In this document: positions 1-64,000 of the stretch, one piece after another
How the letters are laid out: every line of letters starts with the position of its first letter
Position numbering within the stretch: the first letter of the stretch is position 1
Source of the DNA: a virus
Lineage: Duplodnaviria; Caudoviricetes
Virus record (IMG/VR): IMGVR_UViG_3300009873_000008
Location: 8,944-72,943 of that record
DNA length: 64,000 nucleotides
Reading direction: 5' to 3' (one strand)
Notes under the pieces: generated by a model
What the model was told of the DNA's origin: nothing
Seen by the model: only the letters and a program-made list of their open reading frames with translations
Database searches by the model: none
Program-made: the position numbers and the translations under genes

Positions 1-626
1 TCGGGCTTGTTCGCCTTCTCGGCCTTGGCCGCTCGGCGTGCCTTGTCGGCTTCGACCTTGGCGATCAGTTTCTGAGCCTCCATGTGGGTCTTCATGAGTC
101 CACGCAGGCGTCCGCGTTTGCGGTTTGGCCGGCCTTCGAGGCGCAGATTGTCTGGATGGCAGTTGGTCGGATCCTTGTCTCGGTAGCGCACAAGCATGCC
201 GATCTCGATCGGTCGCTTCTCGATCCACTCGTACACCATGCGTGCTACCAGGCGCGCGCGACGGCGGTCGCAGGGTGCGGTGGCACGCTTGTAGGTCTGG
301 CCTTGCTGCTTGTAGGTCCGATAGCCCAGGGTCGTCTTCCCGAGGTACAGTGGGAGGACAGAAAGTCCCTTCTGACAGATACTTAGACGGTCCCAGCTGC
401 CCATGGCCAGGGCTCTCTGATCGTCGGAGACGACCAGTTCTTTGCCGTTGTCCAGGCGAACCCGGACGCATGGCTTGACCCCAGCCGCGGTCACCATGAC
501 TCGGCCGACCGTGATCTTCTTCCCGTCCCAGGTGAAGCCGTAGATCGGTTCGTTCCGCGCCAGGAGCATCGCGATCGGAACGTCACCGCTGAGCGTGTGG
601 ACTAGCGTCTCGGCGGCGAAGCTCAC
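1..626 (-). CDS. Intein (HINT)-like protein with degenerate HNH region, no N-extein; truncated by window edge
   Basis: Hand translation from GTG 626 (GTGA overlap with the upstream stop): MSFAAETLVHTLSGDVPIAMLL...VRVRLDNGKELVVSDDQ (intein block A/B-like), then RLVARMVYEWIEKRPIEIGMLVRYRDKDPTNCHPDNLRL (HNH-like); open to position 1; absent from the ORF track. Confidence 0.75.
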   Translation of the reverse strand, partial: MSFAAETLVHTLSGDVPIAMLLARNEPIYGFTWDGKKITVGRVMVTAAGVKPCVRVRLDNGKELVVSDDQRALAMGSWDRLSICQKGLSVLPLYLGKTTLGYRTYKQQGQTYKRATAPCDRRRARLVARMVYEWIEKRPIEIGMLVRYRDKDPTNCHPDNLRLEGRPNRKRGRLRGLMKTHMEAQKLIAKVEADKARRAAKAEKANKP

Positions 627-1069
627 ACCGGCCGTTCCCGGACGATCTTGAAGGCAGTGCGGAGACGATCGTTGAAACTCTTGAAACCGCGCAGGAGCCA
701 AGGCAAGAGAACCGTGACCCGATCGCGGACCACTTCGCGCTTCATGCCCGCCGCGAGTGCCTCCTTCACGACCATCTGAGCGAACTCGTCGGCCAGGGCA
801 CGCGTGTAGCGTCGATCCCCGCTCATCAACAGCGAAAAGTCGAACCGCTGCGAGATGTCTCGCAGCAGGTCATCCACCCGCTCTTCTGCCTCATTCGCGG
901 GGTCTGGCGGTCCGGCGAATGGATCACGGCTGGTCGGCGGGACGAAGGCAACGACGCGCTTCATCTGCGGCTTGCGCCGCGCTATGACCTCGACCAACTG
1001 GAGCGGACGTCGTTGCAGCCGCACCGTCACTCCTTGTAGGGACGCCCATCGACTGCGATAGCGCGCCAA
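623..1069 (-). CDS. Hypothetical protein with LQRRPLQLVE motif
   Basis: 148-aa ORF coupled to the downstream gene. Confidence 0.6.
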   Translation of the reverse strand: MARYRSRWASLQGVTVRLQRRPLQLVEVIARRKPQMKRVVAFVPPTSRDPFAGPPDPANEAEERVDDLLRDISQRFDFSLLMSGDRRYTRALADEFAQMVVKEALAAGMKREVVRDRVTVLLPWLLRGFKSFNDRLRTAFKIVRERPV

Positions 1070-1329
1070 CTCTTCGGAATCTGGTGCATGGCGCGCGCAC
1101 GTTGCACGGCCTGTTTCTCCGTCGAAGCGACAACGGAGATGACTCTGGTATCACCGATCGGAATGCGAAAGGCGACGGCCCTCAGCTTCGCGCGCGCCAG
1201 GTACTGAGCGTGGGTCCGCTGTCCAAGGTCGCGCTTGGACATGGTGTCTCGCTCGCCCGGCAACAGCCGTCCGAACCAGGGGTGCTGGTTCTCCAGGGTC
1301 AGCAGTGGACGTCGGCGCAGCCGCAGCAT
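1027..1329 (-). CDS. Hypothetical protein with N-terminal RRPLLTLE motif
   Basis: 100-aa ORF in a minus-strand run. Confidence 0.6.
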   Translation of the reverse strand: MLRLRRRPLLTLENQHPWFGRLLPGERDTMSKRDLGQRTHAQYLARAKLRAVAFRIPIGDTRVISVVASTEKQAVQRARAMHQIPKSWRAIAVDGRPYKE

Positions 1330-1362
1330 TCCCTGAGAATAGCAGGAAGCCGCGGTCTCGCG

Positions 1363-2013
1363 TCACCCCCCAAGATCGGGCCTGGGTAGCCGGTAGGTAT
1401 CCGACCGCTTCTTGTCGGATTGGGGCCGATTCTCGTCTTGCTGCCAGGTTGAGATTGCGTAGCCGAGCGCGACCTCCAGCGTCTCAGGGTCGAGGAACAG
1501 GCAGTCGATGGTTCCGAACCTGATCTCGATGCCGCCCTGCACTCTCATCTGTTCAGCGGGCGGCAAGCGCAGTGGACCCGATCCGGTCAGGAACCACGTA
1601 CCGTTGGTCGAAGAGGCGTCTTGGATCTTCCACAACCCGGGGTTGGCCTTGGATGCCGTCAGGTAGGCGTGGACCTTCGAGACGGTCGGATGGTCGAAAC
1701 GGATGTCGTTGTTCCGGGCGCGCCCGACGGTAATCGAGTCGAACGGGTTCCGTCGACTCTTGACGACCGGCACCAGCACCGACGTGGGCGTCACGTACGA
1801 GTTGAGCGCTTCCTTGCCCAGGACCACCGCCGTCGTATCGAGCACGGCATCGTCTTCCTCGGGCGGCTTCGGTGTCTGAAACATGAACGCCGAATCTTCG
1901 TGTTCGCCCGCGGCCTTGACCAGGAGTAGCGGCGCGTCGCCCCACAACTTTCGCGCGCCGAAGTCCTTGATCGCGGCAACGTCGCGCAACAACATTCCGT
2001 CCGATGGGGCCAT
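1363..2013 (-). CDS. FHA domain protein
   Basis: GRARNND, SKVHA and STNGT FHA motifs; start set at ATG 2013, 6 nt after TAGAGT. Confidence 0.85.
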   Translation of the reverse strand: MAPSDGMLLRDVAAIKDFGARKLWGDAPLLLVKAAGEHEDSAFMFQTPKPPEEDDAVLDTTAVVLGKEALNSYVTPTSVLVPVVKSRRNPFDSITVGRARNNDIRFDHPTVSKVHAYLTASKANPGLWKIQDASSTNGTWFLTGSGPLRLPPAEQMRVQGGIEIRFGTIDCLFLDPETLEVALGYAISTWQQDENRPQSDKKRSDTYRLPRPDLGG

Positions 2014-2019
2014 ATCCAC

Positions 2020-2028
2020 ACTCTACCC
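2020..2028 (-). promoter_or_regulatory. Putative -10 element (GGG-TAGAGT), leaderless
   Basis: Exactly 6 nt upstream of ATG 2013. Confidence 0.55.
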
Positions 2029-2037
2029 GGCGCTCCC

Positions 2038-2385
2038 CTACAACTGCCAAGCGCTCACTCGCCGCTCGCTCCCAGGCTTGAACACCAGATCAATCGTGAA
2101 GTTGGACGCGGCGTCCAGACTCGCAATCGCGCGCACGGGGTCTTTCAACTGCTCTTGGAGTGACGCACGGCACAGGGCCGCCCACACCCGAAACCCTTCA
2201 CGACTCGGCGCGAGGTTCTTGTTGGCCTCGATGCCCGAGAGAAACTGCGCGAACTCGCCGCTCGTCAGCGTCGCTCCGACAATCTTGGATTCGAGCGGCA
2301 CGGTAGTCGGCAGCAAGCCGCCGCCGACTACACATGCCTCGCAGAAGTAGTCCACGTGCTGGGATTCGAGAATGACCCTCCACAT
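2038..2385 (-). CDS. Hypothetical protein
   Basis: 115-aa ORF with a CEAC motif. Confidence 0.5.
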   Translation of the reverse strand: MWRVILESQHVDYFCEACVVGGGLLPTTVPLESKIVGATLTSGEFAQFLSGIEANKNLAPSREGFRVWAALCRASLQEQLKDPVRAIASLDAASNFTIDLVFKPGSERRVSAWQL

Positions 2386-2394
2386 GGCGAGGTT

Positions 2395-2679
2395 CTACCT
2401 GGCGCGAAAGAATGCCCGCCAGTCATCGACCAGTTCGTCGCCGGTACGGCACCAATGCTTCCAACGGGAGCGAGTCGAGACGCCGTGCTGCGTGCGCTCT
2501 CCGTGTTCGTTCCGGCGTTCCCAGACGACTCCGTCGGGGCGCACCTCGATGACGATGCGTCCGAAGACACGATCGCCGACTTGGACCAGGAACGGTTGAC
2601 CGGACCGCCACGAACGAATCCATCGACCGTCGACGAAGCGGGGGAGACGGTGACGCCCGTTGGGGCACGTACATGACAT
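2395..2679 (-). CDS. Hypothetical protein
   Basis: ORF from MSCTCPNGRH; start uncertain. Confidence 0.45.
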   Translation of the reverse strand: MSCTCPNGRHRLPRFVDGRWIRSWRSGQPFLVQVGDRVFGRIVIEVRPDGVVWERRNEHGERTQHGVSTRSRWKHWCRTGDELVDDWRAFFRAR

Positions 2680-2747
2680 GACGACTCCTACTGCGCCCAC
2701 TGGCGCGAAACAAAGTAGGAGTCGTCATGGAGCAGCCGACGTGGCTA

Positions 2748-3053
2748 CTAGATGTATGCCTGGAAGGGCGAGACCTCGGCCGGCACCGAGGCGAGCCGAA
2801 CCGGCTGCCGGTCGCGGACCTTGCCGAAGAGTTGGAAGCGGCGGACCATGTTCGCCACCTGGTCGAGCGGGACACCCGCCGCGGTCGTGATCGTCACCTG
2901 GCTGATGACGCCGTTGGTGTACGTGTAGGCGAGCGTGATGTTCTTCTCCCGACTCGGCAACGGAACCACCGACGAGTCGACGCGGGTCTTGATCTGATCC
3001 ACGGCGTGCTGAGGGACCGACGCGCCGGAGACGTCCAGGACGATGCTGGCCAT
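2748..3053 (-). CDS. Hypothetical protein
   Basis: 101-aa ORF, protein-like composition, GGAGG SD upstream. Confidence 0.6.
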   Translation of the reverse strand: MASIVLDVSGASVPQHAVDQIKTRVDSSVVPLPSREKNITLAYTYTNGVISQVTITTAAGVPLDQVANMVRRFQLFGKVRDRQPVRLASVPAEVSPFQAYI

Positions 3054-3074
3054 AGTGTTCCTCCCACCGTGAGC

Positions 3075-4067
3075 CTACACAACGTCGGCCTGAATCGTCT
3101 CGGACTTCTCGGCCTTCTCGACCACCGCCTTACCCCAGCAACACTCGCCGATCCACCCGCCCTCCGGGGCTTTGTGTGAACCAGCTGCCGGAACGACCTG
3201 TTGGCAACTACCGCAGCGTACGCGTCTCGTTCGCTTGGGCTTGGGCGGGAGCGGCGGAATCGGATGATCGCTCCGACCGCGTCTCGCCTGGTCGATCTCG
3301 TGCTGGAGCTTCTGTGCGGCCAGCACTGCCCGAAGTTGATCGGCCAGGACCCGCGCAGCGGCTACGAAGTCGAGTTCTCCGGCGGAGACGATCGTCTGCT
3401 CGAAGTGCTCGGTCAGCGTACGGGAAGTGAGGAAATAGGTTACCAGGTCCCGGCCTGTGTGCAGCCGACTATCGGGCATGCGACCACTGCGCACTCGCTC
3501 CAACACGGTCGAGATGGCGTGCTCAACCGCGTCGAGAGGAGCCGCACCATTGTTCATCGACGCGAGCAGTTCGATCGCGCACAGGCGCACAGACTCGGAT
3601 CGCATCACCCGCACGTAGCTCGTGCCCCAGTCCCGAGAGAACAGAGTGCGGGCCAGCTTTTCCGACGGCTGCACCGTCGTCTTGTCGAGCGCCGTCGAGA
3701 ACTCACGCACGTGACCGGCGTAGAAGTCGACCTGCTGAGTCACGAACTCGGCCACGATCTGCGCCGGGTCCTTCGTGACGAGCAGACGGCGCGCCTGCTC
3801 GGCCTTGGACTCCTCTTCGAGTTGCTTGAAGAGCGCCTTAGAGATCTTCTTGTGGCCGGTCAGACCGACCACCTCAAACTCCTGCGACCAGCGTTCCGCA
3901 GCCGGACGATTGACGTCGGTCGGTGCGAGCGTGCAGAAGAAGACCGGGTCTTCGATGTAGGAAGCCCACTTCGTCTTGATGCGATCGACGGGAAGCACCG
4001 TCTTGCAGGCGACGAGTTCCCACGTGAGCCCGTGGCGCAGCGCCCAGAACTGCCTTCTTCTCGACAT
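3075..4067 (-). CDS. Hypothetical protein with C-terminal Cys cluster
   Basis: 330 aa; CGSC...ECC near the C-terminus. Confidence 0.7.
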   Translation of the reverse strand: MSRRRQFWALRHGLTWELVACKTVLPVDRIKTKWASYIEDPVFFCTLAPTDVNRPAAERWSQEFEVVGLTGHKKISKALFKQLEEESKAEQARRLLVTKDPAQIVAEFVTQQVDFYAGHVREFSTALDKTTVQPSEKLARTLFSRDWGTSYVRVMRSESVRLCAIELLASMNNGAAPLDAVEHAISTVLERVRSGRMPDSRLHTGRDLVTYFLTSRTLTEHFEQTIVSAGELDFVAAARVLADQLRAVLAAQKLQHEIDQARRGRSDHPIPPLPPKPKRTRRVRCGSCQQVVPAAGSHKAPEGGWIGECCWGKAVVEKAEKSETIQADVV

Positions 4068-4387
4068 CAGATCCTCTCCGCAATCATGTCGTCAGCCTGG
4101 TTCAGTAGCTCGGCCGCTTGGCGCAGACAGTCTCGTAGCTCAGTAGTGAGCCGCGGGCTGTCCGAGAGCGCCCGAGCCCGACTCGCCAGCGCGGCGAGAT
4201 CGCGGGCGAGATGTCCAACCTCGGCTGTGTCGTCCGTGTCGGGGTCCTCGGTCGCGAAGCGCTCGTACATGTTCAGCGCCGCGTGATCCGCGCGTGCGTC
4301 TTGCTGGCACGCGCAGTCGGGGCGCGGAAAGTAACTGCAAAAGCCGCACGCCTGAGCCGCTGCCGCGAGTCGTTGCTCCAGAGTCAT
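4067..4387 (-). CDS. Hypothetical protein (Cys motif plus helical region)
   Basis: ATG 4387 with GAGGAG SD; GGG-TAAGAC at 4401-4409. Confidence 0.6.
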   Translation of the reverse strand: MTLEQRLAAAAQACGFCSYFPRPDCACQQDARADHAALNMYERFATEDPDTDDTAEVGHLARDLAALASRARALSDSPRLTTELRDCLRQAAELLNQADDMIAERI

Positions 4388-4506
4388 AGTCGCTCTCCTC
4401 GTCTTACCCACAGTCGCGGAGCGATCTCTTACGCCGCGCCATCAACTTCGCGGGCTTGACGTCGCGGTGGGTACAAATCTCGTTGGCACAGAAGGTTAAG
4501 AAACTT

Positions 4507-4535
4507 CTGTAAGTCCTCGGCCTTGACCTGTGAGT
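4507..4535 (+). promoter_or_regulatory. Direct-repeat element CTGTAAGT / CTGTGAGT, 21-bp period
   Basis: Same two octamers with the same spacing at 13639-13667; both precede plus-strand operons. Confidence 0.5.
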
Positions 4536-4555
4536 GAGCAGGAAGGACGGACGAC

Positions 4556-4819
4556 ATGAGCAAGAGCAGCGAGACCAAGCGGGTTCGGGCGGCGAGGAAG
4601 AGCATGGACGCGACGCGCGCCGCGCTCGCCGCGCTTGAGGCAGTGCTGGAGAGTCGCCTCAAGGCGGTGAGCGCCGTGTACGGCGCCAAGCTCCACCCGA
4701 AGCATCTGGACTCGGTTCGTGTCCTGCTGGAGGCCGAGCGCGCCGAGGTGACCACCCGGCTGGAGATGGCCACCGAAGAGTACACCAAGCTCCGCGACCT
4801 CTACGGCGACGCCGAGTAG
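4556..4819 (+). CDS. Hypothetical coiled-coil protein
   Basis: 87 aa, strong G/C third-position codon bias. Confidence 0.65.
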   Translation: MSKSSETKRVRAARKSMDATRAALAALEAVLESRLKAVSAVYGAKLHPKHLDSVRVLLEAERAEVTTRLEMATEEYTKLRDLYGDAE

Positions 4820-4865
4820 CAGCCGATTCACCGACCGATCATTCATTCACCCCAACGAAAGGCAA

Positions 4866-5225
4866 ATGACCATGACTGTTCCGCTCGATAAGGTGCTGGC
4901 CGACGCTGTGAATCCCGAGGGGATCACCCCTCTCTCCGCTGGTGCGGTGCTCTGCGCCGAGATCCGGCAGGGCCTCCGGCGCGTGCTCAAGGCGCACGAT
5001 CCCGAGGGCTACGCCGCCTACAAGCGCCTCAAGTACCCCGAGGGGAAGGACGCGGGCAAGTCGACCGAGCACCGGATCGAGGCGACCAAGTTCCTGTTCG
5101 ACCGGGTCCGTGACCTGCTCCTGCCCTACTACATCCCGTTCCCCGCCGTCGCGACGGACGAGGAGCCCGAGGAGGGGGAGCCCGAGCCGCACGACGCCTA
5201 CGACCTCGACTACGACAACGAGTGA
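4866..5225 (+). CDS. Hypothetical protein with acidic tail
   Basis: 119 aa, codon bias. Confidence 0.65.
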   Translation: MTMTVPLDKVLADAVNPEGITPLSAGAVLCAEIRQGLRRVLKAHDPEGYAAYKRLKYPEGKDAGKSTEHRIEATKFLFDRVRDLLLPYYIPFPAVATDEEPEEGEPEPHDAYDLDYDNE

Positions 5226-5271
5226 GGAACAGATGAAGCGCTTTCACGCTCGCGCGCCACCACGAGTGACG

Positions 5272-5280
5272 GGGTAGAAC
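5272..5280 (+). promoter_or_regulatory. Putative -10 element GGG-TAGAAC
   Basis: Recurrent motif; short leader with GGAG before ATG 5302. Confidence 0.5.
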
Positions 5281-5301
5281 CACGGTGGAAAGGCCGGAGA
5301 C

Positions 5302-5787
5302 ATGATCCACCCCAGCGAGACCCCGGTGCCTCTTGGAATCTCTCCCGAACTGGTAGACGTGATCCGCACCGCGGTCGCGACTACCGCGAAGCCGGAGGGC
5401 TGGCGCGACTCCGAGTACGCCATGACGAAGGTGTCGGCCAACGAGGCGCTGCGATCGATCACCGAGGCGGAGGCTGCACACACGCAGCCCCGCCTCACGA
5501 TCTTTCAGTGGGGCGTCCTCAAGGGCGAGATCGCGCGCTACTGGAAGCACAGGCGTGGACCGCCCCGGGACATGGCGTTTGCCGCCTTCACCGCGCTCGA
5601 AGCCGGATTGCGTGCGGCCCCCGAGGCGAAGGAAGCGCTGATCGAACTGGCCGCCGAAGAGGATGCCGCCCGGCGAGTGGTCGAGGCCGAGATGTCCCTC
5701 ACCGTCGCCCAGGAGAACCTGGATCGAGTCCGGCGTGAGCAGGAAGAGCGCCGCCGCTCCACCTCGGAGCGTCATCGGATCTCCTGA
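5302..5787 (+). CDS. Hypothetical protein with C-terminal coiled coil
   Basis: 161 aa, SD and promoter motif. Confidence 0.65.
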   Translation: MIHPSETPVPLGISPELVDVIRTAVATTAKPEGWRDSEYAMTKVSANEALRSITEAEAAHTQPRLTIFQWGVLKGEIARYWKHRRGPPRDMAFAAFTALEAGLRAAPEAKEALIELAAEEDAARRVVEAEMSLTVAQENLDRVRREQEERRRSTSERHRIS

Positions 5788-6117
5788 GTGACACCCGAAG
5801 AGCGCACGCCTGAGTGGATGGCCGATGCCATCATGGTTGTGCTGCGCAAAGAACCCAATCTGACCGAGCGGTTCGGGATCCGCACGTTGGTCCTGGCTCT
5901 CCTCAAGGGCGAGGCGGACATTGAAGAGCGCCCGTGCAGGAAGACCAACGCCTGGGACCGCGACCACCTCTGCGGATTCGGTGGCGCACCTGGGAAAGTC
6001 AGAGTGACGTGCGAGCGCAGCGGCGGACTCCTCTACGACGAGATCCGAGACTGCGAGACGTGCCGGGGCACCGGCACAGAGCGCCGACTCAAGTACCGCT
6101 ACCAGGCGTACGATTGA
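5788..6117 (+). CDS. Hypothetical protein with DnaJ-like CxxCxGxG motif
   Basis: CETCRGTG. Confidence 0.55.
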   Translation: MTPEERTPEWMADAIMVVLRKEPNLTERFGIRTLVLALLKGEADIEERPCRKTNAWDRDHLCGFGGAPGKVRVTCERSGGLLYDEIRDCETCRGTGTERRLKYRYQAYD

Positions 6118-6508
6118 GTTCAGCGATTGAGCCGACCAGGTCGACCACTGGCCACACGATCACGAATCGCGGTGTCTCGTCTCCGTAGTCCCGCACTACA
6201 GCGTGAGCGAGGAGCAAGTTCTCGCGCTCGTTACGGGCTCTCGCCAACGCAATCGCATCGTCGATCGAAGCGAAGCGCGTCGCTTGGTCGAACTCGGTAG
6301 TCGCGATCGAGTCGGCACGACGGAGCGGACCATCGCGAAGAGTCCAGCCGGCGAGCAGACGAACGTCACACTCACTTGAGATCTGCGCGGCCGGATCGAG
6401 GCGACAGACGAAACGATGCGAGAGGGCAAGGCTCAAACGAACCTCCCCTCTCAGCACCTTGTCCCTGGGAATGTGAGGAAAGACGAGCAACAGGAACGGT
6501 CGGCTCAC
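6089..6508 (-). CDS. Hypothetical protein with C-terminal tag VVDLVGSIA
   Basis: 139 aa, overlaps the upstream stop. Confidence 0.55.
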   Translation of the reverse strand: MSRPFLLLVFPHIPRDKVLRGEVRLSLALSHRFVCRLDPAAQISSECDVRLLAGWTLRDGPLRRADSIATTEFDQATRFASIDDAIALARARNERENLLLAHAVVRDYGDETPRFVIVWPVVDLVGSIAELNRTPGSGT

Positions 6509-7008
6509 GACAGCGCGCGACGCACCGCCGAGATCAGCGCAACCACCGACTCCTGGCTCTGCCCGAAGGCAGTGTTGCTGCCCACTGCCGCCGTCACGAT
6601 CGCCGAGATCGCCGAGAGCCGCGCAGCCGACTCAACGCCGTTCGATCCGTCCAGCACGGGGGTCGGCGCCGCGGCCGTTGCGGGTGCGAGCGCGGGACGA
6701 CCGCGACGACCGCCACCGACACGGGGCTCGCGCGCGGGGCGTCTGAGCGCCGCGTTCTTGTCGTCGAGCAGCATCTCGGGCGGATCGCCAGCGATCAGAT
6801 CCTTGATCCGCTGCTGGACCGACAGCATCGCGTTGGCGCGCCCACCTTGCCAGTTGTGCCAGGTGCTGTTGGTCACGCCGAGGAAGTGCGCGAGGCGCTT
6901 CTTCGGGATGCCGTACTTGGCCCGCCACGCGTCCAGGTCACCGAAGGTGACGCCGGTCCACTCCGGCTTCTTCTTGCTCTTGATGCTCAGTCGCTTCTTC
7001 TTGGCCAT
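6505..7008 (-). CDS. XRE-like HTH DNA-binding protein
   Basis: LDAWRAKYGIPKKRLAHFLGVTNSTWHNWQGG; GGG-TAGAAC at 7039-7047. Confidence 0.65.
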   Translation of the reverse strand: MAKKKRLSIKSKKKPEWTGVTFGDLDAWRAKYGIPKKRLAHFLGVTNSTWHNWQGGRANAMLSVQQRIKDLIAGDPPEMLLDDKNAALRRPAREPRVGGGRRGRPALAPATAAAPTPVLDGSNGVESAARLSAISAIVTAAVGSNTAFGQSQESVVALISAVRRALS

Positions 7009-7041
7009 CGGGTCCTCGCTTCCGCGTCCTCACTGCGGGTT

Positions 7042-7524
7042 CTACCCTCGCGCGGATCGAGTCGATGAGCCTTTCCGCTTCTTCTTGTCGAGGGCACCGA
7101 TCGTGTCGACGACAGAGACATTCAGCCAACGGGAGAGAGCGCTGAGTCGAGCGTAGAACGCTTCGTGAGTCGTCGTTGACATGGCCCCCCGAAAGGGCCT
7201 CCGTTGTTCCTGGTTGGCCGCTCGAATGAACTCGACGGCCTCGGCGACTCCGGGCATCCCATCCGCCGGTTCGCGCGAGAAGGTAAGCCTGGCCTCGTCC
7301 CCTCGGGTAGCCACGTTGATGGCTCGACTGATCGTCTTGTGAATCAGTCCAAGCTGCTTGTAGCGCATCAGCACAGCGATCCCCGGCGTAACTGTAAAGC
7401 TGACAGCGATCGGATCGGATTGGATGGCCGCCTTCCGCTTCAAGGTTCCTCCGTAATTGTCCGCTATGTAAGAACTAAGCGAGTCCAGCTGCTCAGGACC
7501 GGTGTCGCTCAAGCCACCGCTCAA
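7042..7524 (-). CDS. Accessory paralog family A protein
   Basis: Shares SDPxxVSFT, RLTFSR and RWLNxxxVxxIGA[LM]DKK with 8197..8559; start uncertain. Confidence 0.6.
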   Translation of the reverse strand: MSGGLSDTGPEQLDSLSSYIADNYGGTLKRKAAIQSDPIAVSFTVTPGIAVLMRYKQLGLIHKTISRAINVATRGDEARLTFSREPADGMPGVAEAVEFIRAANQEQRRPFRGAMSTTTHEAFYARLSALSRWLNVSVVDTIGALDKKKRKGSSTRSARG

Positions 7525-7822
7525 GCCGGATGAGCAGCCGCCTGGCCTGTCTTACCAGGCTCTCGACCGCCTCGTCGTCCTCGGCCAAGTGGGCGCGGCC
7601 GATCTCGTGAGCGAGCCAGTCGGGCAACAGCAGCCAGTGGGACATGCAGAAGAGCCGCGGGCGCAACACCTGCGCCTCGCAGCCCTCGGCGCAGCAGTCT
7701 TCGACGACACCGCCCATCCGTATACGTTGCCCCACGGCCGTCCAATCACTCCAATGAAAACAGCGGCGGTGGTAGCTAGACTGGAGACGGTCAGCGAGGT
7801 GTGCGCCTACCGTTTTCCCCAC
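7493..7822 (-). CDS. Small Cys/His zinc-finger-like protein
   Basis: CCAEGC...FCMSHW; start uncertain. Confidence 0.45.
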   Translation of the reverse strand: MGKTVGAHLADRLQSSYHRRCFHWSDWTAVGQRIRMGGVVEDCCAEGCEAQVLRPRLFCMSHWLLLPDWLAHEIGRAHLAEDDEAVESLVRQARRLLIRLERWLERHRS

Positions 7823-7948
7823 TTTCCCCCTTTATTCGGTTGGAGCCTCTGTAGCTGATCCCGGGCGATCGTCTTTGAGCTTTGATTACCCCAACCTAGA
7901 CTAACGGACGATCACTCCCTCGCTGTGTTGGCGAGGAGCCCGGTTTGG

Positions 7949-8200
7949 TTATCGCCGTCGCGCCTTCTTGCGCTGCTTATTGCGCTTCCCGACCTTCTTG
8001 CGCGTCTTGCGCGTCTTTCGACTCGCGGTCGCGGGAGCACCACACTCCGGCGACGTTGGGGTCCGCCGGCCGTTCGCGAGATAGTAGACCCAGCGCCCAT
8101 CTTCCGCGTCGTTGCGGGCCGCGCACCATCGTCGCGCGGCGCCGCAGCACGCACAGACCTGCACGATGAACCACTCCCGATCGACCCACTCGTGCGTCAT
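7949..8200 (-). CDS. Small basic protein with Cys motif
   Basis: ATGA overlap at 8197-8200; CACC; Lys/Arg-rich tail. Confidence 0.5.
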   Translation of the reverse strand: MTHEWVDREWFIVQVCACCGAARRWCAARNDAEDGRWVYYLANGRRTPTSPECGAPATASRKTRKTRKKVGKRNKQRKKARRR

Positions 8201-8559
8201 GAGTTTTCCTTCTTGTCCATGGCGCCGATGATCGAGACAGCGTCGTAGTTCAGCCACCGCCTGATCGCCCACGCGCGGCGCGAGAACCCCTGACGAGTTG
8301 CCGGACTGATCCTACGCGCTTTGTCCTCACTACAGATGCGCAGGAAGGGGAGCAAGCTCTCCGCGTCTGCCACATCGAGATACCCCGGCAGCCTTGAGAA
8401 AGTCAGGCGGCCCGAGTCGTCCAGCATGGCTCGAATGGTCTGCCTCCATTCGGTCTTGGTCACGTCCTTCATGGACAACATCAGCGTAGCCCGCATCACG
8501 TCAGACAGCGTGAAGGACACCGTAACTGGATCGCTGCTCATCGACCTCCGTCTGGCCAC
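8197..8559 (-). CDS. Accessory paralog family A protein
   Basis: Similar to 7042..7524; TAGGAC 6 nt upstream of GTG. Confidence 0.65.
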   Translation of the reverse strand: MARRRSMSSDPVTVSFTLSDVMRATLMLSMKDVTKTEWRQTIRAMLDDSGRLTFSRLPGYLDVADAESLLPFLRICSEDKARRISPATRQGFSRRAWAIRRWLNYDAVSIIGAMDKKENS

Positions 8560-8589
8560 GACTCAGTCCTACCAGGGTATGACGACGGG
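8560..8589. promoter_or_regulatory. Back-to-back divergent -10 elements
   Basis: TGG-TAGGAC (minus, 8566-8574) and GGG-TATGAC (plus, 8575-8583), each 6 nt from a GTG start. Confidence 0.6.
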
Positions 8590-9156
8590 GTGAATCCGAC
8601 GCTGATCGAACAGAACGACGAGCCCTGGCTGCTCCTGGGGCTCGATACACGGTTCGAGACCGACGTGAAGCCCACCGGGATGTTCCTTGGCCTCTCGGGC
8701 CGCATCGTCATAGCCGACACCGGTTCGGACCTGATCGCCAGCGTAGCGAGCCTGGACAGCGACCCCGACAAGCTGCTGCGCTTTCCGGTTGTGGTCTCGA
8801 CCTACCGATCCAGACAGGTCGATATGTGGGTGTGCCACATGACTCACGCCCGGCGTCAGCGGTTCGGTGGTGCGTTTGACCTCCTACGGTTCTCGGGCTA
8901 CGACTGGGCTCCGGCGAGCATGGTTCGCGGTGTCGGAGCCGATGCCGCCGAAGCGACGCGCAGCTACATCCGCCAGATCGCCGGCTACAACACCGGTCAG
9001 TCGTGGCAGATCGTCCCGCTGATCGTCGCCGCGGCCGAAGGTGACGGACGTCCCGGGCCCCGCGTCCTCGAACGCGCGCTAGCGTGTTTCCTGAAGACAG
9101 GCCGCGTTACCGACATGACGCGCCGCTATTCCACGAAGTTCACGAGACCGCAGTGA
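8590..9156 (+). CDS. Accessory paralog family B protein
   Basis: LIASVASLD tag followed by FPVVV; QIVPLIV. Confidence 0.6.
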   Translation: MNPTLIEQNDEPWLLLGLDTRFETDVKPTGMFLGLSGRIVIADTGSDLIASVASLDSDPDKLLRFPVVVSTYRSRQVDMWVCHMTHARRQRFGGAFDLLRFSGYDWAPASMVRGVGADAAEATRSYIRQIAGYNTGQSWQIVPLIVAAAEGDGRPGPRVLERALACFLKTGRVTDMTRRYSTKFTRPQ

Positions 9157-9377
9157 CCACCATCAAACTGAACTACTCGGCGCTCCAACGACTGATCGTG
9201 ATCGAGCGACCGGGGACGCCAGCCACGACCATCACGCTGACGCCCGACTGGTCGGTCTACGACATCCCGCTCCTCGACGACGCCATCGAGAACGAAGCGC
9301 TCTCCTCACTCTCGGGACTCATGATGCTCACCGGCGGCGACCAGGATGTGACTATTGCCTTGGGGCTGCCCGTGTAA
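9153..9377 (+). CDS. Hypothetical protein
   Basis: GTGA overlap start at 9153. Confidence 0.5.
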   Translation: MTTIKLNYSALQRLIVIERPGTPATTITLTPDWSVYDIPLLDDAIENEALSSLSGLMMLTGGDQDVTIALGLPV

Positions 9378-9391
9378 GAGCGAAGAACCCG

Positions 9392-9410
9392 CCTGTCAGG
9401 GTATGACAGG
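9392..9410. promoter_or_regulatory. Inverted repeat CCTGTCA-N5-TGACAGG overlapping GGG-TATGAC
   Basis: Perfect 7-bp dyad just upstream of 9414. Confidence 0.45.
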
Positions 9411-9413
9411 AGG

Positions 9414-9974
9414 GTGAGCGTGGAGCAGTTCGGGCTGTGGATCTACCGAGGTTACAAGCGCGGCGTGGTCAAGCTCGCGCTCTCGGTCAGGCACCGACAC
9501 GGCTCGCATGACCTTCTGCTGTCCTCGGGCGTGCATCTCTCAGCCGTGCCGTCGAGTCGTCTCCACTCCCTGGCCAGTATCGACCGGTCGCTACCGATCG
9601 TCGAGTCAGTCGCGACGCTGAACTCGCTGCGCTTCCCGTTGCTCGTGAACTTCTGGGCATGCCGGTCCGACGTCGGTGTCGATTACGTCCGCGCTCAGGG
9701 CGGCGGGTGGTCCGTCGAGTTCGATGACGAGACCCCGCCCGAGATCGTAGTCTTCCGCAGTGGCGGTCTATCAGGCTGCTTCGACTACATCGACGGCGAC
9801 TACCCCGACGAGGAGCGGGCGCGCTTGCGCGTCACCGCGGCGCTTCAGCAGCGAACACCTGCGATCGGCGTTGAAGTAGTTCCGATCTTCGTTCGTGGAC
9901 CCCACGGTGGACCGGAGAACATCGCTCAGTTGCGAGCAGACCTGGCAAAGTTCCGAGCGGGAGACCTCCAGTGA
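9414..9974 (+). CDS. Accessory paralog family B protein
   Basis: IVESVATLN tag followed by FPLLV; EVVPIFV. Confidence 0.6.
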   Translation: MSVEQFGLWIYRGYKRGVVKLALSVRHRHGSHDLLLSSGVHLSAVPSSRLHSLASIDRSLPIVESVATLNSLRFPLLVNFWACRSDVGVDYVRAQGGGWSVEFDDETPPEIVVFRSGGLSGCFDYIDGDYPDEERARLRVTAALQQRTPAIGVEVVPIFVRGPHGGPENIAQLRADLAKFRAGDLQ

Positions 9975-10318
9975 GACGGTCCACTGACGTCGAAGTCCTC
10001 CTTCCTCCCGACATCACGAAGTCGGTCATGGGGCTCATTCGGTCTGGCCGATTCGAGGCGTCGTGCGATCTGCGCGGTTTCCTCGGTCGACACCGTCACA
10101 CCCACACGCCCGCACGCCTACGCTTCGTGTTCGGTCCGGCAACGCCCGACGCCTTCGGTCTGTCAGACGCCACGATGGTCAAGTCGGCTCTCGACGAACT
10201 CGGGCGCCTGCCCACCGACTTCTCCTCGTTCGATCCCCGCGAAGTGCGATACCTGGCCGGCGAACTGAACAAGTGGCTCAGTCGGCCGCTCGTTGATGCG
10301 ATCGGGGACTTGGCGTGA
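9971..10318 (+). CDS. Hypothetical protein (family A-like), C-terminal LVDAIGDLA
   Basis: GTGA-coupled. Confidence 0.6.
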   Translation: MRRSTDVEVLLPPDITKSVMGLIRSGRFEASCDLRGFLGRHRHTHTPARLRFVFGPATPDAFGLSDATMVKSALDELGRLPTDFSSFDPREVRYLAGELNKWLSRPLVDAIGDLA

Positions 10319-10692
10319 GCACCTACCTCGTTGTGCGCGTGCGGCTCTCTGCGCGGCAGCTTGAGCGGCTGCTCCTCTGCGGCGACGAGTCGCAGATTCT
10401 CCGCCGCGTCTGTGAGAAGACGACTGGCTTCCTGAACTACTACGCCCGGTGGACCAACAAACACGCTGGTGCGTTTCCTTACCCGTCATCACAGATGGCG
10501 ATGGCTGACGCAGTCCTCGACAAGCCGCGAGGCCGAAAGGTGGTCGTTCAACTACAAGACGCGCCCTCTTCCGTTCAGCGTCGCAGAACGCTCGGCACAG
10601 TGCTCGGCACCACGGACGAACCGCTTCGAGTGGCGCGAATCGCGTGGCCGATCGGGACGCTCGTCGAGTCGATAGGTCGTCTGAATGGCTGA
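10315..10692 (+). CDS. Hypothetical protein, C-terminal LVESIGRLN
   Basis: GTGA-coupled. Confidence 0.6.
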   Translation: MSTYLVVRVRLSARQLERLLLCGDESQILRRVCEKTTGFLNYYARWTNKHAGAFPYPSSQMAMADAVLDKPRGRKVVVQLQDAPSSVQRRRTLGTVLGTTDEPLRVARIAWPIGTLVESIGRLNG

Positions 10693-11224
10693 GACTGGAC
10701 GCCAGCGTTACTGGCGCCAAGTGCGCCAGATCGCGAGCGAGGAGAACATCTCGATCCAGGCGGCCCGAAGGCGGTGGCGGGCCAGGGTGACCCACGCGAC
10801 CAGACTACTCGTCCAGGCAGCTGGAGAGTTGGCCGGGCAGGCCGCTCGACCGGTCGTCCGAGTCGCACGTCCGGTTGTCCGGCTCGTGAGTCGCTCGGCC
10901 CCGACAACCTGTCCGTTGTGCCGAGATGACCTTGTCGCTCCGCTCCATCAGTGCGGGTGCCACGCGGCCTATCATCTGGAATGCGCTTGGGAGATCCCCA
11001 GGTGCGCTGTGCTGGGCTGCGGACGTCAGATGCCGCGCATGGAGCGCATGGAGCCGACAACACCCGCGGCACCAATCGATCAACCTACGAGCGTCGCTCG
11101 GTCAACCGCCCGATCCGCTGATACTCGCCTCGACCGGATCGTCCGCACCCTTTTCGCTCTCAGCGTCCTTTTCGCGTTGATCGGGTTGATCGCTGCCGTA
11201 ATGCGATCGGTCGGCGGCGGCTGA
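10685..11224 (+). CDS. RING-like zinc-finger protein with C-terminal transmembrane helix
   Basis: CPLC...C-G-C-x3-H-x2-C...C-x4-C; hydrophobic TLFALSVLFALIGLIAAVM. Confidence 0.6.
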   Translation: MAETGRQRYWRQVRQIASEENISIQAARRRWRARVTHATRLLVQAAGELAGQAARPVVRVARPVVRLVSRSAPTTCPLCRDDLVAPLHQCGCHAAYHLECAWEIPRCAVLGCGRQMPRMERMEPTTPAAPIDQPTSVARSTARSADTRLDRIVRTLFALSVLFALIGLIAAVMRSVGGG

Positions 11225-11624
11225 TCTCCGCTTCGAGCGCAGCGCGGATGTCCTGCAACGACTGGTCGCTCATCTCCCGGAATGCCCCAGCAGTCACCTG
11301 GAGCGGCGAAGCCGAGATTCGATGCCCGATCCCCCGCTTGCCGGCCTCGTCGAGCGTCTCGTGGAGGAACATCTGTCCCACGGGGCTGCCCAGCCACTGC
11401 ATGACCGTGGCCGCGATCTCCCGATCCCGAGGCCCGACGTTCTCCTCTCGGACGGGCCACCCGTTCTCGCCGAACAGGTAGTCGAAGACCCCGAAGGTAT
11501 CGCACTGCTTGGCCCATCGCTCAGCAAAGAGCCGCTCCATGGGCTCGCGATCGACCCGCTCGAAGTTCTTTCCCCGCCAACGCTTGGGCACGGGGCGCGC
11601 GGACGAGGCTCGCTTGGTGGTCAT
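11160..11624 (-). CDS. Hypothetical protein
   Basis: 154 aa; IAATVMQWLGSPVG; TAGAAC 6 nt upstream. Confidence 0.65.
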   Translation of the reverse strand: MTTKRASSARPVPKRWRGKNFERVDREPMERLFAERWAKQCDTFGVFDYLFGENGWPVREENVGPRDREIAATVMQWLGSPVGQMFLHETLDEAGKRGIGHRISASPLQVTAGAFREMSDQSLQDIRAALEAEISRRRPIALRQRSTRSTRKGR

Positions 11625-11630
11625 GTTCTC

Positions 11631-11639
11631 GTTCTACCC
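11631..11639 (-). promoter_or_regulatory. Putative -10 element GGG-TAGAAC, leaderless
   Basis: 6 nt before ATG 11624. Confidence 0.6.
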
Positions 11640-11729
11640 ACGTCAGTACGTGCATCGCTTCGCGTCTACAGGAAGGCGTGAAGCGCGTCGTAGATAGTGG
11701 CAGGACTCCGAATGGTAGCGGGAGATTCT

Positions 11730-11972
11730 ATGAGCACTGACGTTCTGGGACCCGGAGCGCTCGTCAGAACAGCCTACGGTATGACCCGTTATGGACGAAT
11801 CCTCCAGATCGATCCTCGGCCTGCTAGCTCCGACGCACGATGGGAGGCAGTGGTGTTCTGGCGCGACGCGAAAGATCCGCAGTCCGTTAGCGCGTACGTG
11901 TTGTCGGCCGACGTACCCATCATAGAACGGTTAGCGCTCATGGGCTGGCTATCGGAATTGGACGCGGCATAG
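11730..11972 (+). CDS. Small SH3/KOW-like protein
   Basis: PGALVRT...GRILQI; IIERLALMG tag. Confidence 0.5.
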   Translation: MSTDVLGPGALVRTAYGMTRYGRILQIDPRPASSDARWEAVVFWRDAKDPQSVSAYVLSADVPIIERLALMGWLSELDAA

Positions 11973-12032
11973 TAAAGAAACGACCGTCTTGAGCCGATCA
12001 GAGGGTAAGACGAAACCGGGAAACGAGGCCGC

Positions 12033-12605
12033 GTGACTGATCCGTGGATCCACCTTCGACCAAGTGACCTGACCGACTGGCGCATGGAGCACGGCCTGTC
12101 CCGCAGGCAGCTGTCGGTCTTCTTCCGAGTCTCCACGTCCACGATCCGTGCGTACGAACGCGGAGAAGAGACTCCGCCCGAGTGGCTCCAGGACCGCATG
12201 GTCGTCACGATCCTCTCGGGGGAGATTCCGAAGATCACTGTGCCGCGCGGTCGCCGTCGTCGCTACCGCTGGGCTCGCGCGTTCAGCAGCGACGACCTCT
12301 TCCGCTGGCGCAAGGACCAGGGTCTCACGCAGCACCAAGCGGCACAGGTTCTGGGCTGTTCGCCCGCGTCCGTGAGCGCGTGGGAGCGCAACGAGCGCGC
12401 GCCGAAGCGGCCCCTCCAGTATCAGATCCGCACGCGGATCGAGGGGTATGACAACTACGAGTTCGCTGCTATCGCCGCCATCGACCCACCGTCAGCAACT
12501 GCTGACCCTGACCTGAAGGAGGAGACCGTGACCGCAGTTCCCCAGATCACCAACACCGACGAGACCGTCCCGACTCCGAGTCGATCAAGTAGTGGGCGCC
12601 GGTGA
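12033..12605 (+). CDS. Tandem XRE-family HTH regulator
   Basis: Two HTH units (WRMEHGLSRRQLSVFFRVSTSTIRAYERG; WRKDQGLTQHQAAQVLGCSPASVSAWERN); GGG-TAAGAC at 12003-12011. Confidence 0.8.
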   Translation: MTDPWIHLRPSDLTDWRMEHGLSRRQLSVFFRVSTSTIRAYERGEETPPEWLQDRMVVTILSGEIPKITVPRGRRRRYRWARAFSSDDLFRWRKDQGLTQHQAAQVLGCSPASVSAWERNERAPKRPLQYQIRTRIEGYDNYEFAAIAAIDPPSATADPDLKEETVTAVPQITNTDETVPTPSRSSSGRR

Positions 12606-12967
12606 TGAGCGAGCGAATGAGGACGAATCCGTCCTCGCGCCCCCAGCGCCCCGAGGGCAAGCAGGTCGTCGCACGCTTTCACCACGGGCAGGTACCCGCG
12701 ACAACGACCGCTGCCATGATGATCGCCGACCCCCAGCCTACGACGACCATCCGCGACCTCAAGCCGACCGTCGAGGCGAAGCGCGTGGTCATGTTGGAAC
12801 GCACAGGCAAGCTCACGATCCGGCCCGACCAGTTGAAGGCCATGCTCGCATCGCATGGCGTGGAGACGCCGGACACCGCCGAGATGAACCTCGACAACGG
12901 CTACCTCGTCCTGACCTGGCCCCTCAACACGGAGGTGCTGGACGAGAAGGCGGAGCCGGCGCCGTGA
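12602..12967 (+). CDS. Hypothetical protein
   Basis: 121 aa, coupled. Confidence 0.55.
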   Translation: MMSERMRTNPSSRPQRPEGKQVVARFHHGQVPATTTAAMMIADPQPTTTIRDLKPTVEAKRVVMLERTGKLTIRPDQLKAMLASHGVETPDTAEMNLDNGYLVLTWPLNTEVLDEKAEPAP

Positions 12968-13620
12968 AGGCGCCCCAGCAGTGGTACGACGCCTGGACCG
13001 ATGCTGACGGCTCCGAGACGCTGCGCGACGAGTGGGAAACCTGGACCAGCCAGGCTGACCTGGTCGATCCCGCTGAGATCGACGTCAACACCCTACGTTG
13101 GTCGCCGCCCGTGTCGGTGCTCGTCAACGAAGTTCCCGAGCAGATCGTCCGCATCGTTCACGTCAGCCCGAAGCAACGACGCGGCAAGAAGCTCATCAAG
13201 GTGGTGAACTTCGCCGGCATCTCGACCGTGCTCGATACGGACGTGGTCCAGCCGGTGTCAGTGGTCGACGCGATCAGCTTCCTGGATGACGCCGCTCTGT
13301 GGTGGCAGATCATCCGTGGTGAGCGCGCCGAGCGGCAACATCTCGACGAAGTCAACCAGGACTTGGCGGTGGGCAGCCCCGTCAAGATCCTGGGGCCCCA
13401 GGGCACCGCCCAGGAGAGTCTCAGGCTCTGGGCTAGCCACCTCACCAAGCCGCCCGAGAGCCTCCTGGCGGACCTCTCAGAGCGCGAGACAGGGCTCTGG
13501 CAGCACGCGCTGACAGGCCGAGTGGTCCGACCGCCGCGGGACGTCGGAAGGCGCCTGCGCGTCCAGATCGACGGGGACGAGCCTGTATCCGTCGGGTGGT
13601 ACTCGGTCAGACCGGCGTAA
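12964..13620 (+). CDS. Protein with two SH3/KOW-like segments
   Basis: GTGA start at 12964; AVGSPVKIL...GRVV; VVDAISFLD. Confidence 0.55.
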   Translation: MKAPQQWYDAWTDADGSETLRDEWETWTSQADLVDPAEIDVNTLRWSPPVSVLVNEVPEQIVRIVHVSPKQRRGKKLIKVVNFAGISTVLDTDVVQPVSVVDAISFLDDAALWWQIIRGERAERQHLDEVNQDLAVGSPVKILGPQGTAQESLRLWASHLTKPPESLLADLSERETGLWQHALTGRVVRPPRDVGRRLRVQIDGDEPVSVGWYSVRPA

Positions 13621-13638
13621 GTCCTTCTAATACAAACA

Positions 13639-13667
13639 CTGTAAGTCTCGACGACTCGTCTGTGAGT
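13639..13667 (+). promoter_or_regulatory. Direct-repeat element CTGTAAGT / CTGTGAGT, 21-bp period
   Basis: Matches 4507-4535. Confidence 0.5.
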
Positions 13668-13682
13668 AGACGGGAGGAGCAC

Positions 13683-14024
13683 ATGCGAGTCGACGTGACC
13701 TTCGACCGGGACGAGCCGACCCTGATCGAGCAGATCGGCGAGTTGTCGCTCGCCGACGGCGAGGAACCCGAGACCCGCTGGGCTCTCTCGGTCGAAGTGA
13801 AGTGCTTCGGCCGGGACACTCCCGGAACCTACTGGCAGCCGCCCGAGTCGATGGAGATCGACCCGGTTCGCGCCTTCCGCGAGACACTCGACGAGGAAGG
13901 GCGCCCCCGCGACGTCGAGTTCGACCTGAGCAAGCTCTCCAGTGCTGAGTACGATCGCATGATCGACGCTCTGTACGAGAGCGTGCGCGAGCAGCGTTAC
14001 GACGACTGCTACGGGGACAACTGA
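13683..14024 (+). CDS. Hypothetical acidic protein
   Basis: GGAGGAG SD before ATG 13683. Confidence 0.65.
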   Translation: MRVDVTFDRDEPTLIEQIGELSLADGEEPETRWALSVEVKCFGRDTPGTYWQPPESMEIDPVRAFRETLDEEGRPRDVEFDLSKLSSAEYDRMIDALYESVREQRYDDCYGDN

Positions 14025-14027
14025 CCG

Positions 14028-14219
14028 ATGGCCGACCCGACCATGGACCCCGAGCGCATCGCAGCCTGCCTGACGAAGGCTGGAATCCCGGTGCCGCCCG
14101 GTGAACTCCTCTACTGCACCGTCCAGATGCAGTACCAGAACTGGTTCGTGCGCACCTCCAAGGGCTGGCTTTGGTGGAGCGGAAAGGAATGGAAGCCTTC
14201 CGTCTACGGTCCTCTGTGA
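14028..14219 (+). CDS. Hypothetical protein
   Basis: 63 aa in an operon. Confidence 0.5.
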   Translation: MADPTMDPERIAACLTKAGIPVPPGELLYCTVQMQYQNWFVRTSKGWLWWSGKEWKPSVYGPL

Positions 14220-14713
14220 ACGTGCGTCTGGTCGAAACAGAACCCGGCCGCCGCTACATCGCCGTCGATCGACCGCAATCGACATTGCTTCTGGCCCCCA
14301 ACTGCACCGCTGACATCATCGTGGGCAGCGGTCGGGTCGGCTTCGAGTGCGGCTTGGTCGATCTGATCGGCGCGATCGACCAGCCGTTCCGAATGCCACT
14401 CCCGTGCATGGTCTACGCCGATGCCAGGCGCCGGGAATCGCATCGATACGTTTGTCGGATCAACCGCTGGTTCAATCGGGCCGGCGAGTTCACCATCTAC
14501 TCCGATGACCGGCTCGGCAAACTGCACTTCGGAGAGAGCTTCAACGCAGTCGTCAAGTGCGCACTTCACTATGCGCGCACCGATCTGCAACCACTCGGAG
14601 TCACGTGGGAAGCAGTGCCCTTCTGGCGATCTAGTCGAAACGACGAACACTGGTGCAAGAACGCGCTTCGTGAGTCTCTCCGCAAGCGGCAGTTCGAGGT
14701 GCCGCGGTGGTGA
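14216..14713 (+). CDS. Accessory paralog family B-like protein
   Basis: GTGA start; LVDLIGAID tag. Confidence 0.55.
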   Translation: MNVRLVETEPGRRYIAVDRPQSTLLLAPNCTADIIVGSGRVGFECGLVDLIGAIDQPFRMPLPCMVYADARRRESHRYVCRINRWFNRAGEFTIYSDDRLGKLHFGESFNAVVKCALHYARTDLQPLGVTWEAVPFWRSSRNDEHWCKNALRESLRKRQFEVPRW

Positions 14714-15276
14714 AAGCAGCGCGACCCCGCCTGGTGCTCTACAACCACCCGGATCCCCTCGCGCCGAAGCCGGAGCGTCGGGCCGAGCAACTAGCGCTTC
14801 TCTTGGGCCAACGGACTGATCGGAGCTTCATCGACTTCTATTCCGTACTGCTGCCGAACGGTCACATCATTCAAGCGAGACAGTGGCAGTTCCTGGAGCT
14901 AGACGTAGTATCCCGAGTGGGAGCGCTTAACGATTACGACGCGCGCCCCGTGTTTCCTCTGTTCGGCTACTTGTACTGGGACTCTGGTCGCCAGGTGTGC
15001 CGGGTGCGTTACTGTCCGGCTTGGGACTACAGCTACCTGTGCGATCTGCCGTTCTCGCGCTTGCCGTCAGCCTTGGCCAGACCGGCCTACGCTGTAGCGC
15101 GAGGCAACCGCTCCGCTGAAAAAGTCTGGGTCGAACGCGTCAAAAAGCACTACCGTTCTTCCGACTTCCAGGTCGTACCGATTGTCGTCGGACGCAACAG
15201 CGTCGAAGAGTTCCGAACTCAGACTGAGCGTCTCGGGCTGCCGCTCCGAACCATAAGAGTTCCGAACTCAGACTGA
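14707..15276 (+). CDS. Accessory paralog family B protein
   Basis: VVSRVGALN tag, FPLF, QVVPIVV. Confidence 0.6.
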   Translation: MVKAARPRLVLYNHPDPLAPKPERRAEQLALLLGQRTDRSFIDFYSVLLPNGHIIQARQWQFLELDVVSRVGALNDYDARPVFPLFGYLYWDSGRQVCRVRYCPAWDYSYLCDLPFSRLPSALARPAYAVARGNRSAEKVWVERVKKHYRSSDFQVVPIVVGRNSVEEFRTQTERLGLPLRTIRVPNSD

Positions 15277-15278
15277 GC
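15206..15278. repeat. Perfect 24-bp direct repeat with a 25-bp spacer
   Basis: AAGAGTTCCGAACTCAGACTGAGC at 15206-15229 and 15255-15278. Confidence 0.9.
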
Positions 15279-15284
15279 AAGATC

Positions 15285-15473
15285 ATGGACGAGATCGTCA
15301 TCAGCGAAGACGAGATCGAGCGCACGGCCAAACGCCTTGTCCGTGCCGGGGACCAGGAGGTGATACGCGCCTTCTCACGGGCGAATGCCGACCTGACCGC
15401 CGCGATACGAGCTACCACCGATCAGTGGCAGAAACTGGGCAAACTACTGGAGCAGCAACTTCCGAAGCTCTAG
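15285..15473 (+). CDS. Hypothetical protein
   Basis: 62 aa, helical. Confidence 0.5.
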   Translation: MDEIVISEDEIERTAKRLVRAGDQEVIRAFSRANADLTAAIRATTDQWQKLGKLLEQQLPKL

Positions 15474-15495
15474 GATCGAACAGGATCAAGCAGCC

Positions 15496-15795
15496 ATGAC
15501 CAGAAAGACCATCAAGCAGGTGACCATCTACTTCGACGGGATTGCGATCACAGTACCCGCTCGAACTTGGTCCGAGGCCGAAACACTGGAGGTACTAGGT
15601 GCGCCGATGTCGGCGCGCGTCGCGTTGGAGCACGCCAAGAATCACCCGCTCGACTTCTCCCGCGGCTGGGGCTTCGCCGAGGGCCAGCGATACGTGCCGG
15701 TCGACGAACAGCGCGTCGGGCTCACCGACGAGAGTGATGGCAACGACTGGGCCCAGGATCCCGACTGGTGGAAGAAGGGCAAGTCACGCGACTAG
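15496..15795 (+). CDS. Hypothetical protein
   Basis: 99 aa. Confidence 0.55.
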   Translation: MTRKTIKQVTIYFDGIAITVPARTWSEAETLEVLGAPMSARVALEHAKNHPLDFSRGWGFAEGQRYVPVDEQRVGLTDESDGNDWAQDPDWWKKGKSRD

Positions 15796-16410
15796 CAACT
15801 CGGCGAGCCGCTGTCGTTGCCAGGCGCGTTCCTCCGAGGAATGAGCGCAGAGTCGGTAGCACGCAGTAACCATCTCGGCGCACATGGGCCGCAATCTGCG
15901 CGCGTGTTGTTGTAGTTGGCTCAGACGCCACTGTTCGTCGAGTTGACTGCGACTGTCCGCAAGCCAACGCGCCAATGCCTGTGCTCGCTCCAAGTGTTCG
16001 TACCGACCTACCGGACGCGCAGCCGCGCTCTTGGCGGCGTGCTCAAGGCACTCTGATGACCACCTGTACAGAAGATCATCAGAGAGATGTTCACCGAGCG
16101 CCTTGACGGCCGGCAACAGATCCTGGGGAAGGACCATGGCCCCAGTTCCGCTGCACTTGAAGCAGCTTAGGCTGCGCTCCTCGTCGCTCTCGTCTCGGGG
16201 CGAACGAGACCGGCAAGAGGCGCACGGCACCGAGATCGACTCGTTGCACATCGCAAGCGCTTCGCGCCCGTAGGGTAGCCCGAAGTGCAACGCCAGTTGG
16301 ACGTTGAATGGGTCCAGCTGCCCGCTACGCAGACGCGCGACCAGCACCGTTGCCGGGTCGTCGTCGCCCAATCGGCGCTGGCGCTCAAGCCGTCGGAGTC
16401 GTTCGTCCAT
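15784..16410 (-). CDS. Hypothetical protein with MDERLRRLER N-terminal module and CxxC/CxxCxGxG motifs
   Basis: Start set at ATG 16410. Confidence 0.6.
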   Translation of the reverse strand: MDERLRRLERQRRLGDDDPATVLVARLRSGQLDPFNVQLALHFGLPYGREALAMCNESISVPCASCRSRSPRDESDEERSLSCFKCSGTGAMVLPQDLLPAVKALGEHLSDDLLYRWSSECLEHAAKSAAARPVGRYEHLERAQALARWLADSRSQLDEQWRLSQLQQHARRLRPMCAEMVTACYRLCAHSSEERAWQRQRLAELLVA

Positions 16411-16987
16411 CCAAACACTCAGGATGGCGACCAACTAACGGTCGCACCACATTTCTCCACTCGCTCAGTTGCTGTCGGTTCTTGGGTCGGAACACGTGAG
16501 CCCGCGAGATCGTCTCGCCGATCATGACCACTGGTTTGAACTCGACGAACCCAAGTTTGTGGACACGACCGATCCGCTCCCAGCGCTTGGTGAATGTCTC
16601 CCATGCGTTGCGGATGGCAGTTATCGGATCGAGATCGTTGACGAGCACCGAGAACAGTAGCTCACTCCGACGTCTGCCCATCGCCGCCGTCCAGATGCCG
16701 ACGCGTGTGGTCTTGATCCGATCTCTCGTGCAGACCGGACTCACCATTACCGGCAACATCAGTTCGAGACGCTCCATCGAGCCGACCATCGCTACCAGAT
16801 CTGGCTTGAGCAGATTTTTGGCGGTGACGTACTTGACAGCCCTGCTGGTGAGCACCACGAAAACGGAGCGCGCCGGATTGATTCCCACCACCAGTCCGTA
16901 TCGATCCGGGATCCGGGGTTTACCGTCGTCCTGCGGCTCGTGGTGAACGAGTACGATGTCGCCCAGCGCCGGGCTCTCTTGCGTCAC
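16385..16987 (-). CDS. SH3/KOW-like protein
   Basis: GTGA start; LGDIVLV...YGLVVGI; LVAMVGSME tag. Confidence 0.55.
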   Translation of the reverse strand: MTQESPALGDIVLVHHEPQDDGKPRIPDRYGLVVGINPARSVFVVLTSRAVKYVTAKNLLKPDLVAMVGSMERLELMLPVMVSPVCTRDRIKTTRVGIWTAAMGRRRSELLFSVLVNDLDPITAIRNAWETFTKRWERIGRVHKLGFVEFKPVVMIGETISRAHVFRPKNRQQLSEWRNVVRPLVGRHPECLDGRTTPTA

Positions 16988-17574
16988 TGGCTCGGAGTTT
17001 CCGGCGACTCGGGGGGCTCCGGCGACTCCACCTGGAGAACACCGACACTCATCATGAGCGCGATGACAAACTCCTCGACCGTGTCCTGCACCTTGGGCGG
17101 CCCGATTACCGCAGGCTTGGACCGACCCATGGTTCGAGGATCGGCGTAGACGAGAAGCACGATGGCCCGCTCTCGGACCAGTTCCAGCACGTGTTTCCCG
17201 TTCCGAGTAGAAAACGCGCCCGGCCACACTTCGCGCGCGAGCACCGCCGGAATGTCGTACCTCTTCTCGATCTCAGCCATCATGTGGCGCTGTAGCTCGG
17301 TCGAGAGCGCCACGTCGAAGATGATTCCAACTCGGTCGGGCCTGTGTTCCCGCTGGCCGGCCCCACGTACCCACAAGCAATGATAGTCGCGGCAAGCCTG
17401 CGGCCTGGTCTGATAGATCTTGCAGCCAGGCACCGCCCGCGAGTTACGCCTGGGCGAGCAGTGCTGACAAAGCGTCCACTCCGGCTTATTGAGTTGGGTG
17501 ATACCGACGACCGTGCAGCAGGCCGTGCAATCGCCGCACGATCTTGTCTTCATGACGGGTAGCGCGCGGCTCAC
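16984..17574 (-). CDS. YkgJ-like Cys-cluster (CxxCxxCC) protein
   Basis: CGDCTACC...CQHC...CKIYQTRPQACRDYHCLW. Confidence 0.8.
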   Translation of the reverse strand: MSRALPVMKTRSCGDCTACCTVVGITQLNKPEWTLCQHCSPRRNSRAVPGCKIYQTRPQACRDYHCLWVRGAGQREHRPDRVGIIFDVALSTELQRHMMAEIEKRYDIPAVLAREVWPGAFSTRNGKHVLELVRERAIVLLVYADPRTMGRSKPAVIGPPKVQDTVEEFVIALMMSVGVLQVESPEPPESPETPSQ

Positions 17575-17855
17575 TCCGCCTCCCGCTGGCGCCGCGGCCG
17601 GTACAGCTTCCAGTGCGCGTCGACCACCACACGTTGATCCGAGATCATCTCTTGTAGGTGGTTGGCGACCTCGAAGGACTCGCTAGTCATCCACCTTTCG
17701 GGCCAGCGCCATCCGGCTTGTACCGCCTCCACCATCCACGGAAGCACCAGCGTTGGATCTTTCGCCTGAATCACGCGCAGGACGACCATGCTAGCGCTGA
17801 CCGACTCGTGCTCAGGCACTGCCGCAAGAATGTCTTCCTGAGTAAACGTCATCAT
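17571..17855 (-). CDS. Hypothetical protein
   Basis: 94 aa, coupled. Confidence 0.5.
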   Translation of the reverse strand: MMTFTQEDILAAVPEHESVSASMVVLRVIQAKDPTLVLPWMVEAVQAGWRWPERWMTSESFEVANHLQEMISDQRVVVDAHWKLYRPRRQREAE

Positions 17856-18403
17856 CGGCCGCCCATCTTGGCACGCATCATCTCGCGCAGCGCCTCGTCG
17901 CCGGCTCCGAGCTTCATCGCCAGCTTGGCCGACATGCTAGTGAAGTCGTCGCTCGACACCGCAATGAGCAGCACCATGCTCACCAGCCGCAGATGCCGAG
18001 CAAGCGCGATCTGACCCTTGGCAAGCGCGCGCATGCTCTTGATGTACGGCTGAACCGTCTGGAGAGCAACTGCGACGTCCTCCATCACCGCCCGGAACTC
18101 CTCCAGGGCCCCAGCCGGCACATCGTCGTTCTGTCGCTCCTGTCGGATGAACTCCCCCAGCTTGAGGCGGATTGTCTCGACGTCGGGCGGCGTGGGAAAC
18201 CGCGTGGGATCCAGCACCTCGACTATCTCCGGCAGTCCCTTGAGCATCGTGTCGCACGACTGAATGGCCTTGAGCAAGCCCTCCAACATCGCCGGCCGGC
18301 CGGTGTTGATCGCCGAGAGTGCAGCGTCACGCAGCGTCGCGCGCATGCGCTCGGAGTCACTCGTGTCCCCCAGCCGGTCATCTGCGTCGGACATGCTTGC
18401 CAT
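17852..18403 (-). CDS. Hypothetical helical protein
   Basis: GGG-TAGAAC at 18423-18431; start uncertain. Confidence 0.6.
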   Translation of the reverse strand: MASMSDADDRLGDTSDSERMRATLRDAALSAINTGRPAMLEGLLKAIQSCDTMLKGLPEIVEVLDPTRFPTPPDVETIRLKLGEFIRQERQNDDVPAGALEEFRAVMEDVAVALQTVQPYIKSMRALAKGQIALARHLRLVSMVLLIAVSSDDFTSMSAKLAMKLGAGDEALREMMRAKMGGR

Positions 18404-18568
18404 GCTCGCCCCCGTCAAGAACGTTCTACCCGCCCAACCGGACGGCTTATCCACCCGAGGGCTGGAAGTGCTTCGTCGAGACAGGTAGGGTGCGGAAGAC
18501 GATGGGAGCGCTCCGATTGTCCATTCAAAGCCCCATCCGTAGAATCGATCAGGATCAGGAGCGCGCCC

Positions 18569-18889
18569 GTGGAAGCGAGTCTAGTCCAGCGGGTTCTGGA
18601 AAGCCTGCTCGCCACCGGCCCCGTAGCGGTGGTCTTGGGCGTCGCCTGCTACATCCTGTGGAAGAACAACGCTGCGCTGCAAGAACGCCTGACGAAGCAA
18701 CAGGAAAACTACGAACAGCAGCGAGAGCACCAGCAGCAGCGGTCCGATCGCCAACAGGAGAAGATGCTCCGGCTCGCGATTCGCGTTCAGCAAGCCGTCG
18801 AGGCCCTAGCCGGCCTCGATGGACCCACTGTACTGGACGAGGATGAGAACGAAGACGATCTCCCCTCGGTACCAGTCAAGAAGAAGTAG
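18569..18889 (+). CDS. Single-TM coiled-coil membrane protein (holin-like)
   Basis: TAGAAT at 18540, AGGAG SD, GTG 18569; TM GPVAVVLGVACYILW, Gln-rich coil, acidic tail. Confidence 0.55.
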   Translation: MEASLVQRVLESLLATGPVAVVLGVACYILWKNNAALQERLTKQQENYEQQREHQQQRSDRQQEKMLRLAIRVQQAVEALAGLDGPTVLDEDENEDDLPSVPVKKK

Positions 18890-18898
18890 GGGGCGTGC

Positions 18899-19225
18899 GT
18901 GAACGCCGCGTCTCGGCCGAGGAAAGTCACCGAGAAGGTCACCGAGTCTGACATCGACGCGGTCATCGAGAAGATCGATCAGGCGCTCCCACGAGTTCAT
19001 GCTCTGGCGAATCGTCAGGTCGATACGCCGCCCACTGGCGGATTCAGCGCCGACAAGATCGAACAGACGAAGCGCGCCTTCCAGGAGATGAGCGACGACA
19101 CGTTGCTCACTCGTTCCGGCGAAGATGTGCGCGTCGCGACCCGCAAGGCGTCGAGACCACCAGTACCTCAGCCTCAGCCCCAGCCCCAGCCCAAGCTCCA
19201 GCCCCAGCGCCGACGTTCAGGGTAG
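18899..19225 (+). CDS. Hypothetical protein with PQ repeat
   Basis: 108 aa. Confidence 0.55.
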   Translation: MNAASRPRKVTEKVTESDIDAVIEKIDQALPRVHALANRQVDTPPTGGFSADKIEQTKRAFQEMSDDTLLTRSGEDVRVATRKASRPPVPQPQPQPQPKLQPQRRRSG

Positions 19226-19517
19226 CGCGTCCGCCAGTGCGGCGAGCACGTCCCCGTGGCACGGTTCAGTGCCGCGGCGCTTGCACCAGCACCCCAGCGT
19301 CTTGCCCTTGAGAGTTGGCAGGAGCGCCATCAACTCCGGCTGGTTCACCACCCAAGCTCGGTAGGCCGCGACGGCTTCCTCGACCGTCGCCACCTTGAAC
19401 TTGGCCAGTGTTCCGTCCTTGTGAGTGTATGGGTTGCCCCAAGGTGACGGCTTGTCTGTCTTGGGACACCGCCCGCGTCCGATATAGACATCGAACATGA
19501 ACTACTCTCGTTGGCAT
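19217..19517 (-). CDS. DUF4326-like protein, apparent frameshift near the 5' end
   Basis: DVYIGR...WGNPY...LKGKTLGCWCK...CHGDVL from ATG 19498; MPTRVVH lies in another frame from 19517. Confidence 0.75.
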
Positions 19518-19535
19518 AGTCGTCTCCCATCTTCC

Positions 19536-20204
19536 CTACTCATCGTCGATCGTCTCTTCGCCGTCGGACGTGTCGTCGAGCGGATCAAAGTGACCAAGCC
19601 AGTGGCGGTCGGGCTTCTGGCACTCGCAGAACATGGTATGCGACGGCTTGTAGTAAGCGCCGTTGTTGAGCCTGTCCTGCGTCTTCTCCGCGTAGGGGCG
19701 TCGATCGACCACGTAGCCCTTGCCCTGGCACTTCTGACAGCCCATGGCCTGCGCCCGCATGCGCAGCGTCGAGACCATGTTGCGTGCGCCGTCGTCGAGG
19801 AGGCGCAGGAACAATTCCATGTCCTTGTTGGCGATGGCAAGGTTCGTCTGCGCGACCCGCAACGCTCCGAACAGGCGCTCAAACGAGCGCTCCTCCATCG
19901 CGACGCGCGGCACCGGTCGATAGTGAAACGCCTCGTGGCGCTTCCGGTCTTCGACGCGAACGCGGACTTGGCAATCACCGTCCCCGTCGACGCCGAAGGT
20001 CTGTTCGGCAAGCGACGCGACGAGGTAGGCGAACTGCGAGATCGACTCCGCACTCGCGTTCCACCGATCCACACCGGTCGTAGCCGTGAACCGCTGACTC
20101 TCGGGACGAATGCCGACCATCACGCGCTTGAACTGTTCCGCGAGCGCGAGAATGTCGGCTTTCGTAGTCCGTTTGGTAGTCGCATCGTCGGTCACGTCGG
20201 TCAC
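19536..20204 (-). CDS. Hypothetical protein with CxxCxGxG motif
   Basis: GTGA start with GGAGGAGG SD; CQKCQGKG, CEC. Confidence 0.6.
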   Translation of the reverse strand: MTDVTDDATTKRTTKADILALAEQFKRVMVGIRPESQRFTATTGVDRWNASAESISQFAYLVASLAEQTFGVDGDGDCQVRVRVEDRKRHEAFHYRPVPRVAMEERSFERLFGALRVAQTNLAIANKDMELFLRLLDDGARNMVSTLRMRAQAMGCQKCQGKGYVVDRRPYAEKTQDRLNNGAYYKPSHTMFCECQKPDRHWLGHFDPLDDTSDGEETIDDE

Positions 20205-20617
20205 TCGGATTCCTCCTCCTCCAAGGCCCCGATCTGGGTTACCAGGTCGGTCGGCCAGTAGGTGTTGCTGATGGATACCGCACCCGTGACGTGGCGCACG
20301 CGACCGGGAACAGTGCCAGTGGGATCTTGGTGAAGGAAGCCACGCGCAGTGAGACTGTCGAGCACCGGACGCAAGAACTTGACTCGCGCGTAGAACTCGC
20401 GTTTCCTCTCTTCGTCCGAGAGCGCCGAGCGGCTCAGGATGAAGACCCACTCTTTGCCGTGCGAGATTCCTTGCGGGTAATCGGCCCAGACGCGCTCAGC
20501 GATCTCGTGGCTCAGCAGATCCGTCTGATGCGCGCCGCCGTTGTCGTACGCAGCCGAGATCTCGCGCACTAGGCGCAGGACTACTCGCTCAAGCTGGGTG
20601 AGTCGCTCACTTGCCAC
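20201..20617 (-). CDS. Possible winged-helix protein, C-terminal LVTQIGALE
   Basis: LTQLERVVL...LDSLTARGFL. Confidence 0.55.
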   Translation of the reverse strand: MASERLTQLERVVLRLVREISAAYDNGGAHQTDLLSHEIAERVWADYPQGISHGKEWVFILSRSALSDEERKREFYARVKFLRPVLDSLTARGFLHQDPTGTVPGRVRHVTGAVSISNTYWPTDLVTQIGALEEEESE

Positions 20618-21089
20618 GGTGCCGTGCCTTGACGACCACGAAGCCGGGAGTGCCGGAGAGCTTCTGCAAGAGCGCCTTGACCTCGGCCTCGCGCTCCTCG
20701 GGAGACAGCGCCGCGGTCCGCTGTTCTTCGGCGAAGCTCTCCGTCTGTGCGTTCACGATCCTGCTCATGATCTCGTCCGGCACGATCGGAAGACGGGCAC
20801 CGTAGCTATGCACACACACGCTCACGATCGTGCGGCTCGCCTGGTCGGCGATACGTTCCTCTAGCGTGAGCTTCCTCCGAGCCTCGTCGTCTGCTCGTGC
20901 CTTACCGCTCATGAGATCACGAAACGAGTGGGCTCGAACCTGCGTCCCCCACGCGAACTCCCACTTGAGCATGCGCGGGTCAGCGAGTCGGTGTTTGCTT
21001 CGACTGCGGCGCAGAGTCTCGATGGCTTGTTCGGCCTCGGTCGGGCAGAACTCCATCGCACGTTCGTACGTGATCTCGATGCTGCTCAC
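20607..21089 (-). CDS. Hypothetical protein
   Basis: GTGA start at 21089. Confidence 0.6.
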   Translation of the reverse strand: MSSIEITYERAMEFCPTEAEQAIETLRRSRSKHRLADPRMLKWEFAWGTQVRAHSFRDLMSGKARADDEARRKLTLEERIADQASRTIVSVCVHSYGARLPIVPDEIMSRIVNAQTESFAEEQRTAALSPEEREAEVKALLQKLSGTPGFVVVKARHRGK

Positions 21090-21379
21090 GCCGCGTCCAG
21101 CGAGCCGATCAGCGAGATGATGTCGACCTCCAGGGTGTAGCCCTTGCGCTGCTTCTCGATGGCCATCTTCCGAGCGGCCTGCTGCGCGTGCTGGGGGCTC
21201 GCGAAGTCCTCGCGCATGGTCTGCCCCCGCGTGCCGATCTTGCCCCAGCGGCGCACGAAGGTGCTGCCCCACACCTCGGCCTGCCAGAACTTCATGGACT
21301 CGCCGGACTGGTTCTGCGCGTTGGCACCCACGAACTCCAGTCGCATCTTGAAGTCGGGTTCGCGCTTGGTGGGGATCAT
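21086..21379 (-). CDS. WGR domain protein
   Basis: KFW...RRWGKIGTRGQ...EKQRKGY; ATGA start. Confidence 0.85.
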   Translation of the reverse strand: MIPTKREPDFKMRLEFVGANAQNQSGESMKFWQAEVWGSTFVRRWGKIGTRGQTMREDFASPQHAQQAARKMAIEKQRKGYTLEVDIISLIGSLDAA

Positions 21380-21924
21380 GCCTTCCTCGCCTTCTTCTTG
21401 CCCTTCGGGGGGCTCTTGGTGGTCGTCTTCTCGGGAGCCACGGGGGGCTTGTACGGCTCGACGTACTCGGGCGTCGAAGGGTCGACCCAACGCGACATCG
21501 CGACGCTGTAGGTCCCATCGTCGTGAGAGCCACCTCGACGGTGTGAGTTGAACCGTTCATGGCCGATGTCGTAGTCCCGCATGCACCAGCCGTCGATCTC
21601 GTACTCGGCGCGCTTCGATCGCACGACCTCCAGACACTCTTCGCCCCACGCGCTCCCCACAGGCACGTGAACCGTTCGTGTCTCGTGGCGCAGACCGATC
21701 AGCGCCATCGCCTCGGGGCTGGGAACTTCAGCGTCCACGTCCGTCTGGTACTGAGCGCCCAGCGCGCGCCCGAAGACGTCGGGCGGAAGCGCGAGCGACG
21801 CGATCACCACCCGTGACAGTTGATCCGTGATCTCGATCCTCCAGTAGCCGTTGACCGTGCTGCTGGACGCGAGCGCCATCTGGAGATTGACCTTGAGTTT
21901 CCTGGCCTTGGCCATCGTCGTCAC
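21376..21924 (-). CDS. Hypothetical protein
   Basis: 182 aa, coupled. Confidence 0.6.
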   Translation of the reverse strand: MTTMAKARKLKVNLQMALASSSTVNGYWRIEITDQLSRVVIASLALPPDVFGRALGAQYQTDVDAEVPSPEAMALIGLRHETRTVHVPVGSAWGEECLEVVRSKRAEYEIDGWCMRDYDIGHERFNSHRRGGSHDDGTYSVAMSRWVDPSTPEYVEPYKPPVAPEKTTTKSPPKGKKKARKA

Positions 21925-22361
21925 ACCTTCGCGCCCACCGGCGCGTGTTCGTTGTTGTTGTTGTCGTCCAGCTTTCCGATCCGCTCGACGATCGACGCGC
22001 CCCGGTAAAGCAGGCCGTTTTCCTTGAGCACCTGTTCGACGTAGGCCAGCCGAAACTCAGGAAACGGACCGATCTTGATCGGCCGGCTGGAAATCGCGTC
22101 GATCGCTTCCTTCGCCTCTTTCAGGTTGAGACCGAGCAGTTCCCGGATCGCCTTGATCGGAGGGATCGGCGAACCCGGACCGCGACCGTAGATCGTGAGC
22201 ACCACCATGCCGTAGGTCGTCTCGTCGAACCTGGTCATGCCATTGAGCATGGCGACCAGCCCCGCGGCCTCTCGTTGGGTCACCTGCCACGTCCCGGCAC
22301 CCCGGATCGCGACTTCGACCTTGCGCTCGTCCATCTGGATCGGCTCGATCGGCTCGGTCAT
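21921..22361 (-). CDS. Protein with ribosomal L7/L12 C-terminal-like domain
   Basis: IKAIRELLGLNLKEAKEAID resembles IKAVRxxTGLGLKEAKDLVE; TAGGAC 6 nt upstream. Confidence 0.65.
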   Translation of the reverse strand: MTEPIEPIQMDERKVEVAIRGAGTWQVTQREAAGLVAMLNGMTRFDETTYGMVVLTIYGRGPGSPIPPIKAIRELLGLNLKEAKEAIDAISSRPIKIGPFPEFRLAYVEQVLKENGLLYRGASIVERIGKLDDNNNNEHAPVGAKV

Positions 22362-22370
22362 GTCCCTGTC

Positions 22371-22646
22371 CTACCCCTCCCGCTCCCGGAACAACTCAGC
22401 GCCCTGGACCATGAACTTGACCAGATCGTCCTTGATCGACATGGCCGTCTCCTCGCCGAGGATCTCGGCCATGCGCACCTTGAAGTCGAGCGCCCGCTTA
22501 CGGACCGTTTCCTTGGACGAGATGCCCTGGCCGATCCGGTCGTAGTCACGAAACGTGTCGTCGAGCCGCTCGATCTCGTACCGACACTCGTCGATCGTCA
22601 TGTCCTCCACGCGCTTCATCGGCTTCGCTCCTCCTGGAGTTCTCAC
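22371..22646 (-). CDS. Hypothetical protein
   Basis: 91 aa. Confidence 0.55.
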   Translation of the reverse strand: MRTPGGAKPMKRVEDMTIDECRYEIERLDDTFRDYDRIGQGISSKETVRKRALDFKVRMAEILGEETAMSIKDDLVKFMVQGAELFREREG

Positions 22647-22719
22647 AGTTCGAGCGAGCGGTCTTACACTAGCCTCTCAAGTAATTGTCCTAGAAACACT
22701 TATCTCGACTCTGCGGTCG

Positions 22720-22728
22720 GGGTAGAAC
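22720..22728 (+). promoter_or_regulatory. Putative -10 element GGG-TAGAAC, leaderless
   Basis: 6 nt before ATG 22735. Confidence 0.6.
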
Positions 22729-22734
22729 TGCTCC

Positions 22735-23208
22735 ATGACTACCGCGAAGCGCGACTACCGAGAAGGCGATTGGGTCCGGTTCAGCGTTCCGAATTCGGAG
22801 GCGGTGGGCCAGATCTCGTCGGTGCAGACGCCGAATCTCGATTCGTGGGAGCGTGACCCACTCTCACGCTCGCGTGACCGGCGCACTCACTACGTGGTCC
22901 GACAACCGAACGGCGAATGCACGCGGATCCCGGACCACATGGTGATCGGCGTTGCCGACGTCGTGGCCGCAGTAGCGGCGCTCGCCATTCGGCCCCTCTC
23001 ACTTCGCTTCCGGTTCCGGGTGCTCGGAGATCACGTTCACGCGACGTTGTTCGTGGGCAAACCGCACTTCACGCTCGCGAACTCCGGCAAGCTGGTCTTC
23101 CGCACCGACGAGTGGGGCAGTTTCGTCGCGGCCATGCAGTTGGTGGGACAGATCTCCCAGCAGGTCGACGTCGACTTCGTTTCCGAAGAAGTCGAGGTAG
23201 AGACATGA
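22735..23208 (+). CDS. SH3/KOW-like protein
   Basis: REGDWVRF...VGQISSV; VVAAVAALA. Confidence 0.55.
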   Translation: MTTAKRDYREGDWVRFSVPNSEAVGQISSVQTPNLDSWERDPLSRSRDRRTHYVVRQPNGECTRIPDHMVIGVADVVAAVAALAIRPLSLRFRFRVLGDHVHATLFVGKPHFTLANSGKLVFRTDEWGSFVAAMQLVGQISQQVDVDFVSEEVEVET

Positions 23209-23855
23209 ACCAGCACCTGGAGACTGCGATCGAGACGCTCTCGCGAGACCCGCGACTCACGCTGGCCATCGTCAATGAGCGGAAGACCGTGTGCTACTTC
23301 AACGGCAGCATCGAACGTCGTACGGCCCTGGTCTACGTGGGCGGGCGTAGCGTCGTCAACCCTGGAGAGTCCATCGGCGCGTGGCGTTTGAAGACCGGCG
23401 GACGTGGCTCTCCGACGTGGCTGCGCCACTACGACAACAACACAACGATCATCATTCCCCGCACGGTCTCGTGTGCGTTGTCGCTGCTTTGCAACCGACC
23501 GGTCGCCCTGGTGCTGCTCGACACGAACACCCGACACGACCGCCCCCACTACTGGATCCGTCGCGAGACCATCGAGCAGCTGGCGGAGGCCGGTGACCGC
23601 CATGGGCCGGCCTACTGGACCAGAGGACTGTGTCGCGGGCTCGTCGGGAAGATCAAGCCGCAGGAGCGAGGAGTGCTCATGCCGGTGCGCCGGCTGCCCG
23701 AGCCGGCCAAGATGGTCTCCGAGTTCGATGCGATCATCGACGGGCACGCTGGCGCCCCCCGCTACTGCCACGCGATCCCGCGCCACGTGGCGCTCAAGAG
23801 CGCGTGGCTGCAAGAGGAGCCGGCCTTCGGCCTGGAGACCGACGATAAGTCCTAG
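23205..23855 (+). CDS. Hypothetical protein
   Basis: ATGA start at 23205. Confidence 0.6.
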   Translation: MNQHLETAIETLSRDPRLTLAIVNERKTVCYFNGSIERRTALVYVGGRSVVNPGESIGAWRLKTGGRGSPTWLRHYDNNTTIIIPRTVSCALSLLCNRPVALVLLDTNTRHDRPHYWIRRETIEQLAEAGDRHGPAYWTRGLCRGLVGKIKPQERGVLMPVRRLPEPAKMVSEFDAIIDGHAGAPRYCHAIPRHVALKSAWLQEEPAFGLETDDKS

Positions 23856-24220
23856 ATCTCGTCGAGCGCGGCAACAGCATCGACGATGTCGTCAATCGGC
23901 CAGACCTTCCGACCGTGAACACGATCCTCGTCAATCGACCAGACTGCTACCTTGGAGCAGTCTAGGCCGCGCTTGGCAGCAAGTCGTACCGCACGTTTCT
24001 GCGCCGCTAGCGGGGTCTCGAACACGTGCGCCTTCAAGATCGACGACGTGAACGTCCAGTGCCATCGGGAGTGTGCGCCGCGCGCTTTGTTGCCGCGGTG
24101 GGGCGCTCTGGCCAAGTAGTCGGCCGTGCTGTACCAGTCGCGCTCCTTGAGCAGCGCTGCGACGTATCTCACCGTCGCTTGGCGGACCTGTCGGGCTCGA
24201 CCTTGGCCGGCGGCGGACAC
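23852..24220 (-). CDS. Hypothetical protein, C-terminal IVDAVAALD
   Basis: 122 aa. Confidence 0.55.
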   Translation of the reverse strand: MSAAGQGRARQVRQATVRYVAALLKERDWYSTADYLARAPHRGNKARGAHSRWHWTFTSSILKAHVFETPLAAQKRAVRLAAKRGLDCSKVAVWSIDEDRVHGRKVWPIDDIVDAVAALDEI

Positions 24221-24366
24221 AGAGCGCGTAGCCCCCTGGCCTCGGCCTCCAACAGGTCGGCGACCTGCTCAATCGGCGGCGGGTTCCGCCAAGCGCGGTG
24301 ACGTTCGACCAGGGCTTTCAACTGCACGCGAAACGTGACCAGGCTCGGGTGCGTGTCTTGGCTCAT
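24169..24366 (-). CDS. Hypothetical protein
   Basis: 65 aa. Confidence 0.4.
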   Translation of the reverse strand: MSQDTHPSLVTFRVQLKALVERHRAWRNPPPIEQVADLLEAEARGLRALCPPPAKVEPDRSAKRR

Positions 24367-24490
24367 CGGAGGGCTTCCTCGCTCATGCGTCTTACCTCGC
24401 CGAGCGCGTCGAACAAACCGTCCGATCCGTCGGCTTCGTAGCGGAAGCGTGCATTCTCCGCGATCTCCTTGATCCGCTCCAGCACCTGGA

Positions 24491-24733
24491 TCAGGTGTTC
24501 AGGTCGGCCACTTGATCTACGATGTTCGTCATTGGCGTCCACTCACCGTCACCCTTCGGCCGAACCATCGGCACATGATCGCGTCTGATCCGCACGATGC
24601 CCAGTCCGTGGCACCAGGTGCATTTCGTGTCTGTGGCCAGCAGGTCGTTGACGCGGCGGTGCCGGGGGTTGAAGCACTCAACGATGAGATACCCGGACGA
24701 GTCGACGGACGAGTCCTCGGGCTTCTTGGTCAC
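24491..24733 (-). CDS. Small protein with CxxCxGxG motif, C-terminal IVDQVADLN
   Basis: GGG-TAGAAC (24740-24748) 6 nt upstream. Confidence 0.6.
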   Translation of the reverse strand: MTKKPEDSSVDSSGYLIVECFNPRHRRVNDLLATDTKCTWCHGLGIVRIRRDHVPMVRPKGDGEWTPMTNIVDQVADLNT

Positions 24734-24820
24734 GTTTCCGTTCTACCCTCCGCAAGGCAGCTGGAATCTTTCTCAACGCCGTCCGTTCCGGCTTCCGAGG
24801 AGTCGGAGAAGGAATGAAAC

Positions 24821-25450
24821 GTGAAGAACACCCTCAGCATCGCCGTCGTCGCCCTGGCCGGGATCGCCGCTCTCGGCTGTAACAACAAGAGCCGCAACAA
24901 GGCGACTTTCCCGTCAACACAACTCGCCGTGGTCACTGACACCTTGCCCGTGGCAACCAACGGCGTCGGATACTCGGCCCAACTGACCGCCACCGGCGTC
25001 GTGTCGTCCACCTCCTGGTCCCTGGCGTCCGGTTCGCTGCCCCCTGGTCTCGCCATCAACTCGGACGGCTCGATCACCGGCATCCCGATGGTCAACCCCG
25101 GCGCGCAATTTCCCCTGCGGGTGCGTGTGACCGAGGGCGGGAACTTCGCCGAGAAGGATCTGATTCTCTACGCAGCGAAGATGATCTCGATCACGACGTC
25201 GACACTGCCCGCCGGAACCGTGGGCCAGTCCTATCAGGGCACGCTCGCCGCGGTTGGAGGGACCCAGCCCCACACCTGGTCGGTGACGACCGGCGCTCTG
25301 CCGCCCGGGCTCAGCGTGGCCACCAACGGAATCATCACCGGCACGCCCACGCAGGCCGGACTCTCCCAGTTCACGGTGCAGGTCGTGGACACGATCAGTC
25401 CGGCCGGCCAGGTAACCGCGACCAGGCAGATCAGTCTGACGATTCAGTAG
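24821..25450 (+). CDS. Lipoprotein with two putative Ig-like repeats
   Basis: Signal peptide ending ALGC (lipobox); two T(T)TLPxA/G...WS...G.LPPGL repeats. Confidence 0.8.
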   Translation: MKNTLSIAVVALAGIAALGCNNKSRNKATFPSTQLAVVTDTLPVATNGVGYSAQLTATGVVSSTSWSLASGSLPPGLAINSDGSITGIPMVNPGAQFPLRVRVTEGGNFAEKDLILYAAKMISITTSTLPAGTVGQSYQGTLAAVGGTQPHTWSVTTGALPPGLSVATNGIITGTPTQAGLSQFTVQVVDTISPAGQVTATRQISLTIQ

Positions 25451-25967
25451 GGGCGGCGCGCGGCTGGGTCTCCCCGATCTCGTCCTGCGCCGCGTTCAGC
25501 ATCTTCTGAACCCTGGCGAGCGTCTGGCGCAGGACGAGATTCTCCTGGTGGGCTACCGCCAGGGCTTCGCGCAACTGGTCACCTTCGGAGAGACGGCCGA
25601 CCTTCTCGACGATGTTCAGGTCGGTCGCCTCTTTCCGTCTACCGCGCAACTCGTACCCGAGCCGCTTGAGGACAATTCGCAGTACATCACGTTCGTCTGA
25701 GGAACAAGAGTAGCGGCCCTGGTTGCTGGTCACCCCCAACACGGAAGCTCTATTGCCGCCAGCCATCAGGAGCGACACCGTGTCTGCGTGCGCAACCTGG
25801 ATCACAGACGCGCTCCAGCCGATGTCGTTCCCGAACATCCGTTCTTTCGACGTGCCAGGCGGCCCGAAGCGGTTGATTGCCATCGCGACACGTTCGCCGA
25901 ACTTGGCGTCCCGTTCGATCTCACCGAGCATGTCGTTCAACACCAAGATCACTGAGTAGTAGCCCAT
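25431..25967 (-). CDS. Hypothetical protein
   Basis: GGG-TAGGAC 6 nt upstream; IVEKVGRLS. Confidence 0.6.
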   Translation of the reverse strand: MGYYSVILVLNDMLGEIERDAKFGERVAMAINRFGPPGTSKERMFGNDIGWSASVIQVAHADTVSLLMAGGNRASVLGVTSNQGRYSCSSDERDVLRIVLKRLGYELRGRRKEATDLNIVEKVGRLSEGDQLREALAVAHQENLVLRQTLARVQKMLNAAQDEIGETQPRAAPTESSD

Positions 25968-26014
25968 GAGATCGTCCTACCCCGGTCAGGGACCAGTGGC
26001 GTAGACTCGGCTAG

Positions 26015-26215
26015 ATGAGCGACCTTCCGCCGTACGCGCTCTTGATCGAGTGGGTGCCCGTCGACCTCGCGGCGGACGTTTGGGGCCTTCACTGCCCCAT
26101 CTGCAAAGTAACGCAGCCCCAGATCCCGCTCCCCGAGAAGCAGGCGGACAAGGACACCGCGGTCGCGCAGTTCGCGCGCGACCACTCGACCTGCCTTGCA
26201 ATCACTCCTGCTTAG
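26015..26215 (+). CDS. Small zinc-ribbon protein
   Basis: HCPIC...HSTC. Confidence 0.45.
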   Translation: MSDLPPYALLIEWVPVDLAADVWGLHCPICKVTQPQIPLPEKQADKDTAVAQFARDHSTCLAITPA

Positions 26216-26402
26216 GCGGCTGCGGAACCGAGACCACGGCCACGTCGTTCGGCGAAACTGCGATCTCTTGACGCGCGCCGTCGACAGTCACCAGAACGAG
26301 GAGCCTGTCACCCACAACTGCTTTGACTCGGGCCAGTTGGTCCTTGAACGGAGCAACCGTCCTGCCGCCGAGCCTGACCTCTGTCCCAGGTGTGATCTCC
26401 AT
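26202..26402 (-). CDS. Small SH3/KOW-like protein
   Basis: ITPGTEVRL...ARVKAV. Confidence 0.5.
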   Translation of the reverse strand: MEITPGTEVRLGGRTVAPFKDQLARVKAVVGDRLLVLVTVDGARQEIAVSPNDVAVVSVPQPPKQE

Positions 26403-26489
26403 CCGGCCCTTTTAACCAATCCGCAGGACGTGTGCGCGTAAGAATCCCGGCTTGGGCGGTGAGGTAGAACAACCGAGAGGACTACCACC

Positions 26490-26849
26490 ATGGAGAAGGA
26501 TCTCAGGCCGGGCGCGAAGGTCTTCTGGATTCCGAAGAGCGAGGCAGCGCAGCAACTGCTCCAACAGGGGGCTGGTGGCCTCAGCATCCAGATTCAGGGC
26601 TCGGTCGGAACCCGGGACAGCCTACCGGAAGACGTGAAGAAGCTGCTCGCCGAGGGCAAGGGCGTCCGTCGTCAGGGAGTCGTCGACAAACTGATCGACG
26701 AGAACACCGTGCGCCTGATTCTGTGCGACACCTACGACCACGTGTGGGCGCACCCGAGCGAGGTGGAGCCGATCGACATGGTCACGCTGATTGCCGACAT
26801 GGAGAACTCCAAGTCGATCGAGCAGCAGATGGCCGAGATGGACGACTAG
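26490..26849 (+). CDS. SH3-like protein, MVTLIADME tag
   Basis: TAGAAC at 26465, GAGG SD. Confidence 0.6.
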   Translation: MEKDLRPGAKVFWIPKSEAAQQLLQQGAGGLSIQIQGSVGTRDSLPEDVKKLLAEGKGVRRQGVVDKLIDENTVRLILCDTYDHVWAHPSEVEPIDMVTLIADMENSKSIEQQMAEMDD

Positions 26850-26852
26850 CGA

Positions 26853-27431
26853 GTGCATCCGTCGGAACCATACGACGTCTACTGGTTCTTCCGCCCGGAC
26901 CTGCAACTCAGCGTCGTAGGGATCGTAATCGCTTCGCAACCTCATCGGGTCTACACCGGACTCCAACGCGAGCCCTTCGATCTTTTCCATCGCTCATTCT
27001 TGCTCGCGCCTTTCGACATCGTGGAGCGCGTGGGCCTTCTCAATAGGCACTGCTCGTTCTGCATAACTGGCGGTCGTCTGCGCGCCAGAGCGACGAAGGG
27101 CCACGACGAATACGGCAACCCACTGACAACCGAGTGGGACGGGTGGGAATGGTCCGACGGGTCTGCTCGGCCGAGACCCGAATTGCCGATGTGCTGGTGC
27201 ATGTTCTGGCAGATCGTCGGCGGCACGGCGTGCGCAAACGACTGCGTAGTGAAGTTCATCAGTAAGACGAGCAGCACAAACGCGACCGACTTCCAATTCA
27301 CCGAGCAGTCGGGAAGCCGTATCGCCAAAGGTCGTCCCCGTTCTCGCCAACGTCCACTCTCTCGGGACGAGGCGGCGGCCCGGCGCCAGCGAAGTCAGAT
27401 GCTGAGTCGTCGTCCGCCTCGGGCCCGGTAG
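26853..27431 (+). CDS. Hypothetical Cys/Trp-rich protein
   Basis: IVERVGLLN; 3' end overlaps the opposite-strand HTH gene. Confidence 0.5.
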   Translation: MHPSEPYDVYWFFRPDLQLSVVGIVIASQPHRVYTGLQREPFDLFHRSFLLAPFDIVERVGLLNRHCSFCITGGRLRARATKGHDEYGNPLTTEWDGWEWSDGSARPRPELPMCWCMFWQIVGGTACANDCVVKFISKTSSTNATDFQFTEQSGSRIAKGRPRSRQRPLSRDEAAARRQRSQMLSRRPPRAR

Positions 27432-27732
27432 CCACCACAGGCTTCGTAGTCGTAGCCTCGGGCTCGGGCTCGGGCTTCGAGTCGTCCGATTCGTCCGATT
27501 CGTCCGAGGCGCTCGGCGTCAACTTCGCGTTGTCGGGCAACTTCGCGTTGCAGATGATCGCCAGAGTCTCTTCGGGTTTCATCGCGAGCACCTTCAAGAG
27601 CGCCGCGGCGACCGGGGGGATCTTCTGGCCATTTTCCCAACGTATTAGTGTGGCACGATTTATGGAAAGTCGATCGGCCAGCTGCCTCTGGGTGAGCCCG
27701 GTACTTAGGCGAGCCCGCAGCGCCAGGTTCAC
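27298..27732 (-). CDS. XRE-family HTH protein with acidic tail
   Basis: GLTQRQLADRLSINRATLIRWENG. Confidence 0.75.
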   Translation of the reverse strand: MNLALRARLSTGLTQRQLADRLSINRATLIRWENGQKIPPVAAALLKVLAMKPEETLAIICNAKLPDNAKLTPSASDESDESDDSKPEPEPEATTTKPVVATGPEADDDSASDFAGAGPPPRPERVDVGENGDDLWRYGFPTAR

Positions 27733-28082
27733 TCGATCGAGCCGATCTGATCGATGATCGGAAAGTCGGGCGTGCGCGCGACGATCGGCTTCGCTCCGGG
27801 CGACTTGGGCACCAAGACGAAGTAGGACTCCTCGAACTCGTCCTCGCCCACGATCGCGTGATCGTGGATCTCCAGCAGCAGCCCGCGGCTGTCTGGATGC
27901 AGATAGAGACGACGCTCCCAGTAATCCTCGCCCGCGCTCCAGTTGATGCCCTCGATGCTGCTTTGGATCTCGGCGTGATTGAGACCATCCCCGAGGCGCT
28001 GCCGCCGGTAACGCGTCTCGCGCAGGTCGAGGAGCCGGAGCAGTTCGCGAATGTCGAGCGCTTGCGACTGATCGCCTGGCAT
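27729..28082 (-). CDS. Hypothetical protein, C-terminal IIDQIGSIE
   Basis: GGG-TAGAAC (28089-28097) 6 nt before ATG 28082. Confidence 0.6.
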   Translation of the reverse strand: MPGDQSQALDIRELLRLLDLRETRYRRQRLGDGLNHAEIQSSIEGINWSAGEDYWERRLYLHPDSRGLLLEIHDHAIVGEDEFEESYFVLVPKSPGAKPIVARTPDFPIIDQIGSIE

Positions 28083-28141
28083 GCGCAAGTTCTACCCGTT
28101 TACCGAGACGGAACGGAGCGGGGTATCACAGGGTTACGCCC

Positions 28142-28678
28142 ATGAACACGACCATCGTCGAATCGACCTGTCCCAAGACCTCCGGCAACCAGAAGAAGTA
28201 CCCCTTCGTGCGCTTCAGGGAGAGCCGCACAGTTGACGACTCGGCCTTCTTCGTGTTCACAGACGGTTCGAGCCTCGGCGCTTACGCTGCTGTGATCGCG
28301 CGGGGCGCCGAGATCGTAACCGTGGGCGGATTCTCACCGCCGACGCACACACGGAACGTGGGCGCCGAACTCCGGGGCGCCAAGCTGGGACTGGAGCACG
28401 TTCCCGATGGCGCACGAGTGGTGCTCGTCTTCGATTATCTCGGCGTGGGCGCCTGGATGACCGGCAACTGGCAAGCCCGCGACGTCGAGGTACAGGAGAT
28501 CACCGGTCAGATCAGATCGATCATCAAGACCAAGTGCCTCGATGTTGTGTTCGTCCACCACCGCGGTCACCAGAAGCCGCGAGACGAACTCGACCTCTTC
28601 ACGCGCTACAACGCGGCAGCCGACGCGCATTGCTCGAAACTAGCGAAGGCCGCCAAGGGGCAGACCGATGGCCGGTGA
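28142..28678 (+). CDS. rnhA: Ribonuclease HI
   Basis: FTDGS, AEL, VFD, HHRGH, NAAAD acidic catalytic motifs. Confidence 0.8.
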   Translation: MNTTIVESTCPKTSGNQKKYPFVRFRESRTVDDSAFFVFTDGSSLGAYAAVIARGAEIVTVGGFSPPTHTRNVGAELRGAKLGLEHVPDGARVVLVFDYLGVGAWMTGNWQARDVEVQEITGQIRSIIKTKCLDVVFVHHRGHQKPRDELDLFTRYNAAADAHCSKLAKAAKGQTDGR

Positions 28679-29138
28679 GTCCAACCACCGTTCGCTGACG
28701 GCAGACGAAGTGTTCGACAAGTTGACCCAGGAGGCACAAGCGTCGGTGCCCCAGTACCACGGTTCGGTGCAGGACAAGCTCGACGCGCTGGAACGGTTCG
28801 GCAACGCGACGCTCAAGCTGGTAGCTTCCATGCGCGGCGGGGACCACGACGCCAAGATCGCGCGGTCGGCTAGCGAAGCGGCCGAGGCGGCCGATGGAGC
28901 AGCGGAGGCCATCTTGGCGCTGATCGACGCGATCAACGCAGCCAAGATCCAGCGAAAGCACCCGGGCACCGCCGGGGTGCCGGCGCTCGAAGCGCTGTAC
29001 GATCAGGCGCAGACCCTCAGCAACAACCTGGCGAAGTACTCCCTCTACTTCGAGAAGCTGGTCCCCGGATTCGTCGAGCGAGTTGCCGATCTGGACAAGA
29101 CACAGAGCGAGGAGGAGAGCAATGACCTCCCCTTCTGA
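28668..29138 (+). CDS. Hypothetical helical protein, FVERVADLD tag
   Basis: 156 aa. Confidence 0.6.
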   Translation: MAGESNHRSLTADEVFDKLTQEAQASVPQYHGSVQDKLDALERFGNATLKLVASMRGGDHDAKIARSASEAAEAADGAAEAILALIDAINAAKIQRKHPGTAGVPALEALYDQAQTLSNNLAKYSLYFEKLVPGFVERVADLDKTQSEEESNDLPF

Positions 29139-29409
29139 GACCCCCGAGGAAAGGCACGTCGCCGCTCTCGTAGAGGTGCTCCGCCTCAAGCCTGGCGACA
29201 TCGTGCTGGTGAAGATTCCCCTGGGCAGCCTCCCGCCGAAAGATCGCAACCACTACACGGATCAGTTCAAGCAGGTGCTGCGCACGTTGCTCGACCTGGG
29301 CGGCCACGACAAGGTTCAGATCGCGATCGTCGACAAGGGTATCGACTTCTCAGTGATCGAAGCAGCTGCCGAGCTTTGTCCGCCGGGTCCGCCGTCTAGT
29401 TCGTCTTGA
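29122..29409 (+). CDS. Hypothetical protein
   Basis: GGAGGAG SD; LKPGDIVLV. Confidence 0.55.
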   Translation: MTSPSETPEERHVAALVEVLRLKPGDIVLVKIPLGSLPPKDRNHYTDQFKQVLRTLLDLGGHDKVQIAIVDKGIDFSVIEAAAELCPPGPPSSSS

Positions 29410-29767
29410 TGTATCCGAGCCAGCACTTGTTGGTGACGTGCTGCATGAAGCGGACGCCGCGGTGATCGGTCCGCGGATCTCGACACCACAGACCCCAGAG
29501 CAGCTTCGCCTGGTTGGGCGTGACGTCCGTCACAGTTGGCACCCAGTGGTGCCAGAAGGTCGCGAGTAGGGCGACGTGCTCGCGCTTGACCAGATGATCC
29601 CAGCCCGGCTGAATCTCCGTCTGCCCCGACGTCGGTGACTGCGCCGGGTTCGATGCCGGTGGCCCGACGGTCACATGAATGCCGTCCGGCTTCATCTGGA
29701 TCGACACGTGGCTCGGCGTCGCAATAGAGAGGGTGAGCTTCACATCGTCACCGTTTCGGGGGAGCAT
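29396..29767 (-). CDS. Hypothetical protein
   Basis: 123 aa. Confidence 0.5.
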   Translation of the reverse strand: MLPRNGDDVKLTLSIATPSHVSIQMKPDGIHVTVGPPASNPAQSPTSGQTEIQPGWDHLVKREHVALLATFWHHWVPTVTDVTPNQAKLLWGLWCRDPRTDHRGVRFMQHVTNKCWLGYIKTN

Positions 29768-29779
29768 TTTACCGCTCCG

Positions 29780-30046
29780 CTACAGATCCCCGCCATGCCA
29801 GTCTGGAAAGCCAAGCTGTGCGTCGCGGGCCCACGCTCGCCACGTATCGATGTGAGTTGTGCAGCGCGAGCGCTGCCCGTAGTTGGTATCCCGTCGATAG
29901 GAAACACCGAGACCGATGGAAAGCGGGTGGTCGTCCTCGTCGAGAACCACCAACGCGAGCACGCGCACGACTTCGTCTCGGTGGTGCAGGACGTCGCCTG
30001 GCGCCGGATCGACCCGGGGGTTGCGATCGTTGACTAGCGCGTTCAC
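29780..30046 (-). CDS. Hypothetical protein
   Basis: GTGA overlap with the dcd stop. Confidence 0.5.
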
Positions 30047-30624
30047 GCGCGAGGCAGGACGACCTCTGGTCCCTGACCTTGGTACTTGCCGGCACGATCG
30101 GCGTAGGACACGCTGCACGACTCGCCCCGGAAGAACAGGCACTGGGCGATGCCCTCATCCGCGTAGACCTTGACCGGCACCGGCGTCGTGTTGGAGATCT
30201 CGATGGTGACGTGACCCTCCCAGCCCGGTTCGAGCGGCGTCACATTCACCACGATGCCCACGCGTGCATACGTGGACTTTCCCAAAACCAGTGCCATCAC
30301 GTCGCGAGGCATCTTGAAGCGCTCGACCGAGTAGGCGAGCGCGAAGCTGTTGGGCGGAATGACGCACGCGTGCGTCTTCTTGCGAATGAACGCCGCCGGG
30401 TCGAGGTTCTTCGGATCGACCAACTGGCAGTCGGCGTTCGAGAAGATCAGGAACTGATCCGCCACGCGGATGTCGTAGCCGAAGGACGAGAGCCCGTACG
30501 AGATGACCTTCGACGAGTCGTGTACTCGCACGAGCGCCGGCTCGAAGGGCGAGATCATCTGATACTCGTTCGCCAGACGAGCGATCTCGATATCGTTCAG
30601 AATGCCGTTGTGGTTGACCGTCAC
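30043..30624 (-). CDS. dcd: dCTP deaminase
   Basis: [42 protein letters not shown]. Confidence 0.95.
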
Positions 30625-31124
30625 TTGTGAAACTGCTCCCATTCTTCGTCGTCGTAGGCACGGCCGCTCGGATGGTGCGGGATCCCACGAGCAGAATCGC
30701 CGCATGAGCAGTCGCCGACGAACTTCCCGCAGCCTTCGCAGACCGCGCTCCGGCGAGAACCGTAGCGCGGCTCGTAGTACATGATGCCGCCCTCTTCGGC
30801 CATCGACATCCTAGACTTGGGCGCGGGCTCGTCCGGCTTGTTCGCGTCCTTGGCCTCGGCAATCGAAGTGACGCCGCGGCCCCAGAGTGCGCCCTGGATG
30901 AATCCGAGCCAGCGCATCACCTTCTCGCGCCGGCCTTCCTTCAGCATGCGCTCGGCCTCGTCACACATGAACACGAGGTGCTTGGCAACGTCCGGTGGGT
31001 CGAGCGCGTTGATCTTCTGAGTCATGTCCTCCGGCGAGAGGCGCACAGGCGGCCAGGTGCCCTTGGGCCCTTGGACCTGGGCGCGCATCTTGTGCAGCGC
31101 CTCGACGATCTTCTGGTCGCTCAT
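30621..31124 (-). CDS. Hypothetical protein with C-terminal CxxC...CxC
   Basis: ATGA start; [14 protein letters not shown]. Confidence 0.6.
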
Positions 31125-31528
31125 CGGCATGTGTTCAGTACCTCGCGCAGCAGCCACTCGTAGTAGTCCTGGTAGAGCGCGTTCTCCAGGATGTCCTCAG
31201 CCGTGGTCCAGTAGGGCGTGGTTCCGGGTTCTACCTCGCGAGGCAGCTGGTCCCCGATGTCCGCTTCGTAGGCCAGGCAGAACCAGTCGGGACCGCCGTC
31301 CTTCGGCTGGCTCTTGTGGATCATGCCGCCGAGACGGCGCAAGGACTTGGCTTCCAGCCCGGTCTCCTCGGCGAGTTCCCGGCGCGCGGCCTCCTCGGGT
31401 GTCTCGTCGCCTTCGATCTTGCCGCCCGGCATCGAGAAGCCGCCCCAGCGCCGGTTGGTCACGACCAGGAACTTGTCGCCGCGACGAACGACCAACTCGA
31501 CTGATGCTCGAAAGAGACGTGCGCTCAT
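31121..31528 (-). CDS. Nudix hydrolase
   Basis: Nudix box GGKIEGDETPEEAARRELAEETG. Confidence 0.9.
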   Translation of the reverse strand: MSARLFRASVELVVRRGDKFLVVTNRRWGGFSMPGGKIEGDETPEEAARRELAEETGLEAKSLRRLGGMIHKSQPKDGGPDWFCLAYEADIGDQLPREVEPGTTPYWTTAEDILENALYQDYYEWLLREVLNTCR

Positions 31529-31743
31529 CCGAGGAGCGTCCGCTTGGTGGTATCGGGCGCGGCGCACGAGCACACGAGCACGGATGGCGAGTTGTAGCGC
31601 TTGCAGCCCGGACACTGCCATCCGGTCGGAACCGAATCGGAAACCGGAACCGACGGACCGATCACGGTCGTCACCGACTTGGCGAATGGGCAATTCACCG
31701 CGTGACTGCCGTCGGTCATGCCTCCGCACGTGCAGTGGTTCAT
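31525..31743 (-). CDS. Small Cys-rich protein
   Basis: GWQCPGC...CSC. Confidence 0.45.
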   Translation of the reverse strand: MNHCTCGGMTDGSHAVNCPFAKSVTTVIGPSVPVSDSVPTGWQCPGCKRYNSPSVLVCSCAAPDTTKRTLLG

Positions 31744-31846
31744 CGAGTCCTCGGGTATAACGAATGCGACGACCTCGGTCGTCTGGTGGAGGGCCCCGCG
31801 CCCCAGGACACACCCGCCGAGAAACACGGCGGGTGTTGTTCTGTAC

Positions 31847-32218
31847 CTACGACCTCGGACCTCCGTCGTAGCTCTTGGCGAGACCCAGTGAGACCAGTTC
31901 GGCGTTCAGCACCTTCCGGCTTCCACCATCGACCATGATGATGGTGCCGATCCATCGACCGTACTTGTCCGTTGAGTAGGGCTTGTCCGTCTGCACGACG
32001 AACGTGCGGCCTACGACCGAAAAGAGCGCCGCGTGGACGTGATGCTTGGCAGCGTTCGCTCGATTGCGTTCCTCGGGATCGGACGAGTTGAGTTCCGGCG
32101 TATCGATGCCAGCGAATCGGAGGATCTCGGTCTTGTGGACGTTGAGCCCGAGATCGATGTCGAACTGGGCCGTGTCGCCATCGATCACGCGAATCGGGGT
32201 TGCCTTGTACTCGTACAC
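31847..32218 (-). CDS. Thermonuclease (SNase-like)
   Basis: RVIDGDT, RFAGIDTPE, DKYGR, LNAELV. Confidence 0.9.
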   Translation of the reverse strand: MYEYKATPIRVIDGDTAQFDIDLGLNVHKTEILRFAGIDTPELNSSDPEERNRANAAKHHVHAALFSVVGRTFVVQTDKPYSTDKYGRWIGTIIMVDGGSRKVLNAELVSLGLAKSYDGGPRS

Positions 32219-32226
32219 GGCGAGCC

Positions 32227-32982
32227 TCAGATGTCTCGCATCGAGATCCGGTCCTTGACGTAGTCGCCCTTACCGTAGGGCTGACCGTCCCGATCGAGGA
32301 ACGCCACTTCTCCGGTCTGCGGGTTGTACGCCTTCCCCTTGGGGATTCGCAGCGCCGCTGCCGGGTTGGCCGGAGGCGCTGCTTGGGGGACCATCATCGG
32401 CGCCTGGCCGGGCGTCATCCACGGGCCCTGCTGCGGAGGTTGTGAAACAGGGATCGGCATCTGCCCGTAGCGCTGCCGAACCGCACCACAGCCCCCCGGA
32501 TCATGACAGTCGGGCGTGGGACCCTGGAAGACCGGCACCGCGCCACAGCCCTGACAGAACGCAGCGAGGTTCGGATCCGCGCCGACCGCGGCGGCGGCAG
32601 CCTGGATCATGCCCATCCCGCCTGCCCCACCCGGCGCAGCCATCACGGCGGCAGACTGTGAGGGGTGGTTGGGCTCGACCTCCTTCCGCCAGCGGACCGC
32701 GAGCACGACCTCGGCGTCCTCGGGGATCTCCGCGTTGTTGGCTCGGATCAGGTCGAGCAGAACGCTTGCCGGGAACGGGGTCCGCCTCCCCTCAGCGTTG
32801 CTGTCGTCCACGACGACCTGAATCGAGAGTCGACGCGGATCGATGTCGACGTGCTCGCTCGGATCGTCTGCGACCAGTAGCTCGGCAAGCTCACGGAGTG
32901 AGACCGTGACTGCGTGGTCCTCCAGCGTGACGACCTTGGCCGTACGAACGTGCTTCATTGGATCTACGCTCATGTTGGACAC
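32227..32982 (-). CDS. Hypothetical protein with Pro/Gln-rich tail
   Basis: 251 aa. Confidence 0.6.
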   Translation of the reverse strand: MSNMSVDPMKHVRTAKVVTLEDHAVTVSLRELAELLVADDPSEHVDIDPRRLSIQVVVDDSNAEGRRTPFPASVLLDLIRANNAEIPEDAEVVLAVRWRKEVEPNHPSQSAAVMAAPGGAGGMGMIQAAAAAVGADPNLAAFCQGCGAVPVFQGPTPDCHDPGGCGAVRQRYGQMPIPVSQPPQQGPWMTPGQAPMMVPQAAPPANPAAALRIPKGKAYNPQTGEVAFLDRDGQPYGKGDYVKDRISMRDI

Positions 32983-32985
32983 CTT

Positions 32986-33159
32986 CTACCTTCGACCGGT
33001 GACGCGCGCACTGGTGAAGACCGTGGAGGGAATGTCCCTCAGTGTCCCACCACCGTTGGCCACTGGATTGAGATAAGTCGGCGAGCCGTAAGGCTTACCG
33101 GCGTCTACTTGGATAGACTTCAGTGGCCGTCTCGTCAACTTGAGCTTGGACTTCTTCAT
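32986..33159 (-). CDS. 57-aa protein with LTRRPLKSIQ motif
   Basis: Hand translation MKKSKLKLTRRPLKSIQVDAGK...; ATGA overlap; below the ORF-track cutoff. Confidence 0.55.
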   Translation of the reverse strand: MKKSKLKLTRRPLKSIQVDAGKPYGSPTYLNPVANGGGTLRDIPSTVFTSARVTGRR

Positions 33160-33536
33160 CGGGTGTCCTCGGCTCCGTGCCGTTCAATGAGCTTCTTGAC
33201 GACCACTTCGCGCAGAAGCAGCTTCTTGTGGTGGACATCGACGGTGCTCGGCTGGTGCTCATCGTCCAACGCTGCAATGCGATCCACGACCGTCACGCGT
33301 GCGTTGAGAAGATCCTCGGCCAGCGCCATGAACGACGGCTCGCGACTCTCGGACGCAAGCCGAGCGACCTCCATGGCAAGCAACCTGACCCCCATTGGGT
33401 ATTCGTAGGCCCTTCGCAGATCGAGCGTGCTGGACGTGTCGTCCCAGGCGTGTTCGATGACCGACCGGACCTGGGCCGGAAGGTTGACTTGCGCGGCAGG
33501 ACGAACGAAGGTCAAGCGGAATCTTCTGGCCACCAC
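33156..33536 (-). CDS. Hypothetical protein, VVDRIAALD tag
   Basis: Start uncertain. Confidence 0.5.
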   Translation of the reverse strand: MVARRFRLTFVRPAAQVNLPAQVRSVIEHAWDDTSSTLDLRRAYEYPMGVRLLAMEVARLASESREPSFMALAEDLLNARVTVVDRIAALDDEHQPSTVDVHHKKLLLREVVVKKLIERHGAEDTR

Positions 33537-33564
33537 CGAATCCAGTCGGAAGATCACATGGATA

Positions 33565-33573
33565 AGGTAGAAC
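33565..33573 (+). promoter_or_regulatory. Putative -10 element AGG-TAGAAC, leaderless
   Basis: 6 nt before ATG 33580. Confidence 0.55.
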
Positions 33574-33579
33574 ACGACC

Positions 33580-33990
33580 ATGAGTGAGCGGAAGCCCATT
33601 TCCATCGACTTCCTCATCCCCGGAACTCCAGATGCCGCCAAGGACGAGATCGACCGCAAGCTAGAAGACCTGGAGCGGCAGATGGAAGCCGCGGCGCAGG
33701 AGCGACTGAAGGCGCAGGAGCAAGCGGAAGGCGCAGTTCTCCAGGCCGTCGGTCAGGTGGACGAGGATGATCCCGACCGCCTCCTGGAAGCCCTGGTTCA
33801 GAACATGAAGGAGACGGGCGAGCTACCGGCCTCGGCAGACGACAAGAAGAGTCCCGACGACGTGGTGAAAGACATCGCCAATCGGGCGAAGACCGCAAGG
33901 CACAACGCACACCTCACGCAACTGCGCATGATCGAGATGGAACGACGTCGCCAACGCCGGGCGGCGCGGGAAGGAAAGGGAAAGAAGTGA
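33580..33990 (+). CDS. Hypothetical coiled-coil protein
   Basis: 136 aa. Confidence 0.65.
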   Translation: MSERKPISIDFLIPGTPDAAKDEIDRKLEDLERQMEAAAQERLKAQEQAEGAVLQAVGQVDEDDPDRLLEALVQNMKETGELPASADDKKSPDDVVKDIANRAKTARHNAHLTQLRMIEMERRRQRRAAREGKGKK

Positions 33991-34445
33991 AGCAGCGAGC
34001 GCCGAAGGACAACAAGCCGCCCGAGATCTCGGTGGTCTCTCAGTCTCCTGGCCAGCCGCCGCCGGGAGAACTCGCAGTCGGCTGGGTCGAAGTGGGCGCC
34101 GGACCATGCGCCGACGAAGTGGTGCGAATGCGGAACTTCTCGATGGGTGTGTTGGTCGCCGTCGTGAAGCAGGTACGAGGGTACGCGAGCACCTCCGTCG
34201 TCGGTAGCGATCCTCGCGAGGGGAACAAGGTCGTGGTCAAGTCGGAGACGACGGTGTCGCTGTCCTACGTGTCGGGCACGCACCTCTCGGTCGTACCGAT
34301 GCCGCCGATGCCCGGACCTACCCTTGAGAACGCGCCTGCTGTGGCCAGTCCCCAGGTGAGTTCGGCTCCGTCCCCCGAGAGCGGCGCTTCTTCGCCGGAG
34401 CCCGCTCCGGCGACTGCCGACGCTGGTGCCACTGAGACCCGATGA
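33987..34445 (+). CDS. Hypothetical protein
   Basis: GTGA-coupled. Confidence 0.55.
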   Translation: MKQRAPKDNKPPEISVVSQSPGQPPPGELAVGWVEVGAGPCADEVVRMRNFSMGVLVAVVKQVRGYASTSVVGSDPREGNKVVVKSETTVSLSYVSGTHLSVVPMPPMPGPTLENAPAVASPQVSSAPSPESGASSPEPAPATADAGATETR

Positions 34446-34581
34446 GCGCCTGCGCCTGCCTGGCGTTCATGTTTCCAGGCAGCGCGTCCGGGCCAGACTG
34501 CGCCGACGGCTCGGCCAGATGGCGAGTCCACCACGGGTTGTTTGGGAAGTGCTCCAACACGATCCGGTCGTAGAGGCTCAC
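34318..34581 (-). CDS. Small protein (MSLYDRIVLE N-terminus)
   Basis: TACAAT 7 nt upstream; overlaps an opposite-strand gene. Confidence 0.35.
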   Translation of the reverse strand: MSLYDRIVLEHFPNNPWWTRHLAEPSAQSGPDALPGNMNARQAQALIGSQWHQRRQSPERAPAKKRRSRGTEPNSPGDWPQQARSQG

Positions 34582-34627
34582 GACCAGAATTGTATCCGAT
34601 GACCATCATCGTTGGTACAACTCACCT

Positions 34628-35026
34628 GTGACCGAGAAAGCACTGGCCTGTGAACGCTGCGGACGACCGATTCCGGTCTTTCCGCTGTGGACCGCCCTCT
34701 CACGAAGGGCGAGACTGTCGTGCTCCGACTGCGGCCACCAGGTGACTCGGGACTACCTGACGGCGCGCGCCGAGATCGACGAGATGGCCAAAGCGATGTT
34801 GGTGGCCTACGGCCAGTTGGTCCAGTTCGGATGGGTCAACTACGACTCGCTGGCCAACGACGGAGTGGTCGGCAATCCGCACTCGATCGGCGGATTGCTC
34901 AGTGGACTCGCGCGCGCTGGGTTGATCCAGCGCGCGGAGCCCGTTACCAAACTGGGTTCACTCGTAGATCCGAAGCCCGTGTTTGTTCCGGGACCGAGGT
35001 TTCCCGCCGCCAAGGCGGCCGGCTAG
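34628..35026 (+). CDS. Zinc-finger protein with possible winged helix
   Basis: CERC...CSDC; TGG-TACAAC 6 nt upstream. Confidence 0.6.
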   Translation: MTEKALACERCGRPIPVFPLWTALSRRARLSCSDCGHQVTRDYLTARAEIDEMAKAMLVAYGQLVQFGWVNYDSLANDGVVGNPHSIGGLLSGLARAGLIQRAEPVTKLGSLVDPKPVFVPGPRFPAAKAAG

Positions 35027-35307
35027 CGGCGCTGGCGGATCCTCTCGAAGGTCTTCTCGCGAACGAAGTCGAGCAACCGATCGTGCTCGTTCAGCGAGAA
35101 GACGTGGATCGTCCTGGAGAGTGGTTCGTTGGGATCCACGTCTTCGGACTTCTTCTCCTCGGAGAAAGCCCGGGAGGGGTCGTAGCCTTTTCCGTCGGAC
35201 TCGTCGGACTCCGGTGCCATCTTCCTGGCGAACAGCGCCTCGACGACGATCCACCCGTTCTCGGCCTCTTCGATCGAGAGGCACCGCTCGTACGTCGTGT
35301 GCATCAA
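35023..35307 (-). CDS. Hypothetical protein
   Basis: LSIEEAENGWIV. Confidence 0.6.
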   Translation of the reverse strand: MMHTTYERCLSIEEAENGWIVVEALFARKMAPESDESDGKGYDPSRAFSEEKKSEDVDPNEPLSRTIHVFSLNEHDRLLDFVREKTFERIRQRR

Positions 35308-35353
35308 CTAAACCTCGGCTGTCGAATGTCCCAGATGGCTGACCTAGACGCGA

Positions 35354-36664
35354 CTACTTCTTGGCTACGATGTCCTGGGCGCCGCGCTTGTAGCTCCACC
35401 TGTCCGGGGACAGGTCGTGGTGCATGGCGATCCCGGGCAGGCACTGCTTGATCGCCTCGCCCATCCACTGTGCGACGGTGCGCAGCGTCGGGTGGACCGT
35501 CTCCCCGGAACGGAGTTCGGCGATGTAGACGGCCGACGGCAGTGAGCAGGCCATCACGACCGGCACCTGGTAGCCCATCGGGATGTAGTACTGCTTGACC
35601 GTCGGGTCAGCCTGGAGCGCTTGGACACGCGCCGTGATCCGAGCGATCTCCGCCTCGGTACCGGACGGCAGGTTCTCCAGGTACCAGCCGTGGAAGCCGC
35701 GGCGGATGGTGAGGAGCGGCATCTCCTGAACGGCCGACCGCTGGCGCTGGATGTCGCGGTAGCTCCCGAAGTCGATGTTGAACTCAAAGTCGATGCTGCC
35801 GAAGCGCCGGAGGCGCTGATGCATCTCCGCCCTGGGCGGCCTGCTTGAGAGCAGATCGTGGAAGGCTCCCAGCGCGTCCACATTCAGCCGGTTCGTGTAG
35901 CGGGCCCCGTCCCACATGGCCGCATAGCCGTCGAAGTAGGCAAAGCGCGCCATGCTGCGCGCGATGTACTCCTCCTCGGCGTCGTAGCGCTTGTGCCCGA
36001 AGCTGGACGGGTAGCGCTGACCAAGAGCATCGTGCAGCGCTTCCGAGATCTCTCGAACCTCGACCAGCGGATGGTGGCGCATTTCCTTGAGGTGGTCGTT
36101 CGTCTGGCGCAGGTTCGTCGACCAGGCGACGAGCGTCGTAGCGCCGGCCGGTAGAAGTGAGCGCGCGATGTCGAACGCGCGCGCCTTGATCGCCTTCTCC
36201 CACTGGCCGGACTTCTCATCCGCACGCTTGGGATACCGCTCGCTCAGCGAATCGACCAGAGCGGCCAGCGACTTGGCGTAGAGCGCCATCCACTCGGCCT
36301 GGATCTCCTCGCCCTCGGCGATCCCAAGCGGGTTCAGGCAGCCCTGCGTGAACATGTCCAGGTAGCGGGTGCTGGCTTCCTGCCCGCAGTAGAGGGGCGT
36401 GTCCTGAATCGCCTTGGCCGCAAGCATCGAGACCTGCTCGACGAACATCGCGATGAAACCGCAGTCGCCGATGCTCTTGTGCCCGTATCCGACATAGAAC
36501 TTCTCGTGGAAGGCCGACGAGCCGGTCTCACGAACCTTCTCCAGGTGCTCGGTCACTGACTTGGGACTGCGTGAGTACATGGCCTGAAGCATGGCCATGT
36601 CCTCGGGACTCGGAACGTCACTTCCGTCCAGTACGACGATCTTTCGTTCGGCGGTCTTGGGCAC
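35354..36664 (-). CDS. thyX: Flavin-dependent thymidylate synthase (two-domain ThyX-like)
   Basis: YGHKSIGDCG, QEASTRY, ARSLLP, DIQRQRS; AGGAGG SD 7 nt before GTG 36664. Confidence 0.85.
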   Translation of the reverse strand: MPKTAERKIVVLDGSDVPSPEDMAMLQAMYSRSPKSVTEHLEKVRETGSSAFHEKFYVGYGHKSIGDCGFIAMFVEQVSMLAAKAIQDTPLYCGQEASTRYLDMFTQGCLNPLGIAEGEEIQAEWMALYAKSLAALVDSLSERYPKRADEKSGQWEKAIKARAFDIARSLLPAGATTLVAWSTNLRQTNDHLKEMRHHPLVEVREISEALHDALGQRYPSSFGHKRYDAEEEYIARSMARFAYFDGYAAMWDGARYTNRLNVDALGAFHDLLSSRPPRAEMHQRLRRFGSIDFEFNIDFGSYRDIQRQRSAVQEMPLLTIRRGFHGWYLENLPSGTEAEIARITARVQALQADPTVKQYYIPMGYQVPVVMACSLPSAVYIAELRSGETVHPTLRTVAQWMGEAIKQCLPGIAMHHDLSPDRWSYKRGAQDIVAKK

Positions 36665-37646
36665 GCGCTTGCCTCCTGAATCGAGCAACGACTGTTCGCC
36701 AGGACTGTTCATACCAGTCGGCGCCGACATCAAGAGCCTGGCCGCGGTGAATTACAAGTAGCCGAAACGAGACCCCTTGAGCTATGACAGCACGAGCTTT
36801 AGCACACACTTGGGCAAAGATGGTGCGGTCGTAGATTCCAAGCGTAACTGCGCTTTTCACTTCGACGACCTGACCGCGAGACTTGACGAAGGCGTCGGGA
36901 ACGTAGGTCCGATTGGTTCGTCCCGCGAAGGCGTAGCGGAACGTCGGACGACCTTCGACGGCCGTGAATGCAAGATCGTTCGGAGCGATGCCTTCCGAGA
37001 GCATGATCTCGACGGCCCGTCCCTCCGATCCTTGAACCATCACCGTCCGCGTTCCGACTCGGATCGGACGTCTCCGGTACTGCGATCGGTCGCACAGCGG
37101 ACAGCCATAGCCCGAGAGCAGCTGGTTCGGCGACGTCTGCCAAACGTGGCCTTTTGAGCATCGATGTCGGATCGAAGTCAGCGCAGTCTCGTAGCGATCA
37201 AGCACGACCACCCCGAGAGCAAACGCCTCGGCCGCGTACGTCTCGTGTGTCTTCCGACGCCTCGGTCTCGCTTGGTAGCACTGACGGCAGCCAGCGCTGC
37301 GATGCACCACGTTCGCTGGCTTGGCAAAGAACGACCCGTGAGTCGGACACAGGTATTCGAGCTTCTTGTGAGAGCCGCAGTAGGCCCCAACGACTCGCAA
37401 CCGATCGCCGTGAATCCGGCGAACCATCGCAACGTGGTCGTCGTGTTTGGTGCGCTGTCGATCCCACGCACACTTCGCACACCCGTGACCGGACTCAACG
37501 TTGGACGGAAGAGCGCTGAACCGGCCGTGCGTGGCGCACTTGTAGACAACTCGCCGAAGGGCGTGTCGATAAGTGCCAACCACCGTCAGCGCTCCGGCGT
37601 GTTTTCGCGTGACCCGACGAACGTGCTCCTCGTGTGTTTTGGCCAC
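36618..37646 (-). mobile_element. Free-standing homing endonuclease: three Cys/His zinc-ribbon repeats plus PD-(D/E)XK domain
   Basis: Repeats C-x2-[HK]G...G-x-[AG]-C-x2-C; YVPDAF...VVEVKS. Confidence 0.8.
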
Positions 37647-37684
37647 GCTTATCAGCGTAGCCAGAGCTACTATCCTTTGCCAGC

Positions 37685-37858
37685 CTAGCCGGTGTAGTAC
37701 TGGTCCATGAACTTGCCGGAGCCGACGCTTCGCACCCTCTCCAGATGGTCGTCCACGGACTGCGGACTGCGCGAGTAGAGCGCCTGGAGCATCGCCAGGT
37801 CTTCGGGGTTGGGCACGTCATGCCCGTCGAGCACTCGGATCTTGCGTGGCTTTGGCAT
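37685..37858 (-). pseudogene. Truncated 5' duplicate of thyX (57 aa)
   Basis: MPKPRKIRVLDGHDVPNPEDLAMLQALYSRSPQ...YYTG*; 38 of 57 residues identical to the intact ThyX N-terminus by hand alignment. Confidence 0.9.
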
Positions 37859-37901
37859 TCACTCTCTCCGCTTCTAGAAATCAGTCACAGGATGAGCACG
37901 G

Positions 37902-38840
37902 TCATGCAGGCGGCTTGGTCCTGCCTCGCTTGAGCGGCGCGGAGTGGGCGACACCCCCACGGTCGAAGTACCGCACCGGAAGCGGACTCATGGTATCGAC
38001 GTCGATGACCAGATCATTGGGGTCGGGCCACGCGCTGTGATCGTCGCTCATGCGATTGAGGATCGGGTATCTCCGTCCGTTGATGAGCGCCACAACACGA
38101 CGGGTGCGGAACTCGTCCGTGTGCAGCCGCGGACCAAGCGTGCGCTCCAATAGATCGTGGACGCACACTCCGAGTAGCCGCGAGAGCAGCGAGGCTCGCA
38201 CGTGGGCGTTTCCAGACCAGTCGCCGATTCGTCGATAGTATCGACCGACGGTCAGCCCATCGCCTTCGAGATGCCCGATCTTGCTAATCAGATCGGGCGG
38301 AATCGGCTCTGAGCGCTGCTCGACCTGTCGAAAGCTGGCGCCAGATCGAGTGACCGTCAATACGATCCTCTGCGAGCCATCGACGTTGTAGTAGTGAGGG
38401 TGGTTCGTGCGAGCGACCCGGTCAACCGCGTCTTGATACTTGCGCCGCACGAACTCCAGGTGGGAATAGCAGTGCCATCTGAGTTGCTCGATCGACCGAA
38501 CGTCCAACTTGTCGCGTCTGATGAGCAAGCCGTGCGCGTTTCGACGTTCCTCGGTAAAGAACGCGTACCACCGACCGACGGGCCGGCTCCACGAGTAGAT
38601 CAGACCATCGTCGCCCAGCGTCTGGCCACGCTTCAACGGCCCACCGGTGGAGAGCGCATAGGCACCGGGACGACCGGATAGGCCGGGAAAATCGGAAGCG
38701 CGGTAGCCGATGGGCGTCAGGCCGCGGGCAACGGGAAAGATCGGTACCCGCTGGGCGATCTCACAGAGAGTCTGATACCTCGGCTCCGGCTTCTCCGATT
38801 CCTCGATCCTCGTCCTGCTCTGGACCTGCGCTAGTCTCAC
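37902..38840 (-). CDS. Hypothetical protein
   Basis: GGG-TAGAAC 6 nt before GTG 38840; LISKIGHLE. Confidence 0.6.
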   Translation of the reverse strand: MRLAQVQSRTRIEESEKPEPRYQTLCEIAQRVPIFPVARGLTPIGYRASDFPGLSGRPGAYALSTGGPLKRGQTLGDDGLIYSWSRPVGRWYAFFTEERRNAHGLLIRRDKLDVRSIEQLRWHCYSHLEFVRRKYQDAVDRVARTNHPHYYNVDGSQRIVLTVTRSGASFRQVEQRSEPIPPDLISKIGHLEGDGLTVGRYYRRIGDWSGNAHVRASLLSRLLGVCVHDLLERTLGPRLHTDEFRTRRVVALINGRRYPILNRMSDDHSAWPDPNDLVIDVDTMSPLPVRYFDRGGVAHSAPLKRGRTKPPA

Positions 38841-39288
38841 CATCCGGTTCTACCCGACCAAGCAGACCCAAGAGATCCACCGGCGGCTGTCTCATCCGAC
38901 CTACTCGCTCGAAACCGTCTGGGGCGTTTGGATACACCAACCGGAATTGCCGGCAGAGGATCAGTCCGGTGATCTCGATTCGATCCGGTCCGACGATCTC
39001 GTGGAACAGCGCGAGTGCCTCCAGCAGGTTGTGGCACGATCCGTAGGGATGTTCGTCAGCGAGGTGATCGGCCACCTCTTCCAGATAGAAAGCGATGTCG
39101 TCTTGTCGGCGAGCGTCCGCGATGACGGGCAGATGCTCGCGCAGCGAAATGCAAAGTGGCTCGATAACCGGTCTGAGATCCCAGGACGCATTGACGGCCG
39201 CCGTGAGCATCCGCCGCCACGCGATGCACGTCTCCCAGTCAGGTTGATCGCCCTGCCTGGGCGCGTCGCGTCGATTGCCCCGCATCAT
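38761..39288 (-). CDS. Hypothetical protein
   Basis: 175 aa. Confidence 0.5.
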   Translation of the reverse strand: MMRGNRRDAPRQGDQPDWETCIAWRRMLTAAVNASWDLRPVIEPLCISLREHLPVIADARRQDDIAFYLEEVADHLADEHPYGSCHNLLEALALFHEIVGPDRIEITGLILCRQFRLVYPNAPDGFERVGRMRQPPVDLLGLLGRVEPDGETSAGPEQDEDRGIGEAGAEVSDSL

Positions 39289-39333
39289 CGTGCGGGAATT
39301 GTCGTCGTTAGTTCTGGATGTGGCTAGTTCGGA

Positions 39334-39681
39334 TCAAGATCCAGATGGGAGCCGATCGGTGTAATTGACCAGGTGGTCAATGACAGAAGTGCGCCTGAAC
39401 GACTCGATCTCAGTGGCGAGCCGCTCCATGGCCGTCGAGATACCGTACTGGACCGACGAGTCGACGACGAAGCTCCAGAACTGCTTGCGTAGCCAGTCCA
39501 ACAGCATGTCGTCGTACGGCAGCCGCAAGGTCGCGCGTTCCTTGCCCAGCTTGAACCCGGCAGTGACCCGACGAACGCGTTGGTCCCGGCGCCCGTAGGT
39601 CCCAGAGAGATGGTTGAGCAACGCGTCGGCGGTGCTGCGACGCATCGAGAGCACGATTCCGTAGGACTCCGAGCGCTTCAC
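39334..39681 (-). CDS. Hypothetical protein (family A-like)
   Basis: GGG-TAGAAC (39688-39696) 6 nt upstream. Confidence 0.6.
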   Translation of the reverse strand: MKRSESYGIVLSMRRSTADALLNHLSGTYGRRDQRVRRVTAGFKLGKERATLRLPYDDMLLDWLRKQFWSFVVDSSVQYGISTAMERLATEIESFRRTSVIDHLVNYTDRLPSGS

Positions 39682-39742
39682 GGGATGGTTCTACCCGAGG
39701 CGGACGCACCACACTGCCAAGCGACGCCCGTAACTCCTTTAA

Positions 39743-40324
39743 TCAGGCCGACTCCCGGACGTGGTGGGTTACGACGTTGAGATTGTGGATCCCGAAGTCG
39801 TGAGCCTTGAACGACTTGAGATGTTCGACCCGGTCGTCCCACAGGACCAGGTGCTTGGCCCGCGGCATCTGACTCAGGAGGTTCTGGACCAGTCGGAGCT
39901 TCCAGGAGAGGGTCTCCTGGCGGATCGGCTTCAGGAACAGATCGCGCCCCGGATCCACAGCCACGCCAGAGGCCCTAAGAATCGATTTGACGCGGTCCAG
40001 GAGCGCAGGCCGGGACGGACGCCCTGTGACCACCACGACGCGTGTACGGGGCTCCCGGCGGGCCTTGTGGAAGGCCCCGATGACCCTGGTGATGGGCCGC
40101 CATCCGAGCGGCGGGAGCAGGCTGGCCACCTCTCCCCACCACCCCGGATAAGGCCAGGCTTGCCCGGTCGCCTTCTGAAACGCCGGCTTGCCCTCCTCGG
40201 GTGTGGGCGTGTAGACGAGCGTGTGATCGAAGTCGAAAACGACGAGCGTGTCCGGCTGGCGAGCAATGTCCTCCAGCGTGAGCAACGGACGTCTGGACAA
40301 CTGGACCCGTCGGGGCACGCGCAC
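39743..40324 (-). CDS. HAD-superfamily phosphatase (Swiss-Army-knife RNA-repair type) with RRPLLTLE leader
   Basis: FDFDHTL, VTGR, LFLKP, WDDR. Confidence 0.8.
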   Translation of the reverse strand: MRVPRRVQLSRRPLLTLEDIARQPDTLVVFDFDHTLVYTPTPEEGKPAFQKATGQAWPYPGWWGEVASLLPPLGWRPITRVIGAFHKARREPRTRVVVVTGRPSRPALLDRVKSILRASGVAVDPGRDLFLKPIRQETLSWKLRLVQNLLSQMPRAKHLVLWDDRVEHLKSFKAHDFGIHNLNVVTHHVRESA

Positions 40325-40358
40325 AAGCGTACAGTCCGACGGGTCCAGTCGCTAGCAC

Positions 40359-43307
40359 CTACCCGCAGCCGGTCGTGGTGCCGCAGCTTGGGCAGACCGA
40401 GCAGGAGCCGGCGCGCACCGTGATGTTGCCACACGTTCCACAGGCTTCACCGGCCGACTGGGTGATCCGAGCGCCCGGCTTCGCCGCCAGGAGTGTGGCG
40501 AGCGTCTCCCGGGCCGAGTCGGAGGAGATCCCGATGGCGGCCAGCGCTGCGACTCCGTTGCCGTTGCCACTGTTGCTGGCGTGAGCGGACGTCCCGTTGC
40601 CGGGGTCGCCGTTGCCGTTGCCGTTGCTGTCCGAGTCGAGCCCCGTAACGTTCGTGTGGTGCGCCAGATCCGTTCGTCCGAGGTAGGCGATCCCCAGCGT
40701 CTTGAAGATGTAGTCCAGGATCGACGAAGCGATCCGCACGTCGGGGTCTCCGTTCACGATGCCCTTGGGCTCGAACTTGGTGTGGACGAACGCGTCCACG
40801 AACTCCTCCAGGGGCACACCGTGCTGGAGCGCCAGCGAAACGGCGATGGCGAACGAGTTGAGGAGGGAACGCATCAGCGCACCTTCCTTGTGCATGTCGA
40901 TGAAGATCTCGCCCAGCGCGCCGTCCTTGTACTCGCCGGTCCGTAGGTAGAGCTTGTGCCCCCCGACGGTGACCTCTTGCGTGAAGCCGTAGCGGCGCTT
41001 GGTGAGTCGCTGCCGCTTGGGCATCTGGACGACGACCTGGGCCGCTCCAGCTGCCGGCGGAGGTGGGGGAGACGACGTGCTCTCCTTCGACGACGAGGAC
41101 AGGATCGCGCAGAGCTTCGAGCGGTCTCGGAACACGGCGATGGCCTTGAGCCCGAGACGCCACGCTGCCATGTAGAGCGCCTCGATCTCCTCGACGGTCG
41201 TCTCCTCCGGGCAGTTGACCGTCTTGGAGATCGCGCCCGAGAGGAACGGCTGCGCCGCGGCCATCATCTCCACGTGCGCCATCGGACGAATGCACCTGAC
41301 GCCCGTTGCGCCGCACTTGACGGCGCAGTCGAACACGTCCAGGTGCTCGGGCTTGACCTCGGAGCCCTCGATGGTCTCGGCGGTCTCCAGGTGCTTCATG
41401 ATCCGATCGATCGCCCCCTGGTTGTAGCCGAGCGTGACCAGGGTGGTAGCGATGCTCTTGTTCACGATCTTCATGTCTCCGCCGCCGGCCAGCTTCTTCG
41501 ACTTGACCAGCGCGAAGTCGGGCTCGATGCCCGTGGTGTCACAGTCCATGAGCAGACCGATCGTGCCGGTGGGCGCCAGCAGTGACGCTTGCGCGTTGCG
41601 GAAGCCGTGCTCGTTGCCCAGCGCGAGCGCGGTGTTCCAGTCGTCGGCCGCCGCCTCGCGGATCTCACCGAAGATGTCGCGCACGCATGCGCTCGCCTGC
41701 GCGCTCGTGTGCTTGAAGCCATCGAGCGCACGGGAGTGCATGTCGATGACTTGCAGCATGGGATCGCAGTTGAAGGCGTAGGCCGCGAACGGTCCGACCG
41801 CTCCCGCGATCTCAGCCGAGCGACGGTAGGCGCGACCGGTCATGAGAGCGGTCACGGCGGCACAGATCGACCGCCCGTCAGGACCGTCGTACGGCAGGCC
41901 GAGGCGCATCAGCATGGCGCCCAGGTTGGCGTAGCCGATCCCGAGCGGGCGCAGCATGTGGCTGTTGGTGGCGATCTCGCGCGTGGGGTAACTCGCGTAG
42001 TCGACGATCAGGTCCATGCCCGCGATGAGAACATCGACCGCCTGTTGGAAGCCGGTCACGTCGAAGTGAACCCCACGCTCGTCGGTCGACATGAAGCGCA
42101 CGAGGTTCAGGCTCGCCAGGTTGCAGGCCGTGTTGTCGAGGTACGTGAACTCCGCACACGGGTTCGAGGCGTTGATGCGGCCCGTGTTCGGCGTCGGGTT
42201 CCAACGGTTCGTGGTCGTGTCGAACTGCATACCCGGATCGGCGACGAAGTGCGCAGCCGTGGCGATCTGCCGGAAGAGCGCCTTCGCTTCGTAGGTCTTG
42301 GCGACCTTGCCGGTGGTCCGCCACACGGTCGACCACTTGCCCCCGGTCTCGACGGCGCGCATGAACTCATCGGTGACGCGCACCGAGTTGTTGGCGTTCT
42401 GTCCGCTGACCGTGCGGTAGGCGTCGCCCTGGAAGTCGGACGAGTAGCCGGCCTTCACCATGGCCGCGACCTTCTTCTCCTCGCGCACCTTCCAGTCGAT
42501 GAACGACTCGATGTCCGGGTGGTCGGCGTTCACGACCACCATGCGCGCAGCGCGACGAGTCGTGCCGCCGCTCTTGGTCGCTCCCGCGGCCTTGTCGAAG
42601 ATCTCCAGGAAGCTCATCATCCCGGACGACTGGCCGCCGCCGGTGAGCGCTTCTCCCTCGGCGCGCAGGTTCGAGTAGTTCATGCCGCTGCCGCCGCCGC
42701 CCTTGAACACGCGCATCTCGCGCTTCACGGCCTCGGCGATGTCCATGAGGTTGTCCTGGACGGTCTGGATGAAGCACGCGCTGAGCGCCGGGCGGGAGTA
42801 GCTGTCGGGGGTCTCCTTCGCGACGCCGGCCGTTACGGCCCAGTTCCCCGAGGGCGAGCCGGTGATGCCGTAGCACTCCTTCAGCCCGCAGTTGAACCAC
42901 ACCGGGCTGTTGAAGGCCGCGTACTGGTGGACGAGCAGGTACTTCAACTCGTCCTCGAAGATCTGCGCCGACTCCTCGTCGAAGAGACCCTGCGCGATGC
43001 CCTCACGCGCGAGCGTGTGCGCGACGCGGTGAACCAACTGCTTGATCGATGACTCGTGCCCGACGCCAGGCACTCCGGCCTTGCGGAAGTACTTGCTCGC
43101 GGCGATGTCGACAGCAGCCTGGCTCCAGAAGTCCGGGGCCTCGACGTTGTCCATCTGAAAGACGACTCGCCCGGATCGCTCTGTGATCTTGGCCTCGCGC
43201 CGAGTCCAGTTCACCCCGGCGTAGGGGTCCTCGTTGGCCTTGGTGAAGTAACGGGAGACGGTGACACCAACCTTGGCCCGAGCCGTGGTGGTCGGGATCG
43301 CGCTCAT
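40359..43307 (-). CDS. nrdJ: Class II (B12-dependent) ribonucleotide reductase
   Basis: FNSPVWFN, ACFI, NPCAEF, CNLASLNL, APTGTI, C-terminal TSCPD-like domain and CxxC-CxxC tail; TAGAAT and GGAG upstream of ATG 43307. Confidence 0.95.
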   Translation of the reverse strand: MSAIPTTTARAKVGVTVSRYFTKANEDPYAGVNWTRREAKITERSGRVVFQMDNVEAPDFWSQAAVDIAASKYFRKAGVPGVGHESSIKQLVHRVAHTLAREGIAQGLFDEESAQIFEDELKYLLVHQYAAFNSPVWFNCGLKECYGITGSPSGNWAVTAGVAKETPDSYSRPALSACFIQTVQDNLMDIAEAVKREMRVFKGGGGSGMNYSNLRAEGEALTGGGQSSGMMSFLEIFDKAAGATKSGGTTRRAARMVVVNADHPDIESFIDWKVREEKKVAAMVKAGYSSDFQGDAYRTVSGQNANNSVRVTDEFMRAVETGGKWSTVWRTTGKVAKTYEAKALFRQIATAAHFVADPGMQFDTTTNRWNPTPNTGRINASNPCAEFTYLDNTACNLASLNLVRFMSTDERGVHFDVTGFQQAVDVLIAGMDLIVDYASYPTREIATNSHMLRPLGIGYANLGAMLMRLGLPYDGPDGRSICAAVTALMTGRAYRRSAEIAGAVGPFAAYAFNCDPMLQVIDMHSRALDGFKHTSAQASACVRDIFGEIREAAADDWNTALALGNEHGFRNAQASLLAPTGTIGLLMDCDTTGIEPDFALVKSKKLAGGGDMKIVNKSIATTLVTLGYNQGAIDRIMKHLETAETIEGSEVKPEHLDVFDCAVKCGATGVRCIRPMAHVEMMAAAQPFLSGAISKTVNCPEETTVEEIEALYMAAWRLGLKAIAVFRDRSKLCAILSSSSKESTSSPPPPPAAGAAQVVVQMPKRQRLTKRRYGFTQEVTVGGHKLYLRTGEYKDGALGEIFIDMHKEGALMRSLLNSFAIAVSLALQHGVPLEEFVDAFVHTKFEPKGIVNGDPDVRIASSILDYIFKTLGIAYLGRTDLAHHTNVTGLDSDSNGNGNGDPGNGTSAHASNSGNGNGVAALAAIGISSDSARETLATLLAAKPGARITQSAGEACGTCGNITVRAGSCSVCPSCGTTTGCG

Positions 43308-43430
43308 AGAACACTCCGCGTCTGATCTGTTGGGGAACCGCATTCTACTGCTGCCGCGCGACGCATCCCAGAACACACCGACGCAGTCACAGCGCGTCAG
43401 CAGCAAGTCCTGTGTTTGTATTCGTCGTTC

Positions 43431-43467
43431 TGTGACCAAGGGGATTAAGGGCACACCTCTGGTCACA
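43431..43467. other. Inverted repeat between dNMP kinase and nrdJ
   Basis: TGTGACCA-N21-TGGTCACA. Confidence 0.45.
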
Positions 43468-43485
43468 CGATGCAACCACCCCGCT

Positions 43486-44259
43486 CTACGGAATCACGAG
43501 TCCATCGAACTCGATCGGCCGAACTTCGTGCTTGACACGACTCACGCAGCAATCGCAGGGCATGAGCGTGGCGACCTTCTCCGCGTCGTCTTCGGTAGCG
43601 TAGGGCCACGGCTGTGATCCACCGCCCGGACAGTGAACGAGCCACCCGCGCTCGGGCAGCTTCCCGGTCTGCGCCCACAGGAGGGTTGCGACGGCCAGCT
43701 GCTTGGCCTTCTCCATCAGATCCTCGGGCGTACCCGTGTTCATCACCACGAAGTCGAAGTCGTCGTTGGGCATCGCAGCGATCCGAGACTCGCTGACGTG
43801 ATCCGTGTTGACCGGAACATCGGGCCGGCGAACGACCACGAACACGACGAGCGCTCGATCTCCGACGCGTTCCTTCAGCGCCATCATCTCTTCGGTTGGA
43901 TGACGCCCGTCCGACACGATGGAAACCTTCGCACCGCTGGCCAGAAACCGCTCGGCCAGGCGGTCCATCCACACCGTGAGCCCGATGGCCTGGCGCGCGC
44001 CTTCGCCTTCGTCTTGCATCAGACGCCGGGCCGTCTTGCCGTAGGCGCCGTACTTGGGGTCCTCCTTGACTTCCTTGGGCCCGTTCAGGACCCACATCGG
44101 AATTCCCGTCTTGAGGTGGACGCACTGCTTGAGCGGAACCGCGAACGCATCTCTCTCCGAGCCAGGGATGTGGGTCTGGATCGAGTCGGCGAGCGTGTCC
44201 TTTCCGTGGCCGGCGTTGCCGCAGACGACGATCAGAACTCTTGCGTGATTCCGTGCCAT
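43486..44259 (-). CDS. Deoxynucleoside monophosphate kinase (T4 gp1-like)
   Basis: GNAGHGKDT, FAVPLK, RRLMQ..G, SDGR. Confidence 0.8.
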   Translation of the reverse strand: MARNHARVLIVVCGNAGHGKDTLADSIQTHIPGSERDAFAVPLKQCVHLKTGIPMWVLNGPKEVKEDPKYGAYGKTARRLMQDEGEGARQAIGLTVWMDRLAERFLASGAKVSIVSDGRHPTEEMMALKERVGDRALVVFVVVRRPDVPVNTDHVSESRIAAMPNDDFDFVVMNTGTPEDLMEKAKQLAVATLLWAQTGKLPERGWLVHCPGGGSQPWPYATEDDAEKVATLMPCDCCVSRVKHEVRPIEFDGLVIP

Positions 44260-44263
44260 CGGT

Positions 44264-44473
44264 TTAGTTCCCCCGTGCCGGGCGCACCCGGCCGCACACG
44301 CGCGTCTCGACGCGGAACATCTTGTAGGGAGACTCGACCGCGGCGCCGGACCGCAGGTAGACGATCAACAAGCGGAGCCGTTCGTCGTAGCCCACAGTGA
44401 CGAGCCGGTCGCCCAGTCGCTCGGTAAGGTCGTCGTGCAGGCTAGCCGCTGCCCGCTCGATCTTGCTGGACAT
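44264..44473 (-). CDS. Hypothetical protein
   Basis: ATG 44473 with SD. Confidence 0.5.
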   Translation of the reverse strand: MSSKIERAAASLHDDLTERLGDRLVTVGYDERLRLLIVYLRSGAAVESPYKMFRVETRVCGRVRPARGN

Positions 44474-44539
44474 CCGACGATCTCCCCTGGTCTTGCCACG
44501 CAGCAAGTTTGGCGTCGCGAGACTCTTCTACCCGCGAGT

Positions 44540-45112
44540 TCAGTCGCGCAGCGTACGCAGAGGACGACGGGGCGGAGATCCAGACTCCTGGGCCAGTTGG
44601 CGCAATCGATCTCTCGTCCGCGCCCGTTCCACGGCGAGGCGCTTGAGCTTCTCGACGCGCTTGGGGGTCGTAACCGTACCGGTCATGTAGACCTGGGCCG
44701 GCATGCGACTGCCGACGCTGCGGTTGCCGAAGGTGCCCGCCTTGGGCGCCGTCTCGACGAGTCCGACGAGCCTCTCGCGCAGGTGAGTGATGCCTTCCTG
44801 CAAGCCTCCGAGTTGCTCGACTTCGTCAGGCGTCAGGAAGTCGAAGACGTTGTGCGTCTCCACGACTCCGTCGATTTCCAGTTGGAAGTCCCCGTAGTCG
44901 TCTTGCTCGAACAGCAGCGTCGAGCCCTGTTCGGTGATCGTCAGTCCGGTCTGGAGAGTGTAGGAGGCGAGATCCTGCCGCTGAAGCTCGACGAACACGG
45001 CCAGCGTTTCGGTCAGCGACCGACCGAGGGCGGATGCTGCGTCCTCAGCGCGAAGGAGCTTCCCACCGGCGCGGTTGACGAGCTTCAGCAGCCGCATCTC
45101 ATCGTCGGTCAC
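44540..45112 (-). CDS. Hypothetical protein with possible N-terminal winged helix
   Basis: GTGA start at 45112. Confidence 0.6.
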   Translation of the reverse strand: MTDDEMRLLKLVNRAGGKLLRAEDAASALGRSLTETLAVFVELQRQDLASYTLQTGLTITEQGSTLLFEQDDYGDFQLEIDGVVETHNVFDFLTPDEVEQLGGLQEGITHLRERLVGLVETAPKAGTFGNRSVGSRMPAQVYMTGTVTTPKRVEKLKRLAVERARTRDRLRQLAQESGSPPRRPLRTLRD

Positions 45113-45477
45113 AGCGACTCCCGTGCGACCTCGATGATCTCCTCCAGGAACTCGATGGCCGACTCCTGCAACCGCTCCAGCGGGACGTTGGCGTCGTGAG
45201 AGAGCGCGGAGATTGCGAGCATGTAGGTCTCGCCGATGGTGCGCGCTCCGTCCGATTCGTCGAGACGAGAAGTCACGTAGTCGAATGCCGCTCGCGCGAG
45301 GGTGCGCGAGAGCTTGATCGACTCGTCCACCTCTGGCACCGCGGGCGCGGATGATGGCGCACACGGAGCGCACTTGGCCTCTTCGCTCTCAATGGCCTGC
45401 GGAGCCGGTCTCGTCTTGACCGAAACCGTGCCCAGAAAGGCATCGAGATCAGAGGCGATCGACTTCAGGTTGCTCAC
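45109..45477 (-). CDS. Hypothetical protein
   Basis: 122 aa, coupled. Confidence 0.6.
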   Translation of the reverse strand: MSNLKSIASDLDAFLGTVSVKTRPAPQAIESEEAKCAPCAPSSAPAVPEVDESIKLSRTLARAAFDYVTSRLDESDGARTIGETYMLAISALSHDANVPLERLQESAIEFLEEIIEVARESL

Positions 45478-45486
45478 GGCCGGGGC

Positions 45487-46752
45487 CTACTCCCCGCGAA
45501 CGTCGATCTCTTCGCGTCCGTCGGCGTCGTAGCCGTCACCGTTCACGCCGGCCGTCGAGTTGGTCGCCGCGTCCATGGCCTCCTTGTCGGAGGGGATCGA
45601 GGCACCCTCGCCGTCGTAGCGCTTGCTCTTCCCGGCGGGCGGCTTGCGGAAGCGGCTCTTCGAGGAGATCTGCTTGCCGCCGGGAGTGGCGCGGTTCACG
45701 GCGGGAGCCGACTTGTTCTCCTCCTGGAGATCGCGACGCGCCGAGACCGACTTCATGAAGCCGATGCGGTCGGCCATCATCTCCTCGGCGAAGAGCACGT
45801 CGTCCGAGTCGGTCCGACCCCAGTGGGACTCGGCACGGACGTCGACCTTCTCGCGCCCGGATCCGTTGTAGCCGGGGCCCGAGACACCCGCGGTGGAGTT
45901 GGTCGCCGCGGCCATGGCCTCCTTGTCGCCCGGGACGGAGGCGGACTTGCCGTCGTAGCGCTTGTTCGCGCCGCCGTTGCCGAAGTTCGACTTCGACGAG
46001 ATCTGCTTGCCACCCGGCGTGGCGCGGCTCACGGCCGGGGCGGGGATGTTGGCCTCGTCGAGCGAACGGAAGCGCGCGATGGCTTCGCCGAGACCCGACG
46101 TCGAGCGGAAGCGAGAGATGGCGTTGCCGAGGTTCATGGTGGTCTCCGTGTGTTCTTTGATCCCGGTCCCGAGGACGTTGTCGCGCACGACCTTGCCGAC
46201 CGAGTCAGCGTAGATGCCGTCGACTTCCTTGTCGACTTTCCACTTCGATCCGCGAATGCGACCGAAAGTCAACGTGTAGGTATCGTTGGGCGCGAGGCGC
46301 ACCATGACGCGGCCCTTCCAGTGGCCACGCGCGTCGAACTGGACTCCCGGTCCGGTAGCCCTGGAGTCGATGACCTTGGTACCGGCGCTCACTGCGAGGA
46401 TGTTCTTGAGTCCCATCGCCAGGTAGTCGATCGCGCCCAGCCCGTGCTTGATCTGCTTCATGATCGTGCTGGCCACGCTAACGGCGTGGGACCCCGATCC
46501 AGACGGCTTGGACTTGGACGAAGACGAAGCAGACTTGGCGTGCTGGAACTTCTCCTTCCACTTCGCCGTCGCTGCGGCAAGACGCTGCTTGATGTCATCC
46601 GTTTCGAGCATCGACTTGCCGACATCCCTCGCCGTCTTGGGGTCCATCACCCGCAAGCACGCCTTCAGGCGGCCAGCGCGGGTTGGCTTGGATCCCTTGA
46701 CGACCTTCTTGCGGATCTCCCCGATCAGAGTGTCGATGTCTTTGCACTCCAC
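45487..46752 (-). CDS. Putative virion/internal protein with two ~75-aa repeats
   Basis: APAV(S/N)RATPGGKQISSKS...KEAM.AATNSTAGV occurs twice; LGEAIARFRSLDEA. Confidence 0.7.
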   Translation of the reverse strand: MECKDIDTLIGEIRKKVVKGSKPTRAGRLKACLRVMDPKTARDVGKSMLETDDIKQRLAAATAKWKEKFQHAKSASSSSKSKPSGSGSHAVSVASTIMKQIKHGLGAIDYLAMGLKNILAVSAGTKVIDSRATGPGVQFDARGHWKGRVMVRLAPNDTYTLTFGRIRGSKWKVDKEVDGIYADSVGKVVRDNVLGTGIKEHTETTMNLGNAISRFRSTSGLGEAIARFRSLDEANIPAPAVSRATPGGKQISSKSNFGNGGANKRYDGKSASVPGDKEAMAAATNSTAGVSGPGYNGSGREKVDVRAESHWGRTDSDDVLFAEEMMADRIGFMKSVSARRDLQEENKSAPAVNRATPGGKQISSKSRFRKPPAGKSKRYDGEGASIPSDKEAMDAATNSTAGVNGDGYDADGREEIDVRGE

Positions 46753-46807
46753 CGCGTCGCTCCGAGCCCTACCATGATACCGAGTTGTCTAGGGCTTGCG
46801 GAAGTGT

Positions 46808-47863
46808 CTAGCGGCGCAGCAGGTTGACTCCACCTGTCGCCACCGGAACTTCCCATTCCTTGTCCCGACACTTCGGATCGTATTCCTTGCACTTGGACGC
46901 AGCCTGCTTGCGCATCCGCTCCTTGCGCTGCTTCTCGATGACCTGGAGGCCGCGGCGCCCGAAGAACGGGTTACCCCGGTCAGTTCTCGATCCGACGTTG
47001 GCCGTGGTGGTCGCCTCGACCACATGGACGACCTTCCCGTGCTTCTGCGGACGGCTGGTCACGTACTTTCGTCCGTAGCCGTAATCCACGATGTAGAAGG
47101 GCTTTCCGGTCATCTTCCGCATGGCAACAGCCTGCTTGAAGAGCGCCTCGTCGTGCTCGGGAGTACCTGGCTTCGCGGCAATCTTGAACAGCGGCGCCTC
47201 GGTGTCCTTGGACGCCGACTTCTTCCGCCGCTTCGCGATGACCGGCGGCGACTTTGGCGCCGAGGTGCTCGACCGGAACAGGTCCGACCACGACTTCGAG
47301 AGCTTGGCGCTCGAAGACGATGCCACTCGGGACAGCAAGCCGAACGGCGTCTGGAGCAAGTTGGACGCGAGCGCTCCGGCGGACGTCGCCTCGTCCAAGC
47401 TGCGGAAGATCGCGACTGCCTCAGTGAGCTTGTAGTCCGGCTTGTTCAGACCGAGGGGGTCTTGCGCGAAGACTTGTCGCGAGTCCGGCGGCCGGTGCTT
47501 GAACAACGGATGCTTGACCCAGTTCGTGCCACCGATCCACGTGGGAAGCTCCCACTCCAGGTCACGGCATTCTGGGCTGTAGACCCCGTGGCACGGCTGA
47601 TGCGGGCGCTCGTGACGAGTCTGAGTCCGATCACCAGAGGTGAGGTTGGCGCGAAACCGGGGAAAGAACTTCTTCTTGGACCCGCCAGTGGGTACTGGGA
47701 TTGGCGTGACGTCCCTGACCTCCGGGTTGACGTCGCGAGAGAACGTCGCCTCGCTCAACGCGCCGAGAGCCGTGAGCACAGCGGTCTTGGCCAGAGGCCG
47801 CGACGATCGCTTCCGACCAGTGTACTTCGGGACTCCGAAGACCATCTCCCAGCCATCGGGCAA
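46808..47863 (-). CDS. Basic putative virion/internal protein; frame extends 41 codons upstream
   Basis: LTEAVAIFRSLDEA; Lys/Arg-rich. Confidence 0.65.
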   Translation of the reverse strand: MPDGWEMVFGVPKYTGRKRSSRPLAKTAVLTALGALSEATFSRDVNPEVRDVTPIPVPTGGSKKKFFPRFRANLTSGDRTQTRHERPHQPCHGVYSPECRDLEWELPTWIGGTNWVKHPLFKHRPPDSRQVFAQDPLGLNKPDYKLTEAVAIFRSLDEATSAGALASNLLQTPFGLLSRVASSSSAKLSKSWSDLFRSSTSAPKSPPVIAKRRKKSASKDTEAPLFKIAAKPGTPEHDEALFKQAVAMRKMTGKPFYIVDYGYGRKYVTSRPQKHGKVVHVVEATTTANVGSRTDRGNPFFGRRGLQVIEKQRKERMRKQAASKCKEYDPKCRDKEWEVPVATGGVNLLRR

Positions 47864-47986
47864 CCGCCCGTGGCGAGCGAGATAGTGGAGCGCAAAGTTA
47901 GCGGGCTCCCTGGCCTTCCCGGGGAGTGAGCGGAACTTCTCGACTCCCGCCTTGAGGGTCAGTGAGCCCGCCTTGGTGCGCCGCGC

Positions 47987-49264
47987 CTACTTCGACCGCT
48001 GCTTCTTGATCGACTTGGAGATCCACGACCCTTCGGTCTCCGTGCTCTCCGTCCGGCCCTTGGTCTTCACACCGCGGCGCCGCTCGTGTGCTGCCTGCCG
48101 GTGGACCTCGTCCCAGTTGGTGGGTCCGCCGAGGTTCTTGGTCGGCTTCTGCATCCGGCGCTGTTGCGCGGCGTGCAGCTTCGCCCCGGCGCGCGCCTTG
48201 GTGGCCGGCGATGCGCTCTTCGACATGAACTGACGGTGGGCGTGACCGACCGCCTCACCGACGTTCTCGCTCTCGGCAGTGCCGTGGCTGCCGGGATGGA
48301 ACTGGCCGGGCTCGTACTCCCCGGGCGAGCGGAGCTTGCCCTTCTTGCCGGGGAGCTTCTCGCCCTTCGGCTGGGCCATCTTCGTGCTCGTGGGATCCTT
48401 GTCAGCCTCGCTGGCCTCCTCGGACTCTCGCGCGAGCTTGGCCATGTCCTCGATGGTGACGGCCTGCTTGGCGAACGGGTTGATCCCGATGCGCGGCCCG
48501 AGCGCCATCGCACGCTCCTGCTCCAGGCGGTCCTCCTCGGGCTCCTTGCGGACGGCCGTGGTCAGGACCGGCGAGGGCCTGTACATCGCCTGGTTCTGGC
48601 TCAGGCTCATCAGCGCGCCGAGGTTGTTGGACACGGTCGCTTCGGTCTTGACGTGCTCCTTCACCTTGGCGTCGGCGTGCTCCATGGCGTCGATCACAGC
48701 CTGGCTGGCGCCGCGGATGGTGGCGCCCTCGCCCATCAGCCCCTTGACCGCGTTCAGGTCGCCAGCCTTGAGCGCGTGCAGGGCCTTGATGTAGCCGGGC
48801 TTGTCCTTGTCCTCCTTGACCTTGCGGAGGATCTCGCCCGCACCCGACTGAACCAGCTGCTTGACCGACTCCGCGACGATTCGGTCGGTCAGCGCCTCGT
48901 TGATCGTCTCCATGCCCTCGATGTGCTCGATCGCGATGTTGAGCACGTCTCCGGCGATGAACTGCTTGATGGCCTTCGCGTCGTCGCCGGAGAACCCGTA
49001 CTGGCGCAGATCGGGCACGCGACCGAGACGCATCGCTGCCTCGGCGATGCCGAGCACCGCGTTGGCGTTGAGTTGCCTGGATTCGGCGAACTTCTCGATG
49101 TCCTGCGTGCGCGACTTGAGCACCATCTCGCGCGTCGCGGGCGACATCAGCGAGGCATGGCGGTTGAACCCGCTGACCGGCGCCTCCAGCGGCGAGTCCT
49201 CGACCAGGGCGCGCCCGCGCTGGGGGCCCTTGGTCATCGCGATCATCTGCTCCATCGGCGTCAT
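47987..49264 (-). CDS. Putative virion/core protein
   Basis: 425 aa, strong codon bias, basic tail. Confidence 0.7.
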   Translation of the reverse strand: MTPMEQMIAMTKGPQRGRALVEDSPLEAPVSGFNRHASLMSPATREMVLKSRTQDIEKFAESRQLNANAVLGIAEAAMRLGRVPDLRQYGFSGDDAKAIKQFIAGDVLNIAIEHIEGMETINEALTDRIVAESVKQLVQSGAGEILRKVKEDKDKPGYIKALHALKAGDLNAVKGLMGEGATIRGASQAVIDAMEHADAKVKEHVKTEATVSNNLGALMSLSQNQAMYRPSPVLTTAVRKEPEEDRLEQERAMALGPRIGINPFAKQAVTIEDMAKLARESEEASEADKDPTSTKMAQPKGEKLPGKKGKLRSPGEYEPGQFHPGSHGTAESENVGEAVGHAHRQFMSKSASPATKARAGAKLHAAQQRRMQKPTKNLGGPTNWDEVHRQAAHERRRGVKTKGRTESTETEGSWISKSIKKQRSK

Positions 49265-49278
49265 GTCTGGCCTCGTGT

Positions 49279-49623
49279 TCAGTCCGGCGGGTTCAAGAAG
49301 ATGATACGCCGAAACATGATCTCTGGTCCAACACTAGCTAGGCCGTGGTAGCCCAACAGGCGATGACCAGTGGTTCGGAAACGGAAGACGATCCGACCGT
49401 ACGTCGGTGGCCGCTTCCGCAGATTGGGCGGCCGGATCACGGAGAACTGCCAGTTTTCGACGTCCGGCAGTGCGTCCTTGATCGTCAGACCGATCAGATC
49501 CTCCGGCTTGATGAAGACGTACGGATCGCGTTGCTGCCACTCGACCGACATACCGTACGGATAGAGCGGCGGACACTCCACCGCCACAGTTCCGAACGGA
49601 TAGTTGTCGAAGAGGTAGCCCAC
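49279..49623 (-). CDS. Hypothetical protein
   Basis: 114 aa. Confidence 0.55.
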   Translation of the reverse strand: MGYLFDNYPFGTVAVECPPLYPYGMSVEWQQRDPYVFIKPEDLIGLTIKDALPDVENWQFSVIRPPNLRKRPPTYGRIVFRFRTTGHRLLGYHGLASVGPEIMFRRIIFLNPPD

Positions 49624-49631
49624 GTTCCTCC

Positions 49632-50378
49632 CTAGAGGCGGTTGGCGATCTCCGTCATCTGCGTGAGCGTAGCGTCCAGCCCGGCGCAGCGCTTGGCGCA
49701 GTCGGCGGCGTCGCCCTTGGCTGCCGCTTCCTTGCAGAGACCGACGTCCTTGACGAGGGTCTCCAGCAGCCCGCGCAGCTTCACACCGTCCGCCGGATCG
49801 TGATCCTCGACCAGTCCGGCAGCGAGATCGAAGCGGGACTCGACCTTGTCGGCGGCCGACCAGCCTCCCGGTGGGGCGTTCTTGTCGTTCGCCTTCTTGA
49901 TCGCTTGGGAGAGCTTGGTCTTGCCGACCTTGCGGACCTTGCCGAAGACCATCTTCTCGTCAGGCTTGAGGTGGCCGACCGGACCGGCGCCGACGGACTG
50001 CGAGTAGTAGTCCTTCAGCAACTCGCGTCCCTTGGCTTCCTTCTCCTTGGTCCATCCGACGGCGCCGCGGTGCGACCTCTTGGCCTCATCGACGGTGGCG
50101 ACGTCGAGTCCTCCCAGGGAGTCGAACGAGACGCGCTCGCCTTCGCCTTCGTGACGAGTGGTGTACCACCCGCGCGCACCCGCTGGTGCGCGATGGGAGC
50201 GCCTCGCGTGGAGCTTGTCGGTGGCAGACGACGACGTCGCCACCGCAGACCGACGCTCTGGGCGCCCGGCCGGTCCCTTCGGCGCGCGATCGAACTTCTT
50301 GTTCATCGCACGAACGACACGCATGGTGCGCTGCTCACCACGGCTGCCCTCGTCGATGAGATCGTCGAAGCGACCCAT
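49632..50378 (-). CDS. Basic putative internal head protein
   Basis: N-terminus MGRFDDLIDE resembles the T4 capsid-targeting pattern. Confidence 0.6.
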   Translation of the reverse strand: MGRFDDLIDEGSRGEQRTMRVVRAMNKKFDRAPKGPAGRPERRSAVATSSSATDKLHARRSHRAPAGARGWYTTRHEGEGERVSFDSLGGLDVATVDEAKRSHRGAVGWTKEKEAKGRELLKDYYSQSVGAGPVGHLKPDEKMVFGKVRKVGKTKLSQAIKKANDKNAPPGGWSAADKVESRFDLAAGLVEDHDPADGVKLRGLLETLVKDVGLCKEAAAKGDAADCAKRCAGLDATLTQMTEIANRL

Positions 50379-50383
50379 CGGGC

Positions 50384-50641
50384 CTACTCCGAATCCGACT
50401 GGTACGGCTTCTGGGTCCGCAGCGCGGCGGCCGAGACCCGACCGTTCATCCAGTCGGCACCCATCTCCGGCTTGGGCGCCTTGTCGTAGTACGAGTTGTT
50501 CGGGTTGCCGCTCTTGCGCTCCGCCGGGCGCTCACCGCGCGCGAGCGAACCGTTCGCCTTGTCCTGCTCCAGGGTGAGCAGCGGCCGGCGGGTGAGTGGC
50601 AGACCTCCTCCGAGACCGGCGATCTGATCGAACATGCTCAT
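50384..50641 (-). CDS. Small protein with LTRRPLLTLE motif
   Basis: 85 aa, GGAG SD. Confidence 0.6.
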   Translation of the reverse strand: MSMFDQIAGLGGGLPLTRRPLLTLEQDKANGSLARGERPAERKSGNPNNSYYDKAPKPEMGADWMNGRVSAAALRTQKPYQSDSE

Positions 50642-50665
50642 GGCGTCTCTCCTGTGCTTCCGACC

Positions 50666-51028
50666 TTAGCTCGGGTCGGTGGCGAACTGCTTGAAGTAGG
50701 CATCGAACTCACCTGGCGAGCAGATCGCGATGAAGATCGATCCGCTGGTCGGCTGGATCTTGCTGACCAGGTGCAGTGGGTTGGTCCCGTCGGTGATGTT
50801 GGACCGCACGATCCCGCCGGTCGGGATCGTGAGCGTGGTCCAGGGCGAGGCCGCCTCGACGGCTTCGCGATCGGCCGCAGCGCGGATCGGCACCACGGCG
50901 GCCTTGTGCGCGCCGATGAACACGACCGGCTGGATCGCCAGTTGGTTGCGGTGGACGATGATGAGTTCGTCGTTGGCCGTCACGAGCGGCCAGTTGTCGA
51001 ACTTGACGTGGAAGTCGGTGAGGTGCAT
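50666..51028 (-). CDS. Putative small structural protein
   Basis: 120 aa, beta-rich composition. Confidence 0.6.
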   Translation of the reverse strand: MHLTDFHVKFDNWPLVTANDELIIVHRNQLAIQPVVFIGAHKAAVVPIRAAADREAVEAASPWTTLTIPTGGIVRSNITDGTNPLHLVSKIQPTSGSIFIAICSPGEFDAYFKQFATDPS

Positions 51029-51037
51029 TGGCCGTCC

Positions 51038-51484
51038 TTACGCGCTCGCTGCCTTCTTGGCCTTGCCGGCGGTCTTGGTCTTCAGACCGCGGCGCTTGGG
51101 CATCTTGATGACCTTGGCCTTCGGCTTCCCCGCCGCTTGCTTCGCCGCCCGACACTGACCGAAGACCATCTTGAAGCCCGGCTTGCATCCCTTGGCCTTG
51201 GCCTTGGCCGCCTGGGGAGCCCTGGCCTTGACCTGCTTGGGACGCGGCGCCTGCGGAGACAGACGCTTCTTCGCCTGCTTGGAGCGCGGAGCGGGTGACT
51301 GCGCCGGACCGCGCGAGATCAGCCGTCCGGTCTGGTGCCAGTCGCGCTTGATGAACTCCTTCGCGCGATGGGCAAGGTGTCCGACCTTGCGGGCCGCGCT
51401 CTTTACACGACCCCACAGACCCTCGTCGAGCAGATGCTCGTCGAGCGCGCGGAACTCGTTGATCGCTTCCTGGAGTGGCGTCAT
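51038..51484 (-). CDS. Lys-rich putative internal head protein
   Basis: MTPLQEAINEFRALDEHLLDEG followed by a highly basic tail. Confidence 0.65.
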   Translation of the reverse strand: MTPLQEAINEFRALDEHLLDEGLWGRVKSAARKVGHLAHRAKEFIKRDWHQTGRLISRGPAQSPAPRSKQAKKRLSPQAPRPKQVKARAPQAAKAKAKGCKPGFKMVFGQCRAAKQAAGKPKAKVIKMPKRRGLKTKTAGKAKKAASA

Positions 51485-51487
51485 GAT

Positions 51488-51847
51488 TCAGTTACCGCTG
51501 ACGATCGCGTTGACCTCGGTCTCGTTGGCGCCCGTCGACACGTAGAGCGCCGTGATCCCGGTGTTGCTGGGGAGGAAGCCGGTTCCGGGTCCGAACGGGA
51601 AACCGATGTCGGCGAGGTTGTTGATCTTCAGCGTCACCTCCTGCGAGGTGGTCAGCGTGATGCGCTTGGCCTGCGCCACGCCGCCGAAGGGAAGCGACAC
51701 GTCCACCTGCATGGCCGCGATCTTCATCGGGAAGACCTGAGTCACCTCCTCGACGGAGACCTCTTCCTTGATGATCGACTGGCCCTCGACGGTCTGGGCC
51801 GCGTTGAGCACCCGAACGCTCGACTCCACCTTGATTGTCTTCGCCAC
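51488..51847 (-). CDS. Putative small structural protein
   Basis: 119 aa, beta-rich, AGGAG SD. Confidence 0.65.
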   Translation of the reverse strand: MAKTIKVESSVRVLNAAQTVEGQSIIKEEVSVEEVTQVFPMKIAAMQVDVSLPFGGVAQAKRITLTTSQEVTLKINNLADIGFPFGPGTGFLPSNTGITALYVSTGANETEVNAIVSGN

Positions 51848-51933
51848 GGTGCGCTCCTGGTCAGTGTGGGACTTGGCTGGATTCTACAAGCACAAGGGTC
51901 GCCCCTGCCATGCTTGGCCAGCGGACCGGCTGT

Positions 51934-53070
51934 TTATCCAGAGCGCTTCCGCTTCTTTGGCTTACCCCCCGACTCCGGCTCGGGGTCGGGCTGGGAGACC
52001 TCGGAGTCATCGACCAGGACGATGGGCTCTTCGGCGGGTTCTGAGACCGGCGACTCGGGAACTGGCAACTCCGGCGACTCGGGGGGCTTGAGATCGAACT
52101 CGGCGGACGCCGCAGCCACCACTGCGTCGTAGTCGGGATCCGGCTCCGCAGGCGCGGTCGCGGGCGACTCGACCTCGGTCTCCTGGTCCCACAGCAGTTC
52201 CTCCTTCTCGGCAGGCTTGGGACTGGCGGGCGCGGGTGCGGGTACCGTCGTCTTCGCGTCGGCCTTCCCGGCCCGAGCCATGTCACCGAGCGGGCGAGGC
52301 TGCGAGAACTGCCCCTCGGTCGGCGGAAGTCCCGGTCTCGGCATGGGTTCCGAGTACTCACGCGTGGCGATCGTGGGCTTGACCACGTCACCGAACGGGA
52401 TGCCGTAGAGGACCCGGTTGGTGCCGCGGCCATTGCACTGCCGCACTCGATCGGAGAGCCCCGAGAGCTTGAGCAGTTGGCCGAACGCGGCCTCGGTGGG
52501 CTTCCACGAGTTGACCTTGCCGGCTGGGACCTGCTCGGTCTCGCCGATCGTGACCTCCAGCGCGCACAGACCGCCGGCCTTGGTCATCGCGACCATCGCG
52601 CACAGCAACTCGACTGGATCCGGGCACTCGTCGAACCCCTCGGGCGCGAGCACGAGATCGAACTGACCGAGCCCGTCGACGTGGGGCATCGTCGGCCACG
52701 CCTTGAAGGTGACGGCCGTCTCGGTCTCCTCTGGGGCGTAGATCTCGTCCAGGAGCGGGCAGACAGCGTCGAGACCCGCGTGGAATCGGAAGCGCGGCTC
52801 GATCATCACGACGTGACCGGCACCCTTGAGTAGCACGTGCGCGGCCAGACCACCGTAACCGGCGCCCACGATCGCGACACGCGCGCCCGTCGGCATCTCG
52901 TACTGGAACGCCTGCTGAACGAGGCCGAAGTAGGCAGCCGGATCGGACTGTCCCGGCAGTTCGAGCTTCCCAGGTTCCAGTACCAGCTTGAACGTCAGGC
53001 GGTCGCCAGCGGCGTACGCGGACGAGTGGCGGAGCTTCTCGGCTGCCTGCTGAATCGTGGTTGCGGTCAC
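51934..53070 (-). CDS. Class I SAM methyltransferase-like protein with Pro/Glu-rich tail
   Basis: VAIVGAGYG, VVMIEP, FDLVL...DP...L...TKAGGLCALE; GTGA start. Confidence 0.6.
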   Translation of the reverse strand: MTATTIQQAAEKLRHSSAYAAGDRLTFKLVLEPGKLELPGQSDPAAYFGLVQQAFQYEMPTGARVAIVGAGYGGLAAHVLLKGAGHVVMIEPRFRFHAGLDAVCPLLDEIYAPEETETAVTFKAWPTMPHVDGLGQFDLVLAPEGFDECPDPVELLCAMVAMTKAGGLCALEVTIGETEQVPAGKVNSWKPTEAAFGQLLKLSGLSDRVRQCNGRGTNRVLYGIPFGDVVKPTIATREYSEPMPRPGLPPTEGQFSQPRPLGDMARAGKADAKTTVPAPAPASPKPAEKEELLWDQETEVESPATAPAEPDPDYDAVVAAASAEFDLKPPESPELPVPESPVSEPAEEPIVLVDDSEVSQPDPEPESGGKPKKRKRSG

Positions 53071-53783
53071 GCGAAGAGGCTCCTTCCGGTCTTGGCGTAG
53101 TAGGTGGCGCCGTAGCGGAAGATCGCGATGTTGGACGCGTCGTCCCAGTCGGTGCCGTTGGCGGAGATCACGCCAGAGATGAACGTCTCGGCGCCCGCGA
53201 GATTGGGTAGTTCTTCGAGAACGCGCGGACCGATCGACTCCCAGCGAATCCACCGCAGCGCTTCGTTCTCGTGTCCCGGAAACGGAATTGCCGTGAGCTT
53301 GGACCCGTCCTCGGTCACGGCGATGATGCCGCGAGGGCTGATCTCACCGAACTCATCGAACTTGGCCCACTCGACGTAGTCGAGTTTGTACGGCTTCTCC
53401 GTTGGAGGCGGTTCGAGTGATTCCAACACCCCGCGCATGGGATCGTCGGCACTGACTCCGCCCTCGTCGTACTCGTTCAGCGACAACTCGTACTGCTTGA
53501 GCGCTTCGTGATCGGTCTTGGGAATTCGCTGAAGCAAGATCTGCTTCACCGGCTCCGTCTTGTCGACATTCACGATGACCTGTTCGCCGAGTCTCACCGC
53601 GGAGAGCACATAGCCGCCCGCGACACTGAAAGGCGAACCAGCCAGCACCAACGCGAGCCGCTGGTCTTCGGAGATCCCGCCGAATACCGGGTAGGCGTTG
53701 AGACTCAACCCGACGTCAGGGTAGACGAGACGAGAAGTAGTCGGCCCGCTGCGAATGAAGTCGATGATCTCAGTGGGGGTCAT
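53067..53783 (-). CDS. Hypothetical protein
   Basis: 238 aa, coupled on both sides. Confidence 0.7.
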   Translation of the reverse strand: MTPTEIIDFIRSGPTTSRLVYPDVGLSLNAYPVFGGISEDQRLALVLAGSPFSVAGGYVLSAVRLGEQVIVNVDKTEPVKQILLQRIPKTDHEALKQYELSLNEYDEGGVSADDPMRGVLESLEPPPTEKPYKLDYVEWAKFDEFGEISPRGIIAVTEDGSKLTAIPFPGHENEALRWIRWESIGPRVLEELPNLAGAETFISGVISANGTDWDDASNIAIFRYGATYYAKTGRSLFA

Positions 53784-56700
53784 CCCGTCACCACCACGTC
53801 CTCGACCGGCCTCTTCTGCGGGCCCATGTGAGTAATGCCAGCAGCCTTGAGCTTGCTGATGACCGCGTCACGCTTCTCCGCGCTGCCTGCCTTGATCCTG
53901 GTCGCCCACCGCACGAAGTCGACCTTGTCACCGAGCAGCATCTCGGGTGTCGATCCGAAGCTGGAGGACATCATCTCCGAAACCGCGCGTTCCTGCACCG
54001 ACGCCGCGCGTCGAGTGGGAGGCAGCCCGGATTCCACGTTTTGCTTGTTGTAGTCCACCTTCGAGCCGTAGGAATCGCCGGGACGCGCCCACGTGGACGT
54101 GTAAGCCATGAGGCCCACATCGAAGGCGAACGTGCCCTGACTGTGGTACGGGGAGCCCTGCCTGTGGAGCCACGCGTAGATGTCGTTGCTTCCGCCGGTC
54201 TGGCAATCGGCCTCTGGAGACTGACCAGGTTGCGTGCCGTTGGGGTCCATGATCCCCACGTTTGCTCGCCGTTCGGTGGCGATGAGCGCCGTGCTGTGGA
54301 GGACTGAGTCGAGCAGCGCGCTGTTGCCGTGAGTCAGCGTCGCTCCCTGCTTACGGTAGGCGTCGATCTCGGCGTCCGTCACATCGAACCTACGGTAGGC
54401 GAAGCGGCCCCCTCCGATGTCCTCGGCGACAGGCTTGTAGCTCGGATTGCGCTTCCTGGTGCCGTCGGGGTTCGTCTCGTAGACGACCTGTCCGTTCTTC
54501 GTCTTGACCGAACCCTTCGGAGTACGAGCCGGCATGAATCGAGGGTCGTAACCGACACCCTTGTCCTTGGCGCCGCCACCGGACTCAGCGAACTTGCTGG
54601 CCCAGAACTCGATTCTCTCCTGAACGGTGCCGTTCTTCGGCTCCGCCTCGTAGTGCATCAGCCCAGTGCTGTAGCCCTCGATCTTCCGCAGCCATGCCAT
54701 GCGCCGCAGGTAGTTCAGTTCCTGATCCTGCTCAGTGGCCGGACGCAGGTCGAACCCGAGTTGTTTGCTGATGCCCTTCATCATGTCAGTGATCTGCTCG
54801 CGGGTCGCACCAGCGGGGAACTGAATGCGGACCTGTCCGTTCCGACCGGGATACTTCTGCTGCTTCTTGTTGCTCGCCACTAGGCCCTTGTGGTGGTCTG
54901 GCACGTACGTGATGAGCAGACGAGAAGTCGGCGACGCGCCGCCACCGGCTACGGCAGCACCGGTCACGACATCGGTCAGATCGATGTTGAACGTGCTCAT
55001 CTCGTTCGAGTCCTTATCGTAAGACGGCTCGTAGGTACCGTCCCACGTAGAGCCGCGGCTCACCTGGCCCTGACTCGAATGGCGCTTCACACCACTGGCG
55101 GAAGGCGTGGTGTAGTGGTTCAGCTTCATCGCGTTCAGCTTGTTCTGCGACTTGAGCTTGGCCTCGAACTCTGCCTTCTTCTTGTTGAAGTCAGCGAGAA
55201 CGGCTTCGTACTTCTTGAGCTTCTCGGCGTTGGCCTCCTCGTGCTTCTTCTTGGCCTCGGCCACGTCCGCGTCGTACTTCTCCTTTGCCTTGACCGCAGC
55301 CTCTCCCTGAGCCGCAATCAGTTCAGCCGAGGGCGCGAAAGGCTCGATGTCCCGCTGATCCTCTGGCACGTCCGCGACCGGCTTCAGCGCATAGCCGCCG
55401 TCCTTCACCTGACCGATGCGCAGAAATTCCGCCACGTAGTGGTCTGCCACGGCCTGGACCATCGGGTTGGCGGCTTGAGCGAGTGCTAGGGCCTTCTCGT
55501 ACGCCTTGGCTACGTACTGCGAGGCACCGGGCTCCTCGGCCGTGCCCTTCTTCCACTTGTCCAAGTGCTTCTCGGCCTTGGAGAGCTTCGAGCCGTCGGC
55601 CTTGAACTTGTCGCTCGTGAGACCGCTGGAGTGCCAGATGTCATTGACGAAGCTCGTCCAATCCACCATCTCTTTCGGCGGAGGCGGCGGGGAAAAGCCC
55701 GACAGCAGTGGCTTCTGTGGCTCTGCTGCGCTGAACCCGTCCACATCGCCGAGCATCGCCTGGAGTCGTGCCCGGGCCTCCGGCTCCAGCCAGAGCGAAC
55801 AGAACGGGTTGTCGCCCACCATGAAGAACTGGGCCCGACCGTCCTTGACGTCGTTCCCGCCGACCATCATGTCGACGCCCACGATGCCTTCGCGCTTGAG
55901 ATCCTCGGACTTGGGCACGCGAGACGTGACCGGGAAAGCGGGATCGTCCCAGTTGTTCGCGTCCTTGACGTCGGACGTCTGCACCGCCGCCGCCACCTCG
56001 GGCATCGGCTTGGTAGCGGTCTTGCCCTGGAGAAACTCATCGAGCCCGATCTGACTGCGGATCTCGGCTTCGATCTCACCGACCGGCCTGGAGTCGCCCT
56101 TGGTCTTCAGAGCCGCGGCGCGGGTCTTCGCCAGGGACGCGTACATCGCGCCGATGGACGCGCGCACCTTCTTGCGGCGCTCGTCCACAGCGGCGAGGAA
56201 GCCGGCTACCGTCTTGTCAGACGCGACGGTCGAGAACGCAGCGAGTTCGCCACGCTTGGCAGCGCCTTCGGCGTAGGCACGCCACATGTCCTTGTAGGTG
56301 TCCGACGGGATCGCCTCGGCGCGAGCCACCGTCGACTCGAACTCGGGAGCGGTCAGCGGCATCATCGGAATCGTCTCGCCGGCCCCCCAGGCGATCAGGA
56401 GCTTCTTCGGTAGCCCCTTGCTGTCCTCGTGCGTGACCCCCGGCGGTGCCTTCCACTTCAGGTAGTTGACCGCATCGTGGGACGAGTCGAAGAACTTCAT
56501 CGCCTGGCCGCGATCGACGTTCCTCAGTCGACCGTCGTCCTCGAACACGAAGTTTCCGCCGTGGTCGTCCATCTCCGAGGAGATGTAGTTGAGCACTCCG
56601 TAGCACTGAAGCTGACGGACGGCCGACTCACCGGCGACCCAGGGTGTCTGCTCGATGCCCTTGTCGCGGAAGCTCTGCTTGCGCGTGAACCACTGCATGA

Positions 56701-59700
56701 TGCCGGACTTGCCCTTGAACTTGGCGGTCCAGCAGTTCGGCGTGCCCGAGAGACCGAGCAGCATCTGGAGTCGGTTGGACGCCACTTCGCCCGCCGCGAA
56801 GGCATCGGCGACGGGCTTGAACATCCAGGCGCCGTCGGCCTTGTGGGCGCCCTTGAAGGTCTTGGAGGTGACCTTCGTGGGATCGTTCGTCGTACCGATC
56901 AGGTACTTCTCGTGGGCTCCCGAGTTGCCCGGGAAGAAGGAGTTCTTGTCGAGCCAGTTCTCGCTCTCGGCGGGTGCGGCTGGCGCACCGTGCGGCACGC
57001 CCAGAGACGTGAAGGCGGCAAGCTCCTCCTTCGTCATGCCCAGTGGGTTGTCGTGCGGGCTGACTCCGGCAGCCGCGTAAGACGACGCGGGAGCGGTTGC
57101 CGCGATCTCGGGCGTCGGACCGTTGACCGTCGTCGCGAGAGGCGGAACACCCGAAGCCGGCGGCAGGAGCTTCTGAGCCTTGTTCAAGAACTTCTGGAGC
57201 GCCTTCTCCTGCATCGGAGTGAGCGGCTTGCCGGCGCCGAGCGTCTTGTTCCAGATGTCGAGAACGTTCTTGTGCTCCCAGTCGGTGATCGCGAACTTGG
57301 TCTTCGCGTTGAGCGCCGCGTAGAGCGCCGGAATGTCCTTGAGCGTCGCAGCTGGAGGCGGAGCGGGAGCCGCGACTGGAGCCGCGACTGGAACGGGCTC
57401 AGGTGCGGGAGCAGGCTTGGGGGGCTCGGGAGCAGCCGCAGCCGCAGCACTGGATGGAGCCGTCGGCTGAGGCATCGCAGCGAACGCAGCGAGACCAGCC
57501 GCGGCACTGGCTGCGGACAATCCACCGGGAAGCAGCCCCTTGTAGTAGTTCGCCTGGTCAGCGGGGAGCGAATCGTCGAGCCACTTGGACGGGTTCTTGA
57601 GCAGCCCGTCGGCACCGTTCAGCGCCTGGTCGAACATCTCCTTGATGAGGGGCAACGACATCTGCATGACGCCAGCGGGCGCCCAATCGACCTTGAACTG
57701 ATCCTGAATCTGCTTGCAGACCGCTGCGATCTTCTTGGGGCCGACCTCACCGGCGCTCGTGTAGATCGCACCGTCGGCGAGAGCCGCCGCGAACTTCTGC
57801 TTCAGATAGTTGCGCTGGCCGTTCGTGAGGTGATGCCACTTCGAGATCTTCTTCTGCTTCGACCACGTGTAGGAGTGGCCGCCGTAGAGAACCGGCGTCT
57901 GCGCCAGCGCGGACGTGGGGGTCACGGGGGCCGGAGCAGGCTCCGGCACCGGGACCGCGCCGGGAACCGGGTCAGTTGACGGGGCAGCCGGCTCCTTGGC
58001 CGGCTCCTTGGGCTGGTTCTCTTTCCACTTGGTGAGCCAGTCGTCGTAGGCCAGGTACATGTAGCCGAGCGGAGTCGCGCTGTAGCCGGACGCCTTCCCG
58101 AGCGCGTTGACGATGCGCTTGGTGAGCTTGACGTCGGCGCCCATGTTGTTGGCGTACGCGATGAAGACATCGGCGGTGGGCGTCTTCTGCTTGGCGAGAG
58201 CGTCCCAGTTCGACGCAAGCCACTGCTTGAATTCAGCCTCGTCGAAGTTCTTGAGCGCAACCTCGTCGGCGAGCGCATCGATCTTGACGGCAAAGTCTCC
58301 CCACCAATCGATGCCGTACTTCTCGGCCCACTCGTGGATCGCTTCACCTGAGTGAGCCGAGATATTCGCGTTGATCTCCGCAATGGAGCCGCCGAGCGCT
58401 CCGACGGCCGCGATCTCGCTGAGCATCTCCTTCAGCTTGGCCAGGAAGCCGATCTCGTCGGGCTTCTTCTTGAGGGCCTCTTGTGCCGCGGCGAGAAGTT
58501 CCTGCTGTCCGCTCGTCGAGAGATGAACGAGCTTCAGATCGGCCACGGCCTTGAGGGCCGCAACAGACCCCATCGCCTGGTCCTTGAAGCCCTTCATCGC
58601 CTCGATCGCGGTATCGAGCAGATCCTTCTTGTTCGCGTCCGACAAGGAAGACCAGTTGACGTTGAGCGATGTGCTCTGAACGCCGAGCAAGGCTCCGCTG
58701 ATGGCGCTCTTGCTCAGCTTGATACCGATCGTATTCTCGACGCCGTCGTAGATCGCCTTGGCGAGTTCTTCGCCGACGTCCACCCCAGACCAAGCGGCGG
58801 ACACGGCCGCTTCGCGAACGATCTGGACCACCTTGTTCTTTTCGTCGGGCTTGAGCGACGAGAGGTGTTGTCCTCGCTTGGCGATCTCGTCCTTCAGGGC
58901 CGAGTAGGCCGAGCCGTAGTCGAGTTGCTTTCCGAACTTCTTGGCGAACTCGATCGAGAGCGCACCAGCGAACTGGCCGGGCGACGCCGTCGAGTCATAG
59001 CCAGTAGGGATCATCTCGGCGGCCATCGCCGGGACGTGGGTCAGATCCTCGGGATCCGGCTTCAGTAGCGGCGAGAGCGCGTCCGAGACTGCCTTCTGCA
59101 ACTCGAACAGAGCGGGCTTGGTGAACTGGATCTCTCCACCGGCAGCAAGCGCCGCCTTGGCGGCATCCTCCGCTGCGGTCCAGTTGAGATGGCCGGTCGA
59201 CTTCATCACGTCGAGCGCAGCCTTCAGCGCTGCGTCGGCGACCACTGTCCGCTGTTCGTCGGACAGCATGTCGATCAGCTTGGGACCCGGCTCCGGCTCC
59301 GGCTCGGGCTCGGGCTCGGGCTCGGGAGTCGGCTCGGGCGCCGGGGACGGGGCTTCCTCGGGCGGCTCGTCGAGTGCGGCCCAATCGCCCTTGGGAGCCT
59401 CTTCCGGTTCCTCCTCGCCCGCCTCTGGCTCTGCCGATCCCGGCTCGCTGGCTCCCGCACCGCCGAAGGTGTAGGGCTTCCCGTCAGGACCGAACAGCGT
59501 GTTCTTGCCGTAGTCGAAGGTCAGATTGAGCAGTTCCGGCTGGGGCTGGTCGGTGCCCGCGACCTTCAGATGCTCGTCTCCGAGATCGCTCTGCGAGTCG
59601 CCGAAGCTCAGGATGTCCTTGAGCTTCGCCGTCATCGGGTTGTTGTCCTTGGCGAACTGAGACAACAGCTTCCAGCGCTTGATCGTGAACTTGAGCCAGT

Positions 59701-59965
59701 TCTCGGCCGCGGCGATGCGCAGCTTCCCGCAGGCCAGATCGCCTTCGAGCTTGTCCTTCTTCTTGCCGCTCGCCTGCGCAAGACTCTTCATCAGGTCGCG
59801 CTGCTTCTCGTGCGCCTGTGCGAGATTCTTTCGTCGGGTCGCGATGGCAGCCACGACACGAACCAACTCGATCGGGTTGGCCTTCTTGGGCGTCTCCGGG
59901 TCCGCCGTAGGTCCGGCGGGTGGAGCCTTCTTGCACTCGACTTCGAGGAGCGTGGCGTTCAGCAC
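53780..59965 (-). CDS. 2061-aa multidomain protein with HipA/PI3K-like kinase domain and possible C-terminal ADP-ribosyltransferase-like domain
   Basis: WMFKP, GEVAS, DDHGGNF, VDRGQAMKFF at about 56450-56930; H...S/T...E pattern at the C-terminus; EP and AP linkers. Confidence 0.7.
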   Translation of the reverse strand: MLNATLLEVECKKAPPAGPTADPETPKKANPIELVRVVAAIATRRKNLAQAHEKQRDLMKSLAQASGKKKDKLEGDLACGKLRIAAAENWLKFTIKRWKLLSQFAKDNNPMTAKLKDILSFGDSQSDLGDEHLKVAGTDQPQPELLNLTFDYGKNTLFGPDGKPYTFGGAGASEPGSAEPEAGEEEPEEAPKGDWAALDEPPEEAPSPAPEPTPEPEPEPEPEPEPGPKLIDMLSDEQRTVVADAALKAALDVMKSTGHLNWTAAEDAAKAALAAGGEIQFTKPALFELQKAVSDALSPLLKPDPEDLTHVPAMAAEMIPTGYDSTASPGQFAGALSIEFAKKFGKQLDYGSAYSALKDEIAKRGQHLSSLKPDEKNKVVQIVREAAVSAAWSGVDVGEELAKAIYDGVENTIGIKLSKSAISGALLGVQSTSLNVNWSSLSDANKKDLLDTAIEAMKGFKDQAMGSVAALKAVADLKLVHLSTSGQQELLAAAQEALKKKPDEIGFLAKLKEMLSEIAAVGALGGSIAEINANISAHSGEAIHEWAEKYGIDWWGDFAVKIDALADEVALKNFDEAEFKQWLASNWDALAKQKTPTADVFIAYANNMGADVKLTKRIVNALGKASGYSATPLGYMYLAYDDWLTKWKENQPKEPAKEPAAPSTDPVPGAVPVPEPAPAPVTPTSALAQTPVLYGGHSYTWSKQKKISKWHHLTNGQRNYLKQKFAAALADGAIYTSAGEVGPKKIAAVCKQIQDQFKVDWAPAGVMQMSLPLIKEMFDQALNGADGLLKNPSKWLDDSLPADQANYYKGLLPGGLSAASAAAGLAAFAAMPQPTAPSSAAAAAAPEPPKPAPAPEPVPVAAPVAAPAPPPAATLKDIPALYAALNAKTKFAITDWEHKNVLDIWNKTLGAGKPLTPMQEKALQKFLNKAQKLLPPASGVPPLATTVNGPTPEIAATAPASSYAAAGVSPHDNPLGMTKEELAAFTSLGVPHGAPAAPAESENWLDKNSFFPGNSGAHEKYLIGTTNDPTKVTSKTFKGAHKADGAWMFKPVADAFAAGEVASNRLQMLLGLSGTPNCWTAKFKGKSGIMQWFTRKQSFRDKGIEQTPWVAGESAVRQLQCYGVLNYISSEMDDHGGNFVFEDDGRLRNVDRGQAMKFFDSSHDAVNYLKWKAPPGVTHEDSKGLPKKLLIAWGAGETIPMMPLTAPEFESTVARAEAIPSDTYKDMWRAYAEGAAKRGELAAFSTVASDKTVAGFLAAVDERRKKVRASIGAMYASLAKTRAAALKTKGDSRPVGEIEAEIRSQIGLDEFLQGKTATKPMPEVAAAVQTSDVKDANNWDDPAFPVTSRVPKSEDLKREGIVGVDMMVGGNDVKDGRAQFFMVGDNPFCSLWLEPEARARLQAMLGDVDGFSAAEPQKPLLSGFSPPPPPKEMVDWTSFVNDIWHSSGLTSDKFKADGSKLSKAEKHLDKWKKGTAEEPGASQYVAKAYEKALALAQAANPMVQAVADHYVAEFLRIGQVKDGGYALKPVADVPEDQRDIEPFAPSAELIAAQGEAAVKAKEKYDADVAEAKKKHEEANAEKLKKYEAVLADFNKKKAEFEAKLKSQNKLNAMKLNHYTTPSASGVKRHSSQGQVSRGSTWDGTYEPSYDKDSNEMSTFNIDLTDVVTGAAVAGGGASPTSRLLITYVPDHHKGLVASNKKQQKYPGRNGQVRIQFPAGATREQITDMMKGISKQLGFDLRPATEQDQELNYLRRMAWLRKIEGYSTGLMHYEAEPKNGTVQERIEFWASKFAESGGGAKDKGVGYDPRFMPARTPKGSVKTKNGQVVYETNPDGTRKRNPSYKPVAEDIGGGRFAYRRFDVTDAEIDAYRKQGATLTHGNSALLDSVLHSTALIATERRANVGIMDPNGTQPGQSPEADCQTGGSNDIYAWLHRQGSPYHSQGTFAFDVGLMAYTSTWARPGDSYGSKVDYNKQNVESGLPPTRRAASVQERAVSEMMSSSFGSTPEMLLGDKVDFVRWATRIKAGSAEKRDAVISKLKAAGITHMGPQKRPVEDVVVTG

Positions 59966-59974
59966 GTGGACACC

Positions 59975-60292
59975 CTAGTCGTCGTCGATGGAACGGCGGA
60001 AGTCCAGTGGACTACGACCTGGCTGATTCTTCAACTGCCTGTCGGAGGCGGCAGCCATCTCCTTCAGGGCCTCCCGCAAGGCGGTCGACGCGGCAGCACT
60101 GGATCGACCCAGTGCTTCTTGGAGCTTGCGGAACAGATCTTCGTGGATCTCGAAGGTGGAGAAGAACCTACGGCAGTTGATGCACTGCCGGCGCCGCTGC
60201 TTGAGTTCTCCGAACGAGAACCCGCGCTCTTCGACTTGGATGATGGTCTTCTTGACCTTGGACTCCAGCGTGGAGCAGCGCGGGCACTTCAT
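59975..60292 (-). CDS. NrdR-like N-terminal zinc-ribbon protein
   Basis: MKCPRC...SKV...RRRQCINCRRFFSTFE; no ATP-cone; ATGA start. Confidence 0.7.
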   Translation of the reverse strand: MKCPRCSTLESKVKKTIIQVEERGFSFGELKQRRRQCINCRRFFSTFEIHEDLFRKLQEALGRSSAAASTALREALKEMAAASDRQLKNQPGRSPLDFRRSIDDD

Positions 60293-60594
60293 CGGGCGCG
60301 CAATCTCGATCCGACACGCTTCTCTGGCGCCATCCGCTTCGGTCCCGTCGTTTCTTGCCCGGGCCGCATCTTCCTGGCACCCGTCGGCACCCGCTTGTGA
60401 TAGAGCGTGCGCTGGCGCCGATTGTAGTCGGTCTTCTTGTACCGGCGAGTAGAGAAGAGATCGTTGATCTGACGCACTCGGTTCGCGACCCGGTCCGCCC
60501 GATGGGGCTCGCGGGCAGAGATCCACTCCAGGATCTCTCCCTCCCACCCGATGGTGAGCAACGGCCGGCGGACGAGAGTCAGATGACAATCCAC
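60289..60594 (-). CDS. Basic protein with LVRRPLLTIG motif
   Basis: 101 aa between terL and the zinc-ribbon gene. Confidence 0.55.
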   Translation of the reverse strand: MDCHLTLVRRPLLTIGWEGEILEWISAREPHRADRVANRVRQINDLFSTRRYKKTDYNRRQRTLYHKRVPTGARKMRPGQETTGPKRMAPEKRVGSRLRAR

Positions 60595-63500
60595 GAGTTG
60601 AACTCTCCTCCCGTAGGATCGTAACGTCTTCCCTCGATCGCGTCCTCATCCTCGTCGGGCCAGAGCACCTCTCCGTTGGACCACTGCGGGCCGGCCCCCG
60701 GCGAGTCGATCACCATCTGACCGCGCATCGGTCCAAGCGGATCACCAGTCTTGCCGTGCTCGGTCAGGTAGTAGACAAGTCCTGCCAGAGCGTCAGCAAG
60801 GTCTTTGCTTCCTTTGGGCGGGTGCTTGATCTTCTTCCCGTCCTCGCCGATCTCCAGTTCCTTCAGTTCCTTGTCCAGCACCGGGTGGTAGGGACAGATG
60901 ATCCGCTGCTCGTAGATGGCCTGCCGCAACATCAGGTACGGCTTCATCCGAGCGACTCGCTCGCCCACCTCTTCGGTCTTCAGACCGCGGCGCTTGAACA
61001 TCTGAAGGTTTGGCGGGGACATGTACTGGTCCATCGACACGGACCTGATCGGCATGCCGCCCGAGATGCACTGATAGATGACACCCCGGACCTCGCCATG
61101 GTCAATGTCACCGCCGTCAGGAGCCAACGCGCGCAGGACGCCATCGACGTGAATGACAGGCGCGTTCTCCAAGACGCGTTCGTTGGTTTCTGGATTCCGC
61201 CGCCACACCTCGGTCGTCCCCGCGACGTGACCGGTGACCAGACCGCAGGCGCACTGAGTGGTCGCCATGTCGATGTGTGCGTGACGATTCGCCGTCTGGC
61301 AACAGATCGGAATCGGCTCGTCGTTGGCGTTTCTGGTCATCAGCTTCGCCCAGTTGACCTGAAGCGTCTGATGGGTCGTCCACTCCGGCTGCCTGAACAA
61401 GTTGAGCCGACGTCGATCGAACATCTGATCGATCGCCGGACGACGCGTGATGAAGAGGCGCCCAACGAAGTCGGTCGCGATACCGGCGATGTCTCGGGTG
61501 GCTCCGTCCGGGTCGTTGCGGAACTCGCTCAGGTAGTCCTCGGGGATCTTGAAGATAAGCGAGCCCGGGAGCGCCTCTTCGTCCTCCTTCTCTAGGAGCT
61601 TGCAGCGACCTTCCTTCGAGTTCACCGAGACGCGGTACCACTTCTGGCCGCGATAGGGTTCGGGGTGAACGTTCCAGATCGCGTAGTCGCGAACGAAGAC
61701 ACCAACCCCTTCGTCGTCGTCTTCGGCCGCCGTCCTGATCCGTCGCTCGGTGAAGTCGTTCGTCGAGCGCTTCGACGAGACGAGCATGATGAGACCCTTC
61801 ACGCCGTGGCGCTTGTATCGGGCCTTCACGCGTCGTGCGAGCGCGTTGTAGATCATGGTCGCCTTGTCTTCGGCCTTGGCACTGGCCGACCCAGTAGCGA
61901 CCTTGCCCTCACCCATGAAGTTCGTGTTGTGGACGACGAGCCCGTTCGCGACGAAGTTGCCGCCGGGCAGCGACATCACGTCATACGTCTGATGGCGTCC
62001 CGCACTTCGGACTGCGACAACCCGGGCCACAGACGTCGCTCGTCCCACACTTCGTACTTCCAGCCCGAGAGCGTGCAGAACTGCGAGCAGGCGGCGGCCT
62101 TGGCTCGTTCCTTCGCGTTGTAGGTGAAGCCGCGCGGCTTGATCTCCACCATCACGATCGACCCGTCCGTCATCGTCACCAGGAAGTCGGGGATCGTGAA
62201 CCGCTGCTTCCCCTCCCAGATGTAGGGAACGCCCAGCGGTTCGTACCGGAAACTGAGAACGGACGAGCATTCGTCCAAGAGCAGCATCGCTCGCTGCTCC
62301 CACTTCGACCGGAAGCCGATCTTCGTCTGACCAGGCTTCGGCTGACCCTTCTTCGTCTCCGCCCAGCCCAGGTAGGTGAAGTCGCCCTTCTTCGCTCTCC
62401 AGACCGAGTTCCTGCTGATCTTCTGCTTCGTCTCCTCGGAGTGCTTGAACACTCCCTTCCGCTTCGTGTTCGCTGCCGCGATCTTCGCCTTCGACTCCGG
62501 GCTGTGAGAGAAGGCTTGCTTGGTAGCGATCATCCGGTCCCGGAAGGCTGGATCCGACCAACGCTTCTTCATGCGAAGCGACGCGCCAGCCCGCCGCTCG
62601 CTCGACTCCCAGGGGTCGGTCGGCGGTTTCCGCTTCGCGCGCTCTGCCGTCACGAAGGCTTCCAGTTCCGCGTCCGGCACTCCGTCCACCGGAATCCCGG
62701 CCTTCCTCGCCTTCGTCCTGATGTTCGCGAGTCTGATCTTCTCGCGCGTCTCGGGTGACTTCTTCGTGCCCGTCTGACGGCGACGCGTCGCCTCGGCCAT
62801 CTTGGCCTTGGCCTCCGGCGTGTGCATCTTCCCGAAGAATGGGTTGCTTGCCCCACTCCGGTCTGGCTGGGTCGACAACGATCACCTCGTCGCCGGGCTT
62901 CAGATCCTTCAGGAACACGTAGTCGAGATCCGACCAGGGCCGGCGCACCAGGAACGGATGGCGTTCCGTGACCTTGATCGTGCGTCCGTCGTCGAACTCG
63001 ACCTCGAAGACCTCCGCCACCGACGCGGGCCTGATGAACCCGGCATCGACCTGGCCCTCGCCGGTCTTTTCGTTGTAGACGACGATGGGTCCATACGTCA
63101 ATCCGTCATTCTTCGACGAATCATGGAGGTCGGACACCGGGAAGTAGCCGTCGGGCGTGAGGATCTGAGTGTCAGCGGTCACGCACTCGTCGACGATCGC
63201 GAAGATCACGTTGAGACCGAGCGCCGCGGCGTCCTGACTCGCGCCGCCGACGATGTAGATCCCCTTCTTCCTGAAGCGGATCTCTTCCATCGTCTCTTCG
63301 TACTTGCCGAGGAACCACTTGCTGAGCGCGAGCTTCTTGCAGATACCACCGAAGACGACCCGGCGCGCTGCCGCAACGGTGCGCGAGATGGGAACGATGT
63401 GGATGGGTTCGCCTTCGGCCAATCCCAGGGTGTGTTGTGGGTTCTTCAAGCAGTTGAGTTCGTAGAGCATCCGCATGCAGGCGGTGGTGGCAAAGAAGTC

Positions 63501-63845
63501 CTTACCCCAACCAATCGCGCCGGTGAGGATCGCCTCGTGGTAGTCGCCCTCGAACAACTCGGCCATGTCATCGCGCAGTTGCGGATACATGTCCTTGCCG
63601 GTCTCGCCGACGAGTTCCTCGTTCATGAGCCACTCACGAACGGGAACCGGGTTCTCCTCCCACTCGATCTTGGAGACCTCATCTACGATCTGTGATCGAC
63701 CGGTCTGCTGCCACTGATCCAGAATCTTGCGGAGCATGATCTGCTCGCGCTCGTTGAGCGAATTGGCCTGCTTGGCGGCGATTTTCTTTCTCTCGTCGCG
63801 AGTTCTGATGCTGCGCCAGCGCCCGTTGTCTTGAATGATCGACAC
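60579..63845 (-). CDS. terL: Terminase large subunit (intein-containing precursor; 668 aa after splicing)
   Basis: Walker A GAIGWGKD, Walker B AIVDE, nuclease HIDMA...MDQY...KDLADA. Confidence 0.9.
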   Translation of the reverse strand: MSIIQDNGRWRSIRTRDERKKIAAKQANSLNEREQIMLRKILDQWQQTGRSQIVDEVSKIEWEENPVPVREWLMNEELVGETGKDMYPQLRDDMAELFEGDYHEAILTGAIGWGKDFFATTACMRMLYELNCLKNPQHTLGLAEGEPIHIVPISRTVAAARRVVFGGICKKLALSKWFLGKYEETMEEIRFRKKGIYIVGGASQDAAALGLNVIFAIVDECVTADTQILTPDGYFPVSDLHDSSKNDGLTYGPIVVYNEKTGEGQVDAGFIRPASVAEVFEVEFDDGRTIKVTERHPFLVRRPWSDLDYVFLKDLKPGDEVIVVDPARPEWGKQPILREDAHAGGQGQDGRGDASPSDGHEEVTRDAREDQTREHQDEGEEGRDSGGRSAGRGTGSLRDGRAREAETADRPLGVERAAGWRVASHEEALVGSSLPGPDDRYQASLLSQPGVEGEDRGSEHEAEGSVQALRGDEAEDQQELGLESEEGRLHLPGLGGDEEGSAEAWSDEDRLPVEVGAASDAALGRMLVRSQFPVRTAGRSLHLGGEAAVHDPRLPGDDDGRVDRDGGDQAARLHLQREGTSQGRRLLAVLHALGLEVRSVGRATSVARVVAVRSAGRHQTYDVMSLPGGNFVANGLVVHNTNFMGEGKVATGSASAKAEDKATMIYNALARRVKARYKRHGVKGLIMLVSSKRSTNDFTERRIRTAAEDDDEGVGVFVRDYAIWNVHPEPYRGQKWYRVSVNSKEGRCKLLEKEDEEALPGSLIFKIPEDYLSEFRNDPDGATRDIAGIATDFVGRLFITRRPAIDQMFDRRRLNLFRQPEWTTHQTLQVNWAKLMTRNANDEPIPICCQTANRHAHIDMATTQCACGLVTGHVAGTTEVWRRNPETNERVLENAPVIHVDGVLRALAPDGGDIDHGEVRGVIYQCISGGMPIRSVSMDQYMSPPNLQMFKRRGLKTEEVGERVARMKPYLMLRQAIYEQRIICPYHPVLDKELKELEIGEDGKKIKHPPKGSKDLADALAGLVYYLTEHGKTGDPLGPMRGQMVIDSPGAGPQWSNGEVLWPDEDEDAIEGRRYDPTGGEFNSWIVI
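61926..63185 (-). mobile_element. Intein, 420 aa, inserted at Walker B DE|T
   Basis: Starts CVTADTQILT, block B VTERHPF, block F TYDV, ends VVHN followed by Thr. Confidence 0.95.
61976..62878 (-). CDS. NUMOD3-repeat plus PD-(D/E)XK (TnsA-like) endonuclease in the +1 frame inside the intein
   Basis: NPFFGKMHTPEAKAKM, HSPESKAKI, HSEETKQKI; FRSKWE...FRYEP...IPDFLV...MVEIKP; GAGGTGAT SD before TTG. Confidence 0.85.
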   Translation of the reverse strand: MSTQPDRSGASNPFFGKMHTPEAKAKMAEATRRRQTGTKKSPETREKIRLANIRTKARKAGIPVDGVPDAELEAFVTAERAKRKPPTDPWESSERRAGASLRMKKRWSDPAFRDRMIATKQAFSHSPESKAKIAAANTKRKGVFKHSEETKQKISRNSVWRAKKGDFTYLGWAETKKGQPKPGQTKIGFRSKWEQRAMLLLDECSSVLSFRYEPLGVPYIWEGKQRFTIPDFLVTMTDGSIVMVEIKPRGFTYNAKERAKAAACSQFCTLSGWKYEVWDERRLWPGLSQSEVRDAIRRMT

Positions 63846-63848
63846 GCG

Positions 63849-64000
63849 CTACTCGCCGTCCGGGCTGTCGTCGGCCGGATCGTCGTTGTCGGGGATCATC
63901 TCGACTGGCGTCGAGTGAAGCGCCTCGCCGCTCGCAGCCACACCATCGGTCATGCCGGTGCTGATGAGCTTGAAGGCCGCGTCCAGCACCTTGCGGCGCG
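63849..64000 (-). CDS. 3' end of the gene upstream of terL (possible small terminase), partial
   Basis: Open frame RRKVLDAAFKLISTG...DSPDGE*; identity inferred from position only. Confidence 0.35.
   Translation of the reverse strand, partial: RRKVLDAAFKLISTGMTDGVAASGEALHSTPVEMIPDNDDPADDSPDGE

Follow-up and report, generated by a model that had tools for sequence, protein, structure and literature searches.

A short portable helix, probably a docking peptide, shared by many accessory proteins of a large sludge phage

One short peptide seems to recur in many small accessory proteins of a large phage, which raises the questions of whether the recurrence is real and what such a peptide could do on proteins of different fold. 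The DNA analysed here (hereafter the window, 64,000 nucleotides, positions 8,944 to 72,943 of record IMGVR_UViG_3300009873_000008) comes from an uncultured sludge phage whose genome is probably ~280 kb, the record being an estimated 26% complete. The major head protein matches phrog_138, T4-like capsid genes were recognized by tblastn and a head maturation protease is encoded by the phage. The proteins of the window were treated as two sets, 71 accessory proteins (10,003 aa) and 41 others (12,524 aa).

An earlier note on this DNA had listed 26 copies of the loose pattern [ILVFAM][IV]-x-x-[ILV]-[GAS]-x-[LMI]-[mostly D/E/N/S/A], and each of these 26 nine-residue strings was recovered in frame in the ORF named for it. 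In the 71 accessory proteins this pattern has 30 matches against 3.0 expected from per-protein shuffles, and 15 matches fall within 15 aa of the C-terminus, where 0.38 are expected; under a stricter pattern there are 21 matches for 0.09 in shuffles. The other 41 proteins hold 5 pattern matches for 3.3 expected, which is chance level. Leave-one-out matrix scores lie between 9.8 and 22 bits for 25 of the 26 sites, the maximum in the shuffled proteome being near 11 bits. At a threshold of at least 12 bits a six-frame scan placed 28 of 29 matches in called gene frames (19,634 aa), and the shadow ORFs (about 80,000 aa) yielded a single match. A real Acidimicrobiales sample (65.6% GC, 99,669 aa) served as the comparison proteome. 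It contains five matches of at least 12 bits, none of them C-terminal, and matrix matches stand at 2.6 per 1000 residues against 0.05 in this bacterial proteome. The motif is rarer there than in the accessory proteins by ~4-fold with the loose regular expression, ~35-fold with the strict one and ~50-fold with the matrix at 12 bits or above. Both the enrichment and the C-terminal bias go far beyond what the shuffles, the shadow frames and the high-GC proteome show; about 24 of the 26 copies are far beyond chance.

Fourteen copies end 0 to 14 residues before the stop codon, as had been claimed, where 0.4 would be expected. On the minus strand these include the cores at 6122-6148 (ORF 6089-6508; 10 aa before the stop, 15.6 bits by leave-one-out matrix), 20219-20245 (ORF 20201-20569; 5 aa, 20.5 bits) and 23861-23887 (ORF 23852-24172; 2 aa, 21.5 bits), each preceded by W-P, as is the plus-strand core at 10660-10686 (ORF 10315-10692; 1 aa, 18.6 bits). 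The remaining minus-strand copies are found at 7087-7113 (ORF 7042-7443; 14 aa, 17.0 bits), 8215-8241 (ORF 8197-8541; 5 aa, 12.4 bits, kept in the orthologue), 21095-21121 in the WGR protein (ORF 21086-21379; 2 aa, 22.0 bits), 21966-21992 in a protein resembling the bL12 C-terminal domain (ORF 21921-22361; 14 aa, 18.0 bits, 8/9 identical in the orthologue), 24497-24523 in a zinc-ribbon-like protein (ORF 24491-24733; 1 aa, 20.6 bits) and 27732-27758 (ORF 27729-28082; ending at the stop, 19.7 bits, kept in a 28%-identical homologue from the relative L017). Also on the plus strand are 10289-10315 (ORF 9971-10318; ending at the stop, 18.6 bits, kept in the orthologue), 26778-26804 (ORF 26490-26849; 14 aa, 11.7 bits, the segment being kept in homologues from the relatives L018 and L020), 29070-29096 (ORF 28668-29138; 13 aa, 12.4 bits) and a doubtful copy of only 5.7 bits at 11919-11945 (ORF 11697-11972; 8 aa).

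The other 12 copies are internal. Four belong to a family of paralogues, F1, and lie on the plus strand at 8731-8757 (ORF 8590-9156; 16.9 bits), 9597-9623 (ORF 9420-9974; 15.7 bits, 7/9 identical in the orthologue), 14354-14380 (ORF 14189-14713; 17.9 bits) and 14905-14931 (ORF 14707-15276; 21.2 bits). The same strand carries those at 13261-13287 (ORF 12964-13620; 9.8 bits, the orthologue having G at position 6), 13722-13748 (ORF 13683-14024; 13.4 bits, at residues 14-22 of its protein, 8/9 identical in the orthologue), 22960-22986 (ORF 22735-23208; 14.7 bits, 9/9 identical in the orthologue) and 27018-27044 (ORF 26853-27431; 21.5 bits, kept in a relative). On the minus strand are 16772-16798 (ORF 16385-17227; 13.6 bits, after a stretch that looks SH3-like by eye), 25587-25613 (ORF 25431-25967; 14.9 bits), 33264-33290 (ORF 33156-33617; 20.2 bits, 35 aa before the stop) and 38265-38291 (ORF 37902-38843; 14.3 bits, with a copy at a comparable place in the homologue from the relative G001). 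These internal copies fit an element at domain boundaries as well as they fit a tag.

The description of the carriers as about 26 unrelated proteins has to be qualified. Many different carriers do exist, but two paralogue families, F1 and the pair formed by ORFs 7042 and 8197, account for six copies, so that the independent carriers number ~20, and one further copy is the weak one. Similarity outside the motif was detected for only six of the 26. The profile comparison of the carriers had little power, giving even the evident F1 family a probability of only 1-2%, and many of them may still share a deep common ancestry. Likewise, among the differing host domains that had been named, only two were confirmed by Pfam, WGR and the bL12 C-terminal domain, and the score of the bL12 match just equals the gathering score; the winged helix was not confirmed. 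The tag follows the WGR domain, the bL12-like segment and the zinc-ribbon-like protein, and many carriers offer a strand-turn-helix context, several being SH3-like in look with an upstream Trp. In the WGR protein the tag begins directly after the last strand of the Pfam domain (residues 20-82); AlphaFold2 gave this domain a pLDDT of 83-93 and the tag, predicted as a low-confidence helix at residues 87-96, about 50, and the helix is therefore not confidently packed on the domain.

The tag follows the consensus [DPSTGN]-h-[IV]-[DES]-x-[IV]-[GA]-x-[LMI] and reads as an N-capped amphipathic helix of ten residues including the N-cap. The nine-residue core is hydrophobic at positions 1, 2, 5 and 8, acidic at 3 (D/E/S/T/A among the copies) and small at 6, with position 7 variable and position 9 being D/N/E/A/S/G. 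The residue before the core, which lay outside the pattern used, is D/P/S/T/G/N in all 26 copies. Prolines are common at -4 to -1, and eight of the 14 C-terminal copies have a Trp five or six residues before them; this Trp could pack against the tag helix within the same chain. The tails after the C-terminal copies (0-14 aa) are variable in sequence and polar, and are probably disordered. Concerning the DNA, third codon positions carry little information at the tag and first and second positions much; since the sites were picked by their peptide pattern only the third-position result is independent, and it bears out the claim of synonymous variation without a DNA repeat. The tag is conserved at the protein level.

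To call the tag phage-wide is too broad. It is widespread in the accessory regions, where about a third of the small proteins in this fragment bear it, but no copies occur in the structural or nucleotide-metabolism genes of the window. NrdJ, TerL and Dcd, said to lack it, indeed have no copy of at least 8 bits, TerL showing one match to the loose regular expression.

Related phages confirmed that the tag is kept. In 21 aligned homologue pairs the pattern is retained in nearly all, with 70% identity in the motif against 55% in the rest, and all ten WGR homologues keep it, down to 48% identity, with 1-7 varying residues after it. A matrix trained only on this window detected the tag in many small proteins of five further related contigs, most copies standing 1-13 residues from the end. 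It gave 14, 4, 9 and 8 matches in G001, L017, L018 and L020, where shuffles gave 0.74, 0.10, 0.10 and 0.12, and 26 of these 35 matches lie within 15 aa of the end; the C-terminal bias is stronger in the relatives than in this window. Across 37-84 kb and 85-112 kb of G001 the structural and nucleotide-metabolism genes hold no copies, nor were any seen on its large non-accessory proteins. The tag also comes and goes. RNase H orthologues bear it in L018 and L020 and lack it in this window and its close relative, and the homologues of the zinc-ribbon-like protein in L018 and L020 consist of two modules, each followed by a tag. In L023 the WGR homologue ends without a tag; the C-terminus of its capsid gene nearly matches that of this phage. 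The tag is thus a modular element, gained or lost independently of the protein body, conserved in the clade and limited to accessory genes.

The earlier note had proposed a docking or sorting tag. Its conservation as a peptide, its portability, the different folds that bear it, its retention and its C-terminal bias all agree with this, but no receptor was found; as the record holds an estimated 26% of the genome, most candidate partners lie outside the view. We infer a common receptor, and at a probability of roughly 60% consider the tag to be a portable helix that serves as a docking peptide for one shared partner. Phages of this clade would append a short self-contained helix to the ends of small accessory modules of many folds, and one shared putative partner, of phage or host, would read it. 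A fifth to a third of the accessory proteins could thereby be brought to the same place or machine, to be concentrated at a site, loaded into the prohead or removed at a set time.

Prohead loading, in which the helix would bind the scaffolding core or the inner capsid surface and the tagged proteins would be packed and delivered with the DNA, is unlikely. In its favour, the major head protein is of the T4 type and the phage encodes a head maturation protease. At 113-121 kb of G001 the tag stands within an insert of a small protein made from the C-terminal part of the capsid protein, and three other small proteins there bear it as well. Such loading would be a specific version of docking, resembling the capsid targeting sequence (CTS) of the T4 internal proteins at the opposite protein end. 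The T4 CTS, about 10 residues long, stands at the N-terminus, from which it is removed at an (L/I)-x-E prohead-protease site. In the T4 internal proteins (IPI-III and Alt) it is a short amphipathic peptide and the sole shared feature of diverse, fast-evolving proteins (PMC3012670). The tag is likewise a short amphipathic peptide found on diverse proteins, and the head of its phage is of the T4 type, but it differs in its sequence and in lying near the C-terminus or between modules. A T4-type CTS was rejected, the copies standing 0-14 aa from the stop or internally, only one of them near the N-terminus, with no (L/I)-x-E site; neither the tag nor the next residues, which vary after position 9, hold an invariant Glu. 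Moreover, a separate and more CTS-like motif exists in three structural-block proteins, in one at the N-terminus, RNase H and the WGR protein are among the carriers, and the tagged accessory regions use their own promoter-like motif, which the structural half of the window lacks.

It is quite improbable that the helix is a remnant of common descent, the closing helix of one ancestral small module that stabilises its own domain. Gene duplication is active in these phages (the two families described above, and paralogues also in L018 and L020), the strand-turn-helix context would suit such an origin, and N-capped helices of this sort are also found within ordinary folds, I-CreI for example. However, WGR and RNase H are old unrelated folds with the helix outside both, RNase H orthologues differ in whether they have it, in the AlphaFold2 model it is not packed on the WGR domain, one copy lies near the start of its protein, at residues 14-22, and the tag is almost never met in the rest of the proteome or in the bacterial proteome of the same GC. 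Two known helices were also considered and rejected. For the bL12 N-terminal helices there is no Pfam Ribosomal_L12_N candidate in the record, PDB profile matches reach only E-values of 0.1-1.8, and on the tag matrix the bL12 helices from four Acidimicrobiia/Actinomycetota genomes do not exceed 6 bits. In LAGLIDADG endonucleases the motif helix closes with a catalytic acid and a Gly, and a core of at least 100 aa comes after it; the tag has I/V at position 5, where that acid of the consensus would align, and 14 copies are C-terminal. The I-CreI profile matches fall on a helix other than the LAGLIDADG one.

That the tag is a degron or protease-adaptor tether, by which a host or phage AAA+ protease would clear the accessory class together, is very unlikely. 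The near-terminal position before short polar tails, the limitation to one promoter class of genes and an AAA_5 ATPase encoded by G001 argue for it; against it, the extreme C-terminal residues are not conserved and number 0 to 14, internal copies would be poorly accessible, and no protease or adaptor was found in the fragment, nor any AAA_5 match in this record. An ssrA-like degron, in which the last residues are conserved and the carboxylate is free, was rejected on the same variable tails. We give least credence to tag helices binding each other in an assembly or condensate, for which the amphipathic face with its central Gly/Ala, the small residue at position 6 allowing close packing, and the would-be bivalence of two-tag proteins speak, since a nine-residue helix is short to form a stable bundle and its hydrophobic face is bordered by acidic residues.

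The docking reading has several partial precedents. Encapsulin cargo-loading peptides are C-terminal, short and portable, with a mid-Gly in a hydrophobic pattern, and their reader, a shell of HK97 fold, is related to phage capsids; their consensus is G-S-L followed by a basic residue, and they bind mostly extended. The tag shares the central Gly and the C-terminal place (14/26 copies here, 26/35 in relatives), but it is an N-capped helix with acidic or variable flanks, and its variable position 7 and acidic or variable position 9 exclude the G-S-L-basic core. The encapsulation peptides of bacterial microcompartments are amphipathic helices at the termini of unrelated enzymes or between their domains, with poorly conserved linkers; the placement is similar, but those helices are about twice as long, and among the annotated proteins of this fragment no genes for shell proteins were noticed. 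C-terminal peptides that bind a hub, such as T4 gp45 clamp tails, the SspB XB tether and SSB tail clients, present the same economy of many clients, one short terminal peptide and one hub. Clamp peptides rely on aromatic pairs that the tag does not have, and a clamp-binding or PIP-like peptide was rejected, no aromatic position being conserved among the 26 copies. With a fifth to a third of the accessory proteins as clients, the hub would serve far more of them than any that is known of this kind. A literature search turned up no description of such a tag.

It is possible, and we suggest it only tentatively, that a clade of T4-headed phages of roughly 250-290 kb runs an undescribed addressing system in which one putative receptor reads a ten-residue helix, movable by fusion, and gathers a fifth to a third of the accessory proteome, as one case of a sorting principle that is general among large phages. 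Since RNase H orthologues occur both with the tag and without it, they provide a natural experiment on what it adds. If one partner reads the helix, the destination of dozens of phage proteins whose function is unknown could be predicted from ten residues, giving an experimental handle on the opaque accessory proteome of large phages and a portable tag that could direct foreign proteins in infected cells.

All 26 peptides listed in the earlier note were found in frame within their named ORFs, and 14 of them end 0-14 residues short of the stop codon, as it had said of the position near the C-terminus. The tag, [DPSTGN]-h-[IV]-[DES]-x-[IV]-[GA]-x-[LMI], was compared with chance by calling genes with a codon-usage model and shuffling each protein to obtain the expectation. 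In the 71 accessory proteins (6-38 kb) the loose pattern of the earlier note gave 30 matches against 3.0 expected, with 15 against 0.38 expected at no more than 15 residues from the protein end, and our stricter pattern gave 21 against 0.09; the remaining 41 proteins of the window stayed at chance level, with 5 matches and 3.3 expected. When scored leave-one-out with a ten-column matrix, 25 sites reached 9.8-22 bits, the maximum in shuffled proteomes being about 11 bits, and the copy at 11919-11945 was weak (5.7 bits).

Six-frame translation placed 28 of the 29 matches of at least 12 bits in called gene frames, with one in shadow ORFs that total about 80,000 residues. A real high-GC proteome (99,669 residues encoded on an Acidimicrobiales chromosome with 65.6% GC) held 5 matches of at least 12 bits, none of them near a C-terminus, which is about 50-fold fewer per residue than in the tag region. 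The loose pattern was enriched only about 4-fold over this control, because amphipathic helices are abundant in real proteins. Shuffles, shadow frames and the real proteome together rule out chance or composition as the origin of the tag. The conservation lies in the peptide, as had been proposed: third codon positions are free to vary and so are the distances that separate the motif from the stop codon and from the start of the following gene, which excludes a DNA-level repeat, a promoter or a recombination site.

Every one of the 26 copies has D, P, S, T, G or N just before the motif, at a position outside the core pattern. Aliphatic residues fill positions 1, 2, 5 and 8, D or E predominates at position 3, and position 6 is G or A; as read from the sequences, these are the rules of a short helix that has an N-cap and a capping box. 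The four residues upstream often include proline, tryptophan occurs five or six residues upstream in 8 of the 14 C-terminal copies, and the residues that follow the helix are polar and variable.

The suggestion of about 26 unrelated carriers stood only in part, since two paralogue families were found. ORFs 8590-9156, 9420-9974, 14189-14713 and 14707-15276 (174-189 residues) align along their whole length as a single family with the motif as an internal helix; no homologues were detected in 5.8 billion proteins beyond the window phage and its close relative, and the AlphaFold2 model had a pLDDT of 38. ORFs 7042 and 8197 form the second family. For the rest no similarity outside the motif was found by blastp or by hhalign of orthologue pairs from which the motif had been taken out, the latter a test of low power (632 of 1596 pairs). 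The different host domains named earlier were likewise only partly recovered: Pfam recognized in 21086 a WGR domain and in 21921, exactly at the gathering score, part of the bL12 C-terminal domain, and the other carriers tested matched no family. The tagged protein 28668-29138 has an acidic tail ending in D-L-P-F that resembles the C-terminal tip of bacterial SSB, and the Pfam SSB domain was not found in it.

The window (GC content 62-66%) covers bases 8944-72943 of a virus record 72,943 bases long that comes from an activated sludge metagenome, and CheckV gives the record a completeness of 26%, from which a whole genome of roughly 280 kb follows. This value, the 42% completeness of the related IMG/VR record G001 and the location of further relatives on contigs of 254.6 and 287.5 kb indicate that the window is a piece of a huge phage and not of a 73-kb genome. 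The major head protein belongs to the T4 type (match to phrog_138; tblastn leads to T4-like and huge-phage capsid genes), and its gene is adjoined by those of the portal and the head maturation protease. For the class II ribonucleotide reductase NrdJ (40359-43307), the closest cellular homologues are largely from Acidimicrobiia, including Microthrixaceae, at 43-47% identity, mixed with Saccharibacteria MAGs, which made Acidimicrobiia the candidate host group; this hints weakly at an activated-sludge actinobacterium as the host.

No close relatives emerged from megablast and tblastn searches of phage records or from a first IMG/VR scan, and ESM Atlas gave no lead. Most carriers have a single orthologue cluster in billions of proteins, which comes from a second sludge phage; for ORF 27729 an exhaustive HMMER search added one weak match (E 1.4e-4). 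Retention in homologues was borne out, the pattern being kept in nearly all of 21 aligned pairs with an identity of 70% in the motif and 55% in the rest of the protein.

More distant relatives were reached through the WGR protein, on contigs of 76.5, 42.5 and 287.5 kb and in G001 (121.8 kb), which is syntenic with the record for NrdJ, ThyX, TerL and a 2061/2229-residue protein, which lies at 53780-59965 of the window. With a matrix trained on the window only, matches of at least 12 bits numbered 14 in G001 and 4, 9 and 8 in the relatives L017, L018 and L020 (0.74, 0.10, 0.10 and 0.12 in shuffles). Within 15 residues of the end lie 26 of these 35, followed by tails 1-13 residues long and made up of D, G, E, P, K and R. 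The tags of G001 are concentrated at 3-36 kb and 113-121 kb, and the 37-112 kb between, with structural, nucleotide-metabolism and other large genes, has one match only, at a looser threshold of 11 bits. G001 also encodes at 112937-113437 (L031) a 166-residue protein made of the last ~95 residues of a T4-type capsid protein and an interrupting, tag-bearing insert of ~70 residues. At 120353-121300 (L032; 120.4-121.3 kb) three of its small proteins share the tag and a subsequent A-x-R-x-x-x-[YW]-D helix.

The tag helix is short, autonomous and portable, is conserved better than its carriers and across the clade, is gained and lost independently and belongs to one gene class only. We favour, with a probability of about 0.6, the reading that it would be a docking peptide recognized by a single partner common to all carriers. 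No obvious reader (AAA+ protein, vWA, BRCT or protease) was recognized in the accessory region with Pfam and PHROGs, among about 60 proteins of a record that is 26% complete. More specific versions of docking are that the tag may be a signal for timed removal or an element of self-association.

Docking could also serve to load proteins into the prohead, as the T4 internal proteins' capsid targeting sequence does (PMC3012670). Several points weaken this version: the tag's position, which is unlike that of the T4 sequence, its lack of a cleavage site, a separate motif in the structural block and the promoter class of the tagged genes. The separate motif, E-A-[IV]-x-x-F-R-[SA]-L-D-E, is common to the proteins 45487-46752, 46808-47845 and 51038-51484 and is N-terminal (residue 7) in one of them; its spacing is that of the tag but with F-R at positions 5-6, and it resembles a targeting or cleavage motif of the T4 type. 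The octamer GGTA[GT][AG]AC has 21 sites against 2.5 expected at 2392-39695 (for example 8576-8583, 22368-22375, 24740-24747 and 28089-28096), all in the accessory half and none in the structural half, and lies 6 nt upstream of the start codon in at least six tagged genes. The octamer probably represents a class of promoters that give leaderless transcripts and are not used by the structural genes, and the transcription class of the tagged genes thus differs from that of the head genes. The T4 late promoter TATAAATA had no match within the window.

The accessory region also holds an FHA-domain protein (1363-2019; Pfam E 7e-12). A 57-residue ORF (37685-37858) shares 64% identity with the N-terminal 59 residues of ThyX (35354-36664), two genes away, with a DUF7487/CapR-like protein with a zinc-finger match in between.

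The main rival without a tag would be a structural helix that descends from a single ancestral module; the WGR and RNase H cases weaken this reading. In ORF 21086 the helix begins directly past the last WGR strand and is kept in 10 of 10 homologues, down to 48% identity, while the following one to seven residues differ. AlphaFold2 with 11 homologues gave the WGR domain a pLDDT of 83-93 and a helix modelled at residues 87-96 a pLDDT of about 50, so that the helix is not confidently packed against the domain. A further WGR homologue, on contig L023, stops right at the domain end, without the tag, and the C-terminus of the adjoining capsid gene nearly matches that of the window phage. The RNase H-like protein 28142-28678 and the version of its close relative are without the tag, whereas on L018 and L020 the orthologues, at 48-52% identity, have it past the last RNase H helix. 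The 80-residue zinc-ribbon-like 24491 is the counterpart of the second half of a protein that in L018 and L020 has two modules, each followed by one tag, a route by which fusion can create internal copies.

Against the PDB, the tag profile weakly matched both helices of the bL12 N-terminal domain and one helix of I-CreI (E 0.1-1.8), which we treat as a generic helix likeness. Mimicry of the bL12 N-terminal helix was dropped on these E-values, on the lack of any Ribosomal_L12_N match (Pfam) in the record and on the scores of at most 6 bits that bL12 from four Acidimicrobiia/Actinomycetota genomes reached on the tag matrix; a LAGLIDADG motif was ruled out by the position of the tag and the absent acidic residue.

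No published description of such a tag was found in the literature searched. Targeting or docking peptides are already known as a kind, in which we class it, and there is a real chance that large phages have an undescribed sorting principle of which it is one example.

Follow-up and report, generated by a model that had tools for sequence, protein, structure and literature searches.

A putative free-standing homing-endonuclease cassette carrying a replacement thyX start in an uncultured jumbo phage

The thyX locus was examined on the minus strand of the window, the whole 64,000-nucleotide stretch of DNA analysed (positions 8,944 to 72,943 of IMG/VR record IMGVR_UViG_3300009873_000008), which comes from an uncultured jumbo phage. 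A short 5' fragment of thyX, an endonuclease gene and a complete thyX gene were found in that order (Table 1), as a sequence-only reading of this DNA had described. Two further details of that description were also borne out by the sequence, namely an AGGAGG Shine-Dalgarno (SD) site for thyX embedded in the 3' end of the nuclease gene, and a break of the fragment, which has no internal lesion, inside the Tyr codon of the GYGHxS motif. At the junction, the fragment reads ...TAC TAC ACC GGC TAG, whereas the resident gene reads ...TTC TAT GTC GGA TAC GGG CAC AAG. The start of the fragment is preceded by GGAGAG. The 41-nt spacer between fragment and nuclease is the sole non-coding stretch, and there is none between the nuclease and thyX, which overlap by 47 nt with the SD and start codon of thyX inside the nuclease 3' end. 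A listed 459-aa thyX open reading frame (ORF) beginning at TTG 36733 was rejected as an over-extension, and the GTG preceded by AGGAGG was taken as the true start. The resident gene product matched Pfam Thy1 (PF02511; E = 1e-15, 58.2 bits against a cut-off of 24.8) and ~3,900 long-form ThyX homologues, many of them named FAD-dependent thymidylate synthase, and by sequence similarity the gene is assigned to the ThyX/Thy1 family.

Table 1. Features of the thyX locus in the window, named according to the preferred reading
Feature	Coordinates	Strand	Remarks
Putative displaced native thyX 5' fragment	37685..37858	minus	Intact 57-codon ORF (57 aa), ATG 37858 to GGC 37688, then TAG 37687-37685, the TAG presumably from the inserted element
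Putative left end of inserted element, TAG GCTGGC and spacer to nuclease start	37647..37687	minus	Without Shine-Dalgarno site
Predicted free-standing homing-type endonuclease, 342 aa	36618..37646	minus	GTG 37646, stop 36620-36618; Pfam, PHROGs, AF2 model
AGGAGG Shine-Dalgarno site of resident thyX, within the nuclease ORF	36672..36677	minus	Encodes Arg-Arg in the nuclease
Putative replacement start of thyX (codons 1-59), cassette-borne and from a foreign lineage	36488..36664	minus	Closest to P0006; thyX (436 aa) starts at GTG 36664
Putative native thyX body, codons 60-436 and stop	35354..36487	minus	Starts with conserved YGHKSIGDCG block; Pfam Thy1; stop 35356-35354

The nuclease matched DUF7487, DUF4379, CapR and DUF723 in Pfam and endonuclease families 681 and 559 in PHROGs. 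It consists of three CapR/DUF723/treble-clef zinc-finger repeats followed by a C-terminal PD-(D/E)xK domain (DUF7487), in which the motif residues E208, P250-D251 and E262-V-K264 do not vary among 17 homologues and read YVPDAF and VVEVKS in the window. An AF2 model was obtained with a pLDDT of 89. Whole-model Foldseek matches were weak, and the C-terminal domain was resolved with VIA-align, by which residues 190–330 were aligned with TnsA (Z 7.6, rmsd 2.7, 106 aa), Vsr (Z 7.0), I-Bth0305I (Z 5.5), I-Ssp6803I (Z 4.0) and also Hjc. These Z values are middling, but the match list was dominated by the restriction-endonuclease-like fold, the alpha-beta-beta-beta-alpha-beta core of which was present in the model. 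By motif and predicted fold, the protein is a PD-(D/E)xK (restriction-endonuclease-like) nuclease. A PDB sequence search with the nuclease profile returned chance matches only. The nuclease start codon falls in an N-terminus, MKTHEEH, that is conserved across the family, and no SD site was found ahead of it in the spacer. A hairpin could form in the spacer over the nuclease GTG but the fold was not significant (z = -1.5), and a consensus scan found no promoter-like sites and three terminator-like sites against a shuffled mean of 1.6. As the closest nuclease homologue is only 68% identical, no recent donor has been sampled.

The fragment and the resident thyX copy were identical at 35 of 53 aligned amino acids (aa) (E = 4e-24). 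The DNA identity was 66.7% over 159 codon-aligned nt, but only 47% at third positions, indicating that the two 5' copies diverged anciently and did not arise by recent local duplication. The closest uninterrupted homologue was P0002, which, like P0062 and P0030, was compared as a protein only. Its N-terminus was 89% identical to the fragment and 68% identical to the resident N-terminus, and the fragment is thus closer to an uninterrupted allele than the resident copy is, as had been predicted. The first 59 resident residues were instead 81–84% identical to P0006, whereas the 60 residues past the junction were 92% identical to P0002 and 70% identical to P0006. In a tree of the gene body, the window was sister to P0002 (SH-aLRT 100) and P0006, P0013, P0016 and P0030 formed a distant clade (100), while in the N-terminal tree it was the fragment that paired with P0002 (support 95). 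Informative sites were P0002-like or P0006-like in a ratio of 4:11 in codons 1–59 and 87:24 downstream. Fisher tests at the pre-specified breakpoint, repeated with alternative second parents, gave p = 1.2e-4, 3.7e-5 and 9e-4 for the three parents used, of which P0006 was picked post hoc, after the data had been seen. The P0006-like stretch ends at V58 and the P0002-like one starts at F70, an interval that spans the G59|Y60 position at which the fragment ends. These comparisons show that the resident thyX is a chimera with a lineage switch where the fragment ends.

Equivalent N-terminal swaps were seen in two sister pairs, P0080 versus P0062 (body 94%, N-terminus 67%; p = 4e-8) and P0006 versus P0030 (body 87%, N-terminus 74%; p = 8e-4), and the P0080 thyX and nuclease P0134, whose longest contigs are equal in length, may on that basis lie on one contig. 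The lineage switches in the window, P0080/P0062 and P0006/P0030 match the co-conversion pattern of homing endonuclease genes, in which a mosaic arises next to the nuclease gene. The GC content at third codon positions (GC3) was 65% in the nuclease and 75% in the replacement 5' end. That of the fragment (86%) was close to that of the thyX body (89%).

A fragment together with a nuclease 52–66% identical to that of the window was found in three other contigs (L004, L005 and L058). In L004 and L005, the two of the three that are long enough to reach that far, the nuclease (65–66% identical) is followed by thyX; L058 includes the fragment and nuclease. In the window and all three contigs, the fragment is directly followed by the same left end, TAG or TAA and then GCTGGC (or GCTGGT, GCTTGC). 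Another four fragments, from the database, end at this junction or a few residues away from it, P0148 and P0149 extending through ...YYVG and P0152 and P0154 stopping one to two residues sooner. The longest contigs of fragment P0148 and nuclease P0131 are equal in length, and on that basis the two are putatively on one contig. At least seven fragments end at or within a few residues of one junction. Relatives with the duplication but without the nuclease would have counted against the sequence-only reading, but none of 17 nuclease-free viral thyX loci carried a fragment. Four distinct loci have the nuclease together with thyX 5' sequence at one junction and 17 viral thyX loci have neither nuclease nor fragment, which is the presence/absence pattern of a homing gene.

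The AGGAGG of thyX is kept in L004 and L005, and family-wide it is visible as a nuclease tail of the form RR..(H/R)AQDRR (RR..RAQDRR in the window), which is the alternate-frame reading of AGGAGG and the thyX start ATG CCC AAG ATC GTC. A tail of the RR..AQDRR type ends 13 of 17 aligned close nuclease homologues as well as P0155 and P0156 (at least 15 of 19). A DNA search of the 3.9-kb region against 50,697 phage records gave no match, and protein searches of the same records found only distant thyX (~32%) and nuclease (~28%) sequences. A single-protein scan of viral contigs returned nothing, and the loci emerged with an alignment as query; the metagenome scan with the nuclease alignment yielded five loci only. 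The nuclease-alignment scan of 185,579 prokaryote genomes gave no loci, and the cassette was thus not seen in cellular genomes.

The arrangement is probably due to a free-standing homing-endonuclease cassette that replaces the start of thyX without an intron or intein. That the element comprises the nuclease and a replacement thyX start was proposed in the sequence-only reading, and the chimeric resident gene, the P0002-like fragment and the recurrence of the gene order in other contigs all agree with this. The cassette would be made up of a stop codon and short spacer, the PD-(D/E)xK zinc-finger nuclease gene, and the ribosome-binding site (RBS), start and 59 codons of a replacement thyX. It would have been inserted after Gly59 and immediately before Tyr60, the residue that opens the highly conserved YGHKSIGD block, such that recipient codons 60–436 continue in frame from the incoming 5' end to give a full-length chimeric thyX, and the first 57 codons of the recipient are pushed upstream and left as a short ORF. 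As the full-length, in-frame thyX has its own SD and start, RNA or protein splicing would be unnecessary. The nuclease would cut uninterrupted thyX alleles near GGC|TAC, a cut that the sequence-only reading placed at GY|GH, after which repair would copy the cassette from the donor with the fragment and upstream DNA as left homology and the thyX body as right homology. The left half-site differs systematically between cassette-borne (TTC CAC GAG nnG TTY TAT) and native (TTC ATG Gnn nnn TAC TAC) sequences, and the cassette-borne half-site may protect the resident copy, for which immunity was likewise proposed in the sequence-only reading. The fragment ORF may in addition lend a promoter and RBS to the nuclease gene, which lacks an SD of its own.

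An alternative, considered unlikely, is that the locus is a one-off repair scar, in which an intergenic nuclease gene entered the genome without left homology and was joined illegitimately inside thyX. The fragment would then be inert and inherited vertically, and the nuclease and 5' end would not be mobile. In L056, an intergenic nuclease gene of this kind immediately precedes thyX and has a GGGAGG site of its own, and no fragment is present. L055 likewise lacks a fragment, and there a homologue precedes another gene of the Thy1 family. When the DNA ahead of these two nuclease genes was searched sensitively for decayed fragments, none was found, a weak L055 match being the nuclease's own KTHEEHVRRV N-terminus. 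Fragments are also decaying elsewhere, by an internal deletion in L005 and the loss of three codons in L058. Furthermore, in six nuclease/thyX pairs, nuclease identity followed that of the thyX body (rho 0.72–0.82) and not that of the 54-residue N-terminal part (rho 0.18). The expected co-variation of nuclease and thyX N-terminus was therefore not seen, and much of the history of the family appears to be vertical, though the correlation with the body fits either long vertical co-residence or homing among kin. However, a one-off event does not explain why a junction near ...YYVG recurs with fragments of different lineages (window/P0002, L004 and P0149/P0152/L058 types), nor why the TAG GCTGGC left end is common to them wherever DNA was compared. 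The three sister-pair contrasts likewise indicate an N-terminal swap after recent divergence, as in P0080/P0062. In addition, a neutral leftover as old as the 60–65% nuclease divergence should no longer be an intact conserved ORF, as the two copies have already reached saturation at third positions.

A split or spliced thyX, in which a group I or II intron, trans-splicing or an intein would join the fragment as 5' exon to codon 60 onward and the nuclease would be the intron or intein ORF, is very improbable, even though the break is at a conserved motif, the usual site of introns and inteins. No Rfam match was found between 34500 and 39000 (4.5 kb) at a permissive E <= 1, and the 41-nt spacer and 47-nt overlap leave almost no room for an intron; a group I or II intron was therefore rejected. 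An intein was rejected as the fragment is closed by a stop codon, the nuclease begins at its own start within a conserved N-terminus, and no Hint/intein domain was found in Pfam. The gene-in-pieces arrangement of the Aeh1 nrdA type was also rejected, given that the thyX after the nuclease is full-length and its first 59 codons already cover what the fragment encodes. The replacement 5' end is, moreover, kept in all cassettes. The suggestion in the sequence-only reading that neither intron nor intein is needed is consistent with these results. Equally hard to credit is a relic of a second tandem thyX paralogue that lost its 3' part, with the nuclease landing between the copies: the ancient divergence of the 5' ends would allow it, but the fragment and resident body share P0002 as closest relative, as expected for halves of one gene, two thyX copies were seen in none of the 17 nuclease-free loci, and random deletion would not break at least seven fragments near one junction.

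The homing cassette remains the preferred reading, and a broader form of it can be put forward tentatively, though the odds are somewhat against it. In addition to the three routes of introns, inteins and gene splitting, a thyX-specific lineage of jumbo-phage cassettes may spread by a fourth, in which the cassette carries a cleavage-resistant gene start and the displaced 5' end is retained both as the left arm of homology and as a leader ORF providing promoter and RBS. The same nuclease superfamily may mirror this at 3' ends, in a family A DNA polymerase gene in L032 and an SMC/Rad50-like ATPase gene in L037. If general, the strategy would account for short "orphan" N- or C-terminal gene fragments beside phage nucleases, and would yield chimeric genes that mislead single-gene phylogenies. 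It would also show a way for a nuclease to aim at the most conserved codons of a gene without splicing machinery, and would provide naturally paired target sites, one sensitive and one resistant, for the poorly known family of PD-(D/E)xK nucleases with zinc fingers.

Reviews of phage mobile DNA name introns, inteins, free-standing genes between other genes, and gene splitting as the means by which a homing endonuclease persists in or next to an essential gene (PMC2988022). The T4-type free-standing enzymes SegB, SegF, SegG and MobE, which undergo intronless homing (PMC2988022, PMC2330249, PMC2790892), resemble the thyX cassette in that a stand-alone nuclease gene adjoins a conserved target gene, is variably present among related phages, and is associated with co-converted flanking markers and mosaic genes. 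However, genes of this type lie between other genes or divide their target so that it yields two functional polypeptides (Aeh1 nrdA), their products are GIY-YIG or HNH enzymes, and none has been described with a replacement gene end. The CapR/DUF723 zinc-finger homing endonucleases of ICP1-like and other phages (PMC10448857) share the N-terminal zinc-finger repeats with the thyX nuclease and are also located at boundaries of genetic exchange, but they carry a T5orf172 (GIY-YIG-like) domain in place of DUF7487 with its PD-(D/E)xK motif, and gene-end duplication is not described for them. The C-terminal domain of the thyX nuclease shares the restriction-endonuclease-like fold with I-Ssp6803I and I-Bth0305I, though no significant sequence similarity to either was found in the PDB sequence search. 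Both of these enzymes are intron-encoded and have DNA-binding architectures other than that of the thyX nuclease.

A phage precedent for the spare-gene-end strategy was not found in the open-access literature, but the strategy is documented for fungal mitochondria, in which mobile endonuclease ORFs (mORFs) carry a duplicated gene terminus in atp6 of Allomyces macrogynus and in atp6, atp9, cox2 and nad3 of Glomus (PMC3630166). The resemblance to such gene-end-replacing endonucleases noted in the sequence-only reading is apt (PMC3630166). In both cases, a free-standing endonuclease ORF lies inside a conserved gene without an intron, a foreign, diverged gene end is joined to the host gene in the same reading frame, and the native end is displaced past the nuclease and is the nearer to the alleles of relatives (here 89% against 68%). 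The thyX cassette is found in a phage and not a mitochondrion, and is a mirror image, with replacement at the 5' and not the 3' end of the gene, and it must therefore also supply an RBS and start codon. It further differs in that there is a 47-nt overlap of the nuclease ORF with the replacement start, and that the nuclease combines PD-(D/E)xK with CapR-type zinc fingers, whereas mORF nucleases are of the LAGLIDADG or GIY-YIG type. As its nuclease is a DUF7487 PD-(D/E)xK protein encoded on a virus contig, the thyX cassette resembles mORFs in how it works without belonging to the mORF nuclease families.

The thyX locus was examined on the minus strand of the window, and the order given in the sequence-only reading, a thyX 5' fragment, an endonuclease gene and a complete (resident) thyX with its AGGAGG inside the nuclease 3' end, was recovered. 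That description was correct throughout apart from the start of thyX, which is overstated by the longest ORF listed (TTG 36733) and is at GTG 36664. CheckV puts the source record, a 72.9-kb IMG/VR virus entry, at ~26% completeness, which makes a jumbo-sized phage probable.

Features of the thyX locus in the window
Feature	Size	Coordinates	Strand	Remark
thyX 5' fragment ORF	57 codons	ATG 37858, TAG at 37687-37685	-	ends ...KFMDQYYTG
Spacer between fragment and nuclease	41 nt including TAG		-	
Nuclease ORF	342 aa	GTG 37646, stop 36620-36618	-	
AGGAGG preceding resident thyX start		36677-36672	-	
Resident thyX ORF	436 aa	GTG 36664, stop 35356-35354	-	

The resident thyX start and the nuclease 3' end overlap by 47 nt. 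The resident product, which matches Pfam Thy1 (58 bits) and has thousands of homologues of ~430 aa, many of them named FAD-dependent thymidylate synthase, is by these similarities a ThyX-family protein. Canonical ThyX proteins carry an RHRxxS signature; in this long form (~430 aa; window 35357-36664, minus strand) RDIQRQRS is found in its place, and the long-form family is common to jumbo-phage contigs and many Patescibacteria MAGs. The fragment aligns with the first residues of resident ThyX (35/53 identities, E = 4e-24) and, as previously read, is intact, without internal lesion, and breaks at the conserved motif, stopping at the Gly that precedes the YGHKSIGD block (the junction, G59|Y60 of resident ThyX). 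The ~67% identity noted earlier corresponds to 66.7% between the fragment and the resident thyX 5' end at the DNA level, with only 47% at third codon positions, and the two copies are therefore anciently diverged relatives and did not arise by a recent duplication in place.

Of the 120 listed homologues of resident ThyX, compared at the protein level, P0002, predicted to be uninterrupted, came closest, with 75% overall identity. The fragment had been predicted to be closer to an uninterrupted allele than the resident copy is, and it shares 89% identity (51/57) with the N-terminus of P0002, whereas the resident N-terminus shares only 68%. The best matches of the resident N-terminus were the ThyX homologues P0006, P0013 and P0016 (81-84% in two alignments). 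Just past the junction the relation is reversed, and over 60 residues the resident protein matches P0002 at 92% and P0006 at 70% identity. In a maximum-likelihood tree of all sequence downstream of the junction, the window was sister to P0002 (SH-aLRT 100) and P0006, P0013, P0016 and P0030 formed a separate, distant clade (100), while in a tree of the N-terminal pieces the fragment grouped with P0002 (95) and the resident N-terminus elsewhere. Informative sites were counted in triplets with the breakpoint fixed beforehand at the end of the fragment, giving 4 P0002-like versus 11 P0006-like sites upstream and 87 versus 24 downstream (Fisher p = 1.2e-4); the outcome was similar with P0013 or P0016 as the second parent. 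V58 is the last P0006-like site, and an uninterrupted P0002-like stretch starts at F70; this interval brackets the junction. AU tests on 54 alignment columns had no power. The fragment and the thyX body have GC3 values of 86% and 89%, versus 65% in the nuclease gene and 75% in the resident 5' end. Together, the lineage affinities and GC3 values argue that the original thyX of the phage is now divided between the fragment and codons 60-436, and that the nuclease and codons 1-59 came from elsewhere. The element had been proposed to carry a nuclease plus a replacement thyX start, and a foreign resident 5' end with a lineage switch between V58 and F70 bears this out.

When IMG/VR was scanned with an alignment of thyX, 19 loci were obtained, and two of these, L004 and L005, have the same gene order. 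Their thyX genes are 60% and 58% identical to that of the window, respectively, their nucleases are 65-66% identical to the window nuclease, and in both the AGGAGG and start of the complete thyX lie inside the nuclease 3' end. The nuclease and the thyX fragment were both absent from the other 17 thyX loci; a duplication without the nuclease, sought in these relatives as evidence against homing, was seen in none of them. A further metagenome contig, L058, carries the fragment and nuclease before the contig ends. In the four loci with nucleotide sequence, the stretch right after the fragment is shared (TAG GCTGGC in the window and L004, TAA GCTGGT in L005 and TAG GCTTGC in L058), and marks the left end of the inserted element, from which the stop codon comes. 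The fragment is intact in the window and L004, has an internal deletion in L005 and lacks its last three codons in L058. Among 5.8 billion proteins searched, four more short relatives of the fragment came up: P0148 stops precisely at ...YYVG, P0149 passes through YYVG with five unrelated residues before the stop, and P0152 and P0154 diverge one to two residues before this end point. Judging only by the equal size of their longest contigs, P0148 and the nuclease P0131 (both 14,136 nt), P0080 and P0134, P0015 and P0124, and P0011 and P0129 would be pairs.

An RR..AQDRR-type tail (RR..RAQDRR in the window) ends 13 of 17 aligned close nuclease homologues and two representatives from an exhaustive search. 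This tail is AGGAGG plus ATG CCC AAG ATC GTC GT read in the nuclease frame, and thus the overlap with the thyX start (MPKIVV...) is family-wide and not peculiar to the window. The same N-terminal swap as in the window appears in the ThyX pairs P0080/P0062 (94% identity downstream of the junction, 67% upstream; p = 4e-8) and P0006/P0030 (87% and 74%; p = 8e-4), and as the gene bodies of P0080 and P0062 differ by only 6%, the replacement there is recent in evolutionary terms. The resident ThyX homologues P0048 and P0069 share 86% identity downstream of the junction and only 70% upstream, possibly a further swap.

Pfam placed DUF7487 in the C-terminal third of the nuclease and DUF4379 (treble-clef zinc finger), CapR and DUF723 in its first two thirds, and PHROGs assigned it to endonuclease families 681 and 559. 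CapR/DUF723 repeats are DNA-binding modules in phage homing endonucleases (PMC10448857). In an AlphaFold model (mean pLDDT 89) a zinc-finger unit occurs three times and is followed by a C-terminal alpha/beta domain, whose best structural neighbours, at moderate Z values, were TnsA (7.6), Vsr (7.0), I-Bth0305I (5.5), Hjc and I-Ssp6803I (4.0). Most matches are restriction-endonuclease-like folds and, with E208, P250-D251, E262 and K264 invariant in an alignment of 17 nuclease homologues, identify the modelled protein as a PD-(D/E)xK nuclease. Hundreds of phages carry distant relatives, in many cases at several places per record, as is typical of homing endonucleases; the window's record has one copy. 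The nearest homologue is only 68% identical, so the nucleases sampled include no recent donor.

Restoration of thyX by splicing, as an intron or intein, is very unlikely. No match came from an Rfam search at permissive settings that covered both strands of 4.5 kb, a Hint domain was not found in the Pfam search, only 41 nt of the whole unit are non-coding, the fragment closes with a stop codon and the nuclease opens with its own family-conserved MKTHEEH. As the complete thyX has its own translation signals, splicing is unnecessary, in line with the earlier proposal that the gene is restored without intron or intein.

The data show where the element is inserted, that the replacement 5' end is foreign and that the arrangement goes with the nuclease. 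In the homing reading, the nuclease would cleave uninterrupted thyX alleles near GGC|TAC and recombinational repair would then copy the cassette, comprising the stop and spacer, the nuclease gene and the replacement thyX start. A donor would have thyX homology on both sides, in its own fragment on the left and the thyX body on the right, so precise homing into any thyX could occur, irrespective of the upstream sequence. Before the junction, native alleles and all fragments read AAG TTC ATG Gnn nnn TAC TAC GTC GGC, and the four cassette-borne copies TTC CAC GAG nnG TTY TAT/TAC RTS GGN. This left half-site difference fits protection of the resident copy and would be expected from it, though it is no proof. 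The nuclease Shine-Dalgarno site is absent in the four fragment-bearing loci and present (GGGAGG) in the fragment-less L056, suggesting, speculatively, that nuclease translation is coupled to the fragment ORF. The spacer (window 37640-37662, minus strand) can pair GGCUACGC with GCGUGGCC, placing the nuclease GUG start in a stem that could limit translation; the fold does not stand out significantly from shuffled sequence (z = -1.5), and its conservation in L004 is not obvious.

In six nuclease/thyX pairs, the divergence of the nuclease tracks that of the gene body (rho 0.72-0.82), with no such relation to the short N-terminal part (0.18), and therefore much of the family history was vertical or homing was mainly among kin. 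Contig L056 carries the nuclease and thyX without the fragment. In L055 (Ga0334722_10006615, 3504-6007), a 430-aa nuclease with an extra N-terminal repeat (51-54% identical in two alignments) lies directly upstream of a different, 404-aa Thy1-family gene, overlapping its start by ATGA, with no thyX fragment upstream. The RHG..SQRS of this Thy1-family protein looks like the canonical ThyX signature, and the link of the nuclease lineage to thyX seems to extend over more than one thyX subfamily. The family thus also includes ordinary free-standing genes in an upstream position, as in L056 and L055, an arrangement that may be the ancestral state or the state after fragment loss.

Gene-end duplications were also seen beside related nucleases. 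In L037 (IMGVR_UViG_3300035557_000168, 505-4427), an 801-aa ATPase, read as SMC/Rad50-like from its LSGAE and LDEP motifs, precedes a distant DUF7487 nuclease (2952-4232), and right after the nuclease stop is a diverged, intact copy of the ATPase's last 65 residues from LDEP (4233-4421; 54% identity, E = 2e-19), a 3'-end-replacing layout like the fungal type considered below, but in a phage. In L032 (IMGVR_UViG_3300014833_000003, 3060-7501), a family A DNA polymerase gene is followed, immediately past its 3' end, by a DUF7487 nuclease gene on the opposite strand, and beyond the nuclease gene a 69-aa ORF (3111-3317, minus strand) duplicates residues 947-1007 of the polymerase (43% identity, E = 9e-16), another gene-end duplication around a nuclease of the DUF7487 superfamily.

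The evidence supports a thyX-specific PD-(D/E)xK/zinc-finger homing cassette, documented in several independent contigs, that exchanges the 5' end of the gene it targets by predicted biochemical steps. The T4-centred phage literature searched covers intergenic free-standing endonucleases, intron and intein hosts and gene splitting, and gene-end replacement was not found in it (PMC2988022). Of the systems described so far, the nearest are mobile endonuclease ORFs in fungal mitochondria, to which the sequence-only reading had likened the element; these insert into atp6, atp9, cox2 or nad3 with a foreign copy of the 3' end, leaving the native 3' end downstream, still closer to relatives' alleles (PMC3630166). 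The thyX cassette works likewise, but in mirror image, in a phage and with another nuclease family, and, because the 5' end is replaced, it also brings a ribosome-binding site and start codon.

What the first reader, a model, noticed from the sequence alone, without database searches (positions are those of the whole stretch)
61926..63185. Terminase intein whose endonuclease is overprinted in the +1 frame
Seen: the intein has intact splicing motifs (C1, TERH, HN/T) and stays open for 420 codons. Its central ~270 residues translate as featureless sequence, while the +1 frame (61976-62878) encodes a coherent NUMOD3-repeat plus PD-(D/E)XK nuclease. The codons of the intein's LKPGDEVIV segment (GAC GAG GTG ATC GTT GTC) double as an SD (GAGGTGAT) and TTG start, and the nuclease stop lies inside block F. 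Inference: splicing and homing are translated separately, so the nuclease need not wait for splicing, and the essential terminase forces the junk frame to remain stop-free. I recall separate-frame intein endonucleases being reported in actinobacteriophages, so this is rare rather than certainly new. High GC3 also makes stops in this frame naturally scarce.
Basis: partly seen in the sequence, partly recalled or inferred. Interest (0 to 1): 0.85.

Follow-up and report, generated by a model that had tools for sequence, protein, structure and literature searches.

The report
Terminase intein with overprinted homing nuclease
A phage DNA-packaging gene carries a self-splicing protein insert (an intein), and a complete DNA-cutting "homing" enzyme gene is written inside that insert one base out of step; the layout is real, kept by selection and shared by a dozen related phages, but this kind of intein was first described in 2025, so it is a new variant with a new nuclease type.

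Summary
On the minus strand, the 1088-codon terminase gene (60579-63845) carries a 420-codon class-1 intein (61926-63185). A 300-codon ORF in the +1 frame (61976-62878) encodes a NUMOD3 + TnsA-like PD-(D/E)XK nuclease.

- **Which frame codes:** GC3 periodicity, dN/dS (0.3-0.5 against about 1) and a confident fold (pLDDT 91, best match TnsA) show that the nuclease frame is the coding one. The intein's central 276 residues are its unstructured "shadow".
- **Selection on the host frame:** the terminase frame has no stops where 5-10 are expected. Over nine lineages that is 0 observed against 65 expected.
- **Conservation:** the same +1 layout is in all twelve related lineages whose DNA I could read. 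A thirteenth locus has a decayed nuclease.
- **Not an artefact:** an independent 2024 wastewater assembly shows the same frames.
- **Mobility:** intein-free alleles exist with 100%, 99% and 93% identical exteins, which points to recent gain or loss.

Inteins with homing endonucleases in another frame were already reported (Gosselin, Arsenault & Gogarten 2025; Phillips et al. 2026). This scan has also found such inteins before on other DNA, with HNH and other nucleases. New here are the nuclease family, the +1 geometry and the uncultured jumbo-phage setting. Translation, splicing and cleavage remain untested.

The parts
60579..63845 (-). Terminase large subunit gene (PF27249 MJ0330_N family), one 1088-codon ORF including the intein
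   Evidence: the 668-aa intein-less allele P0003 is 93% identical in the exteins
63186..63845 (-). N-extein (aa 1-220), ending in the Walker-B-like IVDE
61926..63185 (-). Class-1 intein, 420 codons (C1 ... HN, followed by T+1)
   Evidence: Pfam Intein_splicing 36.9 bits, cut-off 35.8; motifs; Hint fold with Z 19.9 to the NpuDnaB intein
62865..63185 (-). Intein N-terminal splicing domain (intein residues 1-107; blocks A and B with T73, H76)
   Evidence: Ten-residue pLDDT block means 73-92 over residues 1-100 and 65 over 101-110; conserved in 7 relatives
62037..62864 (-). Shadow linker: intein residues 108-383, the terminase-frame reading of the nuclease gene. Acidic (D+E 59, K+R 34), predicted disordered, stop-free
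   Evidence: pLDDT about 31; dN/dS 0.92-1.23; 0 stops against 5.1 expected; composition
61926..62036 (-). Intein C-terminal splicing domain (residues 384-420; blocks F and G, H419, N420)
60579..61925 (-). C-extein (starts TNFMGEG)
61976..62878 (-). Homing-endonuclease gene in the +1 frame: 300 codons, TTG start, TGA stop
   Evidence: GC by codon position 0.53/0.51/0.86; dN/dS 0.30-0.50; pLDDT 91.2
62880..62888 (-). Shine-Dalgarno-like GAGGTGATC; the GAGG core lies 6 nt before the TTG. Made from intein codons D-E-V-I
   Evidence: By my own knowledge it is complementary to the usual 16S rRNA 3' tail. GAGGTGG + ATG sits at the same place in L004 and AGGAG + ATG in L012, but no clear SD is seen in L006, L011 or L013
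62384..62875 (-). Nuclease N-terminal helical DNA-binding region with NUMOD3 repeats (about aa 2-165)
   Evidence: Pfam NUMOD3, 2 stretches, best at aa 124-155; helices H21-164
62030..62383 (-). Nuclease catalytic PD-(D/E)XK core (about aa 166-283): E194 (62297-62299), D231 (62186-62188), E245 (62144-62146), K247 (62138-62140)
   Evidence: E194, D231 and E245 are invariant in 49 homologues and in the 7-member close clade, where the lysine of the ExK motif is invariant too; Foldseek best match TnsA 1t0f, E 6e-6; profile hits to TnsA and T7 endonuclease I; coordinates
61976..62036 (-). True dual-coding overlap: the nuclease C-terminal tail (WPGLSQSEVR...T*) over intein block F (ARVVAVRSAGRHQTYDV). 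This is where selection switches from the nuclease frame to the terminase frame
   Evidence: Site entropy is lowest here, and the most variable codon position changes from nuclease pos3 to nuclease pos2 (= terminase pos3) about 30 nt before the stop

Best explanation
This is a mobile class-1 intein in the Walker-B region (VDE|T/SNF) of the terminase large subunit of an uncultured, probably jumbo, phage from activated sludge. It is effectively a mini-intein. About 107 N-terminal and 37 C-terminal residues form the Hint splicing fold. They are joined by a 276-residue acidic, disordered linker. That linker has no function of its own: it is the terminase-frame reading of a separate gene written one base downstream (+1 frame). 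That gene encodes a two-part homing endonuclease with NUMOD3 helical DNA-binding repeats and a TnsA-like PD-(D/E)XK catalytic core (E194, D231, E245-x-K247).

The most likely mechanism is as follows. Ribosomes reading the terminase frame make a precursor that splices to give active terminase. This is inferred from intact motifs and from the gene being essential. A minority of ribosomes start internally at the TTG behind the GAGGTGATC Shine-Dalgarno-like site and make the 33-kDa nuclease (inferred). In mixed infections the nuclease cuts intein-free terminase alleles near the insertion site, and repair copies the intein-plus-nuclease unit in (inferred from the sporadic distribution).

Because the terminase is essential, selection removes any codon choice in the nuclease gene that would create a stop in the terminase frame. 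No T-ending nuclease codon is ever followed by a codon starting AA, AG or GA (shown). The layout most plausibly arose when a free-standing nuclease gene invaded a mini-intein.
For: **The frames.**
- GC at codon positions is 0.53/0.51/0.86 in the nuclease frame, and the phase is shifted in the terminase frame.
- dN/dS is 0.30-0.50 in the nuclease frame and 0.92-1.23 in the terminase frame over the same bases.
- The frame of selection switches about 30 nt before the nuclease stop.

**Stop avoidance.**
- There are 0 stops against 5.1 expected in the window (P = 0.0012-0.003 across runs).
- There are 0 against 65 expected summed over nine lineages.
- None of the 18 T-ending codons precedes an AA/AG/GA codon, although 83 of about 300 codons start that way.

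**The nuclease.**
- Pfam hits NUMOD3 and Tn7_TnsA-like_N.
- The model has pLDDT 91, and its top structural matches are TnsA 1t0f and 1f1z.
- The catalytic E, D and E are invariant in 49 homologues.
- 2142 mostly free-standing relatives of 150-360 aa exist.

**The intein.**
- The motifs are intact.
- The Hint fold matches at Z 19.9, rmsd 1.7 A over 136 residues, and residues 108-383 have pLDDT below 50.

**Conservation.**
- The same +1 layout is in L004/L019, L006, L011, L012, L013/14/21/22, L015, L017, L018, L023, L024/25 and L026.
- An independent wastewater contig differs by 68 substitutions plus one in-frame 3-nt insertion.

**Mobility.**
- Intein-free alleles have 100% (P0004/P0027), 99.1% (P0002/P0005) and 93.3% (window/P0003) identical exteins.
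- At least 4 gains or losses are needed on the extein tree.

**Start sites.** A start codon is present at the domain boundary in every lineage. A good SD is present in three of them: the window, L004 and L012.
Against: - There is no direct evidence of translation of either frame, of splicing with a 276-residue linker, or of cleavage.
- TTG is a weak start, and L006, L011 and L013 have no convincing SD.
- No promoter-like site lies inside the gene, so the nuclease would have to be read from the terminase mRNA while other ribosomes pass through.
- The target site is unknown.
- Comparison of extein DNA with the empty allele shows no clear co-conversion tract.
- L016 shows the intein persists after the nuclease ORF has decayed, so the nuclease is dispensable for maintenance and could be inactive in any single lineage.
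- The only RNA-labelled run with a matching contig is probably DNA.
Confidence: 0.8

Rival explanations
1. Artefact: the true sequence has an ordinary in-frame endonuclease domain, and two compensating indel errors of assembly or sequencing at the domain boundaries created the apparent frame change.
For: The window is a metagenome-assembled contig. One low-depth relative contig (X4) does carry a -1/+1 indel pair 5 nt apart.
Against: Twelve related lineages from independent samples and assemblers show the same two frames. The source contig is identical at depth 30, and an independent 15-kb contig has only an in-frame 3-nt insertion. If the terminase frame were never translated here it should hold about 5 stops, and about 65 over nine lineages. 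None is seen.
Confidence: 0.01
2. Relic: in this phage the nuclease ORF is an inactive remnant of a past invasion that has not yet picked up stops. The element is now just a vertically inherited mini-intein with a long linker.
For: L016 has a broken nuclease ORF in an open host frame, and L015 keeps only the 158-aa core. The start is TTG. There is no expression evidence.
Against: dN/dS in the nuclease frame is 0.3-0.5 against about 1 in the other frame. The catalytic residues are intact and invariant. The ORF is complete in 11 lineages, with nuclease identity down to 41%. Intein-free alleles with identical or 99% identical exteins indicate recent movement.
Confidence: 0.08
3. Frameshift fusion: the nuclease is not started internally. 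It is made by a programmed +1 ribosomal shift at the end of the intein's N-terminal domain, giving an N-extein-IntN-nuclease fusion protein.
For: In the fractured relatives L009 and L010 the same nuclease family is fused in frame to N-extein + IntN, so such a fusion is tolerated. SD-like sequences can also stimulate frameshifting (my own knowledge). Three lineages lack a clear SD + start.
Against: In the window a TGA in the +1 frame lies two codons before the TTG, leaving almost no room for a shift. I saw no slippery motif conserved across the lineages. Every lineage has an ATG, GTG or TTG at the boundary.
Confidence: 0.06
4. Passenger nuclease: the nuclease is a free-standing selfish gene that merely lodges in the intein as a safe harbour. 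It cuts some other site (for example alleles with an empty mini-intein, or an unrelated locus), so intein and nuclease do not home as one unit into the intein-free terminase.
For: The family is overwhelmingly free-standing. The Dassa 2009 model has nucleases that target inteins. No co-conversion tract is visible around the extein junction.
Against: No allele of this intein without the nuclease region was found among relatives; the mini-inteins P0025, P0031 and P0032 sit at a different site 4 residues upstream and are unrelated. Alleles differ by presence or absence of the whole intein + nuclease unit in otherwise identical exteins.
Confidence: 0.1

Closest known systems
Non-canonical actinobacteriophage inteins with homing endonucleases in a separate frame or on the opposite strand (Gosselin, Arsenault & Gogarten, bioRxiv 10.1101/2025.01.02.630785)
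   Same: A contiguous intein, many of them in the terminase large subunit, with intact splicing blocks. A complete endonuclease ORF lies between the blocks but outside the intein frame. The host frame is stop-free. The proposed origin is invasion of an intein by a free-standing nuclease gene. The distribution is sporadic and suggests ongoing transfer.
   Different: Their same-strand case is an endonuclease VII-like enzyme in frame 3; their other cases are antisense LAGLIDADG or VSR-like. Here the enzyme is a NUMOD3 + TnsA-like PD-(D/E)XK nuclease in frame 2 (+1). The host is an uncultured phage from sludge and wastewater, with relatives on 218-275-kb contigs. The terminase family is different (PF27249).
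[quoted passage not shown]
   Same: An overlapping-frame nuclease inside an intein, interpreted as secondary invasion of a mini-intein. [quoted passage not shown]
   Different: A cellular gene (dnaX) with a LAGLIDADG-type enzyme, reported as antisense. This is a different nuclease family.
Fractured genes with split inteins and a free-standing endonuclease (Dassa et al. 2009, PMC2677866)
   Same: A nuclease gene of restriction-enzyme-like fold sits between the N- and C-terminal intein parts, terminase among the hosts, and the same invasion model applies. Relatives L009 and L010 of this nuclease family really are fractured.
   Different: In the window the host gene is not broken: one ORF runs through. 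Dassa's nucleases are Vsr-like or GIY-YIG with a non-coding spacer. Here the catalytic motif is the classical E...D...ExK.
ShiLan-type out-of-frame HNH insertions in phage methylase genes (Arsenault et al. 2025, PMC11855218)
   Same: A hidden endonuclease in another frame of an insert that keeps the host frame open, with the same open question of how it is translated.
   Different: ShiLan has no splicing domain. Here a complete Hint fold flanks the nuclease.
TnsA, the Tn7 transposase subunit (PDB 1t0f, 1f1z)
   Same: The catalytic-domain fold and E/D/ExK residues match.
   Different: There is no TnsA C-terminal domain and there are no TnsB/C partners. NUMOD3 repeats replace them, and the context is a homing element, not a transposon.

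Membership tests
Class-1 intein (Hint splicing domain) | Cys/Ser at position 1 and block B TxxH | tested here: met
   C1 (63183-63185), T73, H76
Class-1 intein (Hint splicing domain) | C-terminal His-Asn followed by a Cys/Ser/Thr nucleophile | tested here: met
   H419, N420, T+1
Class-1 intein (Hint splicing domain) | Profile match and Hint fold | tested here: met
   PF14890 at 36.9 bits (cut-off 35.8). VIA-align Z 19.9, rmsd 1.7 A over 136 residues to the NpuDnaB intein, followed by 28 more inteins or Hint domains with Z above 8
Class-1 intein (Hint splicing domain) | Insert absent at exactly this point from orthologous alleles | tested here: met
   P0003, P0005 and P0027 read VDE|SNF without any insert
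Class-1 intein (Hint splicing domain) | Protein splicing activity | not testable with these tools
   Inferred only from intact motifs and the essential host gene
Inteins with the homing endonuclease outside the intein frame (Gosselin et al. 2025) | Complete nuclease ORF between the splicing blocks, in another frame or strand | tested here: met
   +1-frame ORF 61976-62878 between block B and block F
Inteins with the homing endonuclease outside the intein frame (Gosselin et al. 2025) | Host frame stays open across the nuclease gene, beyond chance | tested here: met
   0 stops against 5.1 expected in the window; 0 against 65 over nine lineages
Inteins with the homing endonuclease outside the intein frame (Gosselin et al. 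2025) | Nuclease of one of the reported types (endonuclease VII-like, antisense LAGLIDADG, antisense VSR-like) | tested here: not met
   The Pfam and fold matches are TnsA-like PD-(D/E)XK with NUMOD3. I therefore file it as a new variant of the kind
TnsA-N-like PD-(D/E)XK nuclease with NUMOD3 DNA-binding repeats | Profile matches above the curated cut-offs | tested here: met
   PF08722 at 43.3 (cut-off 26.5); PF07460 at 48.9 (cut-off 20.4)
TnsA-N-like PD-(D/E)XK nuclease with NUMOD3 DNA-binding repeats | Catalytic E ... D ... E-x-K residues and restriction-enzyme-like fold | tested here: met
   E194, D231 and E245 are invariant in 49 homologues; K247 is present in the window and its column is invariant in the 7 close relatives. 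Foldseek gives TnsA 1t0f at E 6e-6
TnsA-N-like PD-(D/E)XK nuclease with NUMOD3 DNA-binding repeats | Site-specific DNA cleavage | not testable with these tools
Fractured gene with split intein (Dassa et al. 2009) | Host gene broken into two ORFs, each with half an intein | tested here: not met
   A single 1088-codon ORF. The relatives L009 and L010 do meet this feature
Canonical bifunctional intein | Endonuclease domain translated in the intein frame | tested here: not met
   In the intein frame, residues 108-383 have no domain match and pLDDT about 31

The most novel reading that the evidence does not exclude
Overprinting and gene fracture may be two outcomes of the same event, the invasion of a mini-intein by a free-standing NUMOD3/TnsA-like nuclease gene, with base composition deciding which one survives. 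In GC-rich phages (58-63% GC, 12 lineages) the host frame can be cleared of the 5-10 stops, and a contiguous intein with an overprinted nuclease persists for a long time (dS above 1). In AT-rich phages (L009 at 44% GC, L010 at 38% GC, 19 stops in the host frame) the gene stays broken and survives only as a split intein with the nuclease fused to IntN. On this reading, these loci would be natural intermediates on the routes to both split inteins and canonical nuclease-bearing inteins.
Probability: 0.3. Interest if true: 0.6.

Novelty: new variant of a known kind. Interest (0 to 1): 0.45.

Why it matters
- **A new nuclease type for inteins.** It adds a fourth or fifth nuclease type, and the first TnsA-like PD-(D/E)XK enzyme with NUMOD3 repeats that I could find in the searched literature, to the short list of inteins whose mobility gene is a separate overlapping gene.
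- **A wider setting.** It shows the layout is not confined to cultured actinobacteriophages. It is conserved and mobile in uncultured large phages from wastewater and freshwater.
- **A clean case of overlap-driven selection.** One frame carries all the protein information. The other is constrained only not to stop, and this leaves a measurable codon-choice signature: no T-ending codon before AA, AG or GA.
- **A point about splicing.** It implies that a Hint domain can tolerate a 276-residue disordered linker, which is of practical interest for intein engineering.
- **Evolution of inteins.** It supports the "splicing first, nuclease invades later" model.
- **Possible use.** The nuclease family is a candidate source of new site-specific enzymes.

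Tried and rejected
- **Intron check.** An Rfam scan of 61700-63400 at E <= 1 found no group I or II intron or any other RNA family. An intron reading is not supported, and the open host frame and Hint fold make it unnecessary.
- **Internal promoter.** The sigma-70 promoter scan found none within the gene, so I claim no internal promoter.
- **Co-conversion.** Sliding identity between the window's exteins and the empty allele L007 showed no clear tract (82-97% throughout). The identical 15 nt after the junction in the window and L006 may simply reflect a conserved motif with GC-biased codons.
- **Deposited phages.** tblastn against GenBank phages gave only distant hits: nuclease at most 35% identity (T4-type gp4 'head completion' proteins and a Xanthomonas phage ORF), terminase about 30% identity (Vibrio phages). 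No cultured relative exists.
- **First IMG/VR scan.** The scan with the single protein gave only two short NUMOD3 matches. The alignment-based scans worked better.
- **Bacterial genomes.** They held only distant (26-32%) free-standing TnsA-like genes in Actinomycetota. This is too weak to name a host.
- **Missing DNA.** DNA for P0004 and P0056 could not be fetched. P0004 is counted as carrying the layout only from its shadow-frame protein similarity.
- **RNA evidence.** RNA-labelled runs held only small pieces and are probably DNA, so there is no expression evidence either way.
- **Literature.** Searches for NUMOD3 or TnsA together with intein found nothing relevant.
- **Earlier scan findings.** A look-up by sequence found no look-alike of this nuclease.
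- **Not run.** I did not run complex prediction, because the report makes no binding claim.
Full report
**What is there**

The window is the last 64 kb of a 72.9-kb IMG/VR virus contig (CheckV completeness 26%). The source is an activated-sludge metagenome. On the minus strand, one ORF of 1088 codons (60579-63845) encodes a terminase large subunit of the PF27249 family with an Intein_splicing match.

The intein is residues 221-640 (63185..61926). It starts with Cys, has block B T73-E-R-H76, and ends His-Asn followed by Thr. A 300-codon ORF in the +1 frame (62878..61976, TTG to TGA) hits NUMOD3 and Tn7_TnsA-like_N above Pfam's cut-offs. This includes the GAGGTGATC-CG-TTG formed by the intein codons D-E-V-I-V-V, and the stop inside block F.

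**Which frame carries information**

- **GC periodicity.** Across the overlap, GC at the three codon positions is 0.53/0.51/0.86 in the nuclease frame. This is the same pattern as in the exteins (0.58/0.38/0.82). The terminase frame shows the pattern shifted by one.
- **dN/dS.** Between the window and two relatives, dN/dS is 0.30-0.50 in the nuclease frame and 0.92-1.23 in the terminase frame over the same nucleotides.
- **Nuclease structure.** With 49 homologues, AlphaFold2 gives a confident model (mean pLDDT 91.2): seven helices (the NUMOD3 region) followed by an alpha/beta core. Foldseek's only matches below E 1e-3 are TnsA structures. A profile search also finds TnsA and T7 endonuclease I. 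E194, D231 and E245 are invariant in the 49 homologues, and the lysine of the ExK motif (K247) is invariant in the close clade.
- **Intein structure.** The intein translated in its own frame folds confidently only at residues 1-107 and 384-420. Together these superpose on mini-inteins (Z 19.9, rmsd 1.7 A, 136 residues to the NpuDnaB intein). Residues 108-383 have pLDDT about 31. This segment is acidic (59 D+E, 34 K+R, a single Lys), the mirror of the basic nuclease (62 K+R).

The intein is therefore functionally a mini-intein with a long disordered linker that is the shadow of another gene.

**Is the open host frame more than chance?**

Yes. Permuting synonymous codons within the nuclease ORF gives on average 5.1 stops in the terminase frame. 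Only 0.12-0.3% of permutations gave none, depending on the run. With extein codon usage the mean is 8.0 and P is 1e-4 to 2e-4. The mechanism is visible in the sequence. 83 of about 300 nuclease codons begin AA, AG or GA, yet none of the 18 T-ending codons precedes one. The third frame has 7 stops.

**Relatives**

A search of 5.8 billion proteins found terminases with and without inserts. Every relative of this intein whose DNA could be read has the nuclease in the +1 frame of an open host frame:
- L004/L019, L006 (an NCBI metagenome assembly), L011, L012, L013/14/21/22, L017 and L018;
- L015, which keeps only the 158-aa catalytic core;
- from IMG/VR, L023, L024/25 and L026.

In L016 the nuclease ORF is broken into two pieces while the host frame is intact. 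This is the expected decay stage of a homing element. Over nine lineages tested, the host frame has 0 stops where 65 are expected. Nuclease identity among the seven aligned lineages falls to 41%, and dS between lineages exceeds 1. The layout is therefore old and stable, not a transient accident.

Site-entropy profiles over nine lineages show that the most variable codon position is the nuclease third position up to about 30 nt before the nuclease stop. It then becomes the terminase third position. The last 60 nt are the most conserved, and this is the only truly dual-constrained stretch.

**Artefact excluded**

The contig of the probable source run is identical to the window at depth about 30. 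An independent 2024 wastewater run has a 15-kb contig covering 61824-63289. It differs by 68 substitutions and a single in-frame GCT insertion. Together with the conservation and the stop avoidance, this rules out compensating sequencing indels.

**Mobility**

On a tree of exteins (43 proteins, inteins removed), the seven proteins with this intein need at least four gains or losses. Three intein-containing alleles have intein-free partners with 100% (P0004/P0027, 663/663), 99.1% (P0002/P0005) and 93.3% (window/P0003) identical exteins, all reading VDE|SNF at the empty site. That is the signature of recent invasion or recombinational loss. I could not see a co-conversion tract in the DNA.

**How the nuclease is made**

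This is the weakest link.
- All lineages have an ATG, GTG or TTG at the end of the N-terminal splicing domain.
- Three have a good Shine-Dalgarno match at proper spacing: GAGGTGATC in the window, GAGGTGG in L004 and AGGAG in L012.
- L006, L011 and L013 do not.
- No promoter-like site lies inside the gene.

Internal initiation on the terminase mRNA is the simplest reading. A +1 frameshift fusion cannot be excluded, but I saw no conserved slippery motif, and in the window a +1-frame TGA lies two codons before the TTG.

**Comparison with what is known**

- Gosselin, Arsenault and Gogarten (bioRxiv 10.1101/2025.01.02.630785) surveyed about 800 actinobacteriophage inteins. They reported 63 with non-canonical nucleases: an endonuclease VII-like enzyme in frame 3, and antisense LAGLIDADG and VSR-like enzymes. 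Many are in terminase genes, and the authors propose invasion by free-standing nuclease genes.
- Phillips et al. (bioRxiv 10.64898/2026.09.14.751524) describe an out-of-frame nuclease in the cyanobacterial dnaX intein.
- Arsenault et al. (PMC11855218) describe out-of-frame HNH inserts without splicing domains.
- Dassa et al. (PMC2677866) describe fractured genes with split inteins and free-standing Vsr-like or GIY-YIG nucleases.
- This scan has also noted terminase inteins with overprinted HNH or other nucleases on other DNA (17 notes in at least 11 genomes). None has this nuclease.

The principle is therefore known. What is new is the nuclease family (classical E-D-ExK TnsA-like core with NUMOD3 repeats), the +1 geometry, the uncultured large-phage host group, and the quantitative evidence for selection and recent mobility. 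Full-text searches linking NUMOD3 or TnsA with inteins found nothing relevant.

**A lead from the relatives**

The nuclease family is overwhelmingly free-standing: 2142 hits, mostly 150-360 aa. A few long hits are informative.
- In L009 (same terminase family, 44% GC), the N-extein, the N-terminal intein half and the nuclease are one ORF. The C-terminal intein half plus C-extein is a separate overlapping ORF with its own start. There are 19 stops in the C-extein frame across the nuclease in L009.
- L010 (a DNA polymerase A gene, 38% GC) has the same organisation.

These are fractured genes with the nuclease fused to IntN. All overprinted cases are 58-63% GC. This suggests, but does not show, that base composition decides whether an invaded intein survives as a contiguous overprinted element or as a split intein.

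**Verdict**

The kind of element is already described, so this is a new variant. Interest is moderate.

Noticed in passing
L009:1-3568 and L010:1686-6453: Fractured genes: a terminase (44% GC) and a DNA polymerase A (38% GC). In each, the N-extein, the N-terminal intein half and a NUMOD3/TnsA-like nuclease form one ORF. The C-terminal intein half plus C-extein is a separate overlapping ORF with its own ATG or GTG. This differs from Dassa's fractured genes, where the nuclease is free-standing behind a spacer.
   Followed up: partly
P0004/P0027, P0002/P0005 (terminase proteins; L004 for P0002): Intein-containing and intein-free terminase alleles have 100% and 99.1% identical exteins. P0004 differs from P0027 by two whole inteins. 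This is a natural before-and-after pair for homing.
   Followed up: partly
Terminase family PF27249 (P0001-P0043; L023, L026): Inteins occur at four or more sites of this terminase, about residues 110, 220, 362 and 592 of the 668-aa form, plus a mini-intein 4 residues upstream of site 220. Their nucleases are LAGLIDADG, HNH or HTH-bearing. Host frames reach over 1780 codons in L023 and L026.
   Followed up: partly
L016:1001-5329 and 5387-6329: A relative whose overprinted nuclease ORF has decayed into two pieces while the terminase frame stays open. The neighbouring T4-type portal gene also carries an intein.
   Followed up: partly
window 62122-62127: A low-depth freshwater contig (run X4) has a 1-nt deletion at 62122 and a 1-nt insertion at 62127. 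This compensating pair shifts two codons in both frames; it may be a real variant or an assembly error.
   Followed up: no
window 59975-60649 (-): The ORF just downstream of, and overlapping, the terminase 3' end contains an NrdR-like zinc ribbon (CPRC ... CINC). Relatives show a weak Zn_ribbon_NrdR hit at the same position.
   Followed up: no
window 53780-59965 (-): A 2061-codon ORF follows the terminase. Genes of 2019-2354 codons occupy the same position in L005, L006 and L007, so the synteny is conserved.
   Followed up: no
window 62037-62864 (-), terminase frame: The shadow peptide is strongly acidic with a single Lys, the automatic mirror of a Lys/Arg-rich nuclease. After splicing, the free intein would carry a 276-residue acidic disordered loop. 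Whether that has any effect, for example on the basic nuclease, is unknown.
   Followed up: no
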